From IMG/VR virus record IMGVR_UViG_3300032116_000062, positions 1 through 64,000 of that record: a stretch of 64,000 bases of DNA; one strand, 5' to 3'. The stretch comes from a virus. Positions 1 to 64,000 of this stretch are shown piece by piece (position 1 is the first letter of the stretch; every line of letters begins with the position of its first letter). Made by a program: the position numbers and the translations under genes. Under the pieces are notes generated by a model. That model had not been told where the DNA came from. It made no database searches and saw only the letters and a list, made by a program, of their open reading frames with translations.

Positions 1-18
1 AAAGTTTAATATAATGTT

Positions 19-582
19 ATGAAAAGAGTAGAATTGAATGGAACATACGGATACGAAAATTTTATATCAGATGAAGAACAAAACTTTTTATTAAATTGGG
101 TTTCAAAAAATGAAAGTTTATTTCATATTAACCAAACAGGAAGTGATACCGTAAATGCTCCATATGGATCTAGAAAAATGTGTATCTTATCTAATTTTAA
201 AAATGCACCTATTGAATTGGTAACCAATATAAAAAATAGAATAATAGATATTGAAAATATCGGTGAATGGATTGAAGAACCATATTTTAAAGATGCTATT
301 GGAATAAATGGGGAAGGTGGAGCAATACATACACATTCTGATCCAAATATAGATGGATATACTCACACTCGATACAATGTAATATTATCATATCCAATTG
401 AGGGTGGCCACTCCATATACGATGGCCGGATAAATATTTTAAAAGAAAAAATGGTATGGAAATGCGTTGCTGGCAAAGTAAAGCATGGTAGTACAAATGT
501 AGTGGGGCCAAAACCAAGAATAACATTAACTTTAGGATTTCAGATTAAAGATAAAGCAAAGCAAAAGAAAAGTTTAATATGA
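19..582 (+). CDS. 2OG-Fe(II) oxygenase superfamily protein
   Basis: HxD iron motif (HTHSD), distal His (KHG) and Arg in RITLTLGF, typical of the double-stranded beta-helix fold; ends KKSLI. Confidence 0.75.
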   Translation: MKRVELNGTYGYENFISDEEQNFLLNWVSKNESLFHINQTGSDTVNAPYGSRKMCILSNFKNAPIELVTNIKNRIIDIENIGEWIEEPYFKDAIGINGEGGAIHTHSDPNIDGYTHTRYNVILSYPIEGGHSIYDGRINILKEKMVWKCVAGKVKHGSTNVVGPKPRITLTLGFQIKDKAKQKKSLI

Positions 583-1028
583 AACGGTATGAACTGAACC
601 ATACGGAGATTATTAAAGAGCCTGAATTGTATTTTATCCATATATACAACAAAGTTTGGATGGAATCGTATAAAGATACTATTCAACTTTTAATTCATTA
701 TTTTAATGATGAATATACGTGGGATGGAATGTTCACATTGAATGATGTTGAGAATCGTATAAAAGAAGGACATAATTTATTTATACTATATGTTGATAAA
801 CGAGCAATCGGATATGTTTGGTTCAGAGAAATAGATAAAAATACATGCTTTGGATACAATCTATATGTAACTAAAAAAATTGATAGACCCAAATGGGCCG
901 CAAAGTGGTTTTATAATAAAGTATCTGAAATAATGCTAAAAAATTATAAAAAGATAAAAGTCGAAATAGAAGATTGGAATGGTGTGGTTATTGATATGGT
1001 AAAACGTATTGGATATAAAGAAATTTAA
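579..1028 (+). CDS. GNAT-family acetyltransferase-like protein
   Basis: 149 aa; IGYVWF strand, NLYV strand and C-terminal N...KRIGY pattern of GNAT motifs A/B. Confidence 0.6.
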   Translation: MKRYELNHTEIIKEPELYFIHIYNKVWMESYKDTIQLLIHYFNDEYTWDGMFTLNDVENRIKEGHNLFILYVDKRAIGYVWFREIDKNTCFGYNLYVTKKIDRPKWAAKWFYNKVSEIMLKNYKKIKVEIEDWNGVVIDMVKRIGYKEI

Positions 1029-1038
1029 ATTAAAAAAT

Positions 1039-1356
1039 ATGATTATAGTTCCTGAAACACCGATAACAGAAGCAAGTTTTGAAAAATGGAAGTCACACAA
1101 AATAGAAGTTACAGATGAAGAAGATAGTTACTTCTATTATATCATTCCACTAATAGATGTGGGTGAAGAAGAAATTATGGATATAGAGTCCGTTCCTGCA
1201 CTATTTAGTTCTGAATCAGATGAATTTGAAGATGAAAATGGTAATCGTATATTTACAATGCGTTTATTTGATGATGATTTACCTGAATTAACCACAGAAG
1301 AGGAAGTTGAAATTCTTTATAATATACTTACTAAAAAAGATTTAATATCCAAATAG
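1039..1356 (+). CDS. acidic hypothetical protein
   Basis: ORF; ATG at 1039 after an A-rich leader preferred over the track start at 1009. Confidence 0.6.
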   Translation: MIIVPETPITEASFEKWKSHKIEVTDEEDSYFYYIIPLIDVGEEEIMDIESVPALFSSESDEFEDENGNRIFTMRLFDDDLPELTTEEEVEILYNILTKKDLISK

Positions 1357-1358
1357 TA

Positions 1359-1985
1359 ATGAGAGTATTGATTATTGCACAACCAAGAACAGGAAGTACT
1401 ATATTTTCAAAATGGTTAAGTAAAGAACTATCTTTATTGTGGTTAGATGAACCGTTCAATAGACAACTAGGAATATGTATAGAACAGTTTTTTAATTCGG
1501 ATAATATACTTGCAAAAGTAATTTTTGAAGAAAAAAAAGGTGAGTGGTTTTATGACAAGAGAATTAAAAAAAATGATGATATATTATCATTAAATTGGGA
1601 TTATATATTTGTATTGACGAGATTAAATACAAAAGATCAGGCGATAAGTAAAATTTGGGCTAATGAAAATCAATGCTGGTCTGAAACAAAATATAAAATT
1701 GATGAGGAGTGGACAAATAGACGTGATAGAATAATAGAAAAACAAATAATAAAATTTGAAGAAGATAAAAAAATTATTGATTCCATAAATGCATACAAAC
1801 TAACATATGAAGAAATATATGAATCAAAATCTATTATAAATGATATAAAAAATATTTTTAATATAGATAGTTTTGAACATTTAGATGATTTATCAAAGGA
1901 AAATAGATATAGGAAATTCAATGATTATAATGGAGAAGATTTATTTGATAATTTCAAAAAAAAATCTTATATTAGAGTATTATAA
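1359..1985 (+). CDS. sulfotransferase-like protein (PAPS-dependent, Stf0-like)
   Basis: N-terminal IIAQPRTGST 5'-PSB loop, EPFN, LTR...QAIS 3'-PB-like segment, LTYEE. Confidence 0.7.
   Translation: MRVLIIAQPRTGSTIFSKWLSKELSLLWLDEPFNRQLGICIEQFFNSDNILAKVIFEEKKGEWFYDKRIKKNDDILSLNWDYIFVLTRLNTKDQAISKIWANENQCWSETKYKIDEEWTNRRDRIIEKQIIKFEEDKKIIDSINAYKLTYEEIYESKSIINDIKNIFNIDSFEHLDDLSKENRYRKFNDYNGEDLFDNFKKKSYIRVL
1944..1975 (+). promoter_or_regulatory. Bacteroidota-type sigma70 promoter (-33 TTTG / -7 TATATTAG)
   Basis: TTTG 1944-1947, 20-nt spacer, TATATTAG 1968-1975, upstream of the HD gene. Confidence 0.6.
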
Positions 1986-2001
1986 AGTTAAACTCTAAAG
2001 A

Positions 2002-2646
2002 ATGAAACAAAAAACAGAAGCCGAATTACAGGCAAATTACGAAAAATTTATTGCAGTATTAAAAAAGTATTTTACAGGTAAAAGACTTGAAAAACTACTT
2101 CATATGTACTCCGAAAAAGAATTAGGAATAAACCTAACCTTATCACCGGCTTCCGGTGCGGTTCAATACCACAATGCGTATATTGGGGGTTATATTGACC
2201 ACATTTTCAATGTAACAAAAAATGCTTTGAGAATGAAAGAAATGTTTATATCGGCGGGTGGTAACATAGATTTTACAGATGAAGAATTGGTATTTGCCTG
2301 TTTGCATCATGATTTGGGAAAATTGGGGGTTGCAGGTGAGATGCATTACCTACCAAACGATTCAGATTGGGAAATTAAAAAAGGCCATGTATTCAAGAGA
2401 AATGATAAAATTTCCTATATGACTCTTACTGATAGAACATTTTTTACTTTGAATGAATATGGGATATCTTACAATGAAAAAGAATATTTTGCTATAAAAC
2501 TAACCGATGGTATGTATGATGAGGATAATCAGAAATACCTAAAAGGACATGATATTAAAAAGCAATTGAGATACAAACTGCAATTCATTATGCATTGGGC
2601 AGACCACATGTCTACTATAATTGAAAGACAAGATGTCAAAATGTAA
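2002..2646 (+). CDS. HD-domain phosphohydrolase
   Basis: YHNAYIGGYIDH...LHHDLGK...HWAD motifs of HD (YhaM-like) proteins. Confidence 0.8.
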   Translation: MKQKTEAELQANYEKFIAVLKKYFTGKRLEKLLHMYSEKELGINLTLSPASGAVQYHNAYIGGYIDHIFNVTKNALRMKEMFISAGGNIDFTDEELVFACLHHDLGKLGVAGEMHYLPNDSDWEIKKGHVFKRNDKISYMTLTDRTFFTLNEYGISYNEKEYFAIKLTDGMYDEDNQKYLKGHDIKKQLRYKLQFIMHWADHMSTIIERQDVKM

Positions 2647-2686
2647 TGACATTATTACATAAAATTTGAATTGGTATAATAATTGA
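2634..2686 (+). promoter_or_regulatory. sigma54-like promoter (GG-N10-GA) with upstream inverted repeats, in front of hsp20
   Basis: TTGGTATAATAATTGAA at 2671-2687; TGTCA-N8-TGACA at 2634-2651; ATGTAAT/ATTACAT at 2641-2660. Confidence 0.45.
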
Positions 2687-2725
2687 ACATAATGTGTATA
2701 TTATTTAACCAAAAAATTAAAAACT

Positions 2726-3112
2726 ATGTATTACACACATTTTGACAAAATTTTAGACACACTATTTGATGACCAAATTGTTTGGAAAAATCACTCAACA
2801 ACATTTGTTCCATCCAAATTTGCAGTAGATGTTATTGATGATAGAGCACATATTGCACTATCTGTATTGGGTCATAATCCCGAAAACATTGATATCAACT
2901 GCTATGAAGATAGAATTGAAGTAAAGGCAAAAAAGAGTGAAGAAAAGTTACCTTTTAACCAATTAGTAGCCAATATCGATGAGAGAATTACTTTAGGTAA
3001 AGATTTAGATGGTAGAAATGCCAAAGCGGAAATTAAAAACGGTATTTTAACAATCGTTGTAGAAAGAAAAGAAGAATCTAAACCTAAAAAAATAAATTTG
3101 AAGGTATCTTAA
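2726..3112 (+). CDS. small heat-shock protein (Hsp20/alpha-crystallin)
   Basis: 128 aa; AEIKNGILTI motif and C-terminal KPKKINL (IxI-like) motif. Confidence 0.9.
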   Translation: MYYTHFDKILDTLFDDQIVWKNHSTTFVPSKFAVDVIDDRAHIALSVLGHNPENIDINCYEDRIEVKAKKSEEKLPFNQLVANIDERITLGKDLDGRNAKAEIKNGILTIVVERKEESKPKKINLKVS

Positions 3113-3300
3113 TTACGACTTCTTCGATATTTAAGTATTATTTTTAAAATTGTTATGAAAAGAACAATACCTACTGCAATTTTAGCAATTGGATCTTTTG
3201 ATATAGTATGCAATAGAGGTATTAATTTTTGTATAGATTCTATATAATAATCTATATCTAAAAGTTCATCCATATTAATGGATTGTAGTATGGTTTTCAT
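3109..3300 (-). CDS. small hypothetical membrane protein
   Basis: 63 aa with one hydrophobic segment and a basic tail; ATATTTAT motif just upstream on the - strand (3305-3312). Confidence 0.5.
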   Translation of the reverse strand: MKTILQSINMDELLDIDYYIESIQKLIPLLHTISKDPIAKIAVGIVLFITILKIILKYRRSRN

Positions 3301-3331
3301 AAGTATAAATATTTAAATACACAGTTTAAAA

Positions 3332-3363
3332 GTTGGAAAAATCGGTTATTTTTCGTATAATTG
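3332..3363 (+). promoter_or_regulatory. Bacteroidota-type sigma70 promoter-like element
   Basis: GTTG 3332-3335, 20-nt spacer, TATAATTG 3356-3363. Confidence 0.4.
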
Positions 3364-3366
3364 AAG

Positions 3367-3401
3367 AGGTAAGAATTTTTCTTACCTTTTTCTTTTTTTT
3401 T
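3367..3401 (+). terminator. rho-independent terminator
   Basis: AGGTAAGAA/TTCTTACCT stem (3367-3387) followed by a long T tract. Confidence 0.75.
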
Positions 3402-3430
3402 AAAAACATAAAAATAAAATATTTATACCT

Positions 3431-3607
3431 ATGATATACAACGAAAAAATACAAACTTTGTTAGAAGCACTCGATGGCAAATTGAGAATAATTCAAAATG
3501 TTGCCGCTGGTGCTCAACAACTAACTCCATCGGAAGTTAATACTACAATTGAGGATGCACGAAAAATAGTAGAACGTGTATCGGAGTTAGTTTCGATTAA
3601 TAGATAA
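3431..3607 (+). CDS. small hypothetical protein (58 aa, not in ORF track)
   Basis: MIYNEKIQTLLEALDGKLRII...VSINR*; ATATTTAT at 3419-3426 directly upstream; fills the gap before 3612. Confidence 0.7.
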   Translation: MIYNEKIQTLLEALDGKLRIIQNVAAGAQQLTPSEVNTTIEDARKIVERVSELVSINR

Positions 3608-3611
3608 TACT

Positions 3612-4766
3612 ATGAATTGGCTTAAGATTTTAGTCGGATTTTCCGCACTAATTATTGCAGGATGTGCGGCTTATTTTTCAGTAACAGGATTAGGTGTACT
3701 ATTCGCTGGAGCATCAGTTTCTGTTATGATAATGGCCTCTGCGTTGGAACTTGCAAAATTAGTTGCAGCTACTTATTTGAAACAAAAATGGGATGAAATT
3801 AGTGGATTTAACAAATGGTATATTACCATTTCGGTTGGAATTCTTATGCTAATCACATCTGCAGGTATTTTTGGTTATTTATCAAATGCGTTTCAGGCAC
3901 AATCTCTAAAATTACAAGTAGTAGATAGAGAAATTGCCGTACATGAAACAAAAATTACCGCAAATGAACAAAGGATTATACAATTTACCGAACAAATATC
4001 AGTTTTACAGCAAAATTCGGGTAAATTATTAGATAACGGCAAAGTAAACTCTCGTCTTATCCGTTCGGTTGATAACAGAGATAAAGAAATCTCAAAAATT
4101 AATGATAAAATCTCTAAATTACAAGAAGAAAATTCATTAGAAACAGAAAAAATCAATGAAATTAAGTTAAAAAATTTAGATTTAGAAAAAGAAGTTGGTG
4201 GGTTTCGTTTTGTAGCGGAAGCATTTGGGATGGAATTAAAAAATGTAGTAAAATTCTTCATATTTTTAATTGTAATTGTATTTGACCCACTTGCCGTTGC
4301 GTTAATTATCGCTTTCAACGGATTACTTTCTGATGGGAAAAGACGAAGAAGGGAGATTTTAACAGAAATGATGGAAAATGACGAAAAATTGGGGTTATAT
4401 GAAATCTATGGTGATAAAAAAGAAGATATAGTGGAAAATATTTCACAAAATACAGAAGATAGTGGAAAAAATTCTACAAAAGAAGAAGAAACGCAATCTA
4501 TATTGGAAAATAATTTAAGAATACCAATAGATTTGGATGGTGACGGAAACGTAGATGGATATGATACTGATGGTGATGGGTTGATTGATGAATTTACTCC
4601 AAAAACTGCTGCCAGAGCAAGAGAGATTAAGAATAAGTTACCATACTATGCAAGACCGGGATTTGATTGGTCCGATAAAACACAATGGATAAATGACCAA
4701 AACGCAGTTAATTACTGGCTAAAATATAAAAAGTCCCAAGAGGATGATTTAGTTAAAATTTACTAA
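3612..4766 (+). CDS. membrane protein with coiled coil and DxDxDG Ca-binding-like repeats
   Basis: three N-terminal TM segments, coiled coil, further TM (IVIVFDPLAVALIIA), C-terminal DLDGDGNVDGYDTDGDGLID. Confidence 0.7.
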   Translation: MNWLKILVGFSALIIAGCAAYFSVTGLGVLFAGASVSVMIMASALELAKLVAATYLKQKWDEISGFNKWYITISVGILMLITSAGIFGYLSNAFQAQSLKLQVVDREIAVHETKITANEQRIIQFTEQISVLQQNSGKLLDNGKVNSRLIRSVDNRDKEISKINDKISKLQEENSLETEKINEIKLKNLDLEKEVGGFRFVAEAFGMELKNVVKFFIFLIVIVFDPLAVALIIAFNGLLSDGKRRRREILTEMMENDEKLGLYEIYGDKKEDIVENISQNTEDSGKNSTKEEETQSILENNLRIPIDLDGDGNVDGYDTDGDGLIDEFTPKTAARAREIKNKLPYYARPGFDWSDKTQWINDQNAVNYWLKYKKSQEDDLVKIY

Positions 4767-4768
4767 AA

Positions 4769-4800
4769 TTTGGTATTTTAGATTATTTTTCTTATATTAG
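4769..4800 (+). promoter_or_regulatory. Bacteroidota-type sigma70 promoter
   Basis: TTTG 4769-4772, 20-nt spacer, TATATTAG 4793-4800, 5 nt before the uvsE ATG. Confidence 0.6.
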
Positions 4801-4805
4801 TACCT

Positions 4806-5747
4806 ATGAATATAGGATATGCATGTATTAATATGACAATGGGTAAGCACGTAACAACAAATCGTGCAATGGTTAAAAAAACCTTCAATACCAAAGGATT
4901 GGATTATGTTTCCGAACTTGCACTTAAAAATTCGGCAGACATTATTAAGATTTTAGAATGGAATAGATTAAATGGTATCTATTTCTTCCGATTATCTTCT
5001 GCAATCATTCCGTGGGGTGACCATATTGATTTAACCCAACTTAAAGATTACAAACAAATTAAGAGAGAACTCAAAAAAGCAGGTGATTTTGCTAAATTTC
5101 ACAATATGCGTATTAATTCGCATCCTGGTCCTTTTTGTGTACTTACTTCACCAAATGAAACCGTTGTAAACAATACAATAGCAGATTTGGAACTACATGG
5201 TAAGATATTTGATATGATGGGGTTATCTAAAACACCATACAATAACATTAATATTCATTGTAATGGGGTTTATGGAGATAAAAAGAGTGCAATGGATAGA
5301 TTCATCACCAACTTCAATAAGTGTTCTAATTCGGTTAAAACGAGGCTTACAATTGAGAATGATGATAAAGGTTCTATGTACTCCGTTAAGGATTTGATGT
5401 ACATTTACGAAAGAACAGGTATCCCCATTGTATTCGATTACCATCATCATCAGTTTTGTACAGGTGACCTTTCAGAAGAACAGGCATTAAAGTTAGCAGC
5501 AACAACCTGGCCTGAAGGAATCACGCAGGAAGTACATTATTCAGAATCAAAAGCTTTGCATGAGAATGATAGCAAACAAAAACCACAAGCACACTCCGAT
5601 TATATTAATGTTCTCCCCAATACATACGGATTAGATTTGGATATTATGGTTGAAGCAAAAGCAAAAGAATTAGCAATACTACCATTCATAGGTAAACAAA
5701 ATATGTGTGAATATAGTGGATTAAAATCAGTAGAATCATACGTTTAA
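4806..5747 (+). CDS. uvsE: UV DNA damage repair endonuclease UvsE/UvdE
   Basis: IGYACIN, FFRLSS, HPGPF, ENDD, FDYHHH, HYSES, AHSD and MVEAKAKE motifs. Confidence 0.93.
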   Translation: MNIGYACINMTMGKHVTTNRAMVKKTFNTKGLDYVSELALKNSADIIKILEWNRLNGIYFFRLSSAIIPWGDHIDLTQLKDYKQIKRELKKAGDFAKFHNMRINSHPGPFCVLTSPNETVVNNTIADLELHGKIFDMMGLSKTPYNNINIHCNGVYGDKKSAMDRFITNFNKCSNSVKTRLTIENDDKGSMYSVKDLMYIYERTGIPIVFDYHHHQFCTGDLSEEQALKLAATTWPEGITQEVHYSESKALHENDSKQKPQAHSDYINVLPNTYGLDLDIMVEAKAKELAILPFIGKQNMCEYSGLKSVESYV

Positions 5748-5764
5748 TTATTTAAAATTTATAT

Positions 5765-5938
5765 ATGAAAAATTATTTTGATTATTGGTATAAAAGAACC
5801 ATAAAAGATGGGTTGAAAGCAATCAAATTAGTAATAGGGTTGGGATTAGCAGTATCTTTTGGGTATTCCGTTAATTTGCCAATTGGTATTATGTTTTTTG
5901 GATGGGTATTGATTGAATCTCTTATAGAAAAAAATTAA
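5765..5938 (+). CDS. small membrane protein (57 aa, not in ORF track)
   Basis: MKNYFDYWYKRTIKDGLKAIKLVIGLGLAVSFG...IEKN*; two hydrophobic segments; fills the gap. Confidence 0.6.
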   Translation: MKNYFDYWYKRTIKDGLKAIKLVIGLGLAVSFGYSVNLPIGIMFFGWVLIESLIEKN

Positions 5939-5940
5939 TT

Positions 5941-6309
5941 ATGAAAAAATACGCATTATATATTGGAAGATGGCAGAATTGGCACAAAGGACATGAGTGG
6001 TTAATCCGCCAACAAATGGATAAAGGAAAGAATGTTTGGGTTGCAATTAGAGATGTGCAGGTGGATGAAAATAATCCAAAATCTGCTCAAGAAGTTTTAA
6101 TTATGTTACAAAATGAACCATTCTTTCAGAGTAATTGGGACAAACTATTTGTATCAATCATTCCTGATGTTGAAAGTGTAAACTATGGTAGAGGTGTAGG
6201 TTATGATGTTATCTATCACGAACCACCAACTGAAATTGCTGAAATAAGTGGAACTAAAATTAGAAAGGGAGTTATAGATAATAACGGAAATAGTATAGAT
6301 GTTTTATGA
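5941..6309 (+). CDS. HxGH nucleotidyltransferase (cytidyltransferase-like)
   Basis: IGRWQNWHKGH motif; C-terminal ISGTKIR. Confidence 0.8.
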   Translation: MKKYALYIGRWQNWHKGHEWLIRQQMDKGKNVWVAIRDVQVDENNPKSAQEVLIMLQNEPFFQSNWDKLFVSIIPDVESVNYGRGVGYDVIYHEPPTEIAEISGTKIRKGVIDNNGNSIDVL

Positions 6310-6848
6310 TTATAGTAGAAGAAAATTTTAATTTACTAGATTCGATTGAAAAAGATTCTATAAAAGAAAAATGTGATAATTTTATGATATCACAATCTCC
6401 AAATATGAATGGAGAAATGAAAAACTACTACAATAGGTTTACATTGAATCCGAATGCCAACGATTTAAAATCTATAAGTCAAAAAATATTATCCTATACA
6501 AAGGAAAAAATAAGATTATATTCATCCGATATGAGAGGGTGTGATATTCAAAATACAAAATCTATTTCTATAAATAGAATAGATACTACATCAAATACCA
6601 ATGATGGGTATCATTATGATGATTCAGATGTAACGTTTATTTTGTATTTAAATGATGAATTTGAAGGCGGTGAGTTTGAATATATTGATAACAAAAATAG
6701 TGTAAAAAAAATAAAACCTAAAAAAAATATGATTATCATTTCCAACGATAAAGTAAGTCATAGAGTTCTTCCCGTAGTAAGTGGTATTAGGTATAGTTTA
6801 ATTTATTTTTTTGATATTATAAAGAAAAAAGACAAAACACTAATATAA
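6306..6848 (+). CDS. 2OG-Fe(II) oxygenase (prolyl-4-hydroxylase-like)
   Basis: HYD, LYLNDEFEGGEF and HRVLPV...RYSL motifs; ends KTLI. Confidence 0.88.
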   Translation: MIIVEENFNLLDSIEKDSIKEKCDNFMISQSPNMNGEMKNYYNRFTLNPNANDLKSISQKILSYTKEKIRLYSSDMRGCDIQNTKSISINRIDTTSNTNDGYHYDDSDVTFILYLNDEFEGGEFEYIDNKNSVKKIKPKKNMIIISNDKVSHRVLPVVSGIRYSLIYFFDIIKKKDKTLI

Positions 6849-7060
6849 TGCCTTTAGTTAAAAGACATATAGCAAAAAGTATAAGTTATAGGTTTATAGG
6901 AACTATAACTACAATTATTCTTACCACAGTTGCCGGCCTTCCAATAAAGTGGGCAGGAATGGTGGGATTGGGAGAGTTAGTAATCAAACCAATAATATAC
7001 TTTCTACATGAGAGGATTTGGTATAAATTTATAAAATACGGATTAAAAAAAGAAAAATGA
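6848..7060 (+). CDS. DUF2061-like small membrane protein
   Basis: RHIAKSISYR...YFLHERIW signature. Confidence 0.8.
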   Translation: MPLVKRHIAKSISYRFIGTITTIILTTVAGLPIKWAGMVGLGELVIKPIIYFLHERIWYKFIKYGLKKEK

Positions 7061-7692
7061 AATTAGTAACTGAAAAAAACAAAAACGGATTTGAAACAAA
7101 TGAATTCAGGGAGTACTTAAAAACTCCATGTCCAAAAACAGAAATGACACAAGATGAAGTTGATATGCTTCGGGATACATTATCAATGGGATTATCAACT
7201 TACCCAGGTTTAGGGATATCCGCAACTCAATTGGGTATTAAAAAAAGAGCATGCCTAATAAGATTTGGTGATGAAGAATTATTTTTAGTAAACCCAATAA
7301 TAAAAGAAAAATCTAAAGAAGGGTTTCTTTTTTATGAAGGATGTTTATCAATACCAAGAACAATTGAAAAACCAATTCGTACAATAAGAGCTTGTAAAGT
7401 AGTTATTGATACTGATAATCTTGGAGAATTGACATTTGAAATAAATCCAGATGGTGATAAGGCAGGTGAACAAATTTCAAAAGAAACAATGATGACTGTT
7501 ATTGTTCAGCATGAAATTGATCATTTGGATGGATTTACAATTAGAGATAGGGTTTATAGTACCACATTGGTTAAATCAGAAAACTATGGTAGAAACGATA
7601 GAGTTGTAATGAAATCCCCCGATGGTGATATGGTTGAAGTTAAGTATAAAAAGGCAAATGATTATTTTTTAAAGGGGTATGAAATAGTTTAA
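7057..7692 (+). CDS. def: peptide deformylase with C-terminal extension
   Basis: GLGISATQLG, EGCLS and QHEIDHLDG, the three PDF motifs. Confidence 0.93.
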   Translation: MKLVTEKNKNGFETNEFREYLKTPCPKTEMTQDEVDMLRDTLSMGLSTYPGLGISATQLGIKKRACLIRFGDEELFLVNPIIKEKSKEGFLFYEGCLSIPRTIEKPIRTIRACKVVIDTDNLGELTFEINPDGDKAGEQISKETMMTVIVQHEIDHLDGFTIRDRVYSTTLVKSENYGRNDRVVMKSPDGDMVEVKYKKANDYFLKGYEIV

Positions 7693-7694
7693 TT

Positions 7695-7955
7695 ATGGAA
7701 ATTATAATAATATTTTTATTTGTAGTTTTAGTAGTTGCCGGATGGGCAGTTATTAACTTATTAAGAAAGTTAGAAAAATACGAAGATGAATTTGAGGATT
7801 ATCAAAAATTTATCGAAACAGAAACTCAAAAAAATGAAGCATTACTGGAGGCATTAAGGCAAATAGATCAACGCCAAATGTTTGAGAAGGATGATGATGT
7901 TGGTTCTATATTTTATCAAATAAAAGAAACTATTGAAAGATTCAAAAAACGTTAA
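7695..7955 (+). CDS. hypothetical protein, N-terminal TM anchor plus coiled coil
   Basis: hydrophobic N-terminus; FEKDDDVG motif. Confidence 0.6.
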   Translation: MEIIIIFLFVVLVVAGWAVINLLRKLEKYEDEFEDYQKFIETETQKNEALLEALRQIDQRQMFEKDDDVGSIFYQIKETIERFKKR

Positions 7956-7957
7956 AA

Positions 7958-8647
7958 ATGCCCAGAAAACCAAAAAATAAACAATACTTTACAAAAGATA
8001 CGGAAGATGCTATAATTGAGTATAATCTAACCGAAGATAAACTTATAAAAGATAAAATATATAGAGAAAGAATTAAATCTGCATTTGATAAACTCGCAGA
8101 GATAGTATATAACAAATGGAAATTTACCTACTTTGATGATGATCCACAAGATGTAATGAGTGAGGTTGTTACATTTATGATTGAAAAAATTCATATGTAT
8201 AAAGCCGGTAAAGGTAAAGCATTCTCATATTTTACAATCGTTGCAAGAAACTATCTTATCCTAAATAATAATGCAAATTATAAAAGATACAAAGATACAG
8301 ATGTAATTTCTAATATGCCAGAAAATTGGGATAAAGAAAATAATTTTAGAGAAGAAGTTCGGAACGATGAATATAGAGTTTTTAATAATCTAATGTTGGA
8401 GTATTGGGATAAACATTTAGAAAACTATTTTCCAAAAAAGAGAGATATGCAAATAGCAGATGCAGTACTGGAATTATTCAGACGTGCAGAGTACATAGAA
8501 AACTTTAATAAAAAATCATTATACCTTCTGATACGAGAAATGACAGGTCATCCAACTCATTATATTACAAAAGTTGTAAATAAAATGAAAGAAAAACAAA
8601 TGGATTTATATAATGAATTTGATATAACAGGAGATATAAAAATTTAA
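7958..8647 (+). CDS. phage sigma factor, T4 gp55-like (late transcription)
   Basis: K..YFT N-terminus and KAFSYFTIVARNYL, resembling the sigma region 2 (AYFT) of gp55-type factors. Confidence 0.65.
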   Translation: MPRKPKNKQYFTKDTEDAIIEYNLTEDKLIKDKIYRERIKSAFDKLAEIVYNKWKFTYFDDDPQDVMSEVVTFMIEKIHMYKAGKGKAFSYFTIVARNYLILNNNANYKRYKDTDVISNMPENWDKENNFREEVRNDEYRVFNNLMLEYWDKHLENYFPKKRDMQIADAVLELFRRAEYIENFNKKSLYLLIREMTGHPTHYITKVVNKMKEKQMDLYNEFDITGDIKI

Positions 8648-8649
8648 TT

Positions 8650-10353
8650 ATGATACAATTAGGATTATCAGGATTCTACCACGATTCCGCCGCAGCATTG
8701 GTTATAGATGGAAAAGTAATAGCAGCAATAGAAGAAGAGAAACTATCGGGTATAAAGCACGATAGTTCTTTTCCGTTTAAAGCAATTCAATGGGTTTTGG
8801 AATATGCGCAAGTTACAATTGATGAAGTTGATATGGTTTGTTGGTATGAGGTTCCTGAAATAAAATTTAATCGAGTATATAAATCTTTATTTGGTGATTG
8901 GAAGGATTTTTTATTAGGAAAAGGTAGAAGAAATCGATTTATCAAAAGATGGAATTCAAATGAAGGTAATATAAAGGGTATATTGAATTCTATTGGTTAT
9001 GAGGGCGTTGTTGTTTATACAAAGCACCATCTATCTCATTTGGCTTTTTCTTATTACACATCCCCATTTAATGATGCTATAGGGTTATCCGTTGATGCGG
9101 TGGGTGAAGATGAAACTCTTTTAGCCTGTTATATTAGAGATAATAATTTTCATAAAATTACAAATTTAAAATTTCCAAATTCATTAGGATTGGTATATTC
9201 CGCATTAACCGCATATTTAGGATTCAAACCAAATGAAGGTGAATATAAAGTTATGGGATTGGCTCCATACGGAGATAAAAAGAAATACGAATATGTATTT
9301 GATAAAATAACATTTTATGATAGAGTGTTAGATTTAATAAACATAAATCAAAAATATTTTACATATCAAACATCAGAAGTCGATATGTTTAATTCTAAAC
9401 TTATAGAATTAATTGGATTTCTTCCCAGATTTAAAGATGAACCGATAGAACAGCATCATAAGGATTTGGCAGCTGCACTTCAGAGTTGGTACGAATCTCA
9501 ATTTTATTTTATATTAAATAGAGTAAATAGTAATTGGAATAGTGATAATTTAGTGTTGGCTGGTGGTTGTGCATATAATGGTACGGCTAATGGTAAAATA
9601 AAACACCACACTACTTTCAAAAATGTTTGGATTCCATTCGCACCATCCGATGCCGGATCTGCAATAGGATCGTGTTTATATCATTGGCATATAACATTGG
9701 GCAATCCAAAAGTAGTTGGGGGAGATAATCAAACACCATTTACAGGTCCGGAATATACGGAAGAAGAAATATTAAACGCACTCGGAAAGGTTTCGGATTT
9801 AAATATAATAATCATGAAGGATGAATCGGAGTTACGTTCATCTGTTGCAAAGTTAATAAAAGATGGTAATATCATTGGGTGGTTTAGAGGTAGGACTGAA
9901 TTTGGTGCGAGGGCATTGGGAAATCGTTCTATTTTAGGAAATCCACATCTTCCAGATATTAGAGATAGAATTAATAAGGTTGTCAAAAAGAGAGAAATGT
10001 TTAGACCATTTGCACCATCGGTAACACATGAGGATTATAAAAAATATTTCAAATCCGAAGAGGATGTTCCATATATGAATCAAGTTGTGCAAGTTATTTC
10101 ACAAACACCGATTCCATCGGTAACACACGTTGATAATTCGGCAAGAATACAGACGGTCAAAAGAGAGCAGAATCCACTATATTATGATTTATTAAAAGAA
10201 TTTGAAAAGATAACAGGAACACCAATCCTATTAAACACATCATTTAATTTAAAGGATTATACTATGGTAAATTCTCCTGAACAAGCCATATGGACATTTA
10301 AAAATTCTGATATGGATTATTTGGTATTGGGTAACTTTTTGATTAGTAAATAA
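8650..10353 (+). CDS. carbamoyltransferase (NodU/CmcH/TobZ family)
   Basis: HDSAAAL, HHLSH, EYKVMGLAPYG, GGCAYN, EFGARALGNRSIL, FRPFAP and LLNTSFN motifs. Confidence 0.95.
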   Translation: MIQLGLSGFYHDSAAALVIDGKVIAAIEEEKLSGIKHDSSFPFKAIQWVLEYAQVTIDEVDMVCWYEVPEIKFNRVYKSLFGDWKDFLLGKGRRNRFIKRWNSNEGNIKGILNSIGYEGVVVYTKHHLSHLAFSYYTSPFNDAIGLSVDAVGEDETLLACYIRDNNFHKITNLKFPNSLGLVYSALTAYLGFKPNEGEYKVMGLAPYGDKKKYEYVFDKITFYDRVLDLININQKYFTYQTSEVDMFNSKLIELIGFLPRFKDEPIEQHHKDLAAALQSWYESQFYFILNRVNSNWNSDNLVLAGGCAYNGTANGKIKHHTTFKNVWIPFAPSDAGSAIGSCLYHWHITLGNPKVVGGDNQTPFTGPEYTEEEILNALGKVSDLNIIIMKDESELRSSVAKLIKDGNIIGWFRGRTEFGARALGNRSILGNPHLPDIRDRINKVVKKREMFRPFAPSVTHEDYKKYFKSEEDVPYMNQVVQVISQTPIPSVTHVDNSARIQTVKREQNPLYYDLLKEFEKITGTPILLNTSFNLKDYTMVNSPEQAIWTFKNSDMDYLVLGNFLISK

Positions 10354-10377
10354 TTATTAGTATAAATAATAAATTTT

Positions 10378-10782
10378 ATGAGTACTGAATTTCAGTTATT
10401 TGATGGTAAAAATTTATCCTCTTTATTCAGAGATATATACGAAAACCAACAGAATAAAAAGAAAAATATTTCCGATTTGATTGAATCACTTCGTAAATTA
10501 ATTAAGAACGTTGGTGAAGCAACTGTCATTGCTCCTATAATAAAAGACCTTATCGAAGTATCGGTTAAGAACGATGAACACTTAATTAAGATGGCTACTA
10601 TTGCTCAAAGACTTGCTGCAGCAGAGGCTAAGGGAATTGGTGAAGATGGTTGGTTGAGTGAAAATGAAAAAGCACAATTGTTAAACGATTTGGAAGATAG
10701 TGTAAATGAATTGGAGAAATCAACAAAAGAAAAGTTGACAGATATTGAAATAGAGATAGAAGAAATAAAAACAAAATCATAA
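10378..10782 (+). CDS. hypothetical helical protein
   Basis: ORF at the head of the structural block; coiled-coil character. Confidence 0.6.
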   Translation: MSTEFQLFDGKNLSSLFRDIYENQQNKKKNISDLIESLRKLIKNVGEATVIAPIIKDLIEVSVKNDEHLIKMATIAQRLAAAEAKGIGEDGWLSENEKAQLLNDLEDSVNELEKSTKEKLTDIEIEIEEIKTKS

Positions 10783-11996
10783 TGGAAGCATTTTTAGCAA
10801 CGGTTAAAAAAGTATATTTAACTGAAGATGATTTTAAAGAATTGGATACTGAAAACGATTTTGTTAAGTATTACAATAATAATAAAAACTTTTTCGGCAA
10901 AGATGCTAGATTTTTGGGTGCAATTGAATTTGCAAGGGATATTCCGTATAAAATAGAAAACTATGCATTTCCATTTGATAAAAATAATATGACCTTCCCG
11001 ATTGTGGGTGAAACCGTTTTTATATTAGTAAATAATAGGGAATATTATTGGATGCCATTTGCAAATGTTCAATATCCAAATTATAGAGAAGATTATAAAA
11101 TTTCCGAAGCTTCAAAAGAAAAGAGTATAGAAAATTTAGATAATTCATCAAAAAATCAACAATACAAAGAAAATAAATCAACAGGAACACCAAACAATAA
11201 ACCAAATCTGACGGAATCAAAAAAGAAAAGTTATGAAGTAAAAGAAAAAGTAAAATTCTTAAAACCAAAAGAGGGAGATACGATTATAAGTGGTAGAGTT
11301 GGAAATACCATTAGATTTTCAGAGTTTTTTTTAACTTCGGATGGCAAAACATCTTCACCATCAATAATAATACGAAATAAACAAAACCCAGAATTTGATA
11401 ATAAGAAAATTGGTGAATTAGTAGAAGAAGATATTAATAAAGATGGTACATCCGTTTATATAACATCCGGTAAGGTGAAAATACCATTCAAAGAAACTAT
11501 TAAAAAACAAAAAGTAGGTTTTAAAAATTATCCAAATTCAAAAGATTTTGAAGGTGATCAATTGTTTGTAAACTCTGATAGGGTATTAATATCAGCAAAA
11601 GCCTATGAATGTATTATATACGGAAAGACGAATACAGGAATAATAACGGATGGAAACTTTTCTGTTGATGCAGAAAAGGAAGTGTATATTCACTCTAATA
11701 ATAAAATAACAATACATTCGGCTGGAAATAATCAAATATTTTTAAATTCAGAGAATGGCAAAATATATTTAGGAAAAAATAAAGGAGAAGGAAATGAAGG
11801 TGCGGATGTTCAGAAGATGGTATTGGGTGGTGAACTTGTAGCAATAATGAAAGAATTAATTGATGCAATAAATCAACAACAATATTTAACTCCATCAGGA
11901 CCATCTGCAACAGGTCCTGTTAATAGAGCAACGTTTACATCTATAAAAAATAAATTAAACAAACTCTTATCGAGTACAAACTTTGTATCTAAATAA
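10782..11996 (+). CDS. baseplate hub/central spike protein (gp5-like)
   Basis: PIVGETV OB-fold segment, EGDTIISGRVGNTIRF, beta-repeat region, C-terminal TPSGPS; upstream of gp25/gp6 homologs. Confidence 0.6.
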   Translation: MEAFLATVKKVYLTEDDFKELDTENDFVKYYNNNKNFFGKDARFLGAIEFARDIPYKIENYAFPFDKNNMTFPIVGETVFILVNNREYYWMPFANVQYPNYREDYKISEASKEKSIENLDNSSKNQQYKENKSTGTPNNKPNLTESKKKSYEVKEKVKFLKPKEGDTIISGRVGNTIRFSEFFLTSDGKTSSPSIIIRNKQNPEFDNKKIGELVEEDINKDGTSVYITSGKVKIPFKETIKKQKVGFKNYPNSKDFEGDQLFVNSDRVLISAKAYECIIYGKTNTGIITDGNFSVDAEKEVYIHSNNKITIHSAGNNQIFLNSENGKIYLGKNKGEGNEGADVQKMVLGGELVAIMKELIDAINQQQYLTPSGPSATGPVNRATFTSIKNKLNKLLSSTNFVSK

Positions 11997-12544
11997 TGTC
12001 ATGGAGTGCATTTAAATCTACTTTACTACCGGCCATGCAATCTAATTTGTTTGGTAATAATATTGATGGATTTGCCAAAACATTTACCACATCATACGAT
12101 ATTGCAATAAAAGGTGGAAAGGAAACCATAAATCCTATACCATTATTAAAAGGTAATACATCTGCTATGGAGGCACAATTGGCTTCCCTTTTGAGACAAA
12201 CTCAAATGTCAAAATCAACAACATTATTGGATATAATCGGACCGGCAATAATATCATATTGGGCAGGCGGTACAATGGCACCTATACCACCATTAATACC
12301 TGCGCCCGGAGCGATTGCAAATATAGTATTGACTCAGGGAACGGTACTTAATCCTGGTACATGGAGTCCGATACCCGTTCCACCCAATAATGACTCTTCT
12401 GTATTTTTAAATGCGTTTATAACAGCTGCAAAGATACATTTATCAACTGTTAGTGGTTTATATGTTGTGTTAGCACAATACCCACCACCTGCACCCCCTG
12501 CCCCAGGGGTTTTGCCATGGACGGGGTATATTGTACCTGATTAA
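11996..12544 (+). CDS. putative virion structural protein (Pro-rich)
   Basis: coupled to the spike gene; Pro-rich, ends PWTGY. Confidence 0.5.
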   Translation: MSWSAFKSTLLPAMQSNLFGNNIDGFAKTFTTSYDIAIKGGKETINPIPLLKGNTSAMEAQLASLLRQTQMSKSTTLLDIIGPAIISYWAGGTMAPIPPLIPAPGAIANIVLTQGTVLNPGTWSPIPVPPNNDSSVFLNAFITAAKIHLSTVSGLYVVLAQYPPPAPPAPGVLPWTGYIVPD

Positions 12545-12557
12545 ATTTTAACTTTCA

Positions 12558-12565
12558 ATATTTAT
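12558..12565 (+). promoter_or_regulatory. putative phage late promoter ATATTTAT
   Basis: same octamer in intergenic gaps at 3419, 19127, 24576, 26575, 27612, 32611 and 63932, and on the - strand at 3305 and 32584. Confidence 0.6.
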
Positions 12566-12580
12566 ATAAAAACAATTATT

Positions 12581-13090
12581 ATGGATTCAAAATTATTAGT
12601 CGGATTGATTAAAGAAGTTGTTCAACGTGAAGTTAAGCAACAGGTCAAAGAAGAACTGGCGAAGTTAATTAAATCCGGTGCGGTTACATTAAACAAAGAA
12701 AGAAAGCAGCCATCATTAATGGAAATGACGGAAGTTAATAAAACTGCACCGATTAAAACACAGACAGTTACTACGCAAATAAAAAGACCTCAACAAACAA
12801 AGGAATTTACAAAAAATCCTATTTTGAATGAGGTTTTAAATATGACACAACCATTCACTGCACAACAAAGAGCAGAAGGTTCTATGCCAGGAGTTAGTGG
12901 TGGTAGTAGTGTTTTAGATATGATACAGCCACAAATGAGTGTAGAGGAAGATTGGCAAACTATGGATTTTAGAGATATAAACGTACCATCGGATACTCCA
13001 AGCTTTGAAACAACAGGCGATGGACTCCAAGATGCAACAATTAAAGCATTGACAAGAGATTATTCTGAATTAGTAAAGAGATTTAAATAA
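12581..13090 (+). CDS. hypothetical protein in baseplate module
   Basis: ORF; N-terminal helix IKEVVQREVK and C-terminal ALTRDYSEL. Confidence 0.6.
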   Translation: MDSKLLVGLIKEVVQREVKQQVKEELAKLIKSGAVTLNKERKQPSLMEMTEVNKTAPIKTQTVTTQIKRPQQTKEFTKNPILNEVLNMTQPFTAQQRAEGSMPGVSGGSSVLDMIQPQMSVEEDWQTMDFRDINVPSDTPSFETTGDGLQDATIKALTRDYSELVKRFK

Positions 13091-13527
13091 TGGCAATAGA
13101 ATTAGGTAAAGTAAATGTAAGCGATTTAACCGAAAATGGTTATAAAAAAATCGGAATTGGAATAAATACAACACCAAATACCGATGGTATATTCGCAACA
13201 AATTACACTACTTTATCACAAGCGAAGGATAATATTAAAAATTTATTATTAACGCAAAAGGGTGAACGTTTAATGCAGCCTGATTTTGGTTGTGATATAT
13301 GGAGAGTGATATTTGAACAATCGGTAGATGGTGAAATCGATATTGCTATAGAAAATTCAATTATAGATGCTGTAAATACATGGTTACCATATTTAAATAT
13401 AAATCAAATTATAATTGATAGTGATGATGATAGTAAAGATAGTAATAGAATTGGTTTAGAAATCAATTTTTCATTAACATCAAATCCAAATTTGAAAGAT
13501 TCGGTAAAAATTGTATTAAATAATTAA
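13090..13527 (+). CDS. baseplate wedge subunit, gp25/GPW-like
   Basis: NLLLTQKGERLMQPDFGC and WLPY signatures. Confidence 0.9.
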   Translation: MAIELGKVNVSDLTENGYKKIGIGINTTPNTDGIFATNYTTLSQAKDNIKNLLLTQKGERLMQPDFGCDIWRVIFEQSVDGEIDIAIENSIIDAVNTWLPYLNINQIIIDSDDDSKDSNRIGLEINFSLTSNPNLKDSVKIVLNN

Positions 13528-13530
13528 TAA

Positions 13531-15555
13531 ATGGCAATTAAAAGTGTAAAAAAATCTTGGGGAGCAAATAAAGACATAAATTATGTCGGAAAGGATTTTG
13601 AATCGTTAAAACAAAATTTAATAGATTATACAAAAACCTATTTCCCAAATACATATTCGGATTTTAATGAAGCATCTCCGGGTATGGTTTTCATAGAACA
13701 GGCTGCAGCAATAGGTGATGTATTATCTTTTTATCAAGATACACAACTAAAAGAATCAATGCTTGCATATGCAACGGAGCGTAAAAATGTTATGGCATTG
13801 GCACAGGCAATGGGGTACAAACCAAAAGTAACAACACCTGCAGTTACGACTCTAACGGTCTACCAATTAGTTCCATCAAAGGGTGCACCAAATTATGAAC
13901 CCGATGAATCTTTTTATTTTAAAATTAGTGAGGGGATGCAAGTTGCATCAACCACAAATTCAAACGTAGTATTTAGAACAAACGATGTTGTAGATTTTGC
14001 AAATGAAACTAATAGAGAAATATCCGTTCACGAAAGAGATGGTACAACAGGATCTCCGACTTTTTATTTGATAACAAAAAAAGTAAAGGCCATTTCTGCT
14101 AGAGAAATTTCAACTACAATAAACGTTCCAGCTGGTGATTTAGATTATCCATCGGTAAATATATCGGATAATAATATAATTGAGATAGTATCAATAACCG
14201 ATGAAAATAACAACAAATATTATGAAGTACCTTATTTGGCACAAGAAAGTATTTTTGTTGAAAAACCAAATACGGATGTAAATAGTAGTTTGTATGAGTA
14301 TTCAAATGTTGTTCCTTATGTTTTAGAAGTTCAGAAAGTACCAAGAAGATTTTCGGTATTAATAAATTCGGATAACACAACTACTATACAATTTGGAAGT
14401 GGTGATGTTAACATGAATGATGAAATTATATTACCTAATTCAAAAAATTTAGGTTTAGGTTTGGCAAATTCAATAAAGAGAGTTAATGTTGCAATAGATC
14501 CTTCTAATTTTTTAAAAACAAATACATTTGGAATAGCCCCTGCAGGGAAAACTTTGACTGTTAAATATTTAGTTGGAGGTGGGGTAGAATCAAACGTAAA
14601 TCAGGGTGATTTAACAACTATAAATAGAATAGAGTTTGATGAAGATTTATTATCTATAAGTGAATCGAATTTACCATTGTATCAGACAATGAAAAATTCA
14701 ATTGCAATTGAAAATGAAGAGTCGGCAACTGGTGGTAGAGGATCAGAATCGATTGAAGAGATTAGGCAAAATGCACTTGCTACGTTTGGTTCTCAAAACA
14801 GAGCTGTTACTCGAGAAGATTATGTTGTTAGAGCTTTATCTATGCCAGAACGATACGGTAGTGTTGCAAAAGTTTATGTAAGTCCTGATGGTGAAATCGA
14901 TAATAATTCGCCTGCATCTATACTGGCATCTCCAAAAAATATAGCAGAATTTGTTGGTGTTGTTGAGGGATTAAAAGATAAATCTACAAATGAAATACAA
15001 AAAGAATTGGTTAAATATCTTTCACAAAAAAAGAAATCAATTTCAGAAGTAAATAATCCATTTGCTATAAACATGTATGTTTTGGGATTTGATTCTAATA
15101 AAAAATTAACAAACTTAAATCAGGCAGTAAAGGAAAACTTAAAAACATATATTGGAGAATATAGAATGTTGACAGATGCGGTAAATATAATTGATGGATT
15201 TGTGGTCAATATTGGTTGTGATTTTGAAATAATAACTTATTCTGAATATAATAAAACAGAAGTGTTAACAAAGTGTATTACAGAATTGCAAGATTATTTT
15301 AATATAGATAACTGGACATTTAATAAACCAATAAACATTTCGGAAATAGAGTTAATTATTGCAAATGTTGAGGGTGTTATGAGTGTACCTTCTGTTAAAA
15401 TATATAATTTATGTGCAAGTGATAATGGAAATTATTCACCGAATAGGTACAATATAGCAGAAGCAACGCAGGGAAAGATTGTATATCCATCTTTAGATCC
15501 TTGTGTATTTGAAGTTAAATATCCTAATAAAGATATAAAAGGGAGGGCCTTATAA
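13531..15555 (+). CDS. baseplate wedge protein, T4 gp6/baseplate J-like
   Basis: DFESLKQNL..Y, YSDFNEASPG, IQFGSG, GGRGSESIEEIR and QNRAVTREDY motifs. Confidence 0.9.
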   Translation: MAIKSVKKSWGANKDINYVGKDFESLKQNLIDYTKTYFPNTYSDFNEASPGMVFIEQAAAIGDVLSFYQDTQLKESMLAYATERKNVMALAQAMGYKPKVTTPAVTTLTVYQLVPSKGAPNYEPDESFYFKISEGMQVASTTNSNVVFRTNDVVDFANETNREISVHERDGTTGSPTFYLITKKVKAISAREISTTINVPAGDLDYPSVNISDNNIIEIVSITDENNNKYYEVPYLAQESIFVEKPNTDVNSSLYEYSNVVPYVLEVQKVPRRFSVLINSDNTTTIQFGSGDVNMNDEIILPNSKNLGLGLANSIKRVNVAIDPSNFLKTNTFGIAPAGKTLTVKYLVGGGVESNVNQGDLTTINRIEFDEDLLSISESNLPLYQTMKNSIAIENEESATGGRGSESIEEIRQNALATFGSQNRAVTREDYVVRALSMPERYGSVAKVYVSPDGEIDNNSPASILASPKNIAEFVGVVEGLKDKSTNEIQKELVKYLSQKKKSISEVNNPFAINMYVLGFDSNKKLTNLNQAVKENLKTYIGEYRMLTDAVNIIDGFVVNIGCDFEIITYSEYNKTEVLTKCITELQDYFNIDNWTFNKPINISEIELIIANVEGVMSVPSVKIYNLCASDNGNYSPNRYNIAEATQGKIVYPSLDPCVFEVKYPNKDIKGRAL

Positions 15556-16649
15556 TGCATAAACTATTTTCATCATCATACGATGCCAGTATCTACCTTC
15601 AACAACCTGATCAAAACACAGGCAGGGATGAATTATTAGAAGTTGGAAAGTTATACTATTCATCGGTAAAAGATATTGCAAGAAGTTTAGTAAAATTTAA
15701 TATCAATCCTATTTCCAGTTCTTTGCATGATAATAATGTAACAGGGAGTTGGAAATGCTTTTTAAATTTAAAAACCGTTGCCGCTGAAGAAATTCCATTG
15801 GAGTATACATTATATGCAAATGCAGTTTCTCAAAGTTGGACAATGGGAACAGGAACCAAATTTGATAACGTAACAACCGATGGTATAAGTTGGAAATATC
15901 GAAATGGATTGGATAAGTGGCAAGATAATACAATAGGTGGTACTGCTACTTATATTGCCGGAACTACCGGATCTGCAAATGCAGAGGGTGGAACGTGGTA
16001 TACAGCATCGGAAGCTTCTCAATCTTTTAATTACGAATCATCCGATTTAAGAATGGATGTAACAGGTATAGTTAATCTCTGGATTAGTGGTACATTACCT
16101 AACAATGGTTTTATTATACACCATAGTTTGGATAATGAGTATAATAATTCTTTGGATTATGGTATGATAAAATTTTTCTCTAAAGAAACAAGTACAATAT
16201 ACGAACCGAAATTAGAACTAGTTTGGAACGATGTATCCTATGTAACAACCGGTCTTTCAAAAGTAACAGGAAGTTTATACGATAATGATTATAAAGTTGT
16301 TTTGACAAATTTCAAAACAAAATATCCAAAAGATAGTGTTGTTAAAGTTAGATTGAAAGGTAGAGATATGTATCCCTTAAAATCATTTGGATCATCATTT
16401 GCATATGATCAGGTAAAGCATTTACCAACAGGATCAACTTACTATCAATTGGAAGATTATATAACAAAAGAAGTAATAGTTCCATTCGGTGAATATTCAA
16501 AAGTTAGTTGTGATACATCTGGAAATTATTTTAAAATGGATTTATCAACACTACCAATATCGCGAAATTATTTAGTAAAAATAAAAGTTGTAGAAGATGG
16601 AATATCTACAATAATTGATGATAAATTTATGTTTGAAATTGTAGAATAA
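15555..16649 (+). CDS. virion structural protein (DNRLRE-like beta-sandwich)
   Basis: DASIY...NTGRDELLEV, RSLVKF, NNGFII, FFSKET...PKLEL pattern; follows gp6. Confidence 0.55.
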   Translation: MHKLFSSSYDASIYLQQPDQNTGRDELLEVGKLYYSSVKDIARSLVKFNINPISSSLHDNNVTGSWKCFLNLKTVAAEEIPLEYTLYANAVSQSWTMGTGTKFDNVTTDGISWKYRNGLDKWQDNTIGGTATYIAGTTGSANAEGGTWYTASEASQSFNYESSDLRMDVTGIVNLWISGTLPNNGFIIHHSLDNEYNNSLDYGMIKFFSKETSTIYEPKLELVWNDVSYVTTGLSKVTGSLYDNDYKVVLTNFKTKYPKDSVVKVRLKGRDMYPLKSFGSSFAYDQVKHLPTGSTYYQLEDYITKEVIVPFGEYSKVSCDTSGNYFKMDLSTLPISRNYLVKIKVVEDGISTIIDDKFMFEIVE

Positions 16650-17818
16650 TGGCAGGAGAATTAACATCATTAGAAGCAATTGCTCAAAAACTAGAAGAAA
16701 AAAGAAAGCAAGATTTAGAAAATATTCTTGCAAGAGATGGTTCTGCTGCTTCTGTAAAAAACGAATATAATGTTACCAATGTTACGGAAGAAAATGTTGC
16801 ATCTTCTTTATTATTTAAATCTTTGGTAAAACCCAAATATGATAATGAAGAACTACTAAAAGCAGTTGATACCGAAGTCAAAGAATTAAAACCAAATATT
16901 CCAGTACCTAAAAAGGACTTAATTCCAAAACCACTATATGATGAACAATTAGTAATAAATGATGATTTAACGAAACAATTAAAAACAGCAACCGATCTAG
17001 TAGAAAAGTTACAGTCTGATATAGCAAATGTTAAATCTCAATTAGAAACTGAAATAAATAATAGATTATCGATAGAGCAATCTAACGATACTTTAGTAAA
17101 TCAATTGGATACATTGAGTAAAACGATTGATGATTTTGCTATTCAAATATCAACTGCGTTACAAAAATCAATAGAAGAATCAATTTTAAGAACATCCTTA
17201 CAAGCGCAAAATACAGGATTCAAAGCCCAAATAAAAGCATTAATTAAACAGATTGATACTCTCAATTCTATAATAGAAGGATTGCAAGCACAACTTGGAG
17301 CAGTACAACAACAGCAGGCAATTGTACAAGGAACACAAGCCGAAGCATTGGCTGCAGGTGCAGATGTTATCAACGATGTAGTAGTATCTAAATTAAAAAC
17401 AAAATCAAATCCAAATAGACCAGAAATTTTTGCTGTATTGAAGTCTGGTGGTGGTCATAAATGGATAAACGGACAAACGCTTATACTAACTAACAATGAT
17501 AAGAATCCTGTAGATGTAAATATAGTTGTAAATTTTAAAGGCGGCGTTCCTGCGTGGTTTAATTTTAATGAAAGTTCTTTTAGTTTACCGGCAAATGGTG
17601 GTACAAAAGAAATTGAATTAAGGGTCAATGAAGGTGCTGCGGCGGGATATGATTCCAAACCAAAGAGTGGTCCTTTTGGCGGCCATACCGGTTCCAGAGA
17701 CTATAATGGTAATGATTTAAAAGTTACTATAAAAAGAGTAGACGGAACAGAAAAATCAAAGTTTTATAAATTGGGAATGATAAAAGCACATCCAAAATCA
17801 TATCCAGAATATAACTAA
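16649..17818 (+). CDS. coiled-coil virion protein with C-terminal beta domain
   Basis: long heptad region followed by an Ig-like beta-rich C-terminus; structural module. Confidence 0.5.
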   Translation: MAGELTSLEAIAQKLEEKRKQDLENILARDGSAASVKNEYNVTNVTEENVASSLLFKSLVKPKYDNEELLKAVDTEVKELKPNIPVPKKDLIPKPLYDEQLVINDDLTKQLKTATDLVEKLQSDIANVKSQLETEINNRLSIEQSNDTLVNQLDTLSKTIDDFAIQISTALQKSIEESILRTSLQAQNTGFKAQIKALIKQIDTLNSIIEGLQAQLGAVQQQQAIVQGTQAEALAAGADVINDVVVSKLKTKSNPNRPEIFAVLKSGGGHKWINGQTLILTNNDKNPVDVNIVVNFKGGVPAWFNFNESSFSLPANGGTKEIELRVNEGAAAGYDSKPKSGPFGGHTGSRDYNGNDLKVTIKRVDGTEKSKFYKLGMIKAHPKSYPEYN

Positions 17819-17823
17819 AAATT

Positions 17824-19125
17824 ATGGGAATTAAAAAATACACAAACTTTGAAAGTATAAATCTTAAATCAGAAAACGAAGGAAAATTTCTGAATAAGGA
17901 AGATATTTTTATAGTTACAAAAAATGAAATCGAAGGAACTCAATTTGGTGAGTGTAAGTACGATGTTATGGAAGTTGCGGTTTATGATATAAATAATAAC
18001 TTACTTCCCCATGCATCCGGTAAAACGGTTGCGTACATAAAAAAGGGTGATATTAAAAATTATTTATATAATATAACAAATAAAACAGGCCTCAATGAAA
18101 TTGCAATTAATATAGAAAAATTATTAAAAGATATCGGATTTACAAATGGTATACTAAAAGTCAATATAAATTTTGTAAGAAACTCCGTTGGATCCGATGA
18201 TATATTAAATAGAGTTTGGATACAAGAAATATCACCCTCCAGAGAAGAAATCAGAATTATTCCATTAAAAACAAATAATGATAAAATATCCGAATTAAAT
18301 AAAAAAGAATTTTCAAATTTAAATAATTTAAACAAAGATTTTTCTTACTATAAGAAAACACTTTTAGATACACTAAATTCTTTTGAAAATAATTTCTTAA
18401 CAAAAGTGGATGATTATTTGGAATCGAAGTATGGCAAAGATTTTTTTAATATTCTTAAGAAAGATTTTGGATTAAGTAGATTTGATAATTTCAGAAAAAA
18501 AATATTTGATGATTTTAAAATATCCGTTAATTACTACCTTACAAATAAAAACTATAATATAAATCAACCCAATTTTGGAACACCATCCGAATTAAGATTC
18601 GAAGATTGTGAGAGATATAGTTTTTCAGATATACTAAAAGGTGTTGAGGATTCTTTATATAATTGTATAGAATTTAATTCTTCATTCTTGAAAAGAAGAA
18701 GTGTAAAAATAGAACCTATACCTGAAGAATTTAAGGTTGTGGAGTTAGAGAAGCAAATACAAAATTTAACAGATTCCTTTCCAACTCCGGTTGTAGAAAA
18801 AGTTAATATTTATAAACCATCGGAGGTTAATTTTAAATTTGATGATACAATACCAAAAAATTCACAAGATTTAATAATACTAGATCCAGACCCAATAAAT
18901 CCAAGATTGACTCCACCAACCGAAGATATTATCGCACCGCCACCGATGGCAGGGGATGAACCGGTGATACAGGATCCTGTACCGACTGTTGATCCAACTC
19001 CGATTATAGGCGGAGGTGGTGGACCGACCGGCGGCGGAGGTGGTGGAGGAATGGTTAGAGATGAATCAGGAGGAACAACAGGAGATTGGAATACGATTAA
19101 CCAACCAAAATTATTTATAGAATAA
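17824..19125 (+). CDS. putative baseplate/virion protein with Pro/Gly-rich tail
   Basis: IQEISPSREEIR motif; C-terminal Pro-rich and poly-Gly linker. Confidence 0.5.
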   Translation: MGIKKYTNFESINLKSENEGKFLNKEDIFIVTKNEIEGTQFGECKYDVMEVAVYDINNNLLPHASGKTVAYIKKGDIKNYLYNITNKTGLNEIAINIEKLLKDIGFTNGILKVNINFVRNSVGSDDILNRVWIQEISPSREEIRIIPLKTNNDKISELNKKEFSNLNNLNKDFSYYKKTLLDTLNSFENNFLTKVDDYLESKYGKDFFNILKKDFGLSRFDNFRKKIFDDFKISVNYYLTNKNYNINQPNFGTPSELRFEDCERYSFSDILKGVEDSLYNCIEFNSSFLKRRSVKIEPIPEEFKVVELEKQIQNLTDSFPTPVVEKVNIYKPSEVNFKFDDTIPKNSQDLIILDPDPINPRLTPPTEDIIAPPPMAGDEPVIQDPVPTVDPTPIIGGGGGPTGGGGGGGMVRDESGGTTGDWNTINQPKLFIE

Positions 19126-19126
19126 A

Positions 19127-19134
19127 ATATTTAT
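19127..19134 (+). promoter_or_regulatory. putative late promoter ATATTTAT
   Basis: octamer 9 nt upstream of the 19144 ATG. Confidence 0.6.
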
Positions 19135-19143
19135 ATAAAAAGA

Positions 19144-22100
19144 ATGGGATTAGAATCACCTACTGAAAATCTTTTTGGCGGAGATGTTACTACGAATAAC
19201 CAATCACCTTTGGATGGTACGTCAGGAACTACATCAGGAATACGAGATACCGTACTTACCGGAAATACTACTTTGTTAACTTCCGGTGGAGGTGGAGGAG
19301 GTGGCGGTGTTTGGGTCCCACCATCTGGAAACGATGGAGTATTGAATATAATTTTACAGTCAACAGAAGCAGCACGATTTTTGGAAACAGGAGTCGGAGT
19401 TGGAATTGGAACATCGGTAAAATTAACATATTCACCATCTTTGACATTTGGTAACTCAAAAACATATACCGCCGAAATAGAAGGTAAACGAACGTTAAAT
19501 TATTTTATAGTTTCTGTAAAATCCACACAAAATATTACAGGAGCATATTTAAGTTCTGATCAACTATTTGTAGAAGAATATATTTACGATTCTACAAATT
19601 CGAATTATGTATTAACAAATGTAAGAGAGTTACAAAGTACATCGGGTACAATTGATTTACAATTTATATTTGAATCAAAGGTTAGACCTACACTTATATT
19701 GAATCCAGAACCAGATCCTCCTATATCGACTCCTGCAGATGATATTTCTGTTGGATATGAGATAGCTTTTGCTACAAATTTAAGTTCAGAACTAGGGGAT
19801 TCAATTTCTTTAAAATACAAATTAGCAACAAGTACAAATGATATAGTTGATGAGGGAGTTATATTATTATCTGAAGGATCTACAGATGGGAAGCAAATAA
19901 AAAAATCCATATTAGATAGTGGATACGTTATTTTTGAAATAGATGGAATGTTACCAAAAGGTGTATCTTATTCTTCCGTTTATTGGGCGAATAAAACTAC
20001 TGCCGAATCGAACATTAATGATTTTTCAAAATGGAATAGTACCAATCAATCCTTTAAGATATCATCTAAAGAATTATTAAATGGTGTTGTTGTATTTGCT
20101 GAATTAGAAAAGTTAATACCGAGCGAAAAACCAAAAATATCCGTTGTAAAGGATAGATACGATATAGATGTAAAAGAATCTGATGTAGAAAAGGAAGTAT
20201 TTGTGGAGTTTTCGACAGAAAATGCAGATTATGTAAATGCTTATATTTCTACGGATAAATTTATTAAAGTAGATGCTAAATCGGGGATTGCAAATCTATT
20301 TTTTGTTAAGGATTTTTTAAAAGTATATGGACTTAAAAAAGTAATTTTAGTAGCTGAAAGTGAAAAATACGGAACAGGAGATAAAGTAGAAGTTTTATTA
20401 AATTTCATTGCAATAAATGATTTCCCGTCTGTAACTCAAATAGTTTTTCCGAATGAAATAGATATACCAAGTTTTTCTGATTACAATATTAGTTATGATG
20501 TAACATATAATACATTTGCTACTACTCATATCAATGTTGAACTATTACAAAAAGATAACACAAAAATTTTAGTATTTAAAAATTTAGCACCAAATAACTC
20601 ATTTAAAATAAATTTGAGAGATTTGGCTAAATCTTTTCCTAATTGGAATGGAAGTGATAATATTACACTTATCATAACACCAATAAACAATTCTGGTTCA
20701 AAAGAATTAATAGGTAACACATATGAAATAAAAACAAAATTATTACAACCATCAATAAAATTAGATGAAGATTCGATTAGAAAATCTATTTTTGATGCAT
20801 TTGTAGATACTATAGCTTTTTCAGAACCACAAAAAGAAAGTAAGTATTTAACACATCTTGCAAACTTTGGTAATGATGAACAAATACTGATTTCTTCTTG
20901 GGAACAGGATAATTGGACTTTATCTGATAAAACGGAAGATGAATTTGGAAATATAACAATTACAAATGAGGTAAAATCTATAATACTAAAATTATATAAC
21001 CCACTACCTGCAAATGTTGTGGATAATTCTACTTTTTGGATTACCAAACTTATGGCTAATCCATTGATAGAAACTGTTATATTAAATGAACAGGATGAAT
21101 TAAGTTGTCCTCCACTAAAAGGCCCTAATTTTAATATAGATATAGATTATATAAAGGGTAAATCAACTAATTACGAATCACTTGATAATTTAATATTAAG
21201 TGCATCTGTTTCTAGCTCATCGGAACTAATACAAAGTTATTTGAGTTCTTCTGTTTTCGATACATCAAATTTAAACGTTGAATATGTAAGTGGATCTGAT
21301 ATAAATGCTGGATCCATACTTTGGGAAAATTTTGTACACTTTAGTTCAGCAAAAGAGCGTGTCATAAACTTTAGATATAAAGTAGAATTGATAGAAGCAT
21401 ATGAATCGGCTATATCATCATCTTATCACGGAGGAGGAGCACATACGACCACTCTATCTGCAATTCAAGAAAGAGAAAAGAATTTAGATAAAAAAAGAAA
21501 AGTTATTCAAGGATTCGATGGATTTGAATCTTTTTTGTATGAATCTTCATCCTTCGGATGGCCATATAATGGTTCTGACAGAAGATTAAGTAATGATACA
21601 ATAGTAGATGTTTGGTATGATACTATAATAGAATTGGCCAATGATTATGATTCTATGAATTATAATTGTGTATTAAATAATGTACCTGCATACATTTCCG
21701 ATTATGAGGAAAATGAAAGTTATTTACTATTTTTATCAATGATAGGACATCATTTTGATAATATATACTTTTATACAAAAGCAATAGAAAGAAGTAGGGG
21801 ATTGGGTTATAAATCCACAAATGGTATATCGGATAAGTTACTATATGATACATTAAAATCGTTTAATTGGAATGCATTAACTTTGGATAGTAGTGCACAA
21901 CTTTGGAAATTAGTATTTGGAATGGATTCCGATGGTAATACCAAAGAAAGTACATCCGTAAAACAAAGAACCCACAAAGTATGGAGAAGAATAATAAATA
22001 ATTTACCATATTTGTTAAAGCATAAAGGAACAAAACGTGGAATTTATGCATTAATGGCGTGTTATGGAATACCTGCATCAAATTTATCAATTATAGAATT

Positions 22101-24558
22101 TGGTGGACCAGAGGTATCCGATGTTGAAAGCACAAAATCAAAATTTGAATTTGATAACATATCAAATACACTTATTTTTAACGATGGTGCGTATATAGAA
22201 ATGCCATGGAAGAATACAGATAAAGGTAGGAAGCCGGATACCATTGAAATGTTTATCAAACCGGCATATTCGGGAGAATGGACAGTTCTTACTGGAAGTG
22301 CAGATTGGAATTTATCATTGAGTGGTTCTGTAGATAGTTCATACGGAAAAGTAATATTTGATTACGGAACAGGAACTCTTCAAACGGATACTCTACCAAT
22401 ATTCAATGGTTCGTTCTTTGGTATATGTTTAAGTAGACAGGATGGTTCGCCTGATACGTTTAGATTAAATGTAAGGCAATCTAATAGAGAAAGCGTTGTG
22501 TTTGAGGATAGTAAAACGACTACTGCAGCTTCTCACAACTACGATTCCGATGGTATTTTACGAATAGGTAATAATCAAAGTTATAGTGGAAGTATAGATG
22601 AGTTTCGTTTATGGAGTGAAGTATTAAATCAAGATGTGTTCAACCAACACGTTTTCTTTCCAGAGATGACAAATGGTAATAGTATATCGGCATCTACATC
22701 TGATTTGTATTTCCGTTTAGATTTTGAATATCCAAAAAATTTAGCACAAACATCATCTTTAATAAATGTTGATACCAATGTTTATTATCCAATAATTCAA
22801 TTAAATCCTTCAAGTTCTTTACAAATTACAAGAAATATATTGGAAGAAACTGGTTCAATTGGAAATAATGTTATACTATCGGAAAACCCATATACAATAT
22901 ATTCCGCATCTGCGCATAATTTTACATCTATCACATCATATCCGTATAATTTTGAAACAATAGAAAGAACCAATGTATTAGAAATACCAAACATAGGTTC
23001 ATCAAGATATTCTACAAACAAAGTAAGATTTGAAGAGCAGTATACGTTGGATGGGCAAAAGATAAGTGGAAGTGTTGGAGTTGATTTATCTATAAAAAAT
23101 AGATCAACGAAAAAATCATTTGATCAGGCTCCAGTAGATTCTAATAGAGTTGGATTATTCTTTTCTCCTACAAAGGAATTAAATATTGATATTGCCAAAT
23201 CAATTGGTGGGTTTAATTTAGATAATTACATAGGTAACCCAGCAGATAGGTATAAATCAAATTATAAATCGTTAGATGAATTAAGAAAATATTACTTCAA
23301 AAGATTTGATAACAGAGATGTATACGAATACATTAACTTAATTAAGTTATATGAAAAGTCGATGTTTGAAGATATTAAAAAAATGCTACCTGCAAGGGTT
23401 AAGGCAACAACTGGTCTATTAATCGAACCGCATTTTTTAGAAAGAAGTAAAATACAACAAAATAAACCAACAGGTTCAAATGATTATCAGGAATCCGAAT
23501 TAGATACAACCGAAACTAGATTAGTATTAGCGGAAACTGCAGATTTAAATACTAACATAGATACTGCAGATGAATATGATTTATTCGGTGAAGATAATCA
23601 ATATGAGACAACGGTAACTGATACTAAAATAGAAGCATTAAATGCGGATGAGTATCAAGAAGATGGTATAATAAATTTAGATGATACAAACTTACTTACA
23701 GGTGAAAATGAGTATTATGAAACCAATATAGATGCTAAATCGGATGAGGCCACATTACAAATCGAATCTGAAAACCAATCTTTTTCAATGTTTGGACAGG
23801 ATGCATCTAATGATTTGGGATTTGGGATATATTCGATGCATGGACATTCTATAAGGTCTTACTATGATAGTAATGGAATACTACGAACCGAAAGGGTAAT
23901 TGTTTATTATTTAACGGAAGAAAAAACAAAAACATATACTACATTTAAAGAGTTTATTGATGGCGTTGGTGACCCAAGAGCTGGATATAATGTTACAACC
24001 ATACCATATTCCGAAACAACGTTGAATATAAAACCATTAACACCGATTACGGTTGGTGATTTAATAACTATACCAAGAATTGATTTGGAATTAGATGAGA
24101 TTGAATTTTTAGATTCGGATATGGTATTATGGACTGCCGATTTATTATTACTCAATTTAACTACAGATGAGTTAGAATTTAGATATCCACAATCTACCGG
24201 TACAATATATAAAGCAACTTTGACCGGATTGGATAATCAAAATGGTGCACAGGCAGAGGGTTACAATTTAGATTTTATCACTACACCGGGTACAACCGTA
24301 ACATATGGTGGGTTTCCTGTAGTTGGTGGTAGAATAACAAGCGTAGTTCCCGTTGATGGATATACACAATACCATTATAAACGTGTTGGGGATTTAACTA
24401 GGGGGTTAAAAAATTCATACTACAATGGATCTAAAAACACAGCAGCGACCACTTTAGATGGATCACCTCCTGTTGAGATATTTGTTACTAATCCAAATAC
24501 GTTAAGAGTAAATAAAGCCGGAAGGGATGCAAATGAACCTATTTTGGAAGTTGAGTAA
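19144..24558 (+). CDS. large virion/baseplate protein (1804 aa) with LamG-like domain
   Basis: LLKHKGTKRGI...YGIP (tail P2-I/gp7-like motif); YSGSIDEFRLWSEVL LamG signature; structural context. Confidence 0.6.
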   Translation: MGLESPTENLFGGDVTTNNQSPLDGTSGTTSGIRDTVLTGNTTLLTSGGGGGGGGVWVPPSGNDGVLNIILQSTEAARFLETGVGVGIGTSVKLTYSPSLTFGNSKTYTAEIEGKRTLNYFIVSVKSTQNITGAYLSSDQLFVEEYIYDSTNSNYVLTNVRELQSTSGTIDLQFIFESKVRPTLILNPEPDPPISTPADDISVGYEIAFATNLSSELGDSISLKYKLATSTNDIVDEGVILLSEGSTDGKQIKKSILDSGYVIFEIDGMLPKGVSYSSVYWANKTTAESNINDFSKWNSTNQSFKISSKELLNGVVVFAELEKLIPSEKPKISVVKDRYDIDVKESDVEKEVFVEFSTENADYVNAYISTDKFIKVDAKSGIANLFFVKDFLKVYGLKKVILVAESEKYGTGDKVEVLLNFIAINDFPSVTQIVFPNEIDIPSFSDYNISYDVTYNTFATTHINVELLQKDNTKILVFKNLAPNNSFKINLRDLAKSFPNWNGSDNITLIITPINNSGSKELIGNTYEIKTKLLQPSIKLDEDSIRKSIFDAFVDTIAFSEPQKESKYLTHLANFGNDEQILISSWEQDNWTLSDKTEDEFGNITITNEVKSIILKLYNPLPANVVDNSTFWITKLMANPLIETVILNEQDELSCPPLKGPNFNIDIDYIKGKSTNYESLDNLILSASVSSSSELIQSYLSSSVFDTSNLNVEYVSGSDINAGSILWENFVHFSSAKERVINFRYKVELIEAYESAISSSYHGGGAHTTTLSAIQEREKNLDKKRKVIQGFDGFESFLYESSSFGWPYNGSDRRLSNDTIVDVWYDTIIELANDYDSMNYNCVLNNVPAYISDYEENESYLLFLSMIGHHFDNIYFYTKAIERSRGLGYKSTNGISDKLLYDTLKSFNWNALTLDSSAQLWKLVFGMDSDGNTKESTSVKQRTHKVWRRIINNLPYLLKHKGTKRGIYALMACYGIPASNLSIIEFGGPEVSDVESTKSKFEFDNISNTLIFNDGAYIEMPWKNTDKGRKPDTIEMFIKPAYSGEWTVLTGSADWNLSLSGSVDSSYGKVIFDYGTGTLQTDTLPIFNGSFFGICLSRQDGSPDTFRLNVRQSNRESVVFEDSKTTTAASHNYDSDGILRIGNNQSYSGSIDEFRLWSEVLNQDVFNQHVFFPEMTNGNSISASTSDLYFRLDFEYPKNLAQTSSLINVDTNVYYPIIQLNPSSSLQITRNILEETGSIGNNVILSENPYTIYSASAHNFTSITSYPYNFETIERTNVLEIPNIGSSRYSTNKVRFEEQYTLDGQKISGSVGVDLSIKNRSTKKSFDQAPVDSNRVGLFFSPTKELNIDIAKSIGGFNLDNYIGNPADRYKSNYKSLDELRKYYFKRFDNRDVYEYINLIKLYEKSMFEDIKKMLPARVKATTGLLIEPHFLERSKIQQNKPTGSNDYQESELDTTETRLVLAETADLNTNIDTADEYDLFGEDNQYETTVTDTKIEALNADEYQEDGIINLDDTNLLTGENEYYETNIDAKSDEATLQIESENQSFSMFGQDASNDLGFGIYSMHGHSIRSYYDSNGILRTERVIVYYLTEEKTKTYTTFKEFIDGVGDPRAGYNVTTIPYSETTLNIKPLTPITVGDLITIPRIDLELDEIEFLDSDMVLWTADLLLLNLTTDELEFRYPQSTGTIYKATLTGLDNQNGAQAEGYNLDFITTPGTTVTYGGFPVVGGRITSVVPVDGYTQYHYKRVGDLTRGLKNSYYNGSKNTAATTLDGSPPVEIFVTNPNTLRVNKAGRDANEPILEVE

Positions 24559-24575
24559 TAATTTTTATAAAAACT

Positions 24576-24583
24576 ATATTTAT
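24576..24583 (+). promoter_or_regulatory. putative late promoter ATATTTAT
   Basis: octamer in the gap before 24606. Confidence 0.55.
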
Positions 24584-24605
24584 TAACAAACGATAATTAT
24601 ATAAT

Positions 24606-25229
24606 ATGGGATATTTAAGTAATACAGAATTGACAGTAGATGCAATTCTTACTAAAAAGGGTAGAGAAAAACTTGCAGCAGGTTTGGGATTAAACATTAC
24701 TCAATTTGCATTGGCAGATGATGAGATTGATTATTCTCTATATGAACCGGCACACCCATTGGGGTCTGCATATTATGATGCGGCAATTAAAAATATGCCA
24801 GTATTAGAGGCTTCACCCGATGAGACGCAAGTTATGAGATATAAGTTAGTAACACTTCCAAAAAACACAACAAGAATTCCTGTTGTTGAATTTGGTGTTC
24901 CTAATATATCCGTTAATCAAAGAAGTGGTGAAGTGGCATTATCGCCTACAACATCGCCTGCAGGAAATAGAACTTTGGGTTATACCATTGTTTTAGCAAA
25001 TAAAGCTGCCGGAGATATAGTTGGTGAAGGAGTAACATCTGAAGTTGGTTCTGTACCTGTGTTTATTGGTGATGATGTATCAGCAACAGCTGCAATTGCA
25101 AAGGGATTAACATTTAAATTTATACCAAACCCATCATTAACAGCAACTACAAAAACTACTATAACCGTTTATGGTAATGAGACGGGTGGTTCACAAACAA
25201 TTCCAGTAACCGTAACATACGTTCAATAA
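24606..25229 (+). CDS. virion structural protein
   Basis: VDAILTKKGRE...ITQFALADDEIDY N-terminus of the tail-collar/baseplate type. Confidence 0.6.
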   Translation: MGYLSNTELTVDAILTKKGREKLAAGLGLNITQFALADDEIDYSLYEPAHPLGSAYYDAAIKNMPVLEASPDETQVMRYKLVTLPKNTTRIPVVEFGVPNISVNQRSGEVALSPTTSPAGNRTLGYTIVLANKAAGDIVGEGVTSEVGSVPVFIGDDVSATAAIAKGLTFKFIPNPSLTATTKTTITVYGNETGGSQTIPVTVTYVQ

Positions 25230-25237
25230 TATAAACT

Positions 25238-26494
25238 ATGGCAATAATTAGAGACAATAGAGGAGCCCTTTTAGCAAGTAATTTAGCACAATACTTGTCA
25301 GCAGTATCAAATACTTCAGGAACTCCAATTGATACAAATGAACTAGTAAACATTGTAAATCAATTTTTAGGACAAGGAGAGCAAATAAGTGCAGAATTTA
25401 CTACCATAACAAATGGTATTTATAAAAAATTCGGACCTGTAGATAAAGTTACAAATAGAACAGAGATAGTTACATCTGGAATATGGAGTGATGATACCGG
25501 CTCTTTAACAGCATTTTATACATCATCGGAACAAATACAAGATGTTAGTGGAAAGTACTATATAGATGTATATTCAACTGCAAACACAGGATCTTCTGAA
25601 GTTCAGTTCTCAATAGCATATGGTGATATTAGTGGTTGGGGTGCACCCACGTTGGAGCAAGATGATAAATCATTTTTATCTACAAAAGCGGTATATTCAC
25701 AATTGAGAAATGTACTACTTGGAACAGGGGATGATAAGTTTAGTGTATATGGTGGAAGTGTTGCAGGTGCTACCGATTTGGATGCGTTCTATGCAATCAA
25801 TATAAATAGATCTAGGTACAAAGAGAGATTGGATCCAGGAAATATATCAATAACATTAACGGGTGCAAGTAAAACTGTAACATTGATAGATGATAGTGGC
25901 GGAACCGATGAAAATGTATCAACATCAGGAAGAGTATACAATATGGTTAGTGGTTCTTTAAACATTGGAAGTGCATTAACCGCATCGATAAACACATACA
26001 CTTGCTCTGCGGCAAATGGTAATCAGGGTTGGGGATTATTTTATCCTGATATGGGTATTATTTTGTTAAATCCTACAGCATTAAAAGATGTAGATTCTAA
26101 ATTAGCAAGAGCAAATGCATCGCATGTTGGAGTTTATCATAATAATTCATTGAGTGGATCTACATATACAAACAATTCAGGTTCAATGGCATTACTTAAT
26201 GTACTCAAAGCGGGAGCTGATTTTCAAGCCCGTAGAACTGAAAATGTATCAACATCTCATTACTTTGTTAGAGCTAATAACAGAGAGTTTAACTTCTCAA
26301 ATAACCCAACATTTGTAACAGGCTCAACGGGTCAATTTGTTCAATCTACATTTGAAAAAAATCCTAGAGTATATGTAACAACGGTTGGTTTATACGATGA
26401 TGCTAATGAATTATTGGCAGTAGCAAAAGTATCAAAACCAATTGAAAAATCTTTTGATAAAGAAGTTGCAATTAAAGTTAAATTAGATTTCTAA
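25238..26494 (+). CDS. virion structural protein
   Basis: C-terminal TTVGLYDDANELLAVAKVSKPIEK, shared with 26590..27588. Confidence 0.6.
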   Translation: MAIIRDNRGALLASNLAQYLSAVSNTSGTPIDTNELVNIVNQFLGQGEQISAEFTTITNGIYKKFGPVDKVTNRTEIVTSGIWSDDTGSLTAFYTSSEQIQDVSGKYYIDVYSTANTGSSEVQFSIAYGDISGWGAPTLEQDDKSFLSTKAVYSQLRNVLLGTGDDKFSVYGGSVAGATDLDAFYAININRSRYKERLDPGNISITLTGASKTVTLIDDSGGTDENVSTSGRVYNMVSGSLNIGSALTASINTYTCSAANGNQGWGLFYPDMGIILLNPTALKDVDSKLARANASHVGVYHNNSLSGSTYTNNSGSMALLNVLKAGADFQARRTENVSTSHYFVRANNREFNFSNNPTFVTGSTGQFVQSTFEKNPRVYVTTVGLYDDANELLAVAKVSKPIEKSFDKEVAIKVKLDF

Positions 26495-26538
26495 AAGGAG
26501 AATAATTAATATATCGGTTGAAAAATACCAAACAATAG

Positions 26539-26568
26539 ACCCAACCTAACAGGATTGGGTTTTTGTTT
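26539..26568 (+). terminator. rho-independent terminator
   Basis: ACCCAACCT/AGGATTGGGT stem (one bulge) followed by TTTTGTTT. Confidence 0.65.
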
Positions 26569-26589
26569 ATTAAGATATTTATATGTGAT

Positions 26590-27588
26590 ATGTTAAAAAG
26601 AATACCAAAATCAGATATTAGTATTAGGCCATTCAAAGTTTACAAAGAATGGTCTTTTGATGAAACAACCGCATCGGGTTCATCCGTTTTTATTTATAGT
26701 GCAAGTGTTGGCAATGTAGTTAATGATTATGAAATCGCAAGTGTTACAAATCCAAATACAAATCAAACAATATCATACTATCCACATTCCGTTTATGGTC
26801 AATTAAGAGCACAATTTTATAACGGGAACGAAGATAATCCTTTTTTGAGATTTGGTAATAAAACAAACGAATATAATACTGATGCATCGAACAAAGAAAG
26901 ATTTTTAGGAAATGATGCAAAGGTTATATCCGTTCCTCAAATTTTAATGGGAGAGGGTATAAAAAAAGGATCGGTATCGTTGGTAAATGGTAGTACAACG
27001 TATTTGGATGATAAATACAGCAATTTAATTCAAAGTGGTAGTACACATAGAATTGGTAATGTATTTTATAGCCAAGGATTAATTGTACTAACAAGTGGAT
27101 CAAATTCAATGCTTACATCCAGTTGGGAACTATCTTATAAATCAACTGAAACTATATATGAGCATGAGTATTTATTGATTGTAAATGAAAGTGAGTTCAA
27201 TATTTCCACAAACCCATCCGCATATATAGTTGTTGGAAAAGAAACGGAAAGTTTTACGGATTCTGATGGGAAAACATTCACAGTTGTAACTAATCCTGGA
27301 GTAAAATACATAAGAAAAAAGAGTGTATTAGAAAATGGCCAAATTTTGGATTATAGATACACAGGATCAATTTCATCATCCGTAAGTAATATGTGGATAT
27401 CCGGGGGGTTTGAACACTATGATTTGAGTTCTTCGGTTGATTTAACGGGATCATTTCTTACTCCATTTATAACATCAATTGGATTGTATGATGATGATTG
27501 TGATTTGATTGCAATTGCAAAACTTCCAAAACCTATAAAATCCGAACCCGAATTTCCGATGAATTTTATTGTAAGGTTTGATACGTGA
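26590..27588 (+). CDS. virion structural protein (paralogous C-terminus to 25238..26494)
   Basis: ATG 26590 after ATATTTAT (26575); ITSIGLYDDDCDLIAIAKLPKPIK C-terminus. Confidence 0.6.
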   Translation: MLKRIPKSDISIRPFKVYKEWSFDETTASGSSVFIYSASVGNVVNDYEIASVTNPNTNQTISYYPHSVYGQLRAQFYNGNEDNPFLRFGNKTNEYNTDASNKERFLGNDAKVISVPQILMGEGIKKGSVSLVNGSTTYLDDKYSNLIQSGSTHRIGNVFYSQGLIVLTSGSNSMLTSSWELSYKSTETIYEHEYLLIVNESEFNISTNPSAYIVVGKETESFTDSDGKTFTVVTNPGVKYIRKKSVLENGQILDYRYTGSISSSVSNMWISGGFEHYDLSSSVDLTGSFLTPFITSIGLYDDDCDLIAIAKLPKPIKSEPEFPMNFIVRFDT

Positions 27589-27636
27589 TTGGGGTTTTAT
27601 TAAATAATCATATATTTATTATAAAAAAAGAAACTT

Positions 27637-27846
27637 ATGGCAACAATTTTAGACTTATACGCAGCACAACAATCTGCGCTTGGTGTGGATAAAATTTCAT
27701 ACGATGCAGGGGTTGCTGCAAAAACTCCGTATACTACCAATGATTTAAAAAAAGCAGATGAGCAAGTTTTATCAGCGGCAAAATTAAAAATAGGTAGAGG
27801 TGGTGAACTTAACGCTAAAAAATATAGCGATAATCCACCAAAATAA
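27637..27846 (+). CDS. small hypothetical protein
   Basis: 69 aa; ATATTTAT at 27612 upstream. Confidence 0.6.
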   Translation: MATILDLYAAQQSALGVDKISYDAGVAAKTPYTTNDLKKADEQVLSAAKLKIGRGGELNAKKYSDNPPK

Positions 27847-27855
27847 TTTATTTTA

Positions 27856-28272
27856 ATGGCAAAAAAAGTTACAAAAAAGAACAACTCTAAATGGGTTGCG
27901 AAGAAATATGGATTTAAGTCAGGTCTTGAAGAAAACGTTTCCAATCAAATTTCAAATAGGGGATTATCTGTCGAATATGAGTCCGAAGAAGTTCCTTATA
28001 TTATACCTGCTAGCGAACATACTTACCATCCTGATTTTAAGTTACCGAATGGTATCAGGGTAGAAACAAAAGGTAGATTTGTTCTTGCAGACAGGAAAAA
28101 ACATTTATTAGTAAAACAACAACATCCAGAGTTGGATATTCGTTTTGTTTTTACAAATTCCAAAAATAAAATAAACAAAAAATCCAAAACCACATATGCG
28201 ATGTGGTGTGAAAAGCATGGATTTAAGTACGCAGATAAAGAAATACCAGAAGAATGGTTTTTAGAACCATAA
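27856..28272 (+). CDS. T7 endonuclease I-like Holliday junction resolvase
   Basis: FKSGLEE, YHPDFKLPNGIRVETKGRF, DRKKHLLVKQQHPELDIRFVF and WCEKHGF closely follow T7 gp3. Confidence 0.93.
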   Translation: MAKKVTKKNNSKWVAKKYGFKSGLEENVSNQISNRGLSVEYESEEVPYIIPASEHTYHPDFKLPNGIRVETKGRFVLADRKKHLLVKQQHPELDIRFVFTNSKNKINKKSKTTYAMWCEKHGFKYADKEIPEEWFLEP

Positions 28273-28275
28273 AAA

Positions 28276-28307
28276 TTTGGTAATATCAAATATTTGTCGT
28301 ATGTTTG
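28276..28307 (+). promoter_or_regulatory. Bacteroidota sigma70 promoter, exact consensus
   Basis: TTTG 28276-28279, 20-nt spacer, TATGTTTG 28300-28307 (TAnnTTTG); GTG start 4 nt later. Confidence 0.7.
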
Positions 28308-28311
28308 TTAG

Positions 28312-29253
28312 GTGTTGAAGCAGACTGATAAAAATATCGTAGTATCCACGTTGTCTAATACGTTGGGTAGTTATTCCGTATTAAAGGGTAACGAATTAGC
28401 ATTTTATTGTCCGTTTTGTAATCACCATAAACAAAAGTTGCAGGTAAACACCGAAACGCAGAAGTGGCATTGTTGGACTTGTAATAGTGGTGGTAAGAAA
28501 TTGACATCCCTACTTCGTAAACTTGATGTGGACAGGAAAACTATATCCATAATTAGAGAAATATACGGAGATAGTAATTGGACACCACAGCAAGAAGATG
28601 CCGATACAAAAGTATTCATTTCCCTTCCAAAAGAATTTATTAGTTTAGCAGAAGAACCCAAAGGATTTAATCCTGAATATAAAAATGCTATGTATTATCT
28701 CACTCAAAGAGGTATTACTATAAAAGATATAATCAAATACAATATCGGTTATTGTAAAGAGGGATTATATGCACAGAGAGTAATTATTCCTTCATATAAT
28801 TCCGATGGGTCACTTAATTATTTTATTTCTAGGTCTTACTACCCAGAAAACAAAATGAAATATAAAAACCCACCAATCAGCAAAAATGTTATATGTTTTG
28901 AATCGCAGGTAAATTGGAAAGAACCAATTATACTTTGTGAGGGTGTATTTGATGCAATCACAATCAAAAGAAATGCTATCCCACTTTTAGGTAAGTTTCC
29001 ATCTAAACAATTAGTTGAGAAAATCTTTATGAGTGGAGTAAACAATATTATTATTTCATTGGATAACGATGCAATGAATGAAGCATTGAAAGCAGCAGAA
29101 TATTTCCGTAAGAATGGAATAAATGTAAAGATGATGTATCTAAAAGATAAAGATGCTGCCGATATGGGATATGAAAAATTTTATGAAGAATTAAATAAAA
29201 CAACAGAATTTAATAGTGAGGAATTACTATTGGCAAAAATAAATCAATTATGA
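28312..29253 (+). CDS. DNA primase (zinc finger + TOPRIM)
   Basis: CPFC..H...WHCWTC zinc finger; LCEGVFDA and LDND TOPRIM motifs. Confidence 0.9.
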   Translation: MLKQTDKNIVVSTLSNTLGSYSVLKGNELAFYCPFCNHHKQKLQVNTETQKWHCWTCNSGGKKLTSLLRKLDVDRKTISIIREIYGDSNWTPQQEDADTKVFISLPKEFISLAEEPKGFNPEYKNAMYYLTQRGITIKDIIKYNIGYCKEGLYAQRVIIPSYNSDGSLNYFISRSYYPENKMKYKNPPISKNVICFESQVNWKEPIILCEGVFDAITIKRNAIPLLGKFPSKQLVEKIFMSGVNNIIISLDNDAMNEALKAAEYFRKNGINVKMMYLKDKDAADMGYEKFYEELNKTTEFNSEELLLAKINQL

Positions 29254-32200
29254 AATTAAAAAGAATTTACCACATTGCCGATGTACATATTCGTAATGTC
29301 AAAAGACACAAAGAGTATAGACAAGTATTTGAAAAGATGTTTGAAGAAATCCGTAAAAGAGGAACGGAAGATTCAATAATTTATTTAGCAGGCGATATTG
29401 CACATGCTAAATTGGAAATGTCTCCTGAATTATTAAAGGAGATTAGTTGGTTATTTACCGAATGTTCTAAATTATGTGAAACTATTCTTATTACGGGTAA
29501 CCACGATTGTAATATGAACAATTTGGATAGATTGGATGTTCTTACACCAATTGTAGAAGCATTGGATTTACCAAACTTTCATTATTTGAGAGATACACAG
29601 GTCTATTCTATTGGTGGAGTTGATTTTTCCGTATTCTCTATCTTTGATAATAAAGATAATTGGATTACCGCAGATAAAATGTTTGGTAATAAAAAGATTG
29701 CATTATTTCACGGACCAGTTGATAACTCAATGACAGATGTGGGGTATGTTGTAAGTAGTAGACACTTTACAACGGATATATTTGATGGGTTTGATTTGGC
29801 TTTATTAGGTGATATTCACAAAAGACAAGAAATGATTAGTCCGAAAGGATGTAAGGTTGTATATGCCGGTTCGTTGGTTCAACAAAACTTTGGTGAGACA
29901 TTAGATAAGCACGGATTCCTTGTTTGGGATTTAGATACTATGACATACGAAGCAGTGGATATTCCAAATGATTACGGATACTACACTTTGGATGTTGATA
30001 ACGGATTTGTGCCGGTTGTAAACGATATGCCGAAGCATGCCCGATTGAGAGTTCGTTTATCTAACACAGATACTGCAGATACGAAGAAAGTTCTAACGCA
30101 AATAAAGATGCTGTATGGTATTGAGGATTTAACACTAATTAGAACGGATTCTCTTTCTAAAGTAAAGACGGGAAATAGGCAAGGTAAATTGGAGTTTGAA
30201 GATATTACGGATGTAAATCACCAAAACTCACTAATACAAGATTATGTGAAACGAATGATGCCATTTGTGACTAATTCGGACTTAGCAGAATTGGAAACAA
30301 TAAACAGAGATATAAATAGTAGGATAGTATTGGATGATGTGGCAAAAAATATACAATGGAAACCTATTAAGTTTACATTCAGTAATATGTTTTCATATGG
30401 TGAAGATAATGTTATCAACTTTAATAAACTAAATGGATTGATGGGATTATTCGCACCAAATGCATCAGGTAAATCATCACTATTTGATTCAATCTCTTTC
30501 TGTCTTTACGATAAGAGTAGTAGAGCATTCAAAGCGGCAAATATAATGAACAATCGTAAATCCGATTTTTATTGCCAATTGGATTTTGAAGTAGAGGGTG
30601 TAGAGTATCATATCCGCAGAGAAGCCCGTACAATTAATAAGGGAAAGAACGTAAAAGTGGATGTTCAATTCTGGAGAGTAGTTGATGGTATTGCAGAATC
30701 TTTAAATGGAACAGAGAGGCGAGATACCAACGCAATCATTGAGCAATATGTGGGAACATACGAAGATTTTGTTCTTACTGCATTGAGTTTACAAGGTAAT
30801 AATGCTCTATTCATTGATAAATCCCAAAGTGAGAGAAAGGATTTGTTAGCACAATTTATGGGATTGAATATCTTTGACAAGTTGTATGATACAGCAGTTG
30901 AAGATATTAGAGAAGTAAGTGTACTTATCAAAAATTTTAAGAAAACCGACTTTACGACGGAACTGGCCGAAAAGGGTAAACTCATTAAACAAAAGAAAGA
31001 TGAATTAAAAGATTTACAATCGAAATTAGATACGGAAACAAAAACTAAATTAGGTATTGAAAATACTATATTAGATTTAACAAGAAAACTCACTCCGATA
31101 GATTCTAATTTGGACTTACCAACATTAGAAGAAAAAAGAAAATCAATTTCAAAACAAATTACCGATTTAGAAAAGGAGTATGATACAAAAGAAACGAAAA
31201 TAGAAGAATATAAACAACTAATTTCAGAATTATCCCAATCAATAGATATGATGGGTGATATGGAAGTATCGCACACTGCGTATACCGAAAAATTGAATGA
31301 GTATAAAGTTGAAAAACAAAAGCTAGAGTTATTAGAAGTTAAATTAAATGCAAACAAAGATAAACTTTCACATTTAGAAAAACACGAATACGATCCTAAT
31401 TGTAAGTTTTGTATGAATAATGTGTTTGTAAAGGATGCGTTAAAAACCAAAGAGGAATTAGAACAGCAACAAACGGAATATGATGAATTAGAAACAAATG
31501 TTAATGTTATTAATGGTGTTATTAATGATTTTGGTAATATAGAAGAAAATTACAAAGGATATATTGAAATAAAAAACAAATATTCAAAAGGAAAAGTAAT
31601 ATTAGAAAAAGCGGAAGCTGAATTGAAGGGGTTGGAAACAAAAGAAGAATTATTACAAACTCAATTAGATAAAGTAGAAGAAGATATTGACAAGTACTAT
31701 GAAAACGAAGATACAATTGAAAGTAATAAGGATTTGGAATTGGAGATAAAAGAACAGGAATCACTAAAGAGGAAAATTGAAGGGGTAATACGAGATTTCA
31801 ATAAAGTAATAACCGACACAAATGGTTCTATTGCGCAATTACAATCGTTTATAGACAACATCAAAGGTAAGATGGATGAAGTTAAGGACTTGGAAGAAAA
31901 GAACCGCCTATACACCTATTATTTGGATGCTGTGAAGCGTGATGGAGTTCCATACGAACTTATTTCAAAGGCACTTCCTGTAATACAGAATGAAGTAAAT
32001 AATATTTTAGGACAAGTGGTAGATTTTGGTGTTGTAATGGAAGTGGATGGCAAAAATATCAATGCAAAAATTGTGTATGAGGATCAGGAGTGGGCATTAG
32101 AAATGTGTAGTGGTATGGAGAAGTTTATTAGTGGTCTGGCAATTAGAGTTGCGCTGATAAACATATGTGGTTTACCTCGTCCAAACTTCTTGGTAATCGA

Positions 32201-32378
32201 TGAAGGATTTGGGACATTAGATAGTGATAATCTTTCATCCCTATTTGGTATGATGCAATATCTTAAAACTCAATTTGATTTTATATGGGTAATTTCCCAT
32301 TTAGATGCTATGAGAGATATAGTCGATGGACTTATAGAAATAAAAAAAGAAAATGGATTTAGTAAGATTGATTTTTAA
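29250..32378 (+). CDS. fused SbcD(Mre11/gp47)-SbcC(Rad50/gp46) nuclease-ATPase
   Basis: ADVH, GDIAH, GNHD and LGDIH phosphoesterase motifs; Walker A APNASGKSS; Q-loop; coiled coil with CKFC hook; CSGME signature; VIDEGFGTLD; ISH. Confidence 0.92.
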   Translation: MKLKRIYHIADVHIRNVKRHKEYRQVFEKMFEEIRKRGTEDSIIYLAGDIAHAKLEMSPELLKEISWLFTECSKLCETILITGNHDCNMNNLDRLDVLTPIVEALDLPNFHYLRDTQVYSIGGVDFSVFSIFDNKDNWITADKMFGNKKIALFHGPVDNSMTDVGYVVSSRHFTTDIFDGFDLALLGDIHKRQEMISPKGCKVVYAGSLVQQNFGETLDKHGFLVWDLDTMTYEAVDIPNDYGYYTLDVDNGFVPVVNDMPKHARLRVRLSNTDTADTKKVLTQIKMLYGIEDLTLIRTDSLSKVKTGNRQGKLEFEDITDVNHQNSLIQDYVKRMMPFVTNSDLAELETINRDINSRIVLDDVAKNIQWKPIKFTFSNMFSYGEDNVINFNKLNGLMGLFAPNASGKSSLFDSISFCLYDKSSRAFKAANIMNNRKSDFYCQLDFEVEGVEYHIRREARTINKGKNVKVDVQFWRVVDGIAESLNGTERRDTNAIIEQYVGTYEDFVLTALSLQGNNALFIDKSQSERKDLLAQFMGLNIFDKLYDTAVEDIREVSVLIKNFKKTDFTTELAEKGKLIKQKKDELKDLQSKLDTETKTKLGIENTILDLTRKLTPIDSNLDLPTLEEKRKSISKQITDLEKEYDTKETKIEEYKQLISELSQSIDMMGDMEVSHTAYTEKLNEYKVEKQKLELLEVKLNANKDKLSHLEKHEYDPNCKFCMNNVFVKDALKTKEELEQQQTEYDELETNVNVINGVINDFGNIEENYKGYIEIKNKYSKGKVILEKAEAELKGLETKEELLQTQLDKVEEDIDKYYENEDTIESNKDLELEIKEQESLKRKIEGVIRDFNKVITDTNGSIAQLQSFIDNIKGKMDEVKDLEEKNRLYTYYLDAVKRDGVPYELISKALPVIQNEVNNILGQVVDFGVVMEVDGKNINAKIVYEDQEWALEMCSGMEKFISGLAIRVALINICGLPRPNFLVIDEGFGTLDSDNLSSLFGMMQYLKTQFDFIWVISHLDAMRDIVDGLIEIKKENGFSKIDF

Positions 32379-32544
32379 CACTAACTTTATCGGCCTTCAA
32401 CACACTTGATGGAGTTTTTGTAACACCTATGTGTTTTTTAATCAGATTCTCTACTAAACTTCCCATTTTAAACCCATGTTCTTCACAATAATTTTTGAGA
32501 AGTTCGTGGGTTTCTTTTTTTATCTGTAACATTGCGTATTTCAT
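32359..32544 (-). CDS. ribbon-helix-helix-like DNA-binding protein
   Basis: MKYAMLQIKKETHELLKNYCEEHGFKMGSLVENLI: beta strand then two helices; ATATTTAT upstream on the - strand (32584-32591). Confidence 0.65.
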   Translation of the reverse strand: MKYAMLQIKKETHELLKNYCEEHGFKMGSLVENLIKKHIGVTKTPSSVLKADKVSVKNQSY

Positions 32545-32550
32545 AACCTT

Positions 32551-32580
32551 TAGTTTTCTTTAGTATTTATTAGTTTTCTA
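32551..32580. repeat. three tandem imperfect 10-bp repeats (putative operator)
   Basis: TAGTTTTCTT / TAGTATTTAT / TAGTTTTCTA between divergent genes. Confidence 0.6.
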
Positions 32581-32610
32581 TACATAAATATATAACATTT
32601 AAATAAATGA

Positions 32611-32618
32611 ATATTTAT
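32611..32618 (+). promoter_or_regulatory. putative late promoter ATATTTAT
   Basis: octamer 13 nt upstream of the tail-fibre ATG. Confidence 0.6.
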
Positions 32619-32631
32619 AGAAAACGCAAAA

Positions 32632-35600
32632 ATGGCGATTCTTAAAAAAACATTATTTCCTGAAGATTTAGAAAAGTATAAAGTATTAATAGAGGATACG
32701 GATCCTGATAGTAGATATTTTAGAATAAGTGAACTGGATGATACATTTACAGGAGGAAAAAATGCGTTTTTAATACAGGGTTCTGAAGAGTTAGTTGCTG
32801 ATACGATTGTAAAAATTGAAATAAAAGATTCTTTAGGAAATATAATTTATCACGAACCAGGAGAAGGTATACCAGAATACTATGAGGGGGTTTCAAAAGT
32901 TGTAGCAGTTTATATATACCCAGATACGTTATTCGGTCCATGTACTATAACAATACTTGGAGAACTTAAAGAATATGAAACTATAAATGGTTTAAAAGTT
33001 CCTGTTCCATTTGAATGGCAAAATAAGTATAATGTTAGGTGGCAAAAAACTGTGAATGTAAATCCACTTTTATCAAATACTACAAAAGTTAGATTTTATC
33101 GTAGGCCAAAGGTTGATATAACTGAATCAATACTTCCGATTTATAACAGAAGTGTTGATAGAAAAACAATATCAGGATCAGTTGATGGAATTGCAATCAG
33201 TCCAATTGAAGGTGAAGATTATAAAAGTTTTAAAGGAATATTACAATATAATTTAGAGATAACAAATAATGCAAATTTATCTCAATCAATGGAAGGTGAA
33301 ATAATAACCATAAATGGGTTATCAAAAGAATATTCACCAACTATAACAGATATTACTACTAATAAAAAATGTTTAGTAAATATCCCATATTATATAACTT
33401 CTTCTTTCTATCCAAACTATGAAAGTGTAACATCATTTGCATCGGCATCTTACACAATGTCGTATGATGAACAGATACTTTTTACAAATTCAAATGTTAG
33501 TTCATCTTTTGCAAGGATTAAGATAACAGATTTAGAAACATTTGCCGGCGATGCAAGTAGAATAAAAATTTATGCAAAAAGCCGTAACTCTTTGGGAGAT
33601 TACGAATTGTTGGAAGATATTCAATTAGAAAGTAATGAATTATTAATTACCGATGAATTTAATAATGAATTAAATGTAAGAACAGGAATTTTTTCGCAAC
33701 AAATTTTAGACAACTTTTGGGTTACGCAATCATTAGAATCGGTAGTTAATTTATCATTGGATAATGAATTGTTATTTCAATCTGCAAAATTAGAAAGAAG
33801 TTCACCAATATCATCATCGACTGGATTATTTAAATTTTATTCATCGCAATCATTAGATTTTACAAAATTTACCGAATATCAATTGGATTTTACACCATTG
33901 TTAAGTTCATCTGATGGTTTGGCTAAAATAGAAATATATGCTAGTGGTTCTGCATTCGTTGATACCGATGTTGCGACAGATAATGGTAAATTATTAGGAA
34001 GTATAGAAACAACAAAAAATTTTACAAGATTTGATAAACAACAAATTAATTTTAATCCTGATTCCAACGGAACCGGAAATTTAGTTTTTTTAGTAAAAAA
34101 TGGAGATTGGCAAATATCGAATATTGCATTGAGGGCGGCCGAAGAATCTTCTTTTTCACCAAATGAAGTTACTTTAATAGCAAATGTACCTACAAGAATT
34201 AATAATGAAACGTTTGATTTTAGAGTAGAAATATATGATATTAATAATAATTACATTCCTGTAAAAATTGAAAAATCGTATACTTTTACCGGTGGAAACG
34301 ATTTATTAATCAATAGGAATTTGGAAGTAAACGTATCAAATAATTCATTTAATTTTAATACAGCATCCGCATTCCCATCTACTATCTTAATAGATTATTT
34401 TAAAACAGCTTTAACAGGTGCAGTATCATTTTACTCATCTGCGGTAGATACAACAGGTGCAGAAATTACAATTGGTGATTTAAATCCATCTACAAATTAT
34501 CCTGGATTTTTAATAGATGTGGATTCCGATACTAAACAACTTACTTTAGAAAATTTTACAGCATCTTTAGCATCAAAAACGGTTGGTGCAATATATTACA
34601 CAGCAAGTTGTGAAAATATAAATAGATATTTTACCATATTCAGAATAGATCAGGGTGCACCATCTTATTTATTTTACGCAACTGCTGATAAAAATAATTT
34701 TACATTTAATCCAGACTACTATTATAAATCTGTTGTTGATAACGATTATATTGATATTAGATTGGTGCAGCAAAACTTACCTGCAATTTTACCGCCAAAT
34801 AGTTTAAGTATATATTCGGCATCCTTATCAGGTCCAATTGTTGGTGGTGGTAAATATACCGCACCTTTACATTATGTTGGTGGTATAGGAAATGCATCTA
34901 TATATCGACTATATGTCACATCATCTGCACATCAATCATACCCTACGGGCGATGGTTATTATTTTGATCTTGGACAATCTACATATGATTTCGAATTAGT
35001 GACATCCGATGGAACGTTTACATCATCTGTGACGGTCGATGCGATTGAGAGAGGTGCAACTGCACCTATTATAAATATTTCAAATGAGAATGTATCTTTA
35101 CCTGCAACATCTACCGGAGTTATAGCTCCTGCCGCATATTCGGCCACAACGGGATCTATATCTGTAAAAGTTGTTGATAGAACTATAAATTACGCATCAC
35201 CGATAACAAATGATGCATTCAGTGCTTCAGTAAAACAATCATCAGGTGTAAGTGGTGCTAATATAAATTCAAATGCACAATATTCTATAACTCAACTGAA
35301 TTCCGATAGTGGTAGTATTACATTAGAAATTGAATATAAAAATAGTAGAGGTAGTAGTAGTTTATTTGAAAAAGAAATAAACTATATAAAAAATAAAAAT
35401 GCAGTACCAAACGTAATGATTGTTGCAACACCACAAGCACAGGCGGTACTTGCTGATCAATATGGTACACAGGCGGGTACATTATCAAATGTTACAATTG
35501 ATGCTTTGGAAGGAAATACGAGTAGATTTACATCAATGGTTATTGCATCTACTTCAGGATTTTCAACTCCACCAACCGTTAGTGGTCAAACTTTAACAAT

Positions 35601-38364
35601 GACTTCCGCTATAATGAATGCAGCTGAGGCCTCTGTTGAACTGACTGTTACACATACGGATAGTGAAGGAACTGTGGGGCAGACAAAGACTATAATAGTT
35701 AGAGCCACAAAAGTCAATACAGGTGCAAACGGATCAAATGGTTCAAATGGTTCACCGGGTGCAAATGCGGTAAGCATACAAATAAATCCACCAACACAAA
35801 CTATAACAAAATCAAATACAGGAACATATTCAGCGGTATCTCCTTTTACGGTTTTAGTAACAGAAACGGGCTCACTTTTAACATACGTTAGTGGTAATCC
35901 AACTTTAAATAATGGTGAATTTAAAATAACAAACGTATATAGTGGAAGTGGTATAACAAATGGTAATCCGGCAACATCAAATACAATAACACCAATATCA
36001 CCAACAAGCGTTGCACCATATAATACAACATTTGGTGTAACATATAAAAATTCAATTGGTATAGAATCCGTTACCATCCCATTTTCTCATAGTGTTATTA
36101 CAGTTTTAGATGGACAAACAGGACCAGGAGTCGTATTTACTGGAGTTTGGGAATCGGGCAGAGCATATCAATTTAGTTCAGGTGCCGGTACGGGCAGGAG
36201 AGATGTGGTATTATGGAGTACATCGGGTACCGCACCATACGATACATATTATGCTGCCATTAGACAGCACGTATCTGCGGGTGGTAATGTGGCTGATGGT
36301 GCTCCGCATCAAGGAAATCAAACTGGTTGGGAAAGTTTAGGCACACAAGATTTCTTTGTGGCTGCGAAAATAGGTTTGTTTGAAGAATCGTATGTACAAA
36401 ATACTTTAAACGTTGGTACTAATAATAATGGTGGAGTATCAACTGCGAATATTACATTGGCAGGTGGTACGCAATATCCATATATTTCATTGGGACAGAC
36501 TGTGCAAGGAGTTTATAATGCCGATGGAATTTATATAGGTAATGATAGTGGTAACTATAGAATGTCATTAAAGGGTGCGAATGGTGCATTGGCTTGGGAT
36601 GGTTCAAATTTAAATGTAAGTGGTGCAGTAAAAGCAACAAGTGGTGATTTTGAAGGATATATGACAGTTGCCGGCGGTAGTATGAAAATAGGAAAGGATG
36701 TCCAAAGTACAAACGATGGAATATACATTAATCCAAACAACTATTGGTATTCTAATGGTAATTTTAAAGCAGGTGGTGATGCGGGATATATGAGTTTTGA
36801 TGGAACTACCTTATTTGTATCCGGAGCAATATCATCATCCGAAGGTAGTTTGGGTGGTTGGAAGTTAACGGATTCTGCAATATATAGAGGAACAATCGGT
36901 TCTGATGATTCATTTACAAGTAATGGTGGTGATATAACATTGGGTAGTGGTTGGATATCGGCAAAGGAGTTTAGAGTTAATTCTGCAGGTAATGCGTTCT
37001 TTAGTGGAAGTATCACAGGTGGTAGTATTAATATAGGAAATGGTAAATTTATTGTGACAACTGCTGGAACTGCCACTCTTTCTGGATCAATTCATACTAC
37101 CGGCGGAACAATTGGTGGTTGGGTCGTTGATGGTGCGGTGTTGAGAGATGTTAATAGTAGAATACTTTTAAATCCCGGAACACCGTCAATTGATATTTAC
37201 GATACATCTAATGTCAAAAGATTGACTATGAAGTATGGTTTATTGACATCTGTAAACTCATCTGCAACAATTACAATAGATCCACCATCACATTCCCCAT
37301 CTTATGAAAGAATATTTAGTGGAGATGGTGAAAGAAGAAGTGGAACTTATAATTCTTTTTATGCATCCGAAGCGGGTACATATACAGGAACATATACTTA
37401 TGTAGCGGTTAATAGTGTTGCTACCACAGGACCAGCGTGGAGTGGATATTTTTCCGTATACAGATATGTGTTGATAACGGATAGTAATGATATTCCTATT
37501 GCAACTATTTCTGCAGGCGGTGATTCTGCATTTAGTAATAATGAAACTTTAAATCTTGTTGGAGGTTCTTACACATTTTATTTGACCATACCGGCGGCCG
37601 GCACATATAGAGTATATTCTGTATTAGAATATATCGCATATCCAAGTAGTTATGGATCCGGTGTATATGTGGATATAAATGCAAATAGTTGGAATGATTC
37701 ATCTTTTAATGGAAATATACAGCTTAATATAGCGGAAATTTCGGATGATGGATTTCAGGTAATTTCATCTGCAAATAGTTATTGTATAATAAAAAGAGGT
37801 GGAGTATATGCTATAGAAGCAAAAGGTGGGTTACTTATAGAAGGTAATGGAGCCGAATTATATATGGCCGGCAAAGTTCATCCATTGGTGGGTAATACAC
37901 ATGATTTAGGATCAACTGGTAATAGATGGAAAACGGTTTGGACTAATAACGCATTAAATACTACATCTGATGAACGATTTAAAAATTCAATTGAAGATAC
38001 TGATTTGGGTTTAGAATTTATCAATAATTTAAGACCAGTAAAATATAAAAATAATGCGGCTACTACTCCAAGATATCATTATGGATTGATTGCACAGGAA
38101 ATAATATCCACATTAAATGATTTTGGAAAAACAACTGATGATGTTGGATTTATTGCAAGTGCATCGGTTAACTACACCGTAGCAGAAATAGAAGAACTAA
38201 AAACCAAACCGCATTGGAGTTCAATTGAAACAGAAATAAGTGCATCCATACGACAAGAATTGGGATTATCATATACCGAACTATTATCTCCTATGATTAA
38301 AGCAATACAACAATTATCTGATAGAGTTTTGGAATTAGAAGCAAAAATAAGTGGTTCTATATGA
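32632..38364 (+). CDS. tail fibre/receptor-binding protein with C-terminal intramolecular chaperone (peptidase S74-like)
   Basis: collagen-like GANGSNGSNGSPGAN (35722-35766); Gly-rich beta repeats (GSLGGW, GTIGGW); TSDERFKN...GLIAQE...LSPMIKAIQQL chaperone from 37966. Confidence 0.85.
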   Translation: MAILKKTLFPEDLEKYKVLIEDTDPDSRYFRISELDDTFTGGKNAFLIQGSEELVADTIVKIEIKDSLGNIIYHEPGEGIPEYYEGVSKVVAVYIYPDTLFGPCTITILGELKEYETINGLKVPVPFEWQNKYNVRWQKTVNVNPLLSNTTKVRFYRRPKVDITESILPIYNRSVDRKTISGSVDGIAISPIEGEDYKSFKGILQYNLEITNNANLSQSMEGEIITINGLSKEYSPTITDITTNKKCLVNIPYYITSSFYPNYESVTSFASASYTMSYDEQILFTNSNVSSSFARIKITDLETFAGDASRIKIYAKSRNSLGDYELLEDIQLESNELLITDEFNNELNVRTGIFSQQILDNFWVTQSLESVVNLSLDNELLFQSAKLERSSPISSSTGLFKFYSSQSLDFTKFTEYQLDFTPLLSSSDGLAKIEIYASGSAFVDTDVATDNGKLLGSIETTKNFTRFDKQQINFNPDSNGTGNLVFLVKNGDWQISNIALRAAEESSFSPNEVTLIANVPTRINNETFDFRVEIYDINNNYIPVKIEKSYTFTGGNDLLINRNLEVNVSNNSFNFNTASAFPSTILIDYFKTALTGAVSFYSSAVDTTGAEITIGDLNPSTNYPGFLIDVDSDTKQLTLENFTASLASKTVGAIYYTASCENINRYFTIFRIDQGAPSYLFYATADKNNFTFNPDYYYKSVVDNDYIDIRLVQQNLPAILPPNSLSIYSASLSGPIVGGGKYTAPLHYVGGIGNASIYRLYVTSSAHQSYPTGDGYYFDLGQSTYDFELVTSDGTFTSSVTVDAIERGATAPIINISNENVSLPATSTGVIAPAAYSATTGSISVKVVDRTINYASPITNDAFSASVKQSSGVSGANINSNAQYSITQLNSDSGSITLEIEYKNSRGSSSLFEKEINYIKNKNAVPNVMIVATPQAQAVLADQYGTQAGTLSNVTIDALEGNTSRFTSMVIASTSGFSTPPTVSGQTLTMTSAIMNAAEASVELTVTHTDSEGTVGQTKTIIVRATKVNTGANGSNGSNGSPGANAVSIQINPPTQTITKSNTGTYSAVSPFTVLVTETGSLLTYVSGNPTLNNGEFKITNVYSGSGITNGNPATSNTITPISPTSVAPYNTTFGVTYKNSIGIESVTIPFSHSVITVLDGQTGPGVVFTGVWESGRAYQFSSGAGTGRRDVVLWSTSGTAPYDTYYAAIRQHVSAGGNVADGAPHQGNQTGWESLGTQDFFVAAKIGLFEESYVQNTLNVGTNNNGGVSTANITLAGGTQYPYISLGQTVQGVYNADGIYIGNDSGNYRMSLKGANGALAWDGSNLNVSGAVKATSGDFEGYMTVAGGSMKIGKDVQSTNDGIYINPNNYWYSNGNFKAGGDAGYMSFDGTTLFVSGAISSSEGSLGGWKLTDSAIYRGTIGSDDSFTSNGGDITLGSGWISAKEFRVNSAGNAFFSGSITGGSINIGNGKFIVTTAGTATLSGSIHTTGGTIGGWVVDGAVLRDVNSRILLNPGTPSIDIYDTSNVKRLTMKYGLLTSVNSSATITIDPPSHSPSYERIFSGDGERRSGTYNSFYASEAGTYTGTYTYVAVNSVATTGPAWSGYFSVYRYVLITDSNDIPIATISAGGDSAFSNNETLNLVGGSYTFYLTIPAAGTYRVYSVLEYIAYPSSYGSGVYVDINANSWNDSSFNGNIQLNIAEISDDGFQVISSANSYCIIKRGGVYAIEAKGGLLIEGNGAELYMAGKVHPLVGNTHDLGSTGNRWKTVWTNNALNTTSDERFKNSIEDTDLGLEFINNLRPVKYKNNAATTPRYHYGLIAQEIISTLNDFGKTTDDVGFIASASVNYTVAEIEELKTKPHWSSIETEISASIRQELGLSYTELLSPMIKAIQQLSDRVLELEAKISGSI

Positions 38365-39347
38365 TAGTTTTTATTACAACAGGTTACGGAAAAAATGTTA
38401 TAGGTGGTTCGGATATTTGGTGTAATAATTTTATCGAAAATGTTATTCCATTATTAAAGTCCGAATATAAAATAATAGTAGATAATAGGCCTTTACAAAA
38501 AGATGAAAATATTATATACACATGGCAAAATGATGAAGAAGTTGATTCTATTTTAGAAAAATGTGAAAAAATAATATTTCTACACCATTCATATAAAGAA
38601 AACCCTATAATTAAAAAGTGGTTACATAAAACGTATCTTACATTTGTTCATGCTTTTATTCCAGATATGGTAGGTTTAAAGGATGAATACGAAAACCTAA
38701 TGACCCGATTAGATTGGCATTGGCAGAAGGATATTTTAGATAACTCTGAAAATATAGTTTGGATTGGTTATGAAAATGATACTATTCACACATATTATCC
38801 ACAAACAAAAACTGTTACAAATTATTATGAATGGAAAAATAAAAAACCATTTACAGAAATAGTTAATAACAGAATAGGTTATGCGGCAAGATGTGAAACA
38901 CGAAAGAATGCGGATTATTTGGATTCATTACCTGCATATGTTTTTTCAAATGAATATGATTATAAACGAATGTTGGAAGCATCAAAAATAAATTCAGAAT
39001 TTCATATATTTCAAAAATTTGATTATAAATTTCATCAAACATTTTTTAATAAAAATTTTCAAATATTCCACGCAGCGTATACAAAAGAACCGTTTGGTTA
39101 TGCAATATTTGATGCAATAGATAATGGTAAATTACCTATAATAGATTCTCATTGGATGAAAGGAATTAAGTACAGATATAGAGCAATGAATAAACAACAA
39201 TTTCACTACCAATGGTTACGGATATTGGAAGATGGTTTTGAAAAAAATAAAAAACAATTTGATAGATTGAAAGCAGGACTTGAAAAATACACAGATAAAC
39301 AAAAATGGGTTTCAGAAATATGCAGTTACTTAACGAAATACTTATAA
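38361..39347 (+). CDS. glycosyltransferase, GT-B fold (GT4-like)
   Basis: N-terminal GGSD; R.ETRKN; EPFGYAIFDA variant of the E-x7-E motif. Confidence 0.65.
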   Translation: MIVFITTGYGKNVIGGSDIWCNNFIENVIPLLKSEYKIIVDNRPLQKDENIIYTWQNDEEVDSILEKCEKIIFLHHSYKENPIIKKWLHKTYLTFVHAFIPDMVGLKDEYENLMTRLDWHWQKDILDNSENIVWIGYENDTIHTYYPQTKTVTNYYEWKNKKPFTEIVNNRIGYAARCETRKNADYLDSLPAYVFSNEYDYKRMLEASKINSEFHIFQKFDYKFHQTFFNKNFQIFHAAYTKEPFGYAIFDAIDNGKLPIIDSHWMKGIKYRYRAMNKQQFHYQWLRILEDGFEKNKKQFDRLKAGLEKYTDKQKWVSEICSYLTKYL

Positions 39348-40096
39348 AAGAATATTTAACTAACAATCCCATACCGGATGAATCGGGAGTAGTTAAGTAT
39401 GAGCCTGTAAAATATAGATGGTCACATGGCGCAACCGATACTCATTTGGGTGATGGTTTATTAGTATATTCTTTGATAATGATGAACCGTGCAAAAGTAT
39501 GTGTCTGTATTGGTAGTGGTGGTGGGTTTATTCCACGTATAATGACGCAGGCGAGAATGGATTTGTGGGAACAAAAAATATTTGATGGAAATCCTGCAAA
39601 AGAATGGGGTGATATAGGAACAACGATTATAATTGATGCGGCAAATGGAGTTGGTGGGTTTACTGATTGGGTGGATGAAAATAGTTTTTTGAGAAATCAC
39701 TACTCACCGCAAGTTATTTTAAATACATCTGAAAGAGCTTACTATGATTATTTTGTAAGGCAAGATATAAAAATAGATTATTTACATATAGATGGTGATC
39801 ATTCCTATGAAGGAGTTAAAAAAGATTTTGAACTATACTCAACAATTATGTCAGAGAACGGAATCATTACTATACATGATACGGATCAAAAATACCATGA
39901 TACATTCTTAATCCCCAATAATCAGTTAGATCATTTTGATTCTTTTGATGGGCCCGCAAAATTTATAAATGAATTAGAAAATAATACTGAATGGAATTTG
40001 GTAAATTTAAAAAATTTCATTATGTTTGATTCAAAAAGACCGACAACTACTGGTATAGCTATAGTTACAAAAAAGAATAATAAAAAAAGTGAATAA
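39320..40096 (+). CDS. class I SAM-dependent methyltransferase (Methyltransf_24-like)
   Basis: CIGSGGG; IDYLHIDGDHSYEGVKKDF...GIITIHD. Confidence 0.85.
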   Translation: MQLLNEILIKEYLTNNPIPDESGVVKYEPVKYRWSHGATDTHLGDGLLVYSLIMMNRAKVCVCIGSGGGFIPRIMTQARMDLWEQKIFDGNPAKEWGDIGTTIIIDAANGVGGFTDWVDENSFLRNHYSPQVILNTSERAYYDYFVRQDIKIDYLHIDGDHSYEGVKKDFELYSTIMSENGIITIHDTDQKYHDTFLIPNNQLDHFDSFDGPAKFINELENNTEWNLVNLKNFIMFDSKRPTTTGIAIVTKKNNKKSE

Positions 40097-40946
40097 AAAA
40101 ACAATAAGATTAGTAACTATCACAGGATCTAGAACAAACACTCTACGACATATGCTGCAGCACTATAATGCTTTGGTAGATGAAATTTTTGTTGTAGTTT
40201 ATGAATGGGAAGGATTTAGTACCTATGAATCAGTTTTAGAAATAGTAAATGAATTTCCAAAAGCTAAAATTATTAAAAAAGTTACAAAAGAAAAATATAA
40301 TTGGGAATACGTTACAGAACTATATAATGAAATAAAAAACTTATATCCAAAAGATTGGTGGATAGTATCTGATGATGATGAATTTCATATTTACTCAAAT
40401 AATTTAGATGAAATAATATCAGATTGTGAAGAATTTGGTTGGGATATGGTCCGTGGTGGTTTTATAGATAGAATCGGTATAGATGGTGAATTTGTAGAAA
40501 TACAAAAAAATAAAAATATATTTAAGCAATTCCCAATGGGTGGATTTTTTAGATACCCTATGAGTGGTGCATGTCCAAATAAAGTATGTATTATGAAAGG
40601 GTATATACAATTAACACCCGGTCAACACTACGCAATTATAAACGGACAAACTACTTGGAGATGGCAAGGGTGGAATCATCCGTTAATAGCTCCTGTGGAT
40701 AGATACAACGTACAGGTACATCATTTTAAATGGGATAGTACGTGCTCTGATAGAATAAGAGATGTAGCATCTATAAATAAGGATTATGCGTATTCAGAGG
40801 AATATAGAAAAATGTATAAAGAATTAGCAAAATCCAGATTTGTTATAGATATAAATAACGAAGATTATATGTTTGAAAATATTGGTGATAGTATAAGTGG
40901 ATATTCAAAATGGAATAAACTTTTAAATAAAATATTATCAATATAA
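40089..40946 (+). CDS. glycosyltransferase family 2-like (GT-A)
   Basis: HY..LVDEI, WWIVSDDDEFH DxD motif, GQH, HHFKW. Confidence 0.7.
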   Translation: MNKKTIRLVTITGSRTNTLRHMLQHYNALVDEIFVVVYEWEGFSTYESVLEIVNEFPKAKIIKKVTKEKYNWEYVTELYNEIKNLYPKDWWIVSDDDEFHIYSNNLDEIISDCEEFGWDMVRGGFIDRIGIDGEFVEIQKNKNIFKQFPMGGFFRYPMSGACPNKVCIMKGYIQLTPGQHYAIINGQTTWRWQGWNHPLIAPVDRYNVQVHHFKWDSTCSDRIRDVASINKDYAYSEEYRKMYKELAKSRFVIDINNEDYMFENIGDSISGYSKWNKLLNKILSI

Positions 40947-40947
40947 A

Positions 40948-40979
40948 TTTGGAAAATTATAAAAATAGTTGTATATTAA
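40948..40979 (+). promoter_or_regulatory. Bacteroidota-type sigma70 promoter
   Basis: TTTG 40948-40951, 20-nt spacer, TATATTAA 40972-40979. Confidence 0.55.
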
Positions 40980-41002
40980 CACATCAAAATTAAATTAAAG
41001 TT

Positions 41003-41212
41003 ATGGCAGTCACTAAAAAAAATGAAGAAAGAGATCAAGAAATTTTACTCCTTGAAACCAGAAAAGTAAAGGCTTTAGAAAAAATAGCCAATTCATTGGA
41101 TGCGTTGACGATTTGGTTTGAAGAAATCGAAAAAGATGAATGGAGTGAAAGACTTCAATGGTATCTTTATGAATGGCATTCTAAAAAAATTGCAGGAGAT
41201 AAAGAAAAATAA
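41003..41212 (+). CDS. small hypothetical protein
   Basis: 69-aa ORF after the promoter, coupled to the next gene. Confidence 0.6.
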   Translation: MAVTKKNEERDQEILLLETRKVKALEKIANSLDALTIWFEEIEKDEWSERLQWYLYEWHSKKIAGDKEK

Positions 41213-42642
41213 TGCAAAAACAAAAATTAGGAATAATTGTTCCCTATCGTAATAGGGGTGAACACTTGTCTCAATTTTTGTTGACGATAAAAAAATATTT
41301 ATCGAACACCGATATAAAGTATGAACTAATAATAGTAGAACAAGCGGATGATAAACCTTTTAATAGAGGAAAACTACTAAATATAGGTGTAAAAAAAGCA
41401 ATTGAATTTGGATGCAAGTATGTAGCTCTACATGATGTGGATATGTTGCCCATTGATGTAGATTATTCTTATGTCCATAGACCTACACATTTAGCTACAA
41501 AATTTATTTCTGATAATACTGAAAAAAATATAGTATTTGATGAGTACTTTGGTGGTGTAACTTTATTCCCTATAAATGAGTATTTAAAAATAAATGGATA
41601 CTCTAATGAGTATTGGGGATGGGGGTATGAAGATGATGATTTGCTTTTTAGATGTAAAGAAAATTCTTTAGAATTAGATACAAAATATTATCCTGTAAAA
41701 ACACGTAATACGGCTGGATTATATTTTAACGGAAAAGATAGTTATATAACATGTCCAAAACCATTTGGATTGGATAACTATACAGTATTCGCATCCTTCG
41801 AACCTGATGAAATAAAGTGTGATGAAAATTATGAGTTTGATGAATATGTGGTATTTTCTATACCAGGATATGATACAACGATAACATATAATTCATTTAA
41901 AAGATATAAATTTGAAACTTGGTCAAAATCAAAAAATGTATTTAGTTTAAAATCTAGCATTGCACCAAAATTAAGAACAGTCATAGCGGTCACAGTAAAC
42001 CAATACGATAGGATAATAAAACTATACCAAGATGGTGTATTGGTCGATTCCCTAGAAATAGATTCAAAGGAAAGATTAATGCCTTACTTTAATCAGGAGT
42101 TTTTTTATATAGGAAAAACCACTACATCCGAATTTAATAGTAGACGACCATTCAAAGGAACAATAGATTACTTTGCAATATTTAATCACAGTTTAGAAGA
42201 AGCGCAGATAAAAGAAATATCAAATAATAGATATATGGGCCTGACTGATAACTATGGTGATTATATTACTTCACATTGTTTGGAAGTTTGTTATGACATG
42301 AAGATAAGTAAAAAAGATAAATTGATAGATTTATCTTCAAATAATAATGATGCTATTATAAATAATTGTGAAAGAGTTCCTGTTGTTGATATTGATATGA
42401 TAACGGAAATAAAGATTCCTTGGAGAAAAGCCGGAACTTTTAAATTATTACCACATAAGGAAAATGGATTTTTTGAAAACAAATGGACATTTACCGAAAC
42501 AAGAAAAAATCAAATAAAATTTTATAACGATGTGTTGGGAGGAAAAACAAACTGGAGAAGAGATGGAATGGATACATTGAATTATAAAGAAATAAGTTAT
42601 ACAGACATGAAAGATTACCACTATTTATCAGTATCATTATGA
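41212..42642 (+). CDS. GT7 (beta-1,4-galactosyltransferase-like) with inserted LamG domain
   Basis: IIVPYRNR, FNRGKLLNIG, HDVD, YFGGV, NGYSNEYWGWGYEDDD; LamG (FKGTIDYFAIFNHSL); GT7 tail resumes (LLPH...DG..TLNY). Confidence 0.88.
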   Translation: MQKQKLGIIVPYRNRGEHLSQFLLTIKKYLSNTDIKYELIIVEQADDKPFNRGKLLNIGVKKAIEFGCKYVALHDVDMLPIDVDYSYVHRPTHLATKFISDNTEKNIVFDEYFGGVTLFPINEYLKINGYSNEYWGWGYEDDDLLFRCKENSLELDTKYYPVKTRNTAGLYFNGKDSYITCPKPFGLDNYTVFASFEPDEIKCDENYEFDEYVVFSIPGYDTTITYNSFKRYKFETWSKSKNVFSLKSSIAPKLRTVIAVTVNQYDRIIKLYQDGVLVDSLEIDSKERLMPYFNQEFFYIGKTTTSEFNSRRPFKGTIDYFAIFNHSLEEAQIKEISNNRYMGLTDNYGDYITSHCLEVCYDMKISKKDKLIDLSSNNNDAIINNCERVPVVDIDMITEIKIPWRKAGTFKLLPHKENGFFENKWTFTETRKNQIKFYNDVLGGKTNWRRDGMDTLNYKEISYTDMKDYHYLSVSL

Positions 42643-44102
42643 AATTAGGAGTTTGCGTACCATATAGAAACCGAGAAGCACATTTAAGAAGATTTGTTCC
42701 AAAAGTTACAGAATTTTTAAACAATGCTGGAATAGAACACACCATCTATCTGGCTCATCAATGTGATGATGAGTTGTTTAATAGAGGGTTAATGAAAAAC
42801 ATTGCAGCAAAGCATGCATTTGATGATGGATGTGATTATATTGTATGGCATGATATTGATATGATACCTGAAGATGATAGTTGTGATTACTCTTTTCCAA
42901 AAGATAATCCTGTTCATATTGCTGTCAACATATCCCAATCTGATTATATGTTAAAGTATGAGGAATACTTTGGTGGAGCCGTTTTATTTACAAAAGAACA
43001 GGTACAAAAAACAAATGGGTATTCAAATGATTATTGGGATTGGGGAATGGAGGATGATGACTTATTTTGGAGATGCGTTAAAGAAGATATGGTAGATAGA
43101 ACAAAACTTGATTATAATATTAAAAAAATGGTCGGGGTATTTGATGGCAAGGCATCATATATGGAGATACCAAACAGATTCGGACATATTTTGAATAATT
43201 CACATACGGTTTCTATTTTAGTAAAAGCAGATCAGCAAATTGAAAAAGTCCCAATATGGTTGATTGGTGATAATGATAGAAAGTTTGTTGAATATCCTAT
43301 ATTAAGAAAGCCGGGTTATGATTGGGGAATATCATTTAATAATAGTAGAGCGTATACTGCAATGTTATGGAATAGTAATAAAGAAAGTATATACCAATGG
43401 TTTAAAAGATATGAAAATGAGTGGACTTGGGTAACTATGGTAGTGGATACGATAGATAAAAAAATGCACCTATATTTGAACGGAAGAGAAAGTTCTGCAC
43501 GAAACGGAACAGGAACAGAATCGCCGGTAACATATACAGGATCGTTAAAAAGATATGGTTCAGAACCATTTTATATTGGGCATACTCCAAGTATAAGTTC
43601 AAACGAACCAAACGCATTTTTTAAAGGACAAATATCTGATATAAAAATTTGGGATAGAGTACTATCCGAAACAGAAGTCAGAAATTTACACAAAGAATAT
43701 CCAAAAGATAGTTTGTTAGTTCATTATGATTTTCAAAATATAGATAGAGTTAGTAGAAAACTCGTCGATAATATTAGTGGATTTCATGCTGATTTTTCCA
43801 GAATTTCATTCAAAACAGAAGATATAACAATACCATATGTTGCGTTACCATATAGAAAAAATGGTAGATTTTTTTGTTTGCCACATAAAACGGAAGGATT
43901 GATTAATGAGGGTGGAATGGAAAAGTGGGCAAAAGGTGAAACTACTGCAAGAAATGAACGCAGATATGTTTTAGAAATGCAACAAGGTAAAATAGATTAT
44001 AAAAACGATGGTATTTCTAATGTTGATGAAAAATATGAATTAATTGGAGTTGATACAATATACGATGTACATAAAATGATAAATGTTAAATGTATAAAAT
44101 AA
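42639..44102 (+). CDS. GT7 (beta-1,4-galactosyltransferase-like) with inserted LamG domain, paralog
   Basis: VCVPYRNR, FNRGLMKN, HDID, YFGGA, WDWGMEDDD; LamG (FKGQISDIKIWDRVLS); tail CLPH...DG. Confidence 0.88.
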   Translation: MKLGVCVPYRNREAHLRRFVPKVTEFLNNAGIEHTIYLAHQCDDELFNRGLMKNIAAKHAFDDGCDYIVWHDIDMIPEDDSCDYSFPKDNPVHIAVNISQSDYMLKYEEYFGGAVLFTKEQVQKTNGYSNDYWDWGMEDDDLFWRCVKEDMVDRTKLDYNIKKMVGVFDGKASYMEIPNRFGHILNNSHTVSILVKADQQIEKVPIWLIGDNDRKFVEYPILRKPGYDWGISFNNSRAYTAMLWNSNKESIYQWFKRYENEWTWVTMVVDTIDKKMHLYLNGRESSARNGTGTESPVTYTGSLKRYGSEPFYIGHTPSISSNEPNAFFKGQISDIKIWDRVLSETEVRNLHKEYPKDSLLVHYDFQNIDRVSRKLVDNISGFHADFSRISFKTEDITIPYVALPYRKNGRFFCLPHKTEGLINEGGMEKWAKGETTARNERRYVLEMQQGKIDYKNDGISNVDEKYELIGVDTIYDVHKMINVKCIK

Positions 44103-44106
44103 AAAT

Positions 44107-45525
44107 ATGGCAGAAAGTAAAATAATAAAAGGTGAAAATCCACTATATGTTCAAGTAAAAAATGAATTAGATTCTGTGGGAAAGGGAATGTGTTTAGCAA
44201 AATGGACACAAGTAACAATGCAACTACAAAGTGGCCACAACCACTCATGCCATCACCCAACCACACACAAAATTTCAGAAGTAGAGATAGCACGAAACCC
44301 ATCAGCATTACATAATACTAGATTTAAAAAACTAAAAAGAAAAGAGATGTTAAGTGGCCAAAGACCGGCCGAATGTGAATATTGTTGGAACGTGGAAGAT
44401 AATTCTGATAGATTTTCTGATAGAGTTTTTAAATCATCAGAGAGTTGGAGTTGGGAGCACAAAGAAGAAATTTTCAATTCTGATTGGAGAGATGATTATA
44501 ATCCAAAGTATGTAGAAGTTGCATTTAGTAATACTTGCAATTTTAAGTGTTCTTATTGTGGCCCTTCTTTTAGTACCACTTGGATGGAAGAAATAGAGCA
44601 ATATGGTGGATATCCTACATCTGATAATTTTAATGATATAACATGGATGGTTAGAGAAAATAAAATGCCAATACCACAAAGGGAACATAATCCATACGTT
44701 GAAGCATTTTGGAAATGGTGGCCGGAACTATATCACAATCTACATACATTCAGAATAACAGGCGGAGAACCTTTATTATCTAAAGATACTTGGAGAGTAT
44801 TAGATTATATTATTAGTGAAAAAAATCCAAATAAAAATCTTAAGTTAGCAATCAATTCGAATTTGGGAGTACCGGATGCTCTGATTGATAAACTAATTGA
44901 AAAAATTAAAAAAATAGAAGATGAAGGTAGAGTTAAAGAATTGATTTTATTTACATCTGCCGACACGTGGGGAGAGCAGGCAGAGTACATAAGAACGGGA
45001 TTGGAGTTCAATCGTTTTTGGGATAACATTAATAAAATATTATTGAATTGCCCAAAGATAGTTATAACATTTATGGTAACATACAATGCCTTATCTGTAT
45101 TTAAATACGATAAACTAATAAAAGAAATTTACAAATTAAAAGAAACCTACGCAAGTCCTTATCGGTATTGGAACTCTGCAACGTTTTTAGATTCATCATA
45201 TTTGAGATATCCGATGCATCAGACCGTGCAAGTATTACCACATCAATTTGCAGAAAATATAATGAATCAAGCAAAACTTGCAACATTCTTTTCTACACCA
45301 TCTTTCAATTCAACGCAAATTGGTTATAGTGATGTAGAAGTTCAAAAAATAAAAAGAATTTATGATTGGATGTTAGCACCGCAAGATGCTGAACAGCAAA
45401 TGAAAAATAGACATAACTTTTATAAATATTTTAGTGAACATGATAGGCGTAGAGGAACCGACTTTTGCAAAACATTTCCTGAATTAGAAGAATTTTATAA
45501 TTTCTGTTCAACAATTACAATATGA
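44107..45525 (+). CDS. radical SAM protein with N-terminal twitch/SPASM-like Cys cluster
   Basis: CNFKCSYC motif, ITGGEP; N-terminal CLAKW...SCHH...CEYCW. Confidence 0.88.
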   Translation: MAESKIIKGENPLYVQVKNELDSVGKGMCLAKWTQVTMQLQSGHNHSCHHPTTHKISEVEIARNPSALHNTRFKKLKRKEMLSGQRPAECEYCWNVEDNSDRFSDRVFKSSESWSWEHKEEIFNSDWRDDYNPKYVEVAFSNTCNFKCSYCGPSFSTTWMEEIEQYGGYPTSDNFNDITWMVRENKMPIPQREHNPYVEAFWKWWPELYHNLHTFRITGGEPLLSKDTWRVLDYIISEKNPNKNLKLAINSNLGVPDALIDKLIEKIKKIEDEGRVKELILFTSADTWGEQAEYIRTGLEFNRFWDNINKILLNCPKIVITFMVTYNALSVFKYDKLIKEIYKLKETYASPYRYWNSATFLDSSYLRYPMHQTVQVLPHQFAENIMNQAKLATFFSTPSFNSTQIGYSDVEVQKIKRIYDWMLAPQDAEQQMKNRHNFYKYFSEHDRRRGTDFCKTFPELEEFYNFCSTITI

Positions 45526-46271
45526 GCATAAACATCAATACAAATAATTTATATTTGATATTACCATCAAATGTATCATTTAAAGAATCTAATATATCAG
45601 ATTCTATGCAAGGTGATTTTACTTTATTCGCTAGAGTAAAATTGGATAAAGAAAAAATAACAGAAAAAGAAGCATTTATCATATCAAGAAGTGGAATGCA
45701 TTCTGGTATATCGGTATTTAAAAATGAAATAGGAAAGGTATTTTTACAATACACATATTGGTTTGAAAACCCGGAAGATAAAACAAATTCTATAAAACAA
45801 ATCCACATAGAATTACAAGATTCTATGTTTGAAGATTTTATAGATGTTTATATGACAAATAGTGATGATAAATCAAAGATAACCTGTCATTTAAACGATG
45901 AAATAGTTGGAAGTATGATTTATGCTGGATTAGATAAAGTAAATTATACAGATTCCCCATATTGGTTTGGGTGTGGTAGTATGTTTACCGAAGAAGATGC
46001 GAGAAGCATAGGTGATTTTGAATATCATATTGTATTTTCGGTAAGTAAAAAACTTACAATGTTACAAATAAAAGATTTAGTAGAAAATTATGATAAAAAA
46101 TATACTAAAATTATTTTTGAAACATATAAAGTGTTTAACTCCGATTTATCTTTTGCAAAAGATTTTGCATTTTTTTGTGATTTCGATGTAACAAATAGAT
46201 ACAAAGTTTGGAATTATGCATTCAACGGAAACTACCCACAAATTTATATAGAAGGCAACGTATATTATTAA
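45522..46271 (+). CDS. hypothetical protein, probable LamG/concanavalin-like fold
   Basis: beta-rich; DFTLFARV, YWFGCG and DF...WNYAFNGN resemble LamG patterns. Confidence 0.45.
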   Translation: MSININTNNLYLILPSNVSFKESNISDSMQGDFTLFARVKLDKEKITEKEAFIISRSGMHSGISVFKNEIGKVFLQYTYWFENPEDKTNSIKQIHIELQDSMFEDFIDVYMTNSDDKSKITCHLNDEIVGSMIYAGLDKVNYTDSPYWFGCGSMFTEEDARSIGDFEYHIVFSVSKKLTMLQIKDLVENYDKKYTKIIFETYKVFNSDLSFAKDFAFFCDFDVTNRYKVWNYAFNGNYPQIYIEGNVYY

Positions 46272-46272
46272 T

Positions 46273-47214
46273 ATGAAAATAGCAGTATGTTTTAGTGGCC
46301 AATGGAGAACTGGCAATTATTGTTATGATAATCTAAAAAGGTTTTTCGGATTATTATATCCTTATTGTGATTTTTTTATACACACATGGGATATAAATAA
46401 ACAAAAGTGTTATAATCTATCAAACGTATTTTCAAAAGAAACAAAATTAACGGATGATGATATAAATGAACTAAAAAGTAAATATAATCCGAAAAAAATT
46501 ATTATAGAAGATTACAATCATATTCATAATACGTTACAAACGTATGAAAAAACGGCATATAAAGATGTTAAAGTTTTTGATATAATTCAACCTCTTTGGT
46601 ACTCTTTTTATAAAAGTGTAGAACTAAAAAAAGAATATGAAAAGGAAAATAAATTTGAATATGATTATGTAATCAAATTAAGACCTGATATAATATTCAA
46701 ACCAAATAGAAGATTAGTACAGGATATTGAGTTATATTTTGATGAAATAAATTCTGGAGAATTTTATATAGAAAATTTAATGAGAGAGTGGACGGTTGAT
46801 AATACAACAATTGATGATGTTTATTTTTTATCAAAATCAAAGCAAATGAATATTGCGGCCGAATATCATAATCATTGGTTAGAATGGGGTATCTTATCTG
46901 ATACATTTTATGGATTTTTAAGGCATGCACATTTAAATAATTTAAAAATAAGTAATTATAAAAAAAGATATTTAGGTGGGGATCCTTTTTATTCTGTTAT
47001 GAGACCGGAATGTTTAAAATACGGAACTACGACTGAAGAAGAATTTGATAATGTTGTAGTTTGCGAAAATTACTATTATGGTGACCCAAATTCAAATTCA
47101 AAATCGCCGAAAGGGTTTTATATACATTTGTTAAAAAATCTATGCAATATAGATGATACTACCGAATATTATGTTGATGAGTTGGATATAAACCAAAATA
47201 AAAAAATTATTTAA
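46273..47214 (+). CDS. putative glycosyltransferase, 'KIAVCxSGQxR' family (paralog 1 of 4)
   Basis: KIAVCFSGQWR, DFFIHTW, YDYVIKLRPD, DDVYF. Confidence 0.55.
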   Translation: MKIAVCFSGQWRTGNYCYDNLKRFFGLLYPYCDFFIHTWDINKQKCYNLSNVFSKETKLTDDDINELKSKYNPKKIIIEDYNHIHNTLQTYEKTAYKDVKVFDIIQPLWYSFYKSVELKKEYEKENKFEYDYVIKLRPDIIFKPNRRLVQDIELYFDEINSGEFYIENLMREWTVDNTTIDDVYFLSKSKQMNIAAEYHNHWLEWGILSDTFYGFLRHAHLNNLKISNYKKRYLGGDPFYSVMRPECLKYGTTTEEEFDNVVVCENYYYGDPNSNSKSPKGFYIHLLKNLCNIDDTTEYYVDELDINQNKKII

Positions 47215-47216
47215 TT

Positions 47217-48020
47217 ATGAAAATTGCAGTTTGTTTAAGTGGGCAATTAAGAACTTGGAAAGATGCATATAAAACTTGGGGAACATTTTTTGATGAACTA
47301 AAAAAGTCATCAGAACTACAAGGCGAAGAATTAGAAGTAGATTATTTTGTGCATACTTGGAGTTTTAATAGTACACCATTCGCAGTCTGGACAAAAAAAC
47401 AATGGGATGCCGGAAAATATCATACCGGATTTGTTCAACCACCAACCGAAGGTGTAACTAATGATGAACTTAATGAATTTTTAGAAACGATAAAACCGAA
47501 GCAGCATATTATTGAAAATGTGTGGAAAAGTTCAACTAGAAAAGAAAATTTAGATGATAGGATTCAATGGAGATTAAATGACCCTACAAAATGGGCAACT
47601 ATTAGTTGGGCAGGTTCCCAATTATATGGAATCATGCGTGCCGCAGAGATGAAACGAAATTATGAATTAGGAAATGGATTTGAATATGATATGGTTATTA
47701 GAATGAGAATGGATTTGAGTTTTGATTATCTAAATCGTATGATATTTGTCAATGATTTTCAAAAACCAAAAGAAAAGACACTATATTCCGTACATAGTTT
47801 TAATACAGAATATTTTCCGCATGATGCGGTTGGTGATATATTCTTTTATGCAGATAGTTTTACATATGATATTATAGCAAATGTTTATAATTATCTACCA
47901 CAAATATCGCCAGATATATTTCCTCCTGATATAAAAGTAGAATCTATACTAGCATATGTAATACGAATGTTTGATATTAAAAATATAAGATTAAAAATTG
48001 ATCCAGATATAATAAGATAA
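47217..48020 (+). CDS. putative glycosyltransferase, 'KIAVCxSGQxR' family (paralog 2)
   Basis: KIAVCLSGQLR, DYFVHTW, YDMVIRMRMD, DIFFY. Confidence 0.55.
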   Translation: MKIAVCLSGQLRTWKDAYKTWGTFFDELKKSSELQGEELEVDYFVHTWSFNSTPFAVWTKKQWDAGKYHTGFVQPPTEGVTNDELNEFLETIKPKQHIIENVWKSSTRKENLDDRIQWRLNDPTKWATISWAGSQLYGIMRAAEMKRNYELGNGFEYDMVIRMRMDLSFDYLNRMIFVNDFQKPKEKTLYSVHSFNTEYFPHDAVGDIFFYADSFTYDIIANVYNYLPQISPDIFPPDIKVESILAYVIRMFDIKNIRLKIDPDIIR

Positions 48021-48021
48021 T

Positions 48022-48918
48022 ATGGGAAAGATAACAACATATAATATAGCAGTCTGCTTAAGTGGACAATCTCGTACTTGGAGAACCGCCAAAGAAAATA
48101 TACTTAACTATTTTGATGTAAAAATTAATACGCATAAAAATTGTAAAGTAAATGTCGATTATTTTATTCATACGTGGGATACCAATAGTTATAGAGATAA
48201 GACTCAACCACGTTGGCAAAATACGGATTATAAGATAGATAATCCAAATGAAGTAGAAGAAATAAAACTTGCTTTTAATCCAAAAATGATGGAATATGAA
48301 TCGTTCAATCCAAATATATGGAATGAAGCTTGGGAGGGTATGTTTTATAGTTTTATGAAAAGTATAGAACTAAAAAAGAGATACGAACTATCAACGGATA
48401 TACACTACGATATGGTTATCAAAACCAGATTTGATATTAACTTTTTACAAGAAGGAGTAAATAAATATGGATTACCTATAAACAAATTTTATGTACATCC
48501 GTTACAACCATTTACAGCGTATGCATCATCACCAACACCTACAAGATTTCCAAATGAATTTAATCAAGTTTGTTTTGATGATGTTTTTTTCTACGCAGAT
48601 TCACCAACCATGGATATCATTGCACACATATATCGGTGGTATAAAAAGTTGATGCAAAAAGGAAGATTACAAAAAGTTACAGGCGAATTTGTTGATTTTC
48701 CTGAATTTTATTATGGACCTGGAACACTATTACAAAAATATATTACTAACTGGAATATACAACCATATGCAGAACATGCCAACCCGTATTATGTTGTAAG
48801 AAAGGAAGCAGAAGATAAAGGATTGCATAGTATTGATAATTGGAAAGAAATATATGATATATCCAGAGATTGGTATGAGAATGGATATTTTGAAAAATCA
48901 AAAGCAGATATACATTGA
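48022..48918 (+). CDS. putative glycosyltransferase, 'KIAVCxSGQxR' family (paralog 3)
   Basis: IAVCLSGQSR, DYFIHTW, YDMVIKTRFD, DDVFFY. Confidence 0.55.
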   Translation: MGKITTYNIAVCLSGQSRTWRTAKENILNYFDVKINTHKNCKVNVDYFIHTWDTNSYRDKTQPRWQNTDYKIDNPNEVEEIKLAFNPKMMEYESFNPNIWNEAWEGMFYSFMKSIELKKRYELSTDIHYDMVIKTRFDINFLQEGVNKYGLPINKFYVHPLQPFTAYASSPTPTRFPNEFNQVCFDDVFFYADSPTMDIIAHIYRWYKKLMQKGRLQKVTGEFVDFPEFYYGPGTLLQKYITNWNIQPYAEHANPYYVVRKEAEDKGLHSIDNWKEIYDISRDWYENGYFEKSKADIH

Positions 48919-48971
48919 TTATGAATAAATTAATTGTTTTGCACAAGAAATTTTAGAAAAAATAAATAACT

Positions 48972-49856
48972 ATGGATAAAAATTTAAAAATAATTTGTAA
49001 TGGTGATAGCTGGGTATTTGGTTCCGAAATAGCGGACCCACAAATTAGTATGAGATATGATGGTGAGGTTCATCCTGGTAAATACGATTGGATGGAAGAA
49101 AATGATGGGTATAGAATACCAAAGATATTTCCAACACATTTGTCCGAATTGATGAACGCAGAAGTTACAAATTTATCTTGGCCTGCAGATGATAATGGAA
49201 CTATAACACACAGAACTATTGCATATATCACATCAAATTATATAGATAAAGAATTACCAACGGATGATTTGTTTGTAATTGTAGGCTGGTCATCTCCCGA
49301 AAGAAATTTTTTTTGGTATAAGGATGAATCTAAAAAGTTTTCGTCCAGATTTAGATTGTGGCCTCAAGTACAGCATTTCGATGCACCACCACAAGAAGAA
49401 TTTTGGAAGTTATATGTTCAATATTTATGGAATGCTGAAGAATATTTACCAAGATATGTTATGAATGTATTACAACTTGAAAACTTTTTTAAAGCACATA
49501 ACATAAAATGGTTAATGTTTAATGCATTTTATCAAACTCCTGGAAAAAATCCTATGGATTGGGAAGATTTGAATGTGAGAGATGAATTGCAAAAATTAAA
49601 TTTACACGGAACACCGTATACCATATCAGATAAAAAGGAAAGAGGCGTATATCAGTACAATTACGTTCCGATATGGGATACGATAGACCCTATAAGATTT
49701 TATAAAAAGGATCAACCAAACAACACATTCAAAAGTTTTATGGAAAAGAAAAATCCAAATGGAACATATTATGGATGGCATCCTTCACCGGAATCTCATA
49801 AAGTTTGGGCGGAAGAAATAGTTAGATATGTAGACCAATATAAATTGCTAAAATGA
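48972..49856 (+). CDS. SGNH/GDSL-like hydrolase or acyltransferase (paralog 1 of 4)
   Basis: NGDSWVFG block I; VGWSSPER; C-terminal GWHPSPESH. Confidence 0.7.
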   Translation: MDKNLKIICNGDSWVFGSEIADPQISMRYDGEVHPGKYDWMEENDGYRIPKIFPTHLSELMNAEVTNLSWPADDNGTITHRTIAYITSNYIDKELPTDDLFVIVGWSSPERNFFWYKDESKKFSSRFRLWPQVQHFDAPPQEEFWKLYVQYLWNAEEYLPRYVMNVLQLENFFKAHNIKWLMFNAFYQTPGKNPMDWEDLNVRDELQKLNLHGTPYTISDKKERGVYQYNYVPIWDTIDPIRFYKKDQPNNTFKSFMEKKNPNGTYYGWHPSPESHKVWAEEIVRYVDQYKLLK

Positions 49857-50626
49857 AAATAAATCTAACCAACGTAACACTTGTCGTTGTAGATGACTTG
49901 AGCGATTTACCAACCGAAAATAATATAAGATATATTATATTAGATAGAGTAATAAAATATGCAAAAAAGTATATTGATTTTTTCGACGTAAAGTTTTTTT
50001 CACCACTTCATGGGTTTGAAAAAACATTTACAAATGCCGGCGATTATAGTAAATGGATTATTAAAAATTTACCATATGAGATAGAATCTGATTATTACTT
50101 AATAATACAATGGGATGGGTTTATTGTAAATCCGGATATGTGGAGGAATGAATTTTTTAATTATGATTATATTGGAGGTGGTAACACATTACAAAATGGT
50201 GGATTTTCGTTGAGAAAAACATCTACAATGAAAAAACTTTCTAATATTAAATACACAGATTATTTCGGTAATGAGGATTCTTTTTATTCTTTGTTTTTTG
50301 AGGATGTGTGTAAAAATGTACACAAAACCGATAGCAGATTTGATGAAAATTTTTATAATGAATGTTTAGAAAACGGATGGATTTATAAAGATCAACCATT
50401 TAGTGTATATGATATACACGATAAAAACTCTGATTGTAATAGATTTGTATCATTTTTTACTTTTAATCCCAAATCATTTGGTTGGCATTGGTCTGGTGAA
50501 TTGGATATATATACATCAATGTATTTTTATAAAAAAATAAAAATGTTTTCTTTGCAAGAATTGAAAATGATAGATACATATTTAAGAAAACGATCTAATA
50601 GAGGTATATCATGGGAAGAACTATAG
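49853..50626 (+). CDS. DUF5672-like putative glycosyltransferase
   Basis: LIIQWDGFI, YDYIG, NGGFSLR, NED and FGWH signature. Confidence 0.75.
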   Translation: MKINLTNVTLVVVDDLSDLPTENNIRYIILDRVIKYAKKYIDFFDVKFFSPLHGFEKTFTNAGDYSKWIIKNLPYEIESDYYLIIQWDGFIVNPDMWRNEFFNYDYIGGGNTLQNGGFSLRKTSTMKKLSNIKYTDYFGNEDSFYSLFFEDVCKNVHKTDSRFDENFYNECLENGWIYKDQPFSVYDIHDKNSDCNRFVSFFTFNPKSFGWHWSGELDIYTSMYFYKKIKMFSLQELKMIDTYLRKRSNRGISWEEL

Positions 50627-51414
50627 TTATATGCGGTGATTCATTTAGTATTGGAATTGGGTGTCATGATTTACACAATGAACCATATGGATCTAGATTA
50701 GCAACCCATCTCAATAAAGATATTATAAATCTTGCAAAGGGGTCATCTACGAATTTTTCAATATTTTTACAGGCAAAATATATTGTTGAAAATATAGAAC
50801 CAAATGATATTGAATTTGTATGTATAGCACCAACTTCATATAATAGAGTGGAGTGGTTTCCTGAAAATACAGATACATCGGATGGTGATTTGAAATTGAC
50901 ATCGGTAAACTATCACCAATATCCACCATATGGAACGGATACTTACCAATACAAATTAGATAATCCATTAGAGGGAGATAGTAGATATACGGGAGAAATG
51001 TTTACAGAAAATTACTATGGCATAGTTGATTATGTTGATAATGTATTGGCCGGAAAGAGAGAAGGTGGTAATTATTATTTAAAATTTAAAAATGAAAGAA
51101 CGGATAGATTGAAACTTTTAAGAAACTACTATGCTGATATATTTGATGATAGAATACAAAGATACTACGATATCGGTATGATAGTTATGGCTTATAATTT
51201 ATTAAAAAATAAAGGTATCAAAGTATTAGTATTAACATATGATTCCGATTTTAAAAATCACATTCCGGATGAAAGTTTAGTTAATATAGATTGGGGAATT
51301 TTATCAAAAAAATATCCAGATGATTTAAATACACTACATACATCAGCGGAGGGACATAGTGAAGTATTTGAAACTATTGTAAAAAAGATAGAAAAAAATG
51401 GATGGATTAAATAA
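50611..51414 (+). CDS. SGNH/GDSL-like hydrolase or acyltransferase (paralog 2)
   Basis: CGDSFSIG, NLAKGSSTN, C-terminal LHTSAEGH. Confidence 0.7.
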   Translation: MGRTIVICGDSFSIGIGCHDLHNEPYGSRLATHLNKDIINLAKGSSTNFSIFLQAKYIVENIEPNDIEFVCIAPTSYNRVEWFPENTDTSDGDLKLTSVNYHQYPPYGTDTYQYKLDNPLEGDSRYTGEMFTENYYGIVDYVDNVLAGKREGGNYYLKFKNERTDRLKLLRNYYADIFDDRIQRYYDIGMIVMAYNLLKNKGIKVLVLTYDSDFKNHIPDESLVNIDWGILSKKYPDDLNTLHTSAEGHSEVFETIVKKIEKNGWIK

Positions 51415-52192
51415 AAAAAGATTTTTTGCATTTGGGTGTAGTTACACTTCACACATATGTGGAACATGGGCAGATTACATATCTTCTAATTTTGAAGAAT
51501 ATTATAATTTTGCCAGAGGTGGTGCGTGTAATTCATATATAATGAATAAATTTATTGAGGCAGATGCTAAATATAAATTTAATCCAGAAACCGATTATGT
51601 TGTAGTAATGTTTACAAATTTTAATAGATTTTCTTATTATGATAAAGTTGGTTGGAACCTATATGGTAGTGTTTATCAAAATGATACTTATCCCGAAGAT
51701 TTTAGAAACAAAATGTGGTCTGAAGATTGGGGAATTTATAATTCTTGGGTAGCTATAAATGTTGTAAAACAATTGTTAAGATATAAAGCAATTGATAATA
51801 AATTATTATTAGCAATAGATAGTATTTACTATAAAGAATCCCCATTTGATGATACACTCACCAACGCATTATCTACAAGATTTGTAGATAATATATACAA
51901 CCTACTATCGGATTCGGAATCACTTGATAGTTGGAAATCAAAACGATATAAATTTCCTGAAGATTATGATTTGTATATACAACAGGAATATACCGATGGA
52001 CATCCAACACAGTTGATGCATTATGAGTTTATGAAAGAAAAGTTTCCACAATTTGATACCGAAGAATCAAAAAATACTTTTGAATTTTTGGAATCAATCA
52101 AAGATTTATCTTCTTGGCATAATCAACAACAATCCTACAACTTAAATTTTTATCAATTAAAAAACAAAGCATACGGTGCACCCCTATTTTAA
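51398..52192 (+). CDS. SGNH/GDSL-like hydrolase or acyltransferase (paralog 3)
   Basis: FGCSYT, NFARGGACN, C-terminal DGHPT..MH. Confidence 0.7.
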   Translation: MDGLNKKRFFAFGCSYTSHICGTWADYISSNFEEYYNFARGGACNSYIMNKFIEADAKYKFNPETDYVVVMFTNFNRFSYYDKVGWNLYGSVYQNDTYPEDFRNKMWSEDWGIYNSWVAINVVKQLLRYKAIDNKLLLAIDSIYYKESPFDDTLTNALSTRFVDNIYNLLSDSESLDSWKSKRYKFPEDYDLYIQQEYTDGHPTQLMHYEFMKEKFPQFDTEESKNTFEFLESIKDLSSWHNQQQSYNLNFYQLKNKAYGAPLF

Positions 52193-52193
52193 T

Positions 52194-53624
52194 ATGAACA
52201 AATATAAATTAAATTTTGTTTTTGATTATTTTTTTCCAAGTTTTATTTTACCAAATGCAACAATGCCGGAAATTGGTATCATAAACTATTTAGCATCAAT
52301 ACATACAAATAAATCACAAAACGCAACTTTTTTCGAACAGCAGATGCCAGTATCTGCCATCTTTGGTGATAAGTTTGGAGGAATGCCAAATTCAGGAACT
52401 GGATACTTCTATCAAGCAGGTGTATATAAATCAATGTTGGAATATTCTCAACGGCCACTATACAATAATAATAATGGACATGAAAAATTTATTTATCCCA
52501 TAAAACCAAATCCTGTATTGAGTGATTTTATTGGGGTATCTCAATCCATAGGAAGTAGAATGAGTGGAGAATTTTTCTGGAAGTACATTTCAGCACAGGC
52601 CATTGAACTGATAATGGATAGGCAGGGTATTATATTTATAGATTATTCTATGGAACCCTTCATTGATAAATATCTACACGATGCATTCCATGACTCTTTA
52701 AGAAATAGTGGAATTCCAAAAGAATCGATTATAGTGTGTGTAAATAGTTTTAATGCTAGAGAGTGCTATGAAAAATATTATACGGAAGAACAAAGAATGT
52801 ACTCTGTTAGAAATCTTCCATTTTGTTTGGACCATAGTTCTTGGTATTATAACGATGAACTGGAAAGAAATACAGGAAAGTGTATGAATGAAAGTGATTT
52901 TTTAAATACAAAAGATACTATAAGAAAAAACCATTTTTTAATGAAAATTAGAAATGGGAGAGAACATAGAATTGCATTTTTATATAAGATGGCAAGTGAG
53001 GGATTATTGGAAAATGGCGATTTTTCTTTTTTAGCACCAAATGGAACACAATATTCAAAAGATACTGTCGAATTTGTTATAGAAAGGTACGGAATAAAAA
53101 ATGTAAATTTAAAAAATATAAAAACATTACATGAAACCGCACCACATATTTTACAAAGTGAAAGAGGAATAACGTATGGAGATATCAATGCATGGACGGA
53201 TTCACATTATCAACCACATATTAATTCATATTTTGAAATATGTTTTGAAACATTTGTACATGGAGATCACAAATCTCTAACAGAAAAAGTTTTCAAACCA
53301 ATAATAAATTTTCAACCTTTCTTTTTTGTAGCTTATCCGGGTGCATTAGAACTTTTACAAAATTTAGGATTTAAAACGTTTGATGGGTTTATAGATGAAA
53401 GGTATGATAAAATTCAAAATATAAATGAAAGATTGGAAGCAATATTTTTAGAAGTAAAAAGATTATGTTCAATGAGTAAGGAAGAAATGCATGAATGGTA
53501 TTGGAAAATGGAAGATATTCTAATTCATAATCATAGAACCTTAATAAACTACCATAAAAATAAATTATTTGCAGAAGATTTGGTTAAAGAATTTTACGAT
53601 AGAACTCACAACAATCTTATTTAA
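52194..53624 (+). CDS. putative glycosyltransferase-fold protein (TEK motif)
   Basis: R.HR, ICFET, LTEKVFKPI..FQPF and LGFKTF, resembling the C-terminal domain of GT10-like enzymes. Confidence 0.5.
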   Translation: MNKYKLNFVFDYFFPSFILPNATMPEIGIINYLASIHTNKSQNATFFEQQMPVSAIFGDKFGGMPNSGTGYFYQAGVYKSMLEYSQRPLYNNNNGHEKFIYPIKPNPVLSDFIGVSQSIGSRMSGEFFWKYISAQAIELIMDRQGIIFIDYSMEPFIDKYLHDAFHDSLRNSGIPKESIIVCVNSFNARECYEKYYTEEQRMYSVRNLPFCLDHSSWYYNDELERNTGKCMNESDFLNTKDTIRKNHFLMKIRNGREHRIAFLYKMASEGLLENGDFSFLAPNGTQYSKDTVEFVIERYGIKNVNLKNIKTLHETAPHILQSERGITYGDINAWTDSHYQPHINSYFEICFETFVHGDHKSLTEKVFKPIINFQPFFFVAYPGALELLQNLGFKTFDGFIDERYDKIQNINERLEAIFLEVKRLCSMSKEEMHEWYWKMEDILIHNHRTLINYHKNKLFAEDLVKEFYDRTHNNLI

Positions 53625-53626
53625 TT

Positions 53627-54430
53627 ATGAAAGATTTTGAATTAATATTATCAAATGAAGTTTTTGTAAATAAAAATTACATCAATAAAGAATTACTAAC
53701 AATAGCAAGCGATATAAAAGATGATGGAACAATTTTATATAAAATGAATGAACATGGGTATAGATCTAATTCATTTAAGAATAAATCAGAATTCAATATA
53801 TTGACATTAGGATGTTCGTGGACTATGGGTGTCGGAGTTAGAAATGATGCAATATGGCCAAACTTAATAGGAGAAAAGATACAAAGTAAAATACAAAAAA
53901 AGGTATCGGTTTTTAACTACGGAACGTATGGAGTATCAACGGCATTTACAGCAAAAAATTTTTATAAAATAGTATCATCAGAAATAAAACCTGATTTGGT
54001 TTTAATAATGTGGCCTGGTTTTAGCAGAAGAGATTATATAAAAGATAATGGAGTATTTAAAAAGATAGGGGGATTTCGTTTAGCACATGAACGAGATGTT
54101 ATTTGGAAAAATGAGGATGAAGATAAATTGTTTGTCGAATTGAGAAATGATTATCAAGATTTAATGGAATTTTGGGAAGCTTATAAGTTTGTAGAAACAA
54201 CTGCAAAATTGCATAATATAAATGTTATACATACGATAGCGGGTTATTATTATGATATATTTAGAGAGTTAAAATCACATCTTAAAAATACAATAGATTG
54301 GAATAACTTCTTTGAACCAACTGATTGTTATAAGAGTGATTTTGCAGCAAGAGATAATCACCACCCTGGAGAAAAATGGCATTTGGAATTTTCCGAAAAA
54401 TTTCATAACTTTATTAGTAAAACGTTATGA
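53627..54430 (+). CDS. SGNH/GDSL-like hydrolase or acyltransferase (paralog 4)
   Basis: NEHGYRS, LGCSWTMGVG, NYG..G.S, ARDNHHPG. Confidence 0.75.
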   Translation: MKDFELILSNEVFVNKNYINKELLTIASDIKDDGTILYKMNEHGYRSNSFKNKSEFNILTLGCSWTMGVGVRNDAIWPNLIGEKIQSKIQKKVSVFNYGTYGVSTAFTAKNFYKIVSSEIKPDLVLIMWPGFSRRDYIKDNGVFKKIGGFRLAHERDVIWKNEDEDKLFVELRNDYQDLMEFWEAYKFVETTAKLHNINVIHTIAGYYYDIFRELKSHLKNTIDWNNFFEPTDCYKSDFAARDNHHPGEKWHLEFSEKFHNFISKTL

Positions 54431-55335
54431 AAATAGCCGTATGTTTTAGTGGACAAATGCGTACAGCAATTGATAATTTTGAAAATATAAAAAAATTATT
54501 AGGAGAGATGTACGAGTATTGTGATTTTTTTGTACATACGTGGAATAATTGTGAATATAAAACATTTAATGCATCTAACATCAAACGTAGACCAATCATA
54601 GAAGATAGCGAAAAAGTGTATAACATAGAAAAACTATATAAACCAAAAATATTTCACATAGAAAATATAGAACATTCCCCCGGATATCAAATTTCTAATT
54701 TATATGGAGTACCACCTCTTTGGTATTCTTTTATGAAAAGTGTAGAATACAAACAAAAATATGAAAAAGATAATGGATTTGAATATGATTGTGTATTGAA
54801 ATTAAGATTTGATTTTGCAAGTTGTAGTGAAAATTTTTTAAAAAATGAAATAGAAACAACTGTATCAGATAAATTTAAAATATTGGGGTTTGTTATGAAT
54901 GATTTATTACCAACCGACCCGGTTGCAACCGATATGTTATTTGTTGCAAAATCAAAAGAAATGAATATAGCATCAACGTATTTTTGGGAGATTGTAAAAA
55001 ATCATGATAAAAATATATTTATAAATTTTCCATTTTTTTTAATAAATAATGGAATAAAACCAATAAATACGGATTTTATAAATGAATTTTCTATATTACG
55101 TTCTGAATTTGCAAATCGTATAAAAAAGTTTGTAAATTTTGAAGAAATGTATAAAGAAATACTAAAATTTGAAGTATATTATTATGATACACCCATTGAT
55201 AAAAATACAAAATATTTTATACATTTTTTAAAAGAAAAGCTAGAAAGTAAAAATTTTTTTTTAGATGAAAACAAAACGTATTATTTAGAAGATATAGAAG
55301 ATATGTTAGGAGAGAAAATAGAAAAAATAATATAG
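54427..55335 (+). CDS. putative glycosyltransferase, 'KIAVCxSGQxR' family (paralog 4)
   Basis: KIAVCFSGQMR, DFFVHTW, YDCVLKLRFD, DMLF. Confidence 0.55.
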   Translation: MKIAVCFSGQMRTAIDNFENIKKLLGEMYEYCDFFVHTWNNCEYKTFNASNIKRRPIIEDSEKVYNIEKLYKPKIFHIENIEHSPGYQISNLYGVPPLWYSFMKSVEYKQKYEKDNGFEYDCVLKLRFDFASCSENFLKNEIETTVSDKFKILGFVMNDLLPTDPVATDMLFVAKSKEMNIASTYFWEIVKNHDKNIFINFPFFLINNGIKPINTDFINEFSILRSEFANRIKKFVNFEEMYKEILKFEVYYYDTPIDKNTKYFIHFLKEKLESKNFFLDENKTYYLEDIEDMLGEKIEKII

Positions 55336-55357
55336 TTATATTAAATAGATAAGAAAT

Positions 55358-57277
55358 ATGAAAACAGTTATAAAACCTTGGGGAAAGGAAGAATGGTTAG
55401 AATTAAACGACCGATATTGTTACAAACGAATTTACATTAATGCCGGATATAAGACATCATATCAGTATCATAATTTTAAAAAAGAAACAAATTATATCAT
55501 TTCGGGCGAAGCAGAAGTGTGGCTTGAAAATGATGAGGGTGTTGTTGAAAAAAAATTAATGAAGGCGGGTGATTACTTTAATGTAACACCACCAAAAAAG
55601 CACAGAGTAATTGCATTAACTGATATTATTTTACAAGAAGTATCAACGCCTGAAGTTGATGATGTCATTAGAATTAATGATGAGTTTGCAAGGGGTGATG
55701 GTAAAATAGAAGGTGAACACCAAACACCCGCTGTATTAATATTGGCAGCAGGTTTGGGTACCCGTTTGGAATCTCTTACAAAAGAAATTAATAAAGCACT
55801 TTTACCAATTAACAATCGTGCAATCATTTCACATATTATTGATAAGTTTCCAAAAGATTATGAATTTGTAGTAGCAATTGGATATAAGGGTGAATTGGTT
55901 AAAGAGTATTGTAAATTAGTATTTCCCAATCATAAATTTACGTTTGTGGAAATCGATAACATTGAAGAATCAGGATCAGGCCCAGGATATTCCGCATTAA
56001 AATGTAGAGAGTATTTGCAAAGACCTTTTTATATTACCACTTGCGATTGTTTGATAGATTCTCCAATGCCACATTTGGATGGTAATTGGTTGGGAGTACA
56101 ACCAACTTCTTATCCAGAAAAATATTCAACGGTATTGGTAGATGGAGATAATATTATAAATTATTCAAACAAATCCATACATGGATATAATTTGGCATTC
56201 ATTGGGCTGGCTGGTATATGGGATTACGAAGTATTTTGGAATAAATTAGAAAGTAGAACCATCAATGGAGAGTTAGTATCGGCGTTTGAAGCACCATTAG
56301 ATTATCCTACGTTTAAAATAAAAAAATTAAAATGGTTGGATACAGGTAACATAGATGATTTAAATAAAGCAAAACAATACTTTAACGATGTACCATTATC
56401 ATTACAAAAAGATAATAACGAACTAACATACAGAGAAGGTAATTTATTTATCAAATTTACACCCGATCCAGAGGTATTAAAAAATAGAATTAAAAGAGCA
56501 ATTCTATTGAAAGAGCAAATACCTTTAAACTTTGGATCCGTTTCAAATTTCATTTATTACGATTGGGTAGATGGTGATACTTTATACGAATTGGATGATT
56601 TTAATCTATTTAAACGATTTCTAAACAAAATGGAAAATAATTTAAAAGAGATTACAGATAATTCCATTGAACATATAATAAATTTTTATATAAATAAAAC
56701 ACATAGTAGAGTACAAAAATTTGTAAATAAAAATGGACATCAATATCACACCTTACCGCATATTATAAATGGAAAAGAATATCCGGCATATGATTCTTTT
56801 TTTACAGATGTTGTAAATAATAGGTTTCATAAATTTCAAAGTAATTCTTTTTATAAAAAATTTCATGGAGACCTTCAATTTGACAATATCATTTTTTCTT
56901 CAAAAGAAAATGAATTCAAATATATTGATTGGAGAGAATCTTTTGGAGGATATACGGAGGCCGGAGATATTTACTATGATTTAGCAAAACTATATGGTGG
57001 GTGTATAATTCCGTATAATAAAATGAAAAATGAAGATAATATAAACTTTGTAGAATGTGATTGTTCTATAAGATATTCATATGATATTTCCGATAATTTG
57101 GTTTCCTTTAAAAAGGAATTTGAAAATTGGATTATCAAAATGGGATTTGATATGGATAAAGTAAAAATTATGACAGGTTTAATATTTTTAAACATGTCAC
57201 CACTACATGATGAAAAGTTTTCAAAAATGCTATGGTTCAAATCAATTGAAATTCTATATGAGTACGCAGATAAATAA
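55358..57277 (+). CDS. trifunctional cupin + sugar-phosphate nucleotidyltransferase + APH/choline-kinase-like protein
   Basis: KPWGKE...SYQYH..K.ET...H cupin; ILAAGLGTRL...KALLPI NTP transferase; FHGDLQFDNI, IDWR and YDLAKL kinase motifs. Confidence 0.85.
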   Translation: MKTVIKPWGKEEWLELNDRYCYKRIYINAGYKTSYQYHNFKKETNYIISGEAEVWLENDEGVVEKKLMKAGDYFNVTPPKKHRVIALTDIILQEVSTPEVDDVIRINDEFARGDGKIEGEHQTPAVLILAAGLGTRLESLTKEINKALLPINNRAIISHIIDKFPKDYEFVVAIGYKGELVKEYCKLVFPNHKFTFVEIDNIEESGSGPGYSALKCREYLQRPFYITTCDCLIDSPMPHLDGNWLGVQPTSYPEKYSTVLVDGDNIINYSNKSIHGYNLAFIGLAGIWDYEVFWNKLESRTINGELVSAFEAPLDYPTFKIKKLKWLDTGNIDDLNKAKQYFNDVPLSLQKDNNELTYREGNLFIKFTPDPEVLKNRIKRAILLKEQIPLNFGSVSNFIYYDWVDGDTLYELDDFNLFKRFLNKMENNLKEITDNSIEHIINFYINKTHSRVQKFVNKNGHQYHTLPHIINGKEYPAYDSFFTDVVNNRFHKFQSNSFYKKFHGDLQFDNIIFSSKENEFKYIDWRESFGGYTEAGDIYYDLAKLYGGCIIPYNKMKNEDNINFVECDCSIRYSYDISDNLVSFKKEFENWIIKMGFDMDKVKIMTGLIFLNMSPLHDEKFSKMLWFKSIEILYEYADK

Positions 57278-57899
57278 AGATACAAAAATATACGGATCAT
57301 TTTCTAAAACACCCGGAAATAATGGGTGTTTGTTTTTCAATGCTGCATTTGAAAAGTATAATATAAATGCTATATATAAATCTTTTTATTCTGATAACAT
57401 AAAAGAAACCATACAATCCGTCAGACATTTGGGATTTAGTGGTTTTGCATTGAGCATGCCACATAAAGTTGATGTAATACCTTATTTGGATTATATGGAT
57501 GATATATCTAAAGAAATAGGTGCGGTTAATACTGTGATAAATGTGGAAGGTAAACTTACAGGATATAACACAGATTTTTTTGGAATTGTTGATTTTTTTT
57601 CTTATATTAACGTAGGAAAAAATGTAAATATAATTGGAAATGGTGGTTTTAGTAAAGCAATACAATGTGCTTGTAAAAATATGAATATAGAATATAAAAT
57701 ATTTGGAAGAAATGATATAGATAATATATCTTCGATACTGAATGAAACTTTTATAAACGCTACTCCAATTGAAATAAAATCAATTTATAGTAGGGTAATA
57801 GATTTAAGACCACATACACATTATGGAAAAATAGTTGCCGAAATGCAAGCAAAATATCAATTTAAAATATACACAGGAATAGAATATGGCACTACCTAA
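57258..57899 (+). CDS. shikimate dehydrogenase-like protein (SdhL/HI0607-type)
   Basis: INKDT N-terminus, SMPHK, GAVNTV, GYNTD, GNGGFS, INATP. Confidence 0.8.
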   Translation: MSTQINKDTKIYGSFSKTPGNNGCLFFNAAFEKYNINAIYKSFYSDNIKETIQSVRHLGFSGFALSMPHKVDVIPYLDYMDDISKEIGAVNTVINVEGKLTGYNTDFFGIVDFFSYINVGKNVNIIGNGGFSKAIQCACKNMNIEYKIFGRNDIDNISSILNETFINATPIEIKSIYSRVIDLRPHTHYGKIVAEMQAKYQFKIYTGIEYGTT

Positions 57900-58854
57900 T
57901 TACTACATATGCCCAATGTCCAAAAATATAGTAGATTCTGTAATAGAAATGGAAAACTCTGCTTTTGGATTACTACCAACTCGCAGACAGATAGACTGGG
58001 ATGGTGGATATGTAAATGGTTGGAATACTAAAAGTTTTTATGAGTATGTAAAAACTAAAAATAAAAATCTTATAATAGAAAGAGATCATTCCGGCCCAAA
58101 CCAAGGAGTGAATGAGGATAGTGGGTATGTAAGTCATACTCATGATGCAAATTATTTTGATATAATACATTTAGACCCATGGAAAATTGCAAAAAATCAT
58201 ATTGATGGCATAGAAAAAACTGTTTATGCTTTAAAATACATTCATCACCTAAATCCAAATGTTAAGTTTGAAATATTGACGGAAGAGGCGATATGGAAAT
58301 TTACGGATGAAGAAATAATAGATATAATGCAATATCTACTAAATAACTTATCCAAATCGGAGTTCGATAGTATCGAATATATTGTAGTACAATCGGGAGT
58401 AGGATTGGATTTGGTTAATAGAAAAAATACAGGAAAATTTGATTTAGAAAAGTTAAAAAAACAATCCTTTTTAATAAAATCATTTGGTAAAAAAACAAAA
58501 GAACATAATGGTGATTATTTGAACCATAATGAATTGGGAATTCGATTTTCAAATGGATTGGATTGTATAAATATAGGACCTGAAATAGTGCAGTTAGAAA
58601 CTCTAACTTATTTAGAAAATATGACCGAAAAACAAATAGATGAATTTTATGAAATATGCCTAAATTCAAGAAAATGGAAAAGATGGGTCCCATCTGATTT
58701 TGATTTTTCGGATAAGAAAAAACTAATACAAGTTTGTGGGCATTATTGTTTTAATCTATACGAATTACCAAAAATAGATGATTTAATAAAAGAAAATATT
58801 AAAATAAAATTAAAAAATTTACCATCATGTCAAAAATCTTCGCGTTTGATTTAG
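57886..58854 (+). CDS. GatZ/KbaZ-like TIM-barrel sugar-phosphate epimerase/aldolase
   Basis: RQID..GGY, RDHSGP, IHLDP, VQSG, EHNGDY and NIGPE, matching the GatZ motif order. Confidence 0.7.
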   Translation: MALPNYYICPMSKNIVDSVIEMENSAFGLLPTRRQIDWDGGYVNGWNTKSFYEYVKTKNKNLIIERDHSGPNQGVNEDSGYVSHTHDANYFDIIHLDPWKIAKNHIDGIEKTVYALKYIHHLNPNVKFEILTEEAIWKFTDEEIIDIMQYLLNNLSKSEFDSIEYIVVQSGVGLDLVNRKNTGKFDLEKLKKQSFLIKSFGKKTKEHNGDYLNHNELGIRFSNGLDCINIGPEIVQLETLTYLENMTEKQIDEFYEICLNSRKWKRWVPSDFDFSDKKKLIQVCGHYCFNLYELPKIDDLIKENIKIKLKNLPSCQKSSRLI

Positions 58855-59186
58855 ATGATACTTTGTGTTATAGACCAAAGGATGTTGAACATTTGGGTGG
58901 AGATAAATACCACCATTGTAAACCAATAAAAGAAATGATAGACCTATCTAATAGTTTATATGATAAAGGTCACACTATATATATTTATACGGCTCGTGGT
59001 ATGAAAACATTTGATGGCGATGTAAAGTTAATATATGAAAAACTATATGATTTAACTTTAAAGTGTTTGGATGAGTGGGGTGTAAGACATCATGGATTAT
59101 TTATGGGTAAAATTCATTATGATTTACTTATAGATGATAAAGCAATGGATTTGGAAACAGCAAAAAAAGAATTAATAAAAATATGA
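58827..59186 (+). CDS. HAD-family phosphatase (capsule-biosynthesis type)
   Basis: FDLDDTL, YTARG, GK..YD..IDDKA. Confidence 0.85.
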   Translation: MSKIFAFDLDDTLCYRPKDVEHLGGDKYHHCKPIKEMIDLSNSLYDKGHTIYIYTARGMKTFDGDVKLIYEKLYDLTLKCLDEWGVRHHGLFMGKIHYDLLIDDKAMDLETAKKELIKI

Positions 59187-60154
59187 AAGTCCTAATTACA
59201 GGAGGTGCAGGTTATCTGGGTTCTGTTATTGTCGGAAAATTATTAGAATACGGATACGATGTGGTTGTTTTGGATAAATTACTATTTAACCAAACATCAT
59301 TACTTCAATATACATCGAATCCAAATTTTAAATTTATTTATGGAGATGTTCGTAATCAAATAGAATTAGAAAGATTATGTAATGAATCTGACATAATTAT
59401 TCCATTGGCAGCAATTGTTGGATTTCCGGCATGTGCATCTGATCCTAAATTGGCAAAAGAAATTAATTACGATCAGATTGTTAATATTGTAAAATATACA
59501 ATTGGAAAAGGTAAAAAAATATTATATCCAAATACAAATAGTGGATATGGTATTGCAGAAGGTCAATCCGAGTGTACCGAAGAATCACCACTTACACCAA
59601 TATCAGTATACGGACAAACAAAATGTGATGCAGAGAATTTTTTAAGAGTATCAACGGATGCAATTATTTTTAGATTAGCAACGGTTTTTGGAGTATCACC
59701 AAGAATGAGAACGGATTTATTGGTAAATGATTTTACTTACAAAGCGATAACGGATAAGTACATAGTAGTATTCGAAAAATCATTCAAGAGAAATTTTATT
59801 CATATAGAAGATGTTGCATCTGCATTTTTATATATGATACAAAATTATGATAAATATAAATCCCAAGTTTTTAATGTAGGTTTGAGTACTGCAAATCTAT
59901 CAAAGCAGGAGTTATTAGAGAAGATTCAGGCCCATGTAAACGACTTTGCAGTATCTTATAATGATTACTACGAAGACCCGGATAAAAGAGATTATATCGT
60001 TTCTAACGCAAAAATAGAATCGACAGGTTGGAAACCAATGTGGGATTTGGATATGGGAATTAAACAATTGATTCAGGGGTATCAAATGATAGTTCCCAAA
60101 ATGGGAGCAGAATTCAGAAATGGATTCCCATTGGGTTACGCAAATAAAACATAA
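59183..60154 (+). CDS. NAD-dependent epimerase/dehydratase (extended SDR)
   Basis: TGGAGYLG, YGQTK, RLATVFGVSPRMR. Confidence 0.9.
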   Translation: MKVLITGGAGYLGSVIVGKLLEYGYDVVVLDKLLFNQTSLLQYTSNPNFKFIYGDVRNQIELERLCNESDIIIPLAAIVGFPACASDPKLAKEINYDQIVNIVKYTIGKGKKILYPNTNSGYGIAEGQSECTEESPLTPISVYGQTKCDAENFLRVSTDAIIFRLATVFGVSPRMRTDLLVNDFTYKAITDKYIVVFEKSFKRNFIHIEDVASAFLYMIQNYDKYKSQVFNVGLSTANLSKQELLEKIQAHVNDFAVSYNDYYEDPDKRDYIVSNAKIESTGWKPMWDLDMGIKQLIQGYQMIVPKMGAEFRNGFPLGYANKT

Positions 60155-60155
60155 T

Positions 60156-60710
60156 ATGAGTTATAAAGACAAAAAATGGAATGATATTGAGGTATCATTC
60201 TTAAAACCATTTGCATGTGAAGTGCCTGTATTTTCACCATCCGTTTACAGAGAGTATAGAGGGGAAATATGGACAACATACCATAGTGAAATACATCCTG
60301 TTATGGATTACATACACTATGATAAGGAAGAAATCAACATTCACGGTAGATTTTCCAAATCATACAAAGGTGTGTTGCGAGGATTGCATTGGGATACAAA
60401 GACTTGGAAATTAGTACAAGCTTTAGTTGGTGATATATTTTTGGTTGTATTGGATATGAGAAAAGATTCACCTACATATGGTGATTGGAATTCATTTTTA
60501 TTAACAGAAAAAACTAGAGACCAAGTTTTAGTTCCTCCTGGATTTGCAAATGGACATTACGCATTAACCGATTGTGTATTTCATTATAACTTATTTTATA
60601 AAGGAGATTTTGTTGAAGAAAATGCACAAAATGTGGTTAAGTGGAACGATCCAGAATATCAAATCGAATGGCCAACCGATAAACCAATATTACAAAAAAG
60701 AGACAGATGA
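60156..60710 (+). CDS. rmlC: dTDP-4-dehydrorhamnose 3,5-epimerase family (RmlC)
   Basis: GVLRGLH, KLV..LVG.IF.V.LDMR..SPTYG, VPPGFANGH, WNDP..I.WP. Confidence 0.85.
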   Translation: MSYKDKKWNDIEVSFLKPFACEVPVFSPSVYREYRGEIWTTYHSEIHPVMDYIHYDKEEINIHGRFSKSYKGVLRGLHWDTKTWKLVQALVGDIFLVVLDMRKDSPTYGDWNSFLLTEKTRDQVLVPPGFANGHYALTDCVFHYNLFYKGDFVEENAQNVVKWNDPEYQIEWPTDKPILQKRDR

Positions 60711-61336
60711 TAAAAAATTTAGAAAAATATCCAGTAGTAAGAGAATCAGAGTATACAGTCGATTCTCTTATTGATTTTGAAAATTTAATAGTAAAGCACT
60801 GGGAGACCGGAAAAATAAAAGGACCCGTACACCTATCAAACGGAAATGAAGAACCACTTATTGAAATATTTAAAAGAATAAAAAAATCGGATTGGGTTTT
60901 TAGTACTTGGCGTTCACATTATCATATACTACTGAAAGGAGTATCTCAATCGTGGATAGAAGAACAAATTGTTAAAGGAAAATCCATTACATTGTGCAAT
61001 ATTGATGAGAAGTTTTACGCATCTGCAATTGTAGGTGCAACTCTTTCAATTGCATTAGGAACGGCACTATCTATTAAAAGGTCAGGTGGTGATGATAAAG
61101 TTTGGGTATTTGTTGGAGATATGAGTTTTGAAAGCGGTATTTTTTATGAGGTTCATAAATACGCTAGAAACTTCGACCTTCCTTTGTATTTTGTAGTAGA
61201 AGATAATGGTGTTTCAACGTACACACCAACCGAAGTAACATGGAATGTAAAACGTGAAATTCCTGAAGATGTAATTTGGTATGATTATAAATCAAAATAT
61301 CCACATTATGGAAGTGGAAAATGGATAGCATTTTAA
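60707..61336 (+). CDS. ThDP-dependent enzyme, E1-alpha-like (diphosphate-binding) subunit
   Basis: GPVHLS.G.E, STWRSH, GDMS...EDN ThDP motif; only 209 aa. Confidence 0.85.
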   Translation: MIKNLEKYPVVRESEYTVDSLIDFENLIVKHWETGKIKGPVHLSNGNEEPLIEIFKRIKKSDWVFSTWRSHYHILLKGVSQSWIEEQIVKGKSITLCNIDEKFYASAIVGATLSIALGTALSIKRSGGDDKVWVFVGDMSFESGIFYEVHKYARNFDLPLYFVVEDNGVSTYTPTEVTWNVKREIPEDVIWYDYKSKYPHYGSGKWIAF

Positions 61337-61338
61337 TT

Positions 61339-62271
61339 ATGAAAAAAGTATTAATAACAGGATGTAGTGGATTGGTAGGAATCCATTTGGTAAAAAAGTG
61401 TTTGGATAAAGGATATGCTGTTGTTGGTGTGGATATTAGATATTCCGATAGTTTACCAATTTCAGATAATTTTACCTTTTACCAACTAGATTTAACAATC
61501 GAAGATAACATAAAAAACCTTTTCTTTTTTGAAACCCCTGATGTAGTTTTTAATGCATTCGGTGTAAAAGGTTCACCAATGAGAGCAAAAAATAATCCAG
61601 TTGATTTTTTATATCCATCTTTTAAAATCAATACGGAAATTATTAACCAATGTGCTAAAAACAATATTTGGTTGGTTTTTGTTAGTTCGGTTGGAGTATA
61701 TGCACCGGCGGAAAAGTTTGAAGAAGAATCCGTTTGGAAAACATTACCATCCAATGCCGATTGGTTTCCTGCATGGAGTAAACGAATGGGTGAGTTACTT
61801 TTACAATCATACGAAGTACAAACTGGATATAATAAATGGTCTATTATAAGGCCTGCAAACATATTCGGGGAATATGATGATTTTAGTGGAAACGGAACGG
61901 TCATAGCATCTACCATAAAAAAAGTTTATGATGCAACCGATTCCATCGAAGCTTGGGGTGATGGATCACCTATTAGAGATTTTGTTTATGCCGGAGATGT
62001 CGCGGATGCGATTATAGATTTGTATCAATATCAGTATCACACTACTATAAATTTTGGATGTGGAGAAGAGATAACCATCAAAGAAATTATAGAAATGGTT
62101 GTAGAAATTAGTGGTAAAAAAATTGATATAAATTGGGATACATCTAAACCAAACGGAGATAAAAGACGACAGATGGATATAACAAAACAAACAAAATATA
62201 AGATTTTACCAAAAATGGGGATAAAAGAAGGAATTAAAAAAACATATAAATTTTATGAAAAAAACAGATAA
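61339..62271 (+). CDS. NAD-dependent epimerase/reductase (GDP-fucose synthase-like, atypical)
   Basis: TGCSGLVG, RPANIFG, WGDGSPIRDF; PAWSK in place of YxxxK. Confidence 0.85.
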   Translation: MKKVLITGCSGLVGIHLVKKCLDKGYAVVGVDIRYSDSLPISDNFTFYQLDLTIEDNIKNLFFFETPDVVFNAFGVKGSPMRAKNNPVDFLYPSFKINTEIINQCAKNNIWLVFVSSVGVYAPAEKFEEESVWKTLPSNADWFPAWSKRMGELLLQSYEVQTGYNKWSIIRPANIFGEYDDFSGNGTVIASTIKKVYDATDSIEAWGDGSPIRDFVYAGDVADAIIDLYQYQYHTTINFGCGEEITIKEIIEMVVEISGKKIDINWDTSKPNGDKRRQMDITKQTKYKILPKMGIKEGIKKTYKFYEKNR

Positions 62272-63250
62272 AATATTAGTAACGGGAGCAAGTGGATTTA
62301 TAGGATCCAGATTACTTAAATCATTAATAGAAGCAGGATATACGAATATTAGAGCAGTTACCTATAAAAGAAATTTAACTAATGATATCCCAAATATAGA
62401 AGGTAATTTTGAACATTATAAGGGAGATTTGACAGATGCTAAATTTTGTGAAATAGTATCGAAAGAGGTGGATGTTGTTTTTCATTGTGCGGCAAATACC
62501 ACAAATGCATTGGATACAAAAGTAAATCCATTATTACATGTAACTCAAAATGTAGAAATGAATGTAAATCTAATGGAACAATCTTGGAAAAATAATGTTC
62601 GTAAGTTTATGTTCATATCATCAAATACGGTTTATCCAAATATAGGTAGTGAGTATTGTACTGAAGATATGGAAGTACAAACACCGAATATATATCCGGC
62701 ATATAAAGCAGTTGGTAATATGAAACGATACGGAGAAACACTTTGTGATTTCCTATCCAATCATATTCATAATCCAATGCAATGTATCATCATCAGACCT
62801 TCCAATGCGTATGGTCCAAATGATAAATACGATTACGAAAAATGCCACGTTACTCCTGCAAACATTCGTAAGGTAGCAGATGGGTTAAATCCAATACCTG
62901 TTTGGGGTGATGGAAGTGAGATTAGAGATATTATTCATGTAGATGATATGGTAAGTGGATTTATTTGCGTAGCAGAAAACGTAGATAAATACGATGTTTA
63001 TAATGTGTGTTATGGTAGAGGATATTCGGTAAATGAAGTACTAAATACCATAAAAGAGATTGAACAAAATTCTAACCCAATCGAATATGTTAGTAATAAG
63101 GCACCAATGATACCTGTTAGACTACTTTCGAATGATAAACTTCTTAAATTGGGATGGAAACCGAAGTACGATTTAAAAACAGGATTAAAAGATGCACTAA
63201 ATTGGTATAAAGCAAACAAACATTTATTTAACCCAAATTCAAAACCATAA
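62255..63250 (+). CDS. NAD-dependent epimerase/reductase (GDP-fucose synthase-like, atypical)
   Basis: TGASGFIG, RPSNAYGPND, HVTPA, WGDGSEIRD; VGNMK in place of YxxxK. Confidence 0.85.
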   Translation: MKKTDKILVTGASGFIGSRLLKSLIEAGYTNIRAVTYKRNLTNDIPNIEGNFEHYKGDLTDAKFCEIVSKEVDVVFHCAANTTNALDTKVNPLLHVTQNVEMNVNLMEQSWKNNVRKFMFISSNTVYPNIGSEYCTEDMEVQTPNIYPAYKAVGNMKRYGETLCDFLSNHIHNPMQCIIIRPSNAYGPNDKYDYEKCHVTPANIRKVADGLNPIPVWGDGSEIRDIIHVDDMVSGFICVAENVDKYDVYNVCYGRGYSVNEVLNTIKEIEQNSNPIEYVSNKAPMIPVRLLSNDKLLKLGWKPKYDLKTGLKDALNWYKANKHLFNPNSKP

Positions 63251-63792
63251 TGAGTAAGCCGGAATATACACCATATAAAGATGCATTATCAAATGCAATG
63301 AAATTATTAGGAGAAAAAGATGATACTATATTTATAGGACAGCAGATAGTTTATGCTGGCAATCCTATGAGTACAACGTTAGGAGATGTATCGAAGGAAA
63401 AAATGGTAGAACTACCTGTTATGGAAGAAACCCAAATGGGAATGAGTTTGGGAATAGCAATGACACAAAAAACGGTTATTACATTTTATCCTCGCTGGGA
63501 TTTTATAATATGTGCAGCAAATCAATTGATAAATCATATTGATAAATACGAATTGATGACAGGAAAAAAAGCAAATATACTTATTAGATTAGGAAAAGGT
63601 TCGGATAAACCATTAGATCCTGGACATCAGCACAAAGGAAATTATTTTGAAGAATTTAAATCTATGTGTAAAAATATAACCTTCCACAATTTAGAAAAGT
63701 GGGAAGATATAGAACCTGCATACGAACTCGCATACCAAACGGGTGGAGTACATTGTTTAGTTGAATATCCAGAATTATACTATAAAAATTAA
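63250..63792 (+). CDS. ThDP-dependent enzyme, E1-beta-like (pyrimidine-binding) subunit
   Basis: FIGQ, ELPVMEETQMG...G.A, DF...A.NQLINH, GHQH; lacks the C-terminal domain. Confidence 0.85.
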   Translation: MSKPEYTPYKDALSNAMKLLGEKDDTIFIGQQIVYAGNPMSTTLGDVSKEKMVELPVMEETQMGMSLGIAMTQKTVITFYPRWDFIICAANQLINHIDKYELMTGKKANILIRLGKGSDKPLDPGHQHKGNYFEEFKSMCKNITFHNLEKWEDIEPAYELAYQTGGVHCLVEYPELYYKN

Positions 63793-63796
63793 ATTT

Positions 63797-63922
63797 ATGA
63801 AAAATTGGCCAATCATATCTTTTTTCGTAAAAATATGGGAAGAAAGACAGAGAAAAAAAAGATTTAAAAAGAAATTGGAAGAATTAAAAAAAAGGGATCC
63901 TTTCGTTTATAAAAATTTCTAA
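63797..63922 (+). CDS. small basic protein (41 aa, not in ORF track)
   Basis: MKNWPIISFFVKIWEERQRKKRFKKKLEELKKRDPFVYKNF*. Confidence 0.55.
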   Translation: MKNWPIISFFVKIWEERQRKKRFKKKLEELKKRDPFVYKNF

Positions 63923-63943
63923 AATTTTAGGATATTTATATGT

Positions 63944-64000
63944 ATGAATTTAATAAACGAAGTAGATAAGCCAGAAGTAAAGAAAACGGTAGTAGTATAC
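63944..64000 (+). CDS. 5' fragment of a CDS running off the window
   Basis: ATG after ATATTTAT (63932-63939); MNLINEVDKPEVKKTVVVY, open to the window end. Confidence 0.5.
   Translation, partial: MNLINEVDKPEVKKTVVVY

Follow-up and report, generated by a model that had tools for sequence, protein, structure and literature searches.

A recurrent Ser/Thr-Gly/Ala-Ser peptide in virion proteins of an uncultured freshwater phage as a candidate glycosylation tag

Several virion proteins of an uncultured freshwater phage carry many copies of a short peptide in which Ser or Thr is followed by a small residue and then by Ser, and the last of their genes is directly followed by a long series of sugar-pathway genes. 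The window in which they were found is 64,000 nucleotides in length and corresponds to positions 1 to 64,000 of IMG/VR record IMGVR_UViG_3300032116_000062. This arrangement raises the question of whether the peptide marks virion proteins for glycosylation and, if so, whether the neighbouring genes encode the enzymes that read it, as a preliminary description of the locus had proposed. No DNA near-identical to this sequence was found among GenBank phages, and our literature searches yielded no paper describing the motif.

Motif excess, residue order and protein specificity

Five proteins encoded on the plus strand are rich in the motif. A 364-aa protein (15555..16649), whose gene lies directly downstream of the baseplate-J wedge gene and which has no match in PHROG or Pfam, carries 7 copies of [ST][GAS]S against 1.6 expected, 5 of them being [ST][GA]S. 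An 1804-aa virion protein (19144..24558), motif-rich across aa 517-1443 and with a weak LamG domain at aa 1029-1164, has 18 sites where 6.8 are expected (11 are [ST][GA]S). Two proteins are encoded in the baseplate region, one of 418 aa (25238..26494; 8 sites, 2.4 expected) and one of 341 aa (26563..27588; 10 sites, 2.0 expected, z 5.7), the latter having the highest motif density in the window. The fifth is a 1910-aa tail fibre (32632..38364; phrog_7121, tail fiber) with a C-terminal self-cleaving chaperone, which returned no match in PDB sequence searches and contains 25 sites compared with 12.1 expected, 17 of them [ST][GA]S. All counts made by hand for these proteins in the preliminary description (7, 18, 8, 10 and 25) proved exact, and in each protein the excess of [ST][GAS]S amounts to z = 3.8-5.7 relative to 1000 composition shuffles.

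Since the signal is sharper with only Gly or Ala in the middle position than with [GAS], the motif was narrowed to [ST][GA]S, of which the five proteins hold 47 copies where whole-protein shuffles give 13.8 (z 8-9). The excess in these structural proteins survives composition correction (47 vs ~14), and because shuffling within blocks of 30 or 15 aa gives the same excess (14.7 and 15.5 expected, respectively), local composition does not explain it. Middle-Ser variants were dropped from the motif, as their enrichment is weak or lacking (observed/expected 15/6.3 for SSS and 6/5.2 for TSS). Residue order also matters: forms ending in Ser are enriched (TGS 14/3.6, SGS 18/4.3, TAS 6/2.5, SAS 9/3.1), whereas those ending in Thr are not (SGT 6/3.7, TGT 5/3.0, SAT 2/2.4, TAT 2/2.1), and the third position is nearly always Ser (32 SGS or TGS vs 11 SGT or TGT). 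An unbiased screen of all 8000 tripeptides places SGS at rank 1 (p 1.3e-6) and TGS at rank 2.

The hydrophobic flanks mentioned in the preliminary description were borne out, in that 51% of residues at positions -1 and +3 are hydrophobic compared with a background of 33%, and the 5-mer phi-[ST]-[GA]-S-phi, where phi is a hydrophobic residue, occurs 20 times against 1.7 expected, an 11.6-fold excess. Lys is depleted around the sites, and both Asp and Lys are depleted at +3. A motif at the DNA level was considered and rejected: AGT encodes the first Ser in 54% of sites compared with 26% in the background, but this codon bias is limited to the first Ser, the third-Ser codons match background and the 9-mers at the sites are diverse. 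The sequence statistics support the view that the motif is a selected, ordered peptide apparently restricted to a subset of outward-facing virion proteins.

The remaining 53 ORFs of the window contain 7 sites in 15,759 aa. The baseplate J-like wedge protein (13531..15555, plus strand; phrog_219, E 2e-24) provides an internal control from the virion itself, with 1 site against 1.6 expected and 0 in its orthologues from Flavobacterium phage immuto and Microcystis phage Mel-JY01, and a 207-aa Thr-rich protein (24606..25229, plus strand) likewise has 0 sites. As the preliminary description had claimed, there are also none in the primase (28312-29253) or in the SbcD-SbcC fusion (29250-32378), which were identified by Pfam and together constitute the cytoplasmic controls (28312..32378, plus strand). 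The preliminary description had listed a carbamoyltransferase as well; no Pfam carbamoyltransferase was found in the window proteins scanned, a set of ~46 that begins after the first 13.5 kb. The ORF at 55358-57277, encoding a 639-aa protein with cupin and nucleotidyltransferase domains, has 1 site.

When the scaffold phi-x-[GA]-x-phi is held fixed, the motif-rich proteins contain 89 instances, of which 21 have [ST] and S at the x positions. The remainder of the genome has 2 such cases among 338, and the baseplate and fibre proteins of T4 have 0 among 140; outside the motif-rich set, D, K, E or N fill these positions. That cytoplasmic enzymes avoid the motif was not accepted as evidence, given that the rest of the genome stands at 0.59 of expectation and T4 at 0.55. 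The depletion is thus no stronger than that of T4, and off-target sites are not specifically avoided.

The motif is also independent of fold. The five proteins are not paralogues, and no similarity is evident among them beyond a single 39-aa C-terminal module, devoid of sites, which is all that the 341-aa and 418-aa proteins have in common. Coiled-coil fibres with a match to reovirus sigma1 are likewise filled with the motif, and in the capsid protein all six sites lie inside a variable insertion (aa 123-251). This placement, and the charged residues at the x positions of the same scaffold in other proteins, hint indirectly at exposed acceptor residues. At two Gly positions conserved in the LamG fold, the 1804-aa virion protein reads S-G-S, whereas the cytoplasmic GT7-LamG paralogues described below read K-G-T, K-G-Q, D-G-V and N-G-R. 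AlphaFold2 models of the 341-aa and 418-aa proteins are poor (pLDDT 51 and 58 from 22 and 41 homologues, respectively), and Foldseek searches with them found no match in the PDB at E<=0.001. Sites in a weak AlphaFold2 model, on which we do not rely, fall in loops, strand ends, a hairpin turn and a helix N-cap. Within the window proteins the sites are isolated rather than arranged in long Ser-x repeats.

The tail fibre requires a qualification. A Peptidase_S74 intramolecular chaperone domain (PF13884, E 1.9e-10) is encoded at 37966..38127 on the plus strand (fibre aa 1779-1832), and three sites (aa 1843, 1870 and 1907) lie behind it. In characterised Peptidase_S74 members, folding is followed by removal of the C-terminal part. 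The terminal ISGSI pointed out in the preliminary description does exist, but its position behind this domain means that the mature fibre should lack it, and ISGSI is probably absent from virions.

Site turnover and lineage distribution

Across 144 relatives, the positions of the sites turn over while their density is maintained. Homologues of the motif-rich proteins carry 52 sites against 4.3 expected (364-aa protein, 15 homologues), 469 against 104 (1804-aa protein, 46 homologues), 399 against 85 (418-aa protein, 58 homologues) and 265 against 41 (341-aa protein, 54 homologues). Novel sites are enriched 2.6-4.6-fold in homologues of <80% identity, with values of 3.3-fold for the 1804-aa protein and 4.6-fold for the 341-aa protein, which has 1-3 of 7 sites in common with its homologues at 60-70% identity. 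Among homologues of the controls, by comparison, sites number 0 of 11.3 expected for the primase and 7 of 19.8 for SbcCD, and in 38 homologues of the 207-aa protein [ST][GA]S is found once against 17.5 expected and [ST][GA]T 41 times against 27. At the conserved sites of the 418-aa protein, Gly and the hydrophobic flanks are invariant, and Ser/Thr is conserved at 65-100% (mostly 65-85%), with A, V and E as replacements.

The same excess is present in three cultured phages whose G+C contents range from 30% to 42%, namely immuto, Mel-JY01 and Rhodothermus phage RM378. Overall observed/expected ratios are 3.6 here, 3.4 in Mel-JY01, 2.4 in immuto and 2.1 in RM378. Syntenic homologues of the 364-aa protein have 5 sites against 0.77 expected in immuto and 4 against 0.55 in Mel-JY01. 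RM378 has 27 sites against ~4.3 in six ORFs, five of which have no detectable similarity to proteins of the phage described here. In some immuto fibres it is [ST][GA]T rather than [ST][GA]S that is enriched.

The excess is restricted by lineage. Ratios of 0.55-1.2 and no enriched ORF were found for T4, K64-1, PA5oct, BRock and BCD7, and the jumbo phage LR756508, of which 41 kb was sampled, has a weak, 1.7-fold excess. All motif-positive phages may belong to one old clade, in which case their co-occurrence with the GT4 pair considered below might amount to a single evolutionary event.

The adjacent sugar cluster and a tandem GT4 pair

The fibre gene is immediately followed by ~25 kb of sugar-pathway genes, all in the same orientation (38361..63792, plus strand), which begin with an ORF whose start at 38361 overlaps the end of the fibre ORF at 38364. 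Pfam identifies among their products a methyltransferase, a radical SAM enzyme, DUF6071, DUF5672, the cupin and nucleotidyltransferase protein, RmlC, three SDR epimerase/dehydratases and split E1-like ThDP subunits. The cluster also encodes two GT7 glycosyltransferases that are paralogues of each other and contain a LamG domain (41212..44102, plus strand; Glyco_transf_7N, Glyco_transf_7C, Laminin_G_3). No convincing membrane-spanning segment was recognised in the cluster products, and hence nothing points to a flippase, a polymerase or a lipid-carrier transferase.

All 5 large relatives tested and 264 IMG/VR contigs carry GT7-LamG, which is absent from the phage collection (as searched with one of the two paralogues) and from immuto, Mel-JY01 and RM378. 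On comparison by BLAST, only the SDR epimerases of the present cluster match the immuto cluster, no protein matches the Mel-JY01 cluster, and no glycosyltransferase is common to this cluster and either of the other two. The preliminary description had suggested that the adjacent cluster might be the system that uses the motif as its acceptor. That the GT7 cluster supplies the reader is unlikely, because immuto, Mel-JY01 and RM378 are motif-positive without GT7-LamG, and the expected co-occurrence of motif and cluster among related phages fails in immuto and Mel-JY01.

The set that does accompany the motif is a tandem pair of GT4 enzymes, common to this lineage (4 of 4 complete relatives), immuto, Mel-JY01 and RM378, and joined by small GT2 enzymes in all motif-positive phages but RM378. 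The motif thereby belongs to a phage lineage with a wealth of glycosyltransferases. In the complete relatives, the GT4/GT2 set lies outside the region represented by the present 102-kb contig. The pair matches just 7 records of the phage collection (E<=1e-8), and the five motif-negative controls are not among them, although this co-occurrence was counted without correction for shared ancestry. Both members keep the invariant EX7E motif and are assigned by Pfam to Glycos_transf_1 and GT4-conflict; an NCBIfam scan gave no GtfA/GtfB model and only weak generic GT4 hits far below cut-offs. The closest solved relative of the 460-aa GT4 enzyme of this lineage is chlorovirus B736L (PDB 3OY2, E 2.4e-10), with similarity confined to the C-terminal GT4 domain. 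In RM378 the pair is located among DNA-metabolism genes, and LR756508 carries a GT4 homologue despite its weak motif excess; both observations count against a glycosylation role for the motif.

Candidate readings of the motif

We tentatively favour, at a little under an even chance, the reading that hydrophobic-[Ser/Thr]-[Gly/Ala]-Ser-hydrophobic is an enzyme-read glycosylation tag, most plausibly an acceptor for O-glycosylation in the cytoplasm. The sequences themselves show the excess, its residue order, its protein specificity, its independence of fold, its turnover at kept density and its lineage restriction; in what follows we infer that any modification occurs, that it is a glycan, and the identity of the reading enzyme. 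The tagged proteins would be those that face outward, namely the outer baseplate, fibres, neck and capsid insertion domain. Structural proteins fresh from synthesis might first be primed at Ser or Thr by soluble phage glycosyltransferases, and the best candidates for this step are the tandem GT4 pair found in every motif-positive phage tested. Lineage-specific accessory enzymes would then extend and tailor the glycan; in the present phage this set would be the 25-kb cluster, with its two GT7-LamG proteins, radical SAM enzyme, methyltransferase and branched-sugar genes. The outcome would be a sugar coat over tail tip, fibres and capsid. Targets other than virion protein seem less likely, because the cluster lacks membrane machinery and because immuto DNA, which contains dA, dC, dT and fdPreQ1, has no reported glycosylated nucleoside (doi 10.1101/2023.04.13.536721). 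With somewhat greater reserve, we can envisage a widespread clade of large aquatic phages, including immuto, Mel-JY01 and RM378, with general sequon-directed O-glycosylation of the virion in the cytoplasm, wherein the GT4 pair would read the motif, glycan islands would diversify the coat and positions would drift at kept density. Such drift at constant density would liken the system to the glycan shields of animal viruses.

An alternative that we regard as unlikely, yet still the main rival, is that the motif reflects a lineage-specific habit of structure or surface chemistry without covalent modification, whereby uncharged hydroxyls replace Lys, Glu and Asp on the exposed face of amphipathic strands and of coiled-coil flanks that are built about a small residue. 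Possible reasons include solubility, hydrogen-bonded trimer packing, polysaccharide binding or low non-specific stickiness. Conservation fits this alternative and counts against a tag, in that Gly and the flanks are invariant at conserved sites and Ser/Thr less so (mostly only 65-85%), and a structural strand or turn with a polar face would look alike. The phi-x-small-x-phi pattern also fits both the in/out alternation of strands and the d-e-f-g-a positions of coiled coils, Lys is depleted near sites, and every motif-rich protein is probably an oligomeric fibre or baseplate component. The three sites in the probably discarded chaperone part of the fibre, and the preference of some immuto fibres for [ST][GA]T, also count against a tag. 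However, Thr forms strands better than Ser, and still it is Ser that occupies the third position almost exclusively; moreover, one and the same tripeptide is preferred whether the context is alpha or beta, and across unrelated folds. T4 and four other myoviruses make the same types of parts without the motif, and the sites turn over at constant density.

A different Ser/Thr modification, such as phosphorylation, acylation/acetylation, ADP-ribosylation or a radical-SAM-dependent change, with the sugar genes serving the host envelope or DNA, strikes us as improbable. The radical SAM enzyme and methyltransferase of the cluster and the genomic setting of the RM378 GT4 pair would suit it, but no kinase or acyltransferase was shown to track the motif, immuto DNA has no reported sugar adduct, and the cluster lacks the membrane and export machinery required to reach the host envelope. 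We consider it very improbable that the motif is an acceptor sequon of the adjacent cluster with Ser-Gly chains extended by GT7 as in animal proteoglycans, despite the abutment of cluster and fibre gene, the conservation of two GT7-LamG enzymes across the close lineage and the potential of a LamG domain to bind protein substrates. Apart from the three motif-positive phages that lack GT7-LamG and the scant similarity among clusters, GT7 enzymes use sugar rather than peptide as substrate. The proteoglycan analogy itself breaks down at the sites, whose flanks are hydrophobic and Asp/Lys-poor, unlike acidic xylosyltransferase sites, and enrichment of the Ser-Gly dipeptide reaches no more than 1.3-fold. 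An origin in chance, a compositional artefact or an effect at the DNA level is effectively refuted: the motif and protein set were picked after seeing the data and the first Ser favours AGT, but block shuffles give the same z, the unbiased tripeptide screen recovers the motif, the third-Ser codons and diverse 9-mers are as described above, and the excess is replicated in the 144 relatives and in three cultured phages of differing G+C content.

If the motif is indeed a glycosylation tag, several known systems offer partial parallels. Chloroviruses likewise possess their own soluble glycosylation machinery, and B736L is the nearest solved GT4 relative; chlorovirus glycosylation is N-linked, at atypical Asn sites, whereas N-x-[ST] is not enriched in the targets here (77 vs 71.3 expected, ratio 1.08). 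In the Aah/AIDA-I and TibC/TibA systems, numerous Ser residues within short strand-loop-strand elements of a repetitive beta-rich surface protein are modified by a soluble enzyme of the cytoplasm, but these autotransporter heptosyltransferases are GT9-type enzymes with one dedicated substrate. The acceptor repeats of GtfA/GtfB are of the S-A-S-x type and resemble the TAS and SAS sites in repeat fibres here, and GtfB is non-catalytic, whereas both phage GT4 enzymes keep EX7E. The adjacent GT-B enzymes GtfA and GtfB, a conserved core pair, O-glycosylate Ser/Thr of serine-rich repeat adhesins in the cytoplasm of Gram-positive bacteria, and variable accessory glycosyltransferases extend the glycan (PMC7661464). 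No homology of the phage enzymes to GtfA/GtfB was shown, the window proteins carry isolated, hydrophobic-flanked sites instead of long Ser-x repeats, and no accessory Sec component was found by Pfam among the ~46 window proteins scanned beyond the first 13.5 kb.

Mycobacteriophage virions are reported to be glycosylated by phage glycosyltransferases (Freeman et al. 2023, Cell Host Microbe, as cited in PMC12619734), and phage-encoded enzymes are there proposed to coat the phage's own structural proteins in the cytoplasm. Those glycans are placed at the C-terminal ends of capsid and tail-tube subunits, and PMC12619734 mentions no internal sequon, whereas the putative tag described here is a short internal peptide spread across baseplate, fibre, neck and capsid-insertion proteins, with a candidate GT4 pair and large accessory clusters. 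The general O-glycosylation sequon of Bacteroidota, D-(S/T)-(A/I/L/V/M/T) (Coyne et al. 2013, as cited in PMC7661464), similarly marks many unrelated proteins with three residues, but that system is periplasmic and lipid-linked. The preliminary description was correct in keeping the two apart: the present motif lacks Asp, and D-[ST]-[AILVMT] is not enriched either in the five proteins (20 vs 20.9 expected) or in other motif-rich proteins (15 vs 25 expected).

Should the tag be glycosylated, it would to our knowledge define the first glycosylation system of a phage whose sequon can be recognised. Sequence alone would then allow sugar-coated virions to be predicted across hundreds of uncultured aquatic phages, and site turnover at constant density would suggest an evolving glycan shield on a bacterial virus, with a bearing on host recognition, escape from recognition by hosts or grazers, and particle stability. 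An unmodified motif would still constitute a rule of surface design, sharply defined and specific to the clade, that T4-type tails lack. Given three cultured relatives, mass spectrometry can answer the question directly. Core glycosyltransferases are also a feature of the Moraphages, a group of large freshwater phages (PMC12619734).

Genome setting and an ordered tripeptide in virion proteins

The window covers positions 1-64,000 of a virus contig of 102,380 bp, is approximately 30% G+C, and carries nearly all of its genes on one strand. Given that complete relatives in IMG/VR span 198-245 kb (one with direct terminal repeats), the contig represents about half a genome. The described gene order begins with a baseplate J-like wedge protein (13531-15555), whose closest cultured relative is Microcystis phage Mel-JY01 (43.5% identity), followed by Flavobacterium phage immuto (39%). 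Next come a run of unannotated structural genes, then endonuclease I, primase and an SbcD-SbcC fusion, and then a 1910-aa tail fibre with a Peptidase_S74 chaperone domain. The fibre is followed by a sugar-pathway cluster of ~25 kb (38361-63792, + strand) that encodes two paralogous GT7-LamG enzymes (41212-44102), a radical SAM enzyme, a methyltransferase, DUF5672, DUF6071, RmlC, three SDRs, a nucleotidyltransferase and split E1-like ThDP subunits.

The preliminary description had noted recurrent [ST][GAS]S tripeptides in five proteins encoded on the + strand, namely those of 364 aa (15555-16649), 1804 aa (19144-24558), 418 aa (25238-26494) and 341 aa (26563-27588), and the tail fibre (32632-38364). 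Its hand counts proved exact, the five ORFs having 7, 18, 8, 10 and 25 copies, respectively, and each ORF is enriched relative to shuffles of its own composition (z 3.8-5.7). SbcCD and the primase lack the tripeptide, as had been stated, and the reported hydrophobic flanking is evident at positions -1 and +3 (51% versus a 33% background). The observation is therefore confirmed, and it is stronger than was originally claimed.

Limiting the middle residue to Gly or Ala sharpens the signal to 47 [ST][GA]S sites versus 13.8 expected in the five proteins. This excess survives shuffling within blocks of 30 residues (14.7 expected) or 15 residues (15.5 expected), which rules out local Ser/Thr/Gly richness as its cause. 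The motif is an ordered peptide: TGS, SGS, TAS and SAS are enriched 2.4-4.2-fold, and in these same proteins SGT, TGT, SAT and TAT, as well as the permuted forms [GA][ST]S and [GA]S[ST], occur at expectation. Among forms with a middle Ser, SSS is weakly enriched (2.4-fold) and TSS is not. When all 8000 tripeptides were screened independently of the proposed motif, SGS ranked first (p 1.3e-6) and TGS second, with their constituent dipeptides enriched only 1.3-1.5-fold. Flanking positions favour Tyr and Ile and are depleted of Lys, and the 5-mer phi-[ST]-[GA]-S-phi (where phi is a hydrophobic residue) occurs 20 times versus 1.7 expected. The remaining 53 window ORFs, 15,759 residues in total, hold 7 [ST][GA]S sites.

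The motif is denser still outside the window in the same genome, where two paralogous repeat fibres of 956 and 1546 aa (contig positions 87193-94833) carry 50 sites versus 9.6 expected (87193-90063) and 74 versus 15 (90193-94833), and a 1394-aa protein carries 26 versus 5.6. Tandem units of the pattern FTASA..RLTNLESKSASVD..NLNASSASQQTSIN make up these fibres, with TAS and SAS appearing several times per unit. The fibres show weak similarity to the tail of reovirus sigma1, an alpha-helical coiled coil, and thus the motif occurs in helical as well as beta-rich proteins. The neck protein, several smaller ORFs and the major capsid protein likewise carry it. The latter, a phrog_138 match, can be aligned to T4 gp23; its six sites are all within aa 123-251, in and around a variable segment with poor or no alignment to gp23, and the conserved core has none. 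The three capsid sites of immuto and the single one of Rhodothermus phage RM378 fall in the same segment, which by comparison with T4 capsid structures is probably the external insertion domain.

Taken over all motif sites of the genome, the first Ser is encoded by AGT in 54% of cases versus a 26% background, and the motif Ala by GCA in 93% versus 64%; codons of the third Ser match background. This bias may mean that sites arose recently from codons for Asn, Gly, Thr or Arg.

Controls for paralogy and fold

A single repeated module was considered as the source of the motif and rejected, since the five window proteins, when compared all against all by BLAST, are alike in a single place, a 39-aa C-terminal segment of the 418-aa and 341-aa proteins that contains no motif site. 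These ends (~39 aa at 26374-26494 and 27466-27588; consensus GLYDD...L.AVAK) look like paralogous attachment modules, and the 341-aa protein has a weak match to the Phage_stabilise family.

Three controls argue against fold as the cause of the motif. With the scaffold phi-x-[GA]-x-phi held fixed, 21 of the 89 scaffolds in the five proteins have [ST] and S at the two x positions, versus 2 of 338 elsewhere in the genome (Fisher p 1e-13) and none of 140 among T4 baseplate and fibre proteins (p 5e-10). Outside the five proteins the x positions usually hold D, K, E or N, in keeping with exposed residues, and the scaffold itself is no commoner within them. The LamG domain shared by the 1804-aa virion protein and both cytoplasmic GT7 enzymes offers a matched comparison: at its first conserved Gly the virion protein reads L-SGS-V and the enzymes Q-DGV-L and L-NGR-E, and at the second Y-SGS-I versus F-KGT-I and F-KGQ-I. 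Finally, in the baseplate and fibre neighbourhoods of five unrelated myoviruses (T4, K64-1, PA5oct, BRock and BCD7), overall observed/expected ratios are 0.55-1.22 and no single ORF shows a significant excess.

Conservation and turnover among relatives

Homologues of the five motif-rich genes in IMG/VR (144 contigs for the 341-aa protein) retain a 2.3-12-fold [ST][GA]S excess across unique sequences, although these counts are not phylogenetically independent. The corresponding [ST][GA]T ratios are 0.4-1.0 for four genes and 1.4 for the fibre, and the combined total for the endonuclease I, primase and SbcCD homologues is 7 [ST][GA]S sites versus 36 expected. At conserved sites, Gly and the hydrophobic flanks are invariant and Ser/Thr is retained at 65-100%; many other sites are found in only part of a family. 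Homologues at 52-66% identity share just 1-3 of 7 or 2-7 of 11 sites with this phage. When homologue sites at columns lacking a site in this phage were compared with shuffles of the differing residues only, such novel sites were enriched 4.6-, 2.6- and 3.3-fold in three large families. Site density is kept, and positions move.

Three cultured phages exhibit the same trait. The syntenic baseplate module of immuto (160 kb) gives observed/expected counts of 5/0.8, 8/2.4, 4/0.9, 5/1.0 and 53/12.4, and its gp056 gives 13/1.9; in some immuto fibres it is [ST][GA]T that is enriched. The syntenic proteins of Mel-JY01 (190 kb) give 4/0.55, 13/2.3, 7/1.35, 7/1.1, 9/0.75 and 6/0.8. RM378 (130 kb, 42% G+C) has 68 sites versus 32 overall and 26 versus 4.7 for the 5-mer, with the excess centred on six ORFs at 64.8-78.5 kb (27 versus ~4.3). 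Five of these ORFs have no BLAST similarity to proteins of this phage, and the remaining one encodes the neck protein. In jumbo phage LR756508, of which 41 kb was sampled, the excess is only weak.

The sharpest avoidance in the data is seen in a Thr-rich (12%) 207-aa family of the baseplate module (24606-25229), whose 38 homologues have 1 [ST][GA]S site versus 17.5 expected and a 1.5-fold excess of [ST][GA]T.

Accompanying enzymes and candidate functions

Given that the motif is ordered, fold-independent, protein-specific and lineage-specific, with conserved density and drifting positions, the simplest account is that something reads it. The preliminary description tentatively assigned this role to the adjacent cluster, by analogy with GT7-extended proteoglycan chains. 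All five large relatives tested do encode GT7-LamG, as do 264 IMG/VR contigs (59-87% identity). However, the one paralogue searched had no match in the phage collection, and motif-positive immuto and Mel-JY01 yielded nothing above the Pfam cut-off, so the proposal probably does not hold in this form and we regard its GT7/proteoglycan version as highly improbable.

What immuto and Mel-JY01 do have in common is a syntenic core of a 460-480-aa GT4, a 420-455-aa GT-B, a ~210-aa GT2 and a larger GT2. The first GT4 of Mel-JY01 is annotated as two ORFs of 190 and 302 aa (phage positions 83441-84932), reflecting either a split gene or a sequencing frameshift. A core 44-49% identical to that of immuto is also found in four complete IMG/VR relatives (G001, G002, G006 and G007), in a genome region absent from the present contig. 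At E<=1e-8 the first GT4 matches only seven phage-collection records (Mel-JY01, four immuto, LR756508 and RM378), and RM378 also has the GT4 pair in tandem. An E-x7-E motif is invariant in both GT4 proteins, and among solved structures the first is closest to chlorovirus glycosyltransferase B736L (3OY2, E 2.4e-10). Motif and GT4 pair occur together in four lineages and are both absent from five control phages, although the motif-positive phages may be one old clade, in which case this co-occurrence could represent a single event.

The complete relatives have a second glycan island (G001:C1:50420-62005), partly syntenic with immuto and Mel-JY01, that holds a GT4 pair, two small GT2 genes, a larger GT2 and a HAD-nucleotidyltransferase fusion.

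Given this gene content, the best candidate, which we put forward tentatively, is that the motif serves as a cytoplasmic O-glycosylation tag, on which the conserved GT4 pair would carry out priming and enzymes of the local cluster would then build up the glycan. GtfA/GtfB and accessory transferases divide labour in the same way on serine-rich repeat adhesins, with a priming pair followed by elaboration (PMC7661464), although the likeness is one of mechanism and not of family membership. Several points weigh against a glycosylation tag: it is deduced from sequence rather than chemistry, Gly and the flanks are better conserved than the hydroxyl residues, and three sites fall in the fibre's chaperone part, which is probably discarded. 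Moreover, an unmodified, uncharged, hydroxyl-rich surface would give many of the same statistics, and we consider such a surface habit less likely than glycosylation but its main competitor; a different modification of the motif residues seems improbable.

Other sugar targets were also assessed. No product of the 25-kb cluster has a convincing membrane-spanning segment (the three most hydrophobic stretches belong to nucleotide- or cofactor-binding folds or fall within the next gene), and therefore a lipid-linked, exported polysaccharide looks unlikely. For immuto, the reported DNA nucleosides are dA, dC, dT and 7-(formylamino)methyl-7-deazaguanine replacing dG, with no sugar adduct reported (doi 10.1101/2023.04.13.536721), and thus DNA glycosylation does not explain the cluster of that phage. 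In the five motif-rich proteins, neither N-x-[ST] (ratio 1.08) nor the Bacteroidota sequon D-[ST]-[AILVMT] (0.96) is enriched. The latter is 1.47-fold enriched (82 versus 56, z 3.9) in the non-virion proteins of the genome (window ORFs outside the five, plus the contig at 64-102 kb), which may be a composition effect of enzyme motifs.

Follow-up and report, generated by a model that had tools for sequence, protein, structure and literature searches.

A sugar-gene island behind the tail-fibre gene of a freshwater giant phage: a candidate cytoplasmic glycan assembly line

Behind its tail-fibre gene, an abundant giant phage from fresh water, as yet uncultured, has an island of sugar genes. We propose that the island encodes a cytoplasmic glycan assembly line that is expressed late and most likely acts on a phage protein on the exterior of the particle (probability of about 0.5). 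The window that we analysed is 64,000 nt long (positions 1 to 64,000 of IMG/VR record IMGVR_UViG_3300032116_000062). The preliminary description of this DNA had suggested a soluble pathway that builds a glycan on virion proteins. A soluble, self-supplied assembly line is well supported (we found no membrane component in the island), while virion protein is our best candidate for the acceptor.

The phage has a T4-like myovirus backbone (gp6-like baseplate wedge, gp23-type capsid, portal, and large terminase). The baseplate wedge and fibre genes lie upstream of the island and the terminase, portal, and capsid genes lie downstream, with the island between the fibre gene and a 1366-aa gene/terminase block. 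The nearest capsids (52-54%) are from Flavobacterium phage immuto, Microcystis phage Mel-JY01, and a 484-kb uncultured phage. The contig is syntenic with a 238-kb relative that is 100% complete (G006) and with more than 10 further assemblies. The contig is genuine phage DNA: misassembly with a host contig is excluded because phage genes flank the island on both sides and because independent assemblies repeat the arrangement.

The island (38361-63792, + strand) contains 27 co-oriented ORFs of 119-639 aa plus one 68-aa ORF (Table 1), which has no PHROG match. Of 26 ORF junctions, 17 are overlaps, 6 have gaps of 1-4 nt, and the other three have gaps of 22, 53, and 265 nt. The fibre stop codon (38362-38364) overlaps the start of g01 (38361) in an ATGA. 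This overlap and the roughly 25 kb of tightly packed genes behind it are as previously described. A late-promoter-like motif precedes the fibre gene; the next intergenic copy lies ahead of the 1366-aa gene, at 63932, and there is no copy between genes within the island. In the genome, 15 of 27 copies are outside ORFs, mostly 12-68 nt before a start codon and chiefly at virion or large fibre-like genes. We found no + strand terminator in 32000-51900. To judge from these features, the fibre gene and the island are apparently transcribed as one unit, with the late (virion) genes. (It is position alone that suggests a late-promoter role for the motif, and copies inside the island's coding sequence could be active.)

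Table 1. Features of the island and of related sites in the window
Feature	Position	Strand	Evidence or remark
NodU/CmcH-type O-carbamoyltransferase	8650..10353	+	phrog_1601 5.5e-120
Late-promoter-like motif ATATTTATA	32611..32619	+	21 nt upstream of fibre start
Tail-fibre gene, 1910 aa	32632..38364	+	C-terminal Peptidase_S74 intramolecular-chaperone domain, Pfam PF13884 1.9e-10
g01, probable GT-B (GT4-like) glycosyltransferase	38361..39347	+	Protein-atlas neighbour and motif only
g02, SAM-dependent methyltransferase	39305..40096	+	Methyltransf_24, 3e-10, above cut-off
g03, possible GT2-like (GT-A) transferase	40089..40946	+	Glyco_tranf_2_4 E 0.0018, below cut-off
Small 68-aa ORF	41003..41211	+	In the 265-nt gap; stop overlaps g04 start
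g04, GT7 galactosyltransferase-like with nested LamG	41212..42642	+	GT7N 1e-20, GT7C 1e-16, Laminin_G_3 2.5e-11
g05, second GT7-LamG enzyme	42639..44102	+	31% identical to g04
g06, radical SAM with N-terminal twitch-like Cys cluster	44107..45525	+	NCBIfam NF033640
g07, stand-alone LamG-like protein	45522..46271	+	hhalign 96.4%, E 1.2e-9 to GT7-enzyme LamG insert
g08, g09, g10, three tandem GT-A-fold paralogs (modelled)	46273..48918	+	KIAVCxSGQxR N-terminus, invariant YD..K.R.D
g11, DUF6071, SGNH-like	48972..49856	+	Pfam 1.3e-13; GDSW block I, WHPSP..H block V by alignment
g12, DUF5672 protein	49853..50626	+	Pfam 1e-10
g13 and g14, SGNH-like	50611..52192	+	GDSF and GCSY block I, alignments
g15, 482-aa abundant orphan family	52176..53624	+	FE..F....K.LTEK motif
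g16, SGNH-like	53627..54430	+	GCSW block I, RD..HPG block V
g17, fourth paralog of the KIAVCxSGQxR family	54427..55335	+	32% identical to g08 over 326 aa, 4e-37
g18, cupin (isomerase-like), sugar-1-P nucleotidyltransferase, APH/choline-kinase-like kinase	55358..57277	+	Pfam, NCBIfam
g19 (shikimate-DH-like N domain), g20 (GatZ/KbaZ-family sugar-phosphate enzyme), g21 (HAD-type phosphatase-like)	57207..59186	+	
g22-g27, three SDR epimerase/dehydratases, RmlC-type 3,5-epimerase, split ThDP enzyme	59183..63792	+	Pfam

Most of the enzymes that had been named from the sequence are borne out by profile matches. The methyltransferase (g02) and the DUF5672-like protein (g12, from a putative GT-like family) match their Pfam models. 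The radical SAM enzyme (g06) scores 355 bits against its NCBIfam model (cut-off 170; profile positions 2-398 of 398), and it is present in 59 of 73 viral loci. Both of the proposed GT7-LamG enzymes exceed the Pfam cut-offs for GT7N, GT7C, and LamG, with 60-74 bits against cut-offs of 23-27 for the GT7 assignment, and their catalytic D[VI]D, WGxEDDD, and LPH motifs are intact (DVD, WGYEDDD, and LPH in g04). No tblastn match to g05 was found among 50,697 GenBank phage records. The four KIAVCxSGQxR proteins are true paralogs (blastp), and an AF2 model of the family (pLDDT 92.9) has the GT-A fold. With Foldseek, the model had 83 matches at E<=1e-3 with GT-A enzymes on top (GnT-I, LH3, B3GalT5, and glycogenin at about 1e-4), and in a VIA comparison it matched Mnn9 (Z 11.1, rmsd 3.3, 180 aligned; overall Z 9-11). 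D131, D139, and D182 are invariant, and the family has 278 relatives in IMG/VR. As nucleotidyltransferases share the GT-A fold, nucleotide-sugar transfer is the probable rather than the established activity.

Other assignments depend on motifs or sub-threshold matches. The putative GT-B enzyme g01 has an atlas neighbour cluster that is 93% Glycos_transf_1 (score 0.97; all neighbouring clusters are viral) and the expected motif but no Pfam match; it is fixed in the lineage (conserved in L003-L006, L071, and G006). The possible GT2-like enzyme g03 is syntenic in 8 loci, but its match is under the Pfam cut-off. The four SGNH-like proteins (g11, g13, g14, g16) have G[DC]S and D..H-like blocks and match each other with hhalign (g13 to g11, E 2.5e-5; g14 to g16, E 2.3e-9), but no SGNH Pfam model, including Lipase_GDSL, and no PDB sequence matched them. 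The g11 gene is in 53 of 73 viral loci, and none was found in GenBank phages. Finally, g15, which is perhaps a transferase, belongs to a family with 274 homologues, 0 of them with a Pfam domain; it had no PDB match, and its AF2 model has a pLDDT of only 49.

The nucleotide-sugar supply that had been noted comprises two modules (Pfam, NCBIfam, and PDB matches). In g18-g21, the cupin of g18 is N-terminal to the NTP-transferase, which has PDB matches to RmlA (9.6e-15), LicC (5.5e-10), and an HddC-like protein (1.5e-9), and a HGDLQFDN..IDWR motif suggests the kinase. The other members match at 1.2e-16 (g19, Pfam), 1.2e-11 (g20, PDB 2fiq), and 7e-24 (g21, phrog_1238). The second module (g22-g27), which includes E1-alpha-like and transketolase-pyr-like halves of the split ThDP enzyme, is kept in G006, L008, L018, and L077 and is a predicted deoxy or branched-sugar nucleotide module.

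We propose that these two modules draw activated sugars from central metabolites. The first would probably convert a sugar phosphate to an unusual NDP-sugar (by isomerase, GatZ-like, dehydrogenase-like, phosphatase, anomeric kinase, and nucleotidyltransferase activities), and the second would make a 6-deoxy, possibly two-carbon-branched, sugar nucleotide. About nine or ten soluble transferase-fold proteins (GT-B g01, GT2-like g03, the two GT7-LamG enzymes, the four GT-A paralogs, DUF5672, and perhaps g15) would then assemble an oligosaccharide, with the LamG lectin-like domains positioning enzymes on the fibre or the growing glycan. Tailoring might follow by methylation, O-acylation or de-acylation (the SGNH-like proteins), carbamoylation, and radical-SAM chemistry. 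The most likely acceptor would be a phage protein on the exterior of the particle: the fibres and perhaps the capsid insertion domain. Our analysis shows directly which genes are present, their folds, the synteny, the mosaicism, and the absences; we infer the order of reactions, along with the sugars and the acceptor.

The island is a mosaic. Relative to our contig, G006 has a capsid that is 85% identical and flanks that are 50-93% identical, but a different fibre: our fibre gene is not conserved there. G006 retains g01-g07 and the deoxy/branched-sugar genes and is without g08-g21. In this close relative, island and fibre vary jointly between conserved flanks. Of 73 viral contigs, at least 45 have a nine-gene cassette with its order kept (radical SAM, two GT-A, two SGNH-like, nucleotidyltransferase-kinase, SDH-like, GatZ-like, carbamoyltransferase). 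Its carriers include many unrelated phage contigs, 24-452 kb in length, and it travels as a compact unit. The carbamoyltransferase is the end of this cassette in other phages. In 30 of 73 loci it is <10 kb from the GT-A genes, as a rule right after the g20 homologue; here it is displaced 30 kb upstream. The transferases look largely virus-restricted, whereas the tailoring enzymes also occur in bacteria. Specifically, viral proteins make up 89-100% of the g08 and g01 atlas clusters, no g08-family member lies within 10 kb of any of 70 bacterial radical SAM loci, and among 301 Bdellovibrionota genomes, 3 have the g08 family while 68 have a g06-type radical SAM.

We favour a virion acceptor because of the apparent cotranscription with the fibre, the virus-restricted transferases, the lack of a ThyA-family match (see below), the joint hypervariability of island and fibre, and a weak motif signal in exterior proteins. 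That signal is the [ST][GAS]S motif: compared with shuffles of each protein, it is over-represented in fibre and capsid proteins alone (z 3-12.7) and not in any enzyme. Three of its sites in the capsid are lineage-conserved, and cassette-less relatives lack them, although the total count in the capsid is 6 here and 5 in the cassette-less Microcystis phage. The two proteins with the strongest signal are segmented coiled-coil fibres, whose Ser/Gly linkers may be structural rather than glycan sites.

The foremost alternative, which we consider unlikely but reasonable, is that the island remodels the host surface. Soluble transferases at the inner membrane face would modify the host's undecaprenyl-linked O-antigen or capsule intermediates, and the host's flippase and ligase would export the altered glycan, so as to block superinfection or keep progeny from sticking to debris. 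The sugar-nucleotide and glycosyltransferase genes of a lipid-linked O-antigen or capsule locus are present, and RmlC, SDRs, and an HddC-like nucleotidyltransferase are typical of such O-antigen loci. Also, one Bdellovibrionota chromosome has the radical SAM, GDSL, and nucleotidyltransferase set beside GT4 genes. On the other hand, the Pfam models that we tried for the initiator, flippase, polymerase, and ligase are unmatched in this contig and throughout the complete genome. Initiating phosphoglycosyltransferases (Bac_transf and WecA/MraY-type Pfam models) had no match in G000 or G006-G009, while positive controls matched in 9 and 12 of 14 genomes; Polysacc_synt and Wzy_C (for Wzx and Wzy/ligase) had none in this contig or in G006. 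A hydropathy scan found no multi-pass membrane protein in the island, and the only segments above threshold are single marginal ones in g24 (E1-alpha-like) and g25 (SDR). The preliminary description had thus correctly noted the lack of multi-TM proteins and of Wzx/Wzy. However, O-antigen glycosyltransferases are mostly peripheral and lack membrane segments, so a phage could borrow the initiator, flippase, and ligase of its host, and their absence is therefore compatible with a host-surface target. Also against this alternative, the transferase families are nearly confined to viruses instead of being shared with bacterial surface-glycan loci, the spread of the cassette across unrelated phages better fits a host-independent acceptor, and the apparent late coexpression with the fibre suits superinfection exclusion poorly. 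Nevertheless, published work on the fibre-linked "host recognition clusters" of pelagimyophages and cyanomyophages reads them as remodelling the host surface (PMC7029224).

It seems quite improbable that during infection the core cassette makes a small molecule, not a polymer linked to protein: a glycoconjugate or pseudo-oligosaccharide, free or secreted, that might inhibit competitors or host functions. Its compact movement between unrelated phages would fit. So would three enzyme types that, along with the kinase-nucleotidyltransferase, were confirmed here and that recall aminoglycoside or cyclitol tailoring: a twitch radical SAM (compare BtrN), an O-carbamoyltransferase (compare TobZ), and a shikimate-DH-like enzyme. 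But we saw no sugar-phosphate cyclase, aminotransferase, or exporter, the presence of so many proteins with a transferase fold and of lectin-like domains points to a larger, macromolecule-bound glycan, and the location within the virion gene block argues against it.

As for DNA, the ThyA fold includes the known dCMP/dUMP hydroxymethylases, which are required for DNA sugars. The ThyA family (PF00303) has no match in G006 or this contig; the classic pathway for DNA glycosylation is therefore absent. Also, we know of no DNA glycan that calls for nearly as many transferases, O-acyl enzymes, and lectin domains as are present here, and the island belongs to the structural rather than the nucleotide-metabolism block. 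Hence we give very little credence to a glycan on modified phage bases that evades restriction, even though phage glycosyltransferases put one to several sugars on DNA (Pyle 2024, as cited in PMC12619734) and a 2OG-Fe(II) oxygenase is encoded upstream (6306-6848).

Glycosylation of a particle protein, our preferred reading, has virus-encoded precedents in mycobacteriophages and Megavirinae, and the island can be compared with several known systems. First, similar fibre-linked islands have already been published. The host recognition clusters (HRCs) of pelagimyophages and cyanomyophages contain fibre genes, many glycosyltransferases (GT8 is the most represented family), LPS-type sugar genes, and radical SAM cassettes, and modification of the host O-chain was proposed (Zaragoza-Solas et al., 2020; PMC7029224). 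As in those T4-like aquatic myoviruses, a large hypervariable fibre and sugar region between conserved modules diverges gradually through cassette gain and loss (PMC7029224), and we find a T4-like backbone, a block of fibre, GT, sugar, and radical SAM genes, and variable content with conserved flanks. Our phage is from a different lineage, and its island has GT7-LamG enzymes, the largely virus-restricted GT-A family, and DUF6071-type SGNH proteins. Unlike the HRC study, we favour a phage-made acceptor because of the absences and the virus-restricted transferases.

Second, GTs encoded by mycobacteriophages attach glycan to virion proteins (Freeman 2023, as summarised in PMC12619734). There, as here, the phage GT genes adjoin structural genes. 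The mycobacteriophages reportedly have only one to a few such genes, and the glycan is said to be proven on the C-termini of capsid and tail tube in siphoviruses of an actinobacterial host. In contrast, our candidate system has about 28 genes, with complete sugar-nucleotide pathways and heavy tailoring.

Third, Megavirinae (Mimivirus) encode self-sufficient clusters that make rare bacterial-type sugars for particle fibrils, and as here, cluster content differs between close clades (PMC10117803). Those are giant viruses that infect eukaryotes, with other sugars and other enzyme families. The only similarity that we saw is the generic one of the GT-A fold: our GT-A model matches Mimivirus R699 (Z 9.5) and PBCV-1 A064R (Z 8.6), both within the general GT-A background.

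Finally, g04 and g05 match both Pfam halves of animal beta-1,4-galactosyltransferases (CAZy GT7) and retain DxD, WGxEDDD, and His motifs. Like the lectin-bearing polypeptide GalNAc-transferases, they combine a catalytic domain of the GT-A type and a lectin-like one, but these enzymes are phage-borne and LamG is nested inside the catalytic domain, not appended. Beyond these likenesses, what is new here is the recurrence of the nine-gene cassette, the mosaicism of the island, the model absences in a complete relative, the distribution of the late-promoter-like motif (ahead of fibre and other virion genes, with no copy between genes of the island), and the assignment of four KIAVCxSGQxR paralogs to a largely virus-restricted family with a GT-A fold.

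The window covers the initial 64 kb of one 102,380-bp contig (rated 54% complete) with a G+C content of 31.6% and with all plausible genes on the + strand. The contig is phage DNA, because the island of glycan genes behind the tail-fiber gene is flanked by a gp6-like baseplate wedge and the S74 fiber on one side and by a 1366-aa protein, the large terminase, the portal, and a gp23-type major capsid protein on its 3′ side. The capsids of Flavobacterium phage immuto, Microcystis phage Mel-JY01, and a 484-kb uncultured phage share 52–54% identity with this one. Because relatives of this capsid are encoded on at least 592 IMG/VR stretches (the best 80 of these at 78–97% identity), the lineage is abundant. 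Our contig is collinear with the 238,219-bp genome of one relative, G006, whose completeness is rated at 100%. The preliminary description had raised the concern that the island came from a host contig joined by misassembly. We reject this because phage genes lie on either side and because independent contigs, as well as a complete genome, are syntenic with this arrangement.

Features in and around the glycan island (window coordinates, unless given as genome coordinates, which refer to the whole contig, or as coordinates of G006)
Feature	Coordinates	Strand	Remarks
384-aa protein, at least 4 hydrophobic segments	3612-4766	+	no Pfam or PHROG family
UV endonuclease UvdE, 2OG-Fe(II) oxygenase (P4H-like, PF13640), peptide deformylase	4806-7692	+	upstream of baseplate genes
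NodU-type carbamoyltransferase	8650-10353	+	apart from island, among baseplate-side genes
gp6-like baseplate wedge	13531-15555	+	
1042-aa ORF, SbcD-like phosphoesterase fused to SbcC/Rad50-like ATPase	29250-32378	+	between tail genes and fiber gene
Tail fiber, 1910 aa, with Peptidase_S74 chaperone domain	32632-38364	+	
68-aa helical ORF	41003-41211	+	inside island's only long intergenic stretch (265 nt); stop overlaps g04 start
1366-aa protein, NMNAT-like or cytidylyltransferase-like N-terminus	genome 63944-68044 (L001:144-4244)	+	
Two giant proteins	genome 87193-90063, 90193-94833 (L002:4813-7683, 7813-12453)		3′ of neck genes
Divergent second copy (32%) of the GT-B-like gene g01	G006 214878-215846		far from island, beyond S/T-rich fiber genes
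ATATTTAT(A) copies before genes	12558, 19127, 24576, 32611, 63932		
ATATTTAT(A) copies before genes	genome 71014, 73944, 81890, 82977, 87137, 90125, 95876		

The fiber stop overlaps the first island gene (ATGA), and the tightly packed, co-oriented cluster that had been described from the sequence holds up: there are 27 ORFs (g01–g27) at 38361–63792, with 17 of 26 junctions overlapping and another 6 having gaps of 1–4 nt. Profile searches confirmed its radical SAM enzyme (NF033640), methyltransferase (Methyltransf_24), DUF5672 protein, and nucleotide-sugar supply genes, as well as the two GT7 enzymes with LamG domains, whose catalytic motifs are intact in both copies. They also identified a DUF6071 protein, a cupin-nucleotidyltransferase, a shikimate-dehydrogenase-like protein, a HAD-like phosphatase, three SDR enzymes, RmlC, and both halves of an E1/transketolase-like ThDP enzyme. 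In g18, a sugar-1-phosphate nucleotidyltransferase domain (RmlA, LicC, or HddC-like) is followed by an APH/choline-kinase-type motif, and the cupin part is confined to copies from the phage's own lineage. g20 belongs to the GatZ/KbaZ family, and g07 is a stand-alone LamG that is related to the LamG inserts of the GT7 enzymes. The four proteins described as SGNH-like (g11, g13, g14, and g16) are related to one another and have SGNH-type blocks, but they match no SGNH model. PDB profile searches with g08, g11, g13, g01, and g15 found nothing significant, and the AF2 model of g15 had a pLDDT of 49. The 1366-aa protein, which has one hydrophobic segment near residue 1267 and is conserved 3′ of the island at another locus (L007) and in G006, is recognizable only at its N-terminus and was not counted as a member of the glycan system.

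The four KIAVCxSGQxR proteins (g08, g09, g10, and g17) are indeed paralogs, and the structure predicted from this family has a GT-A fold (pLDDT 92.9). Foldseek matched the model to GnT-I, LH3, B3GalT5, glycogenin, and SpsA, and VIA-align gave Z scores of 11.1 for Mnn9 (rmsd 3.3, 180 aligned), 10.5 for ColGalT1, and 10.1 for SpsA. IMG/VR contains 278 relatives of the family, and the nearest atlas clusters are 89–100% viral. In two large contigs (L015 and L050), a gene of this family lies about 5 kb from the gene for the 384-aa protein, which is conserved in the lineage and is the sole multi-pass membrane protein on our contig.

The radical SAM has a different distribution: about 70 of 80 genome loci that encode it are from Bdellovibrionota, often with tandem copies. 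Among 301 sampled Bdellovibrionota genomes, 68 encode the radical SAM, and the GT-A family is matched, weakly, in only 3. (The NF033640 family is expanded in this group, with up to five copies per genome; bacterial loci L078–L144.) One chromosomal locus has homologs of g18, g19, and g20 together with genes for two GDSL proteins and for three radical SAMs, as well as GT4 genes. Because bacterial loci contain the radical SAM and g18–g20 homologs while the GT-A family is rare there, the tailoring and supply chemistry is common to the phage and bacteria, and the transferases look largely virus-restricted. A 23-kb contig that was binned as Pelagibacterales (L077, VHCC01000006.1) carries a phage-type island (radical SAM 77% identical, GT7-LamG, and g22–g24). 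It is probably mis-binned phage DNA, and the binning could hint at the host.

Synteny, which had been proposed as a check, extends to related large phages: the whole island is common to four close relatives (L003–L006, 60–98% identity). G006 retains g01–g03, g07, the radical SAM, three GT7-LamG genes, and the deoxy/branched-sugar genes; it has no g08–g21, its fiber gene is unrelated, and both flanks are conserved. The island is thus a hypervariable locus whose proximal part is fixed in the lineage and whose distal cassettes are exchangeable. Against 50,697 GenBank phage records, neither megablast with 19.6 kb nor tblastn with GT7-LamG or with DUF6071 gave a match. The radical SAM matched only Ralstonia jumbo phage RsoM2USA (38%), which is a poor cultured model of the island: only the radical SAM and a weak SDR are common to its locus.

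Part of the island is portable. We placed all proteins of the contig on 73 IMG/VR loci that had been found via the GT-A family, and at least 45 of these, on contigs of 24–452 kb, have the same order of nine genes: radical SAM, GT-A, GT-A, DUF6071, g13-type SGNH, nucleotidyltransferase-kinase, SDH-like, GatZ-like, and NodU-type carbamoyltransferase. The carbamoyltransferase is within 10 kb of GT-A genes at 30 of 73 loci from other phages; since it typically closes the cassette there, it has probably been displaced from the island in our phage. For most proteins of the cassette, there is neither a PHROG family nor a relative among GenBank phages, and the genes flanking the cassette in other lineages had no Pfam match except for UDP-glucose dehydrogenase and HNH. 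In the literature, we found no mention of DUF6071, and DUF5672 came up in just one paper, on an unrelated subject.

For late transcription, we propose ATATTTAT(A) as a candidate promoter of this lineage, distinct from T4's TATAAATA. The motif lies 12–68 nt 5′ of a dozen gene starts, mostly of virion or large fiber-like genes and including the fiber gene and the gene next after the island. Also, 15 of its 27 copies are outside ORFs, though non-ORF DNA is about 3% of the genome. No intergenic copy occurs within the island, and a terminator scan of 32000–51900 gave none on the + strand. T4's motif was not enriched (32 found versus 24 ± 4 expected), and sigma-70-like sites were fewer than in shuffles.

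What does the island glycosylate? The best fit is an assembly line of soluble, late-expressed enzymes that would build a glycan on an acceptor made by the phage. None of the island's proteins exceeds one hydrophobic segment, and those are marginal, in agreement with the preliminary description. The motif [ST][GAS]S exceeds within-protein shuffles only in fiber, capsid, and neighboring virion proteins (z 3.0–12.7). The capsid sites are in the variable central region, and three that are missing in immuto and the 484-kb phage are conserved across the lineage; for this comparison we used lineage capsids from a separate search, as the closest island-bearing fragments carried no capsid gene. This signal is weak evidence on the acceptor, because it is strongest in two segmented coiled-coil fibers and because the capsid of Mel-JY01, a phage without the cassette, has 5 motifs versus 6 in our phage. 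The density of the motif is highest in the two giant proteins, which are 31–32% Ser+Thr with many short coiled-coil segments (SlyX/DUF16-type matches) and may be whisker- or fibritin-like fibers.

A second possibility is that the island remodels the host surface, as was proposed for comparable clusters in pelagimyophages and cyanomyophages, termed "host recognition clusters" (PMC7029224); it would then be a late-expressed system for serotype conversion, of unusually large size. This is possible provided that the phage borrows the host's lipid-linked machinery: Pfam models for the initiating phosphoglycosyltransferase, WecA-type enzymes, Wzx, and Wzy/ligase are unmatched in the contig and in the complete relative, as had been noted for Wzx and Wzy in the cluster, and positive controls were detected. 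DNA modification is less likely, and the ThyA family, whose fold includes known dCMP/dUMP hydroxymethylases, has no match in either genome; a free metabolite as the product is also less likely.

Returning to a phage-made acceptor, we tentatively suggest (probability roughly 0.4) that this is the own "serotype" system of an abundant freshwater jumbo-phage lineage, in which largely virus-restricted glycosyltransferases and phage-made exotic sugars would coat the fibers and capsid. The glycan would be branched, carbamoylated, O-acylated, and tailored by the radical SAM, with O-antigen-like variation between close relatives, and the portable nine-gene cassette would carry this trait from one large aquatic phage to other, unrelated ones. 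If such islands do coat the particle, then complex self-made glycan coats would extend beyond giant eukaryotic viruses and a few actinophages and would be common in abundant aquatic phages, which would bear on adsorption, stability, grazing, and host defense. New sugar chemistry might come from several unstudied families: the nested GT7-LamG, the largely virus-restricted GT-A, the DUF6071-type SGNH, g15, and the N-terminal-twitch radical SAM that is common to phage and predatory Bdellovibrionota.

Virus-encoded glycosylation is established for the fibrils of Megavirinae (PMC10117803) and, according to work cited in PMC12619734, for the virions of mycobacteriophages. Fiber-linked glycan islands have already been published for T4-like aquatic phages, in the form of these host recognition clusters (PMC7029224). 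What is new here is in the details: the enzyme families, the nine-gene cassette across lineages, the division between virus-restricted transferases and tailoring enzymes shared with bacteria, and the absences in a complete genome.
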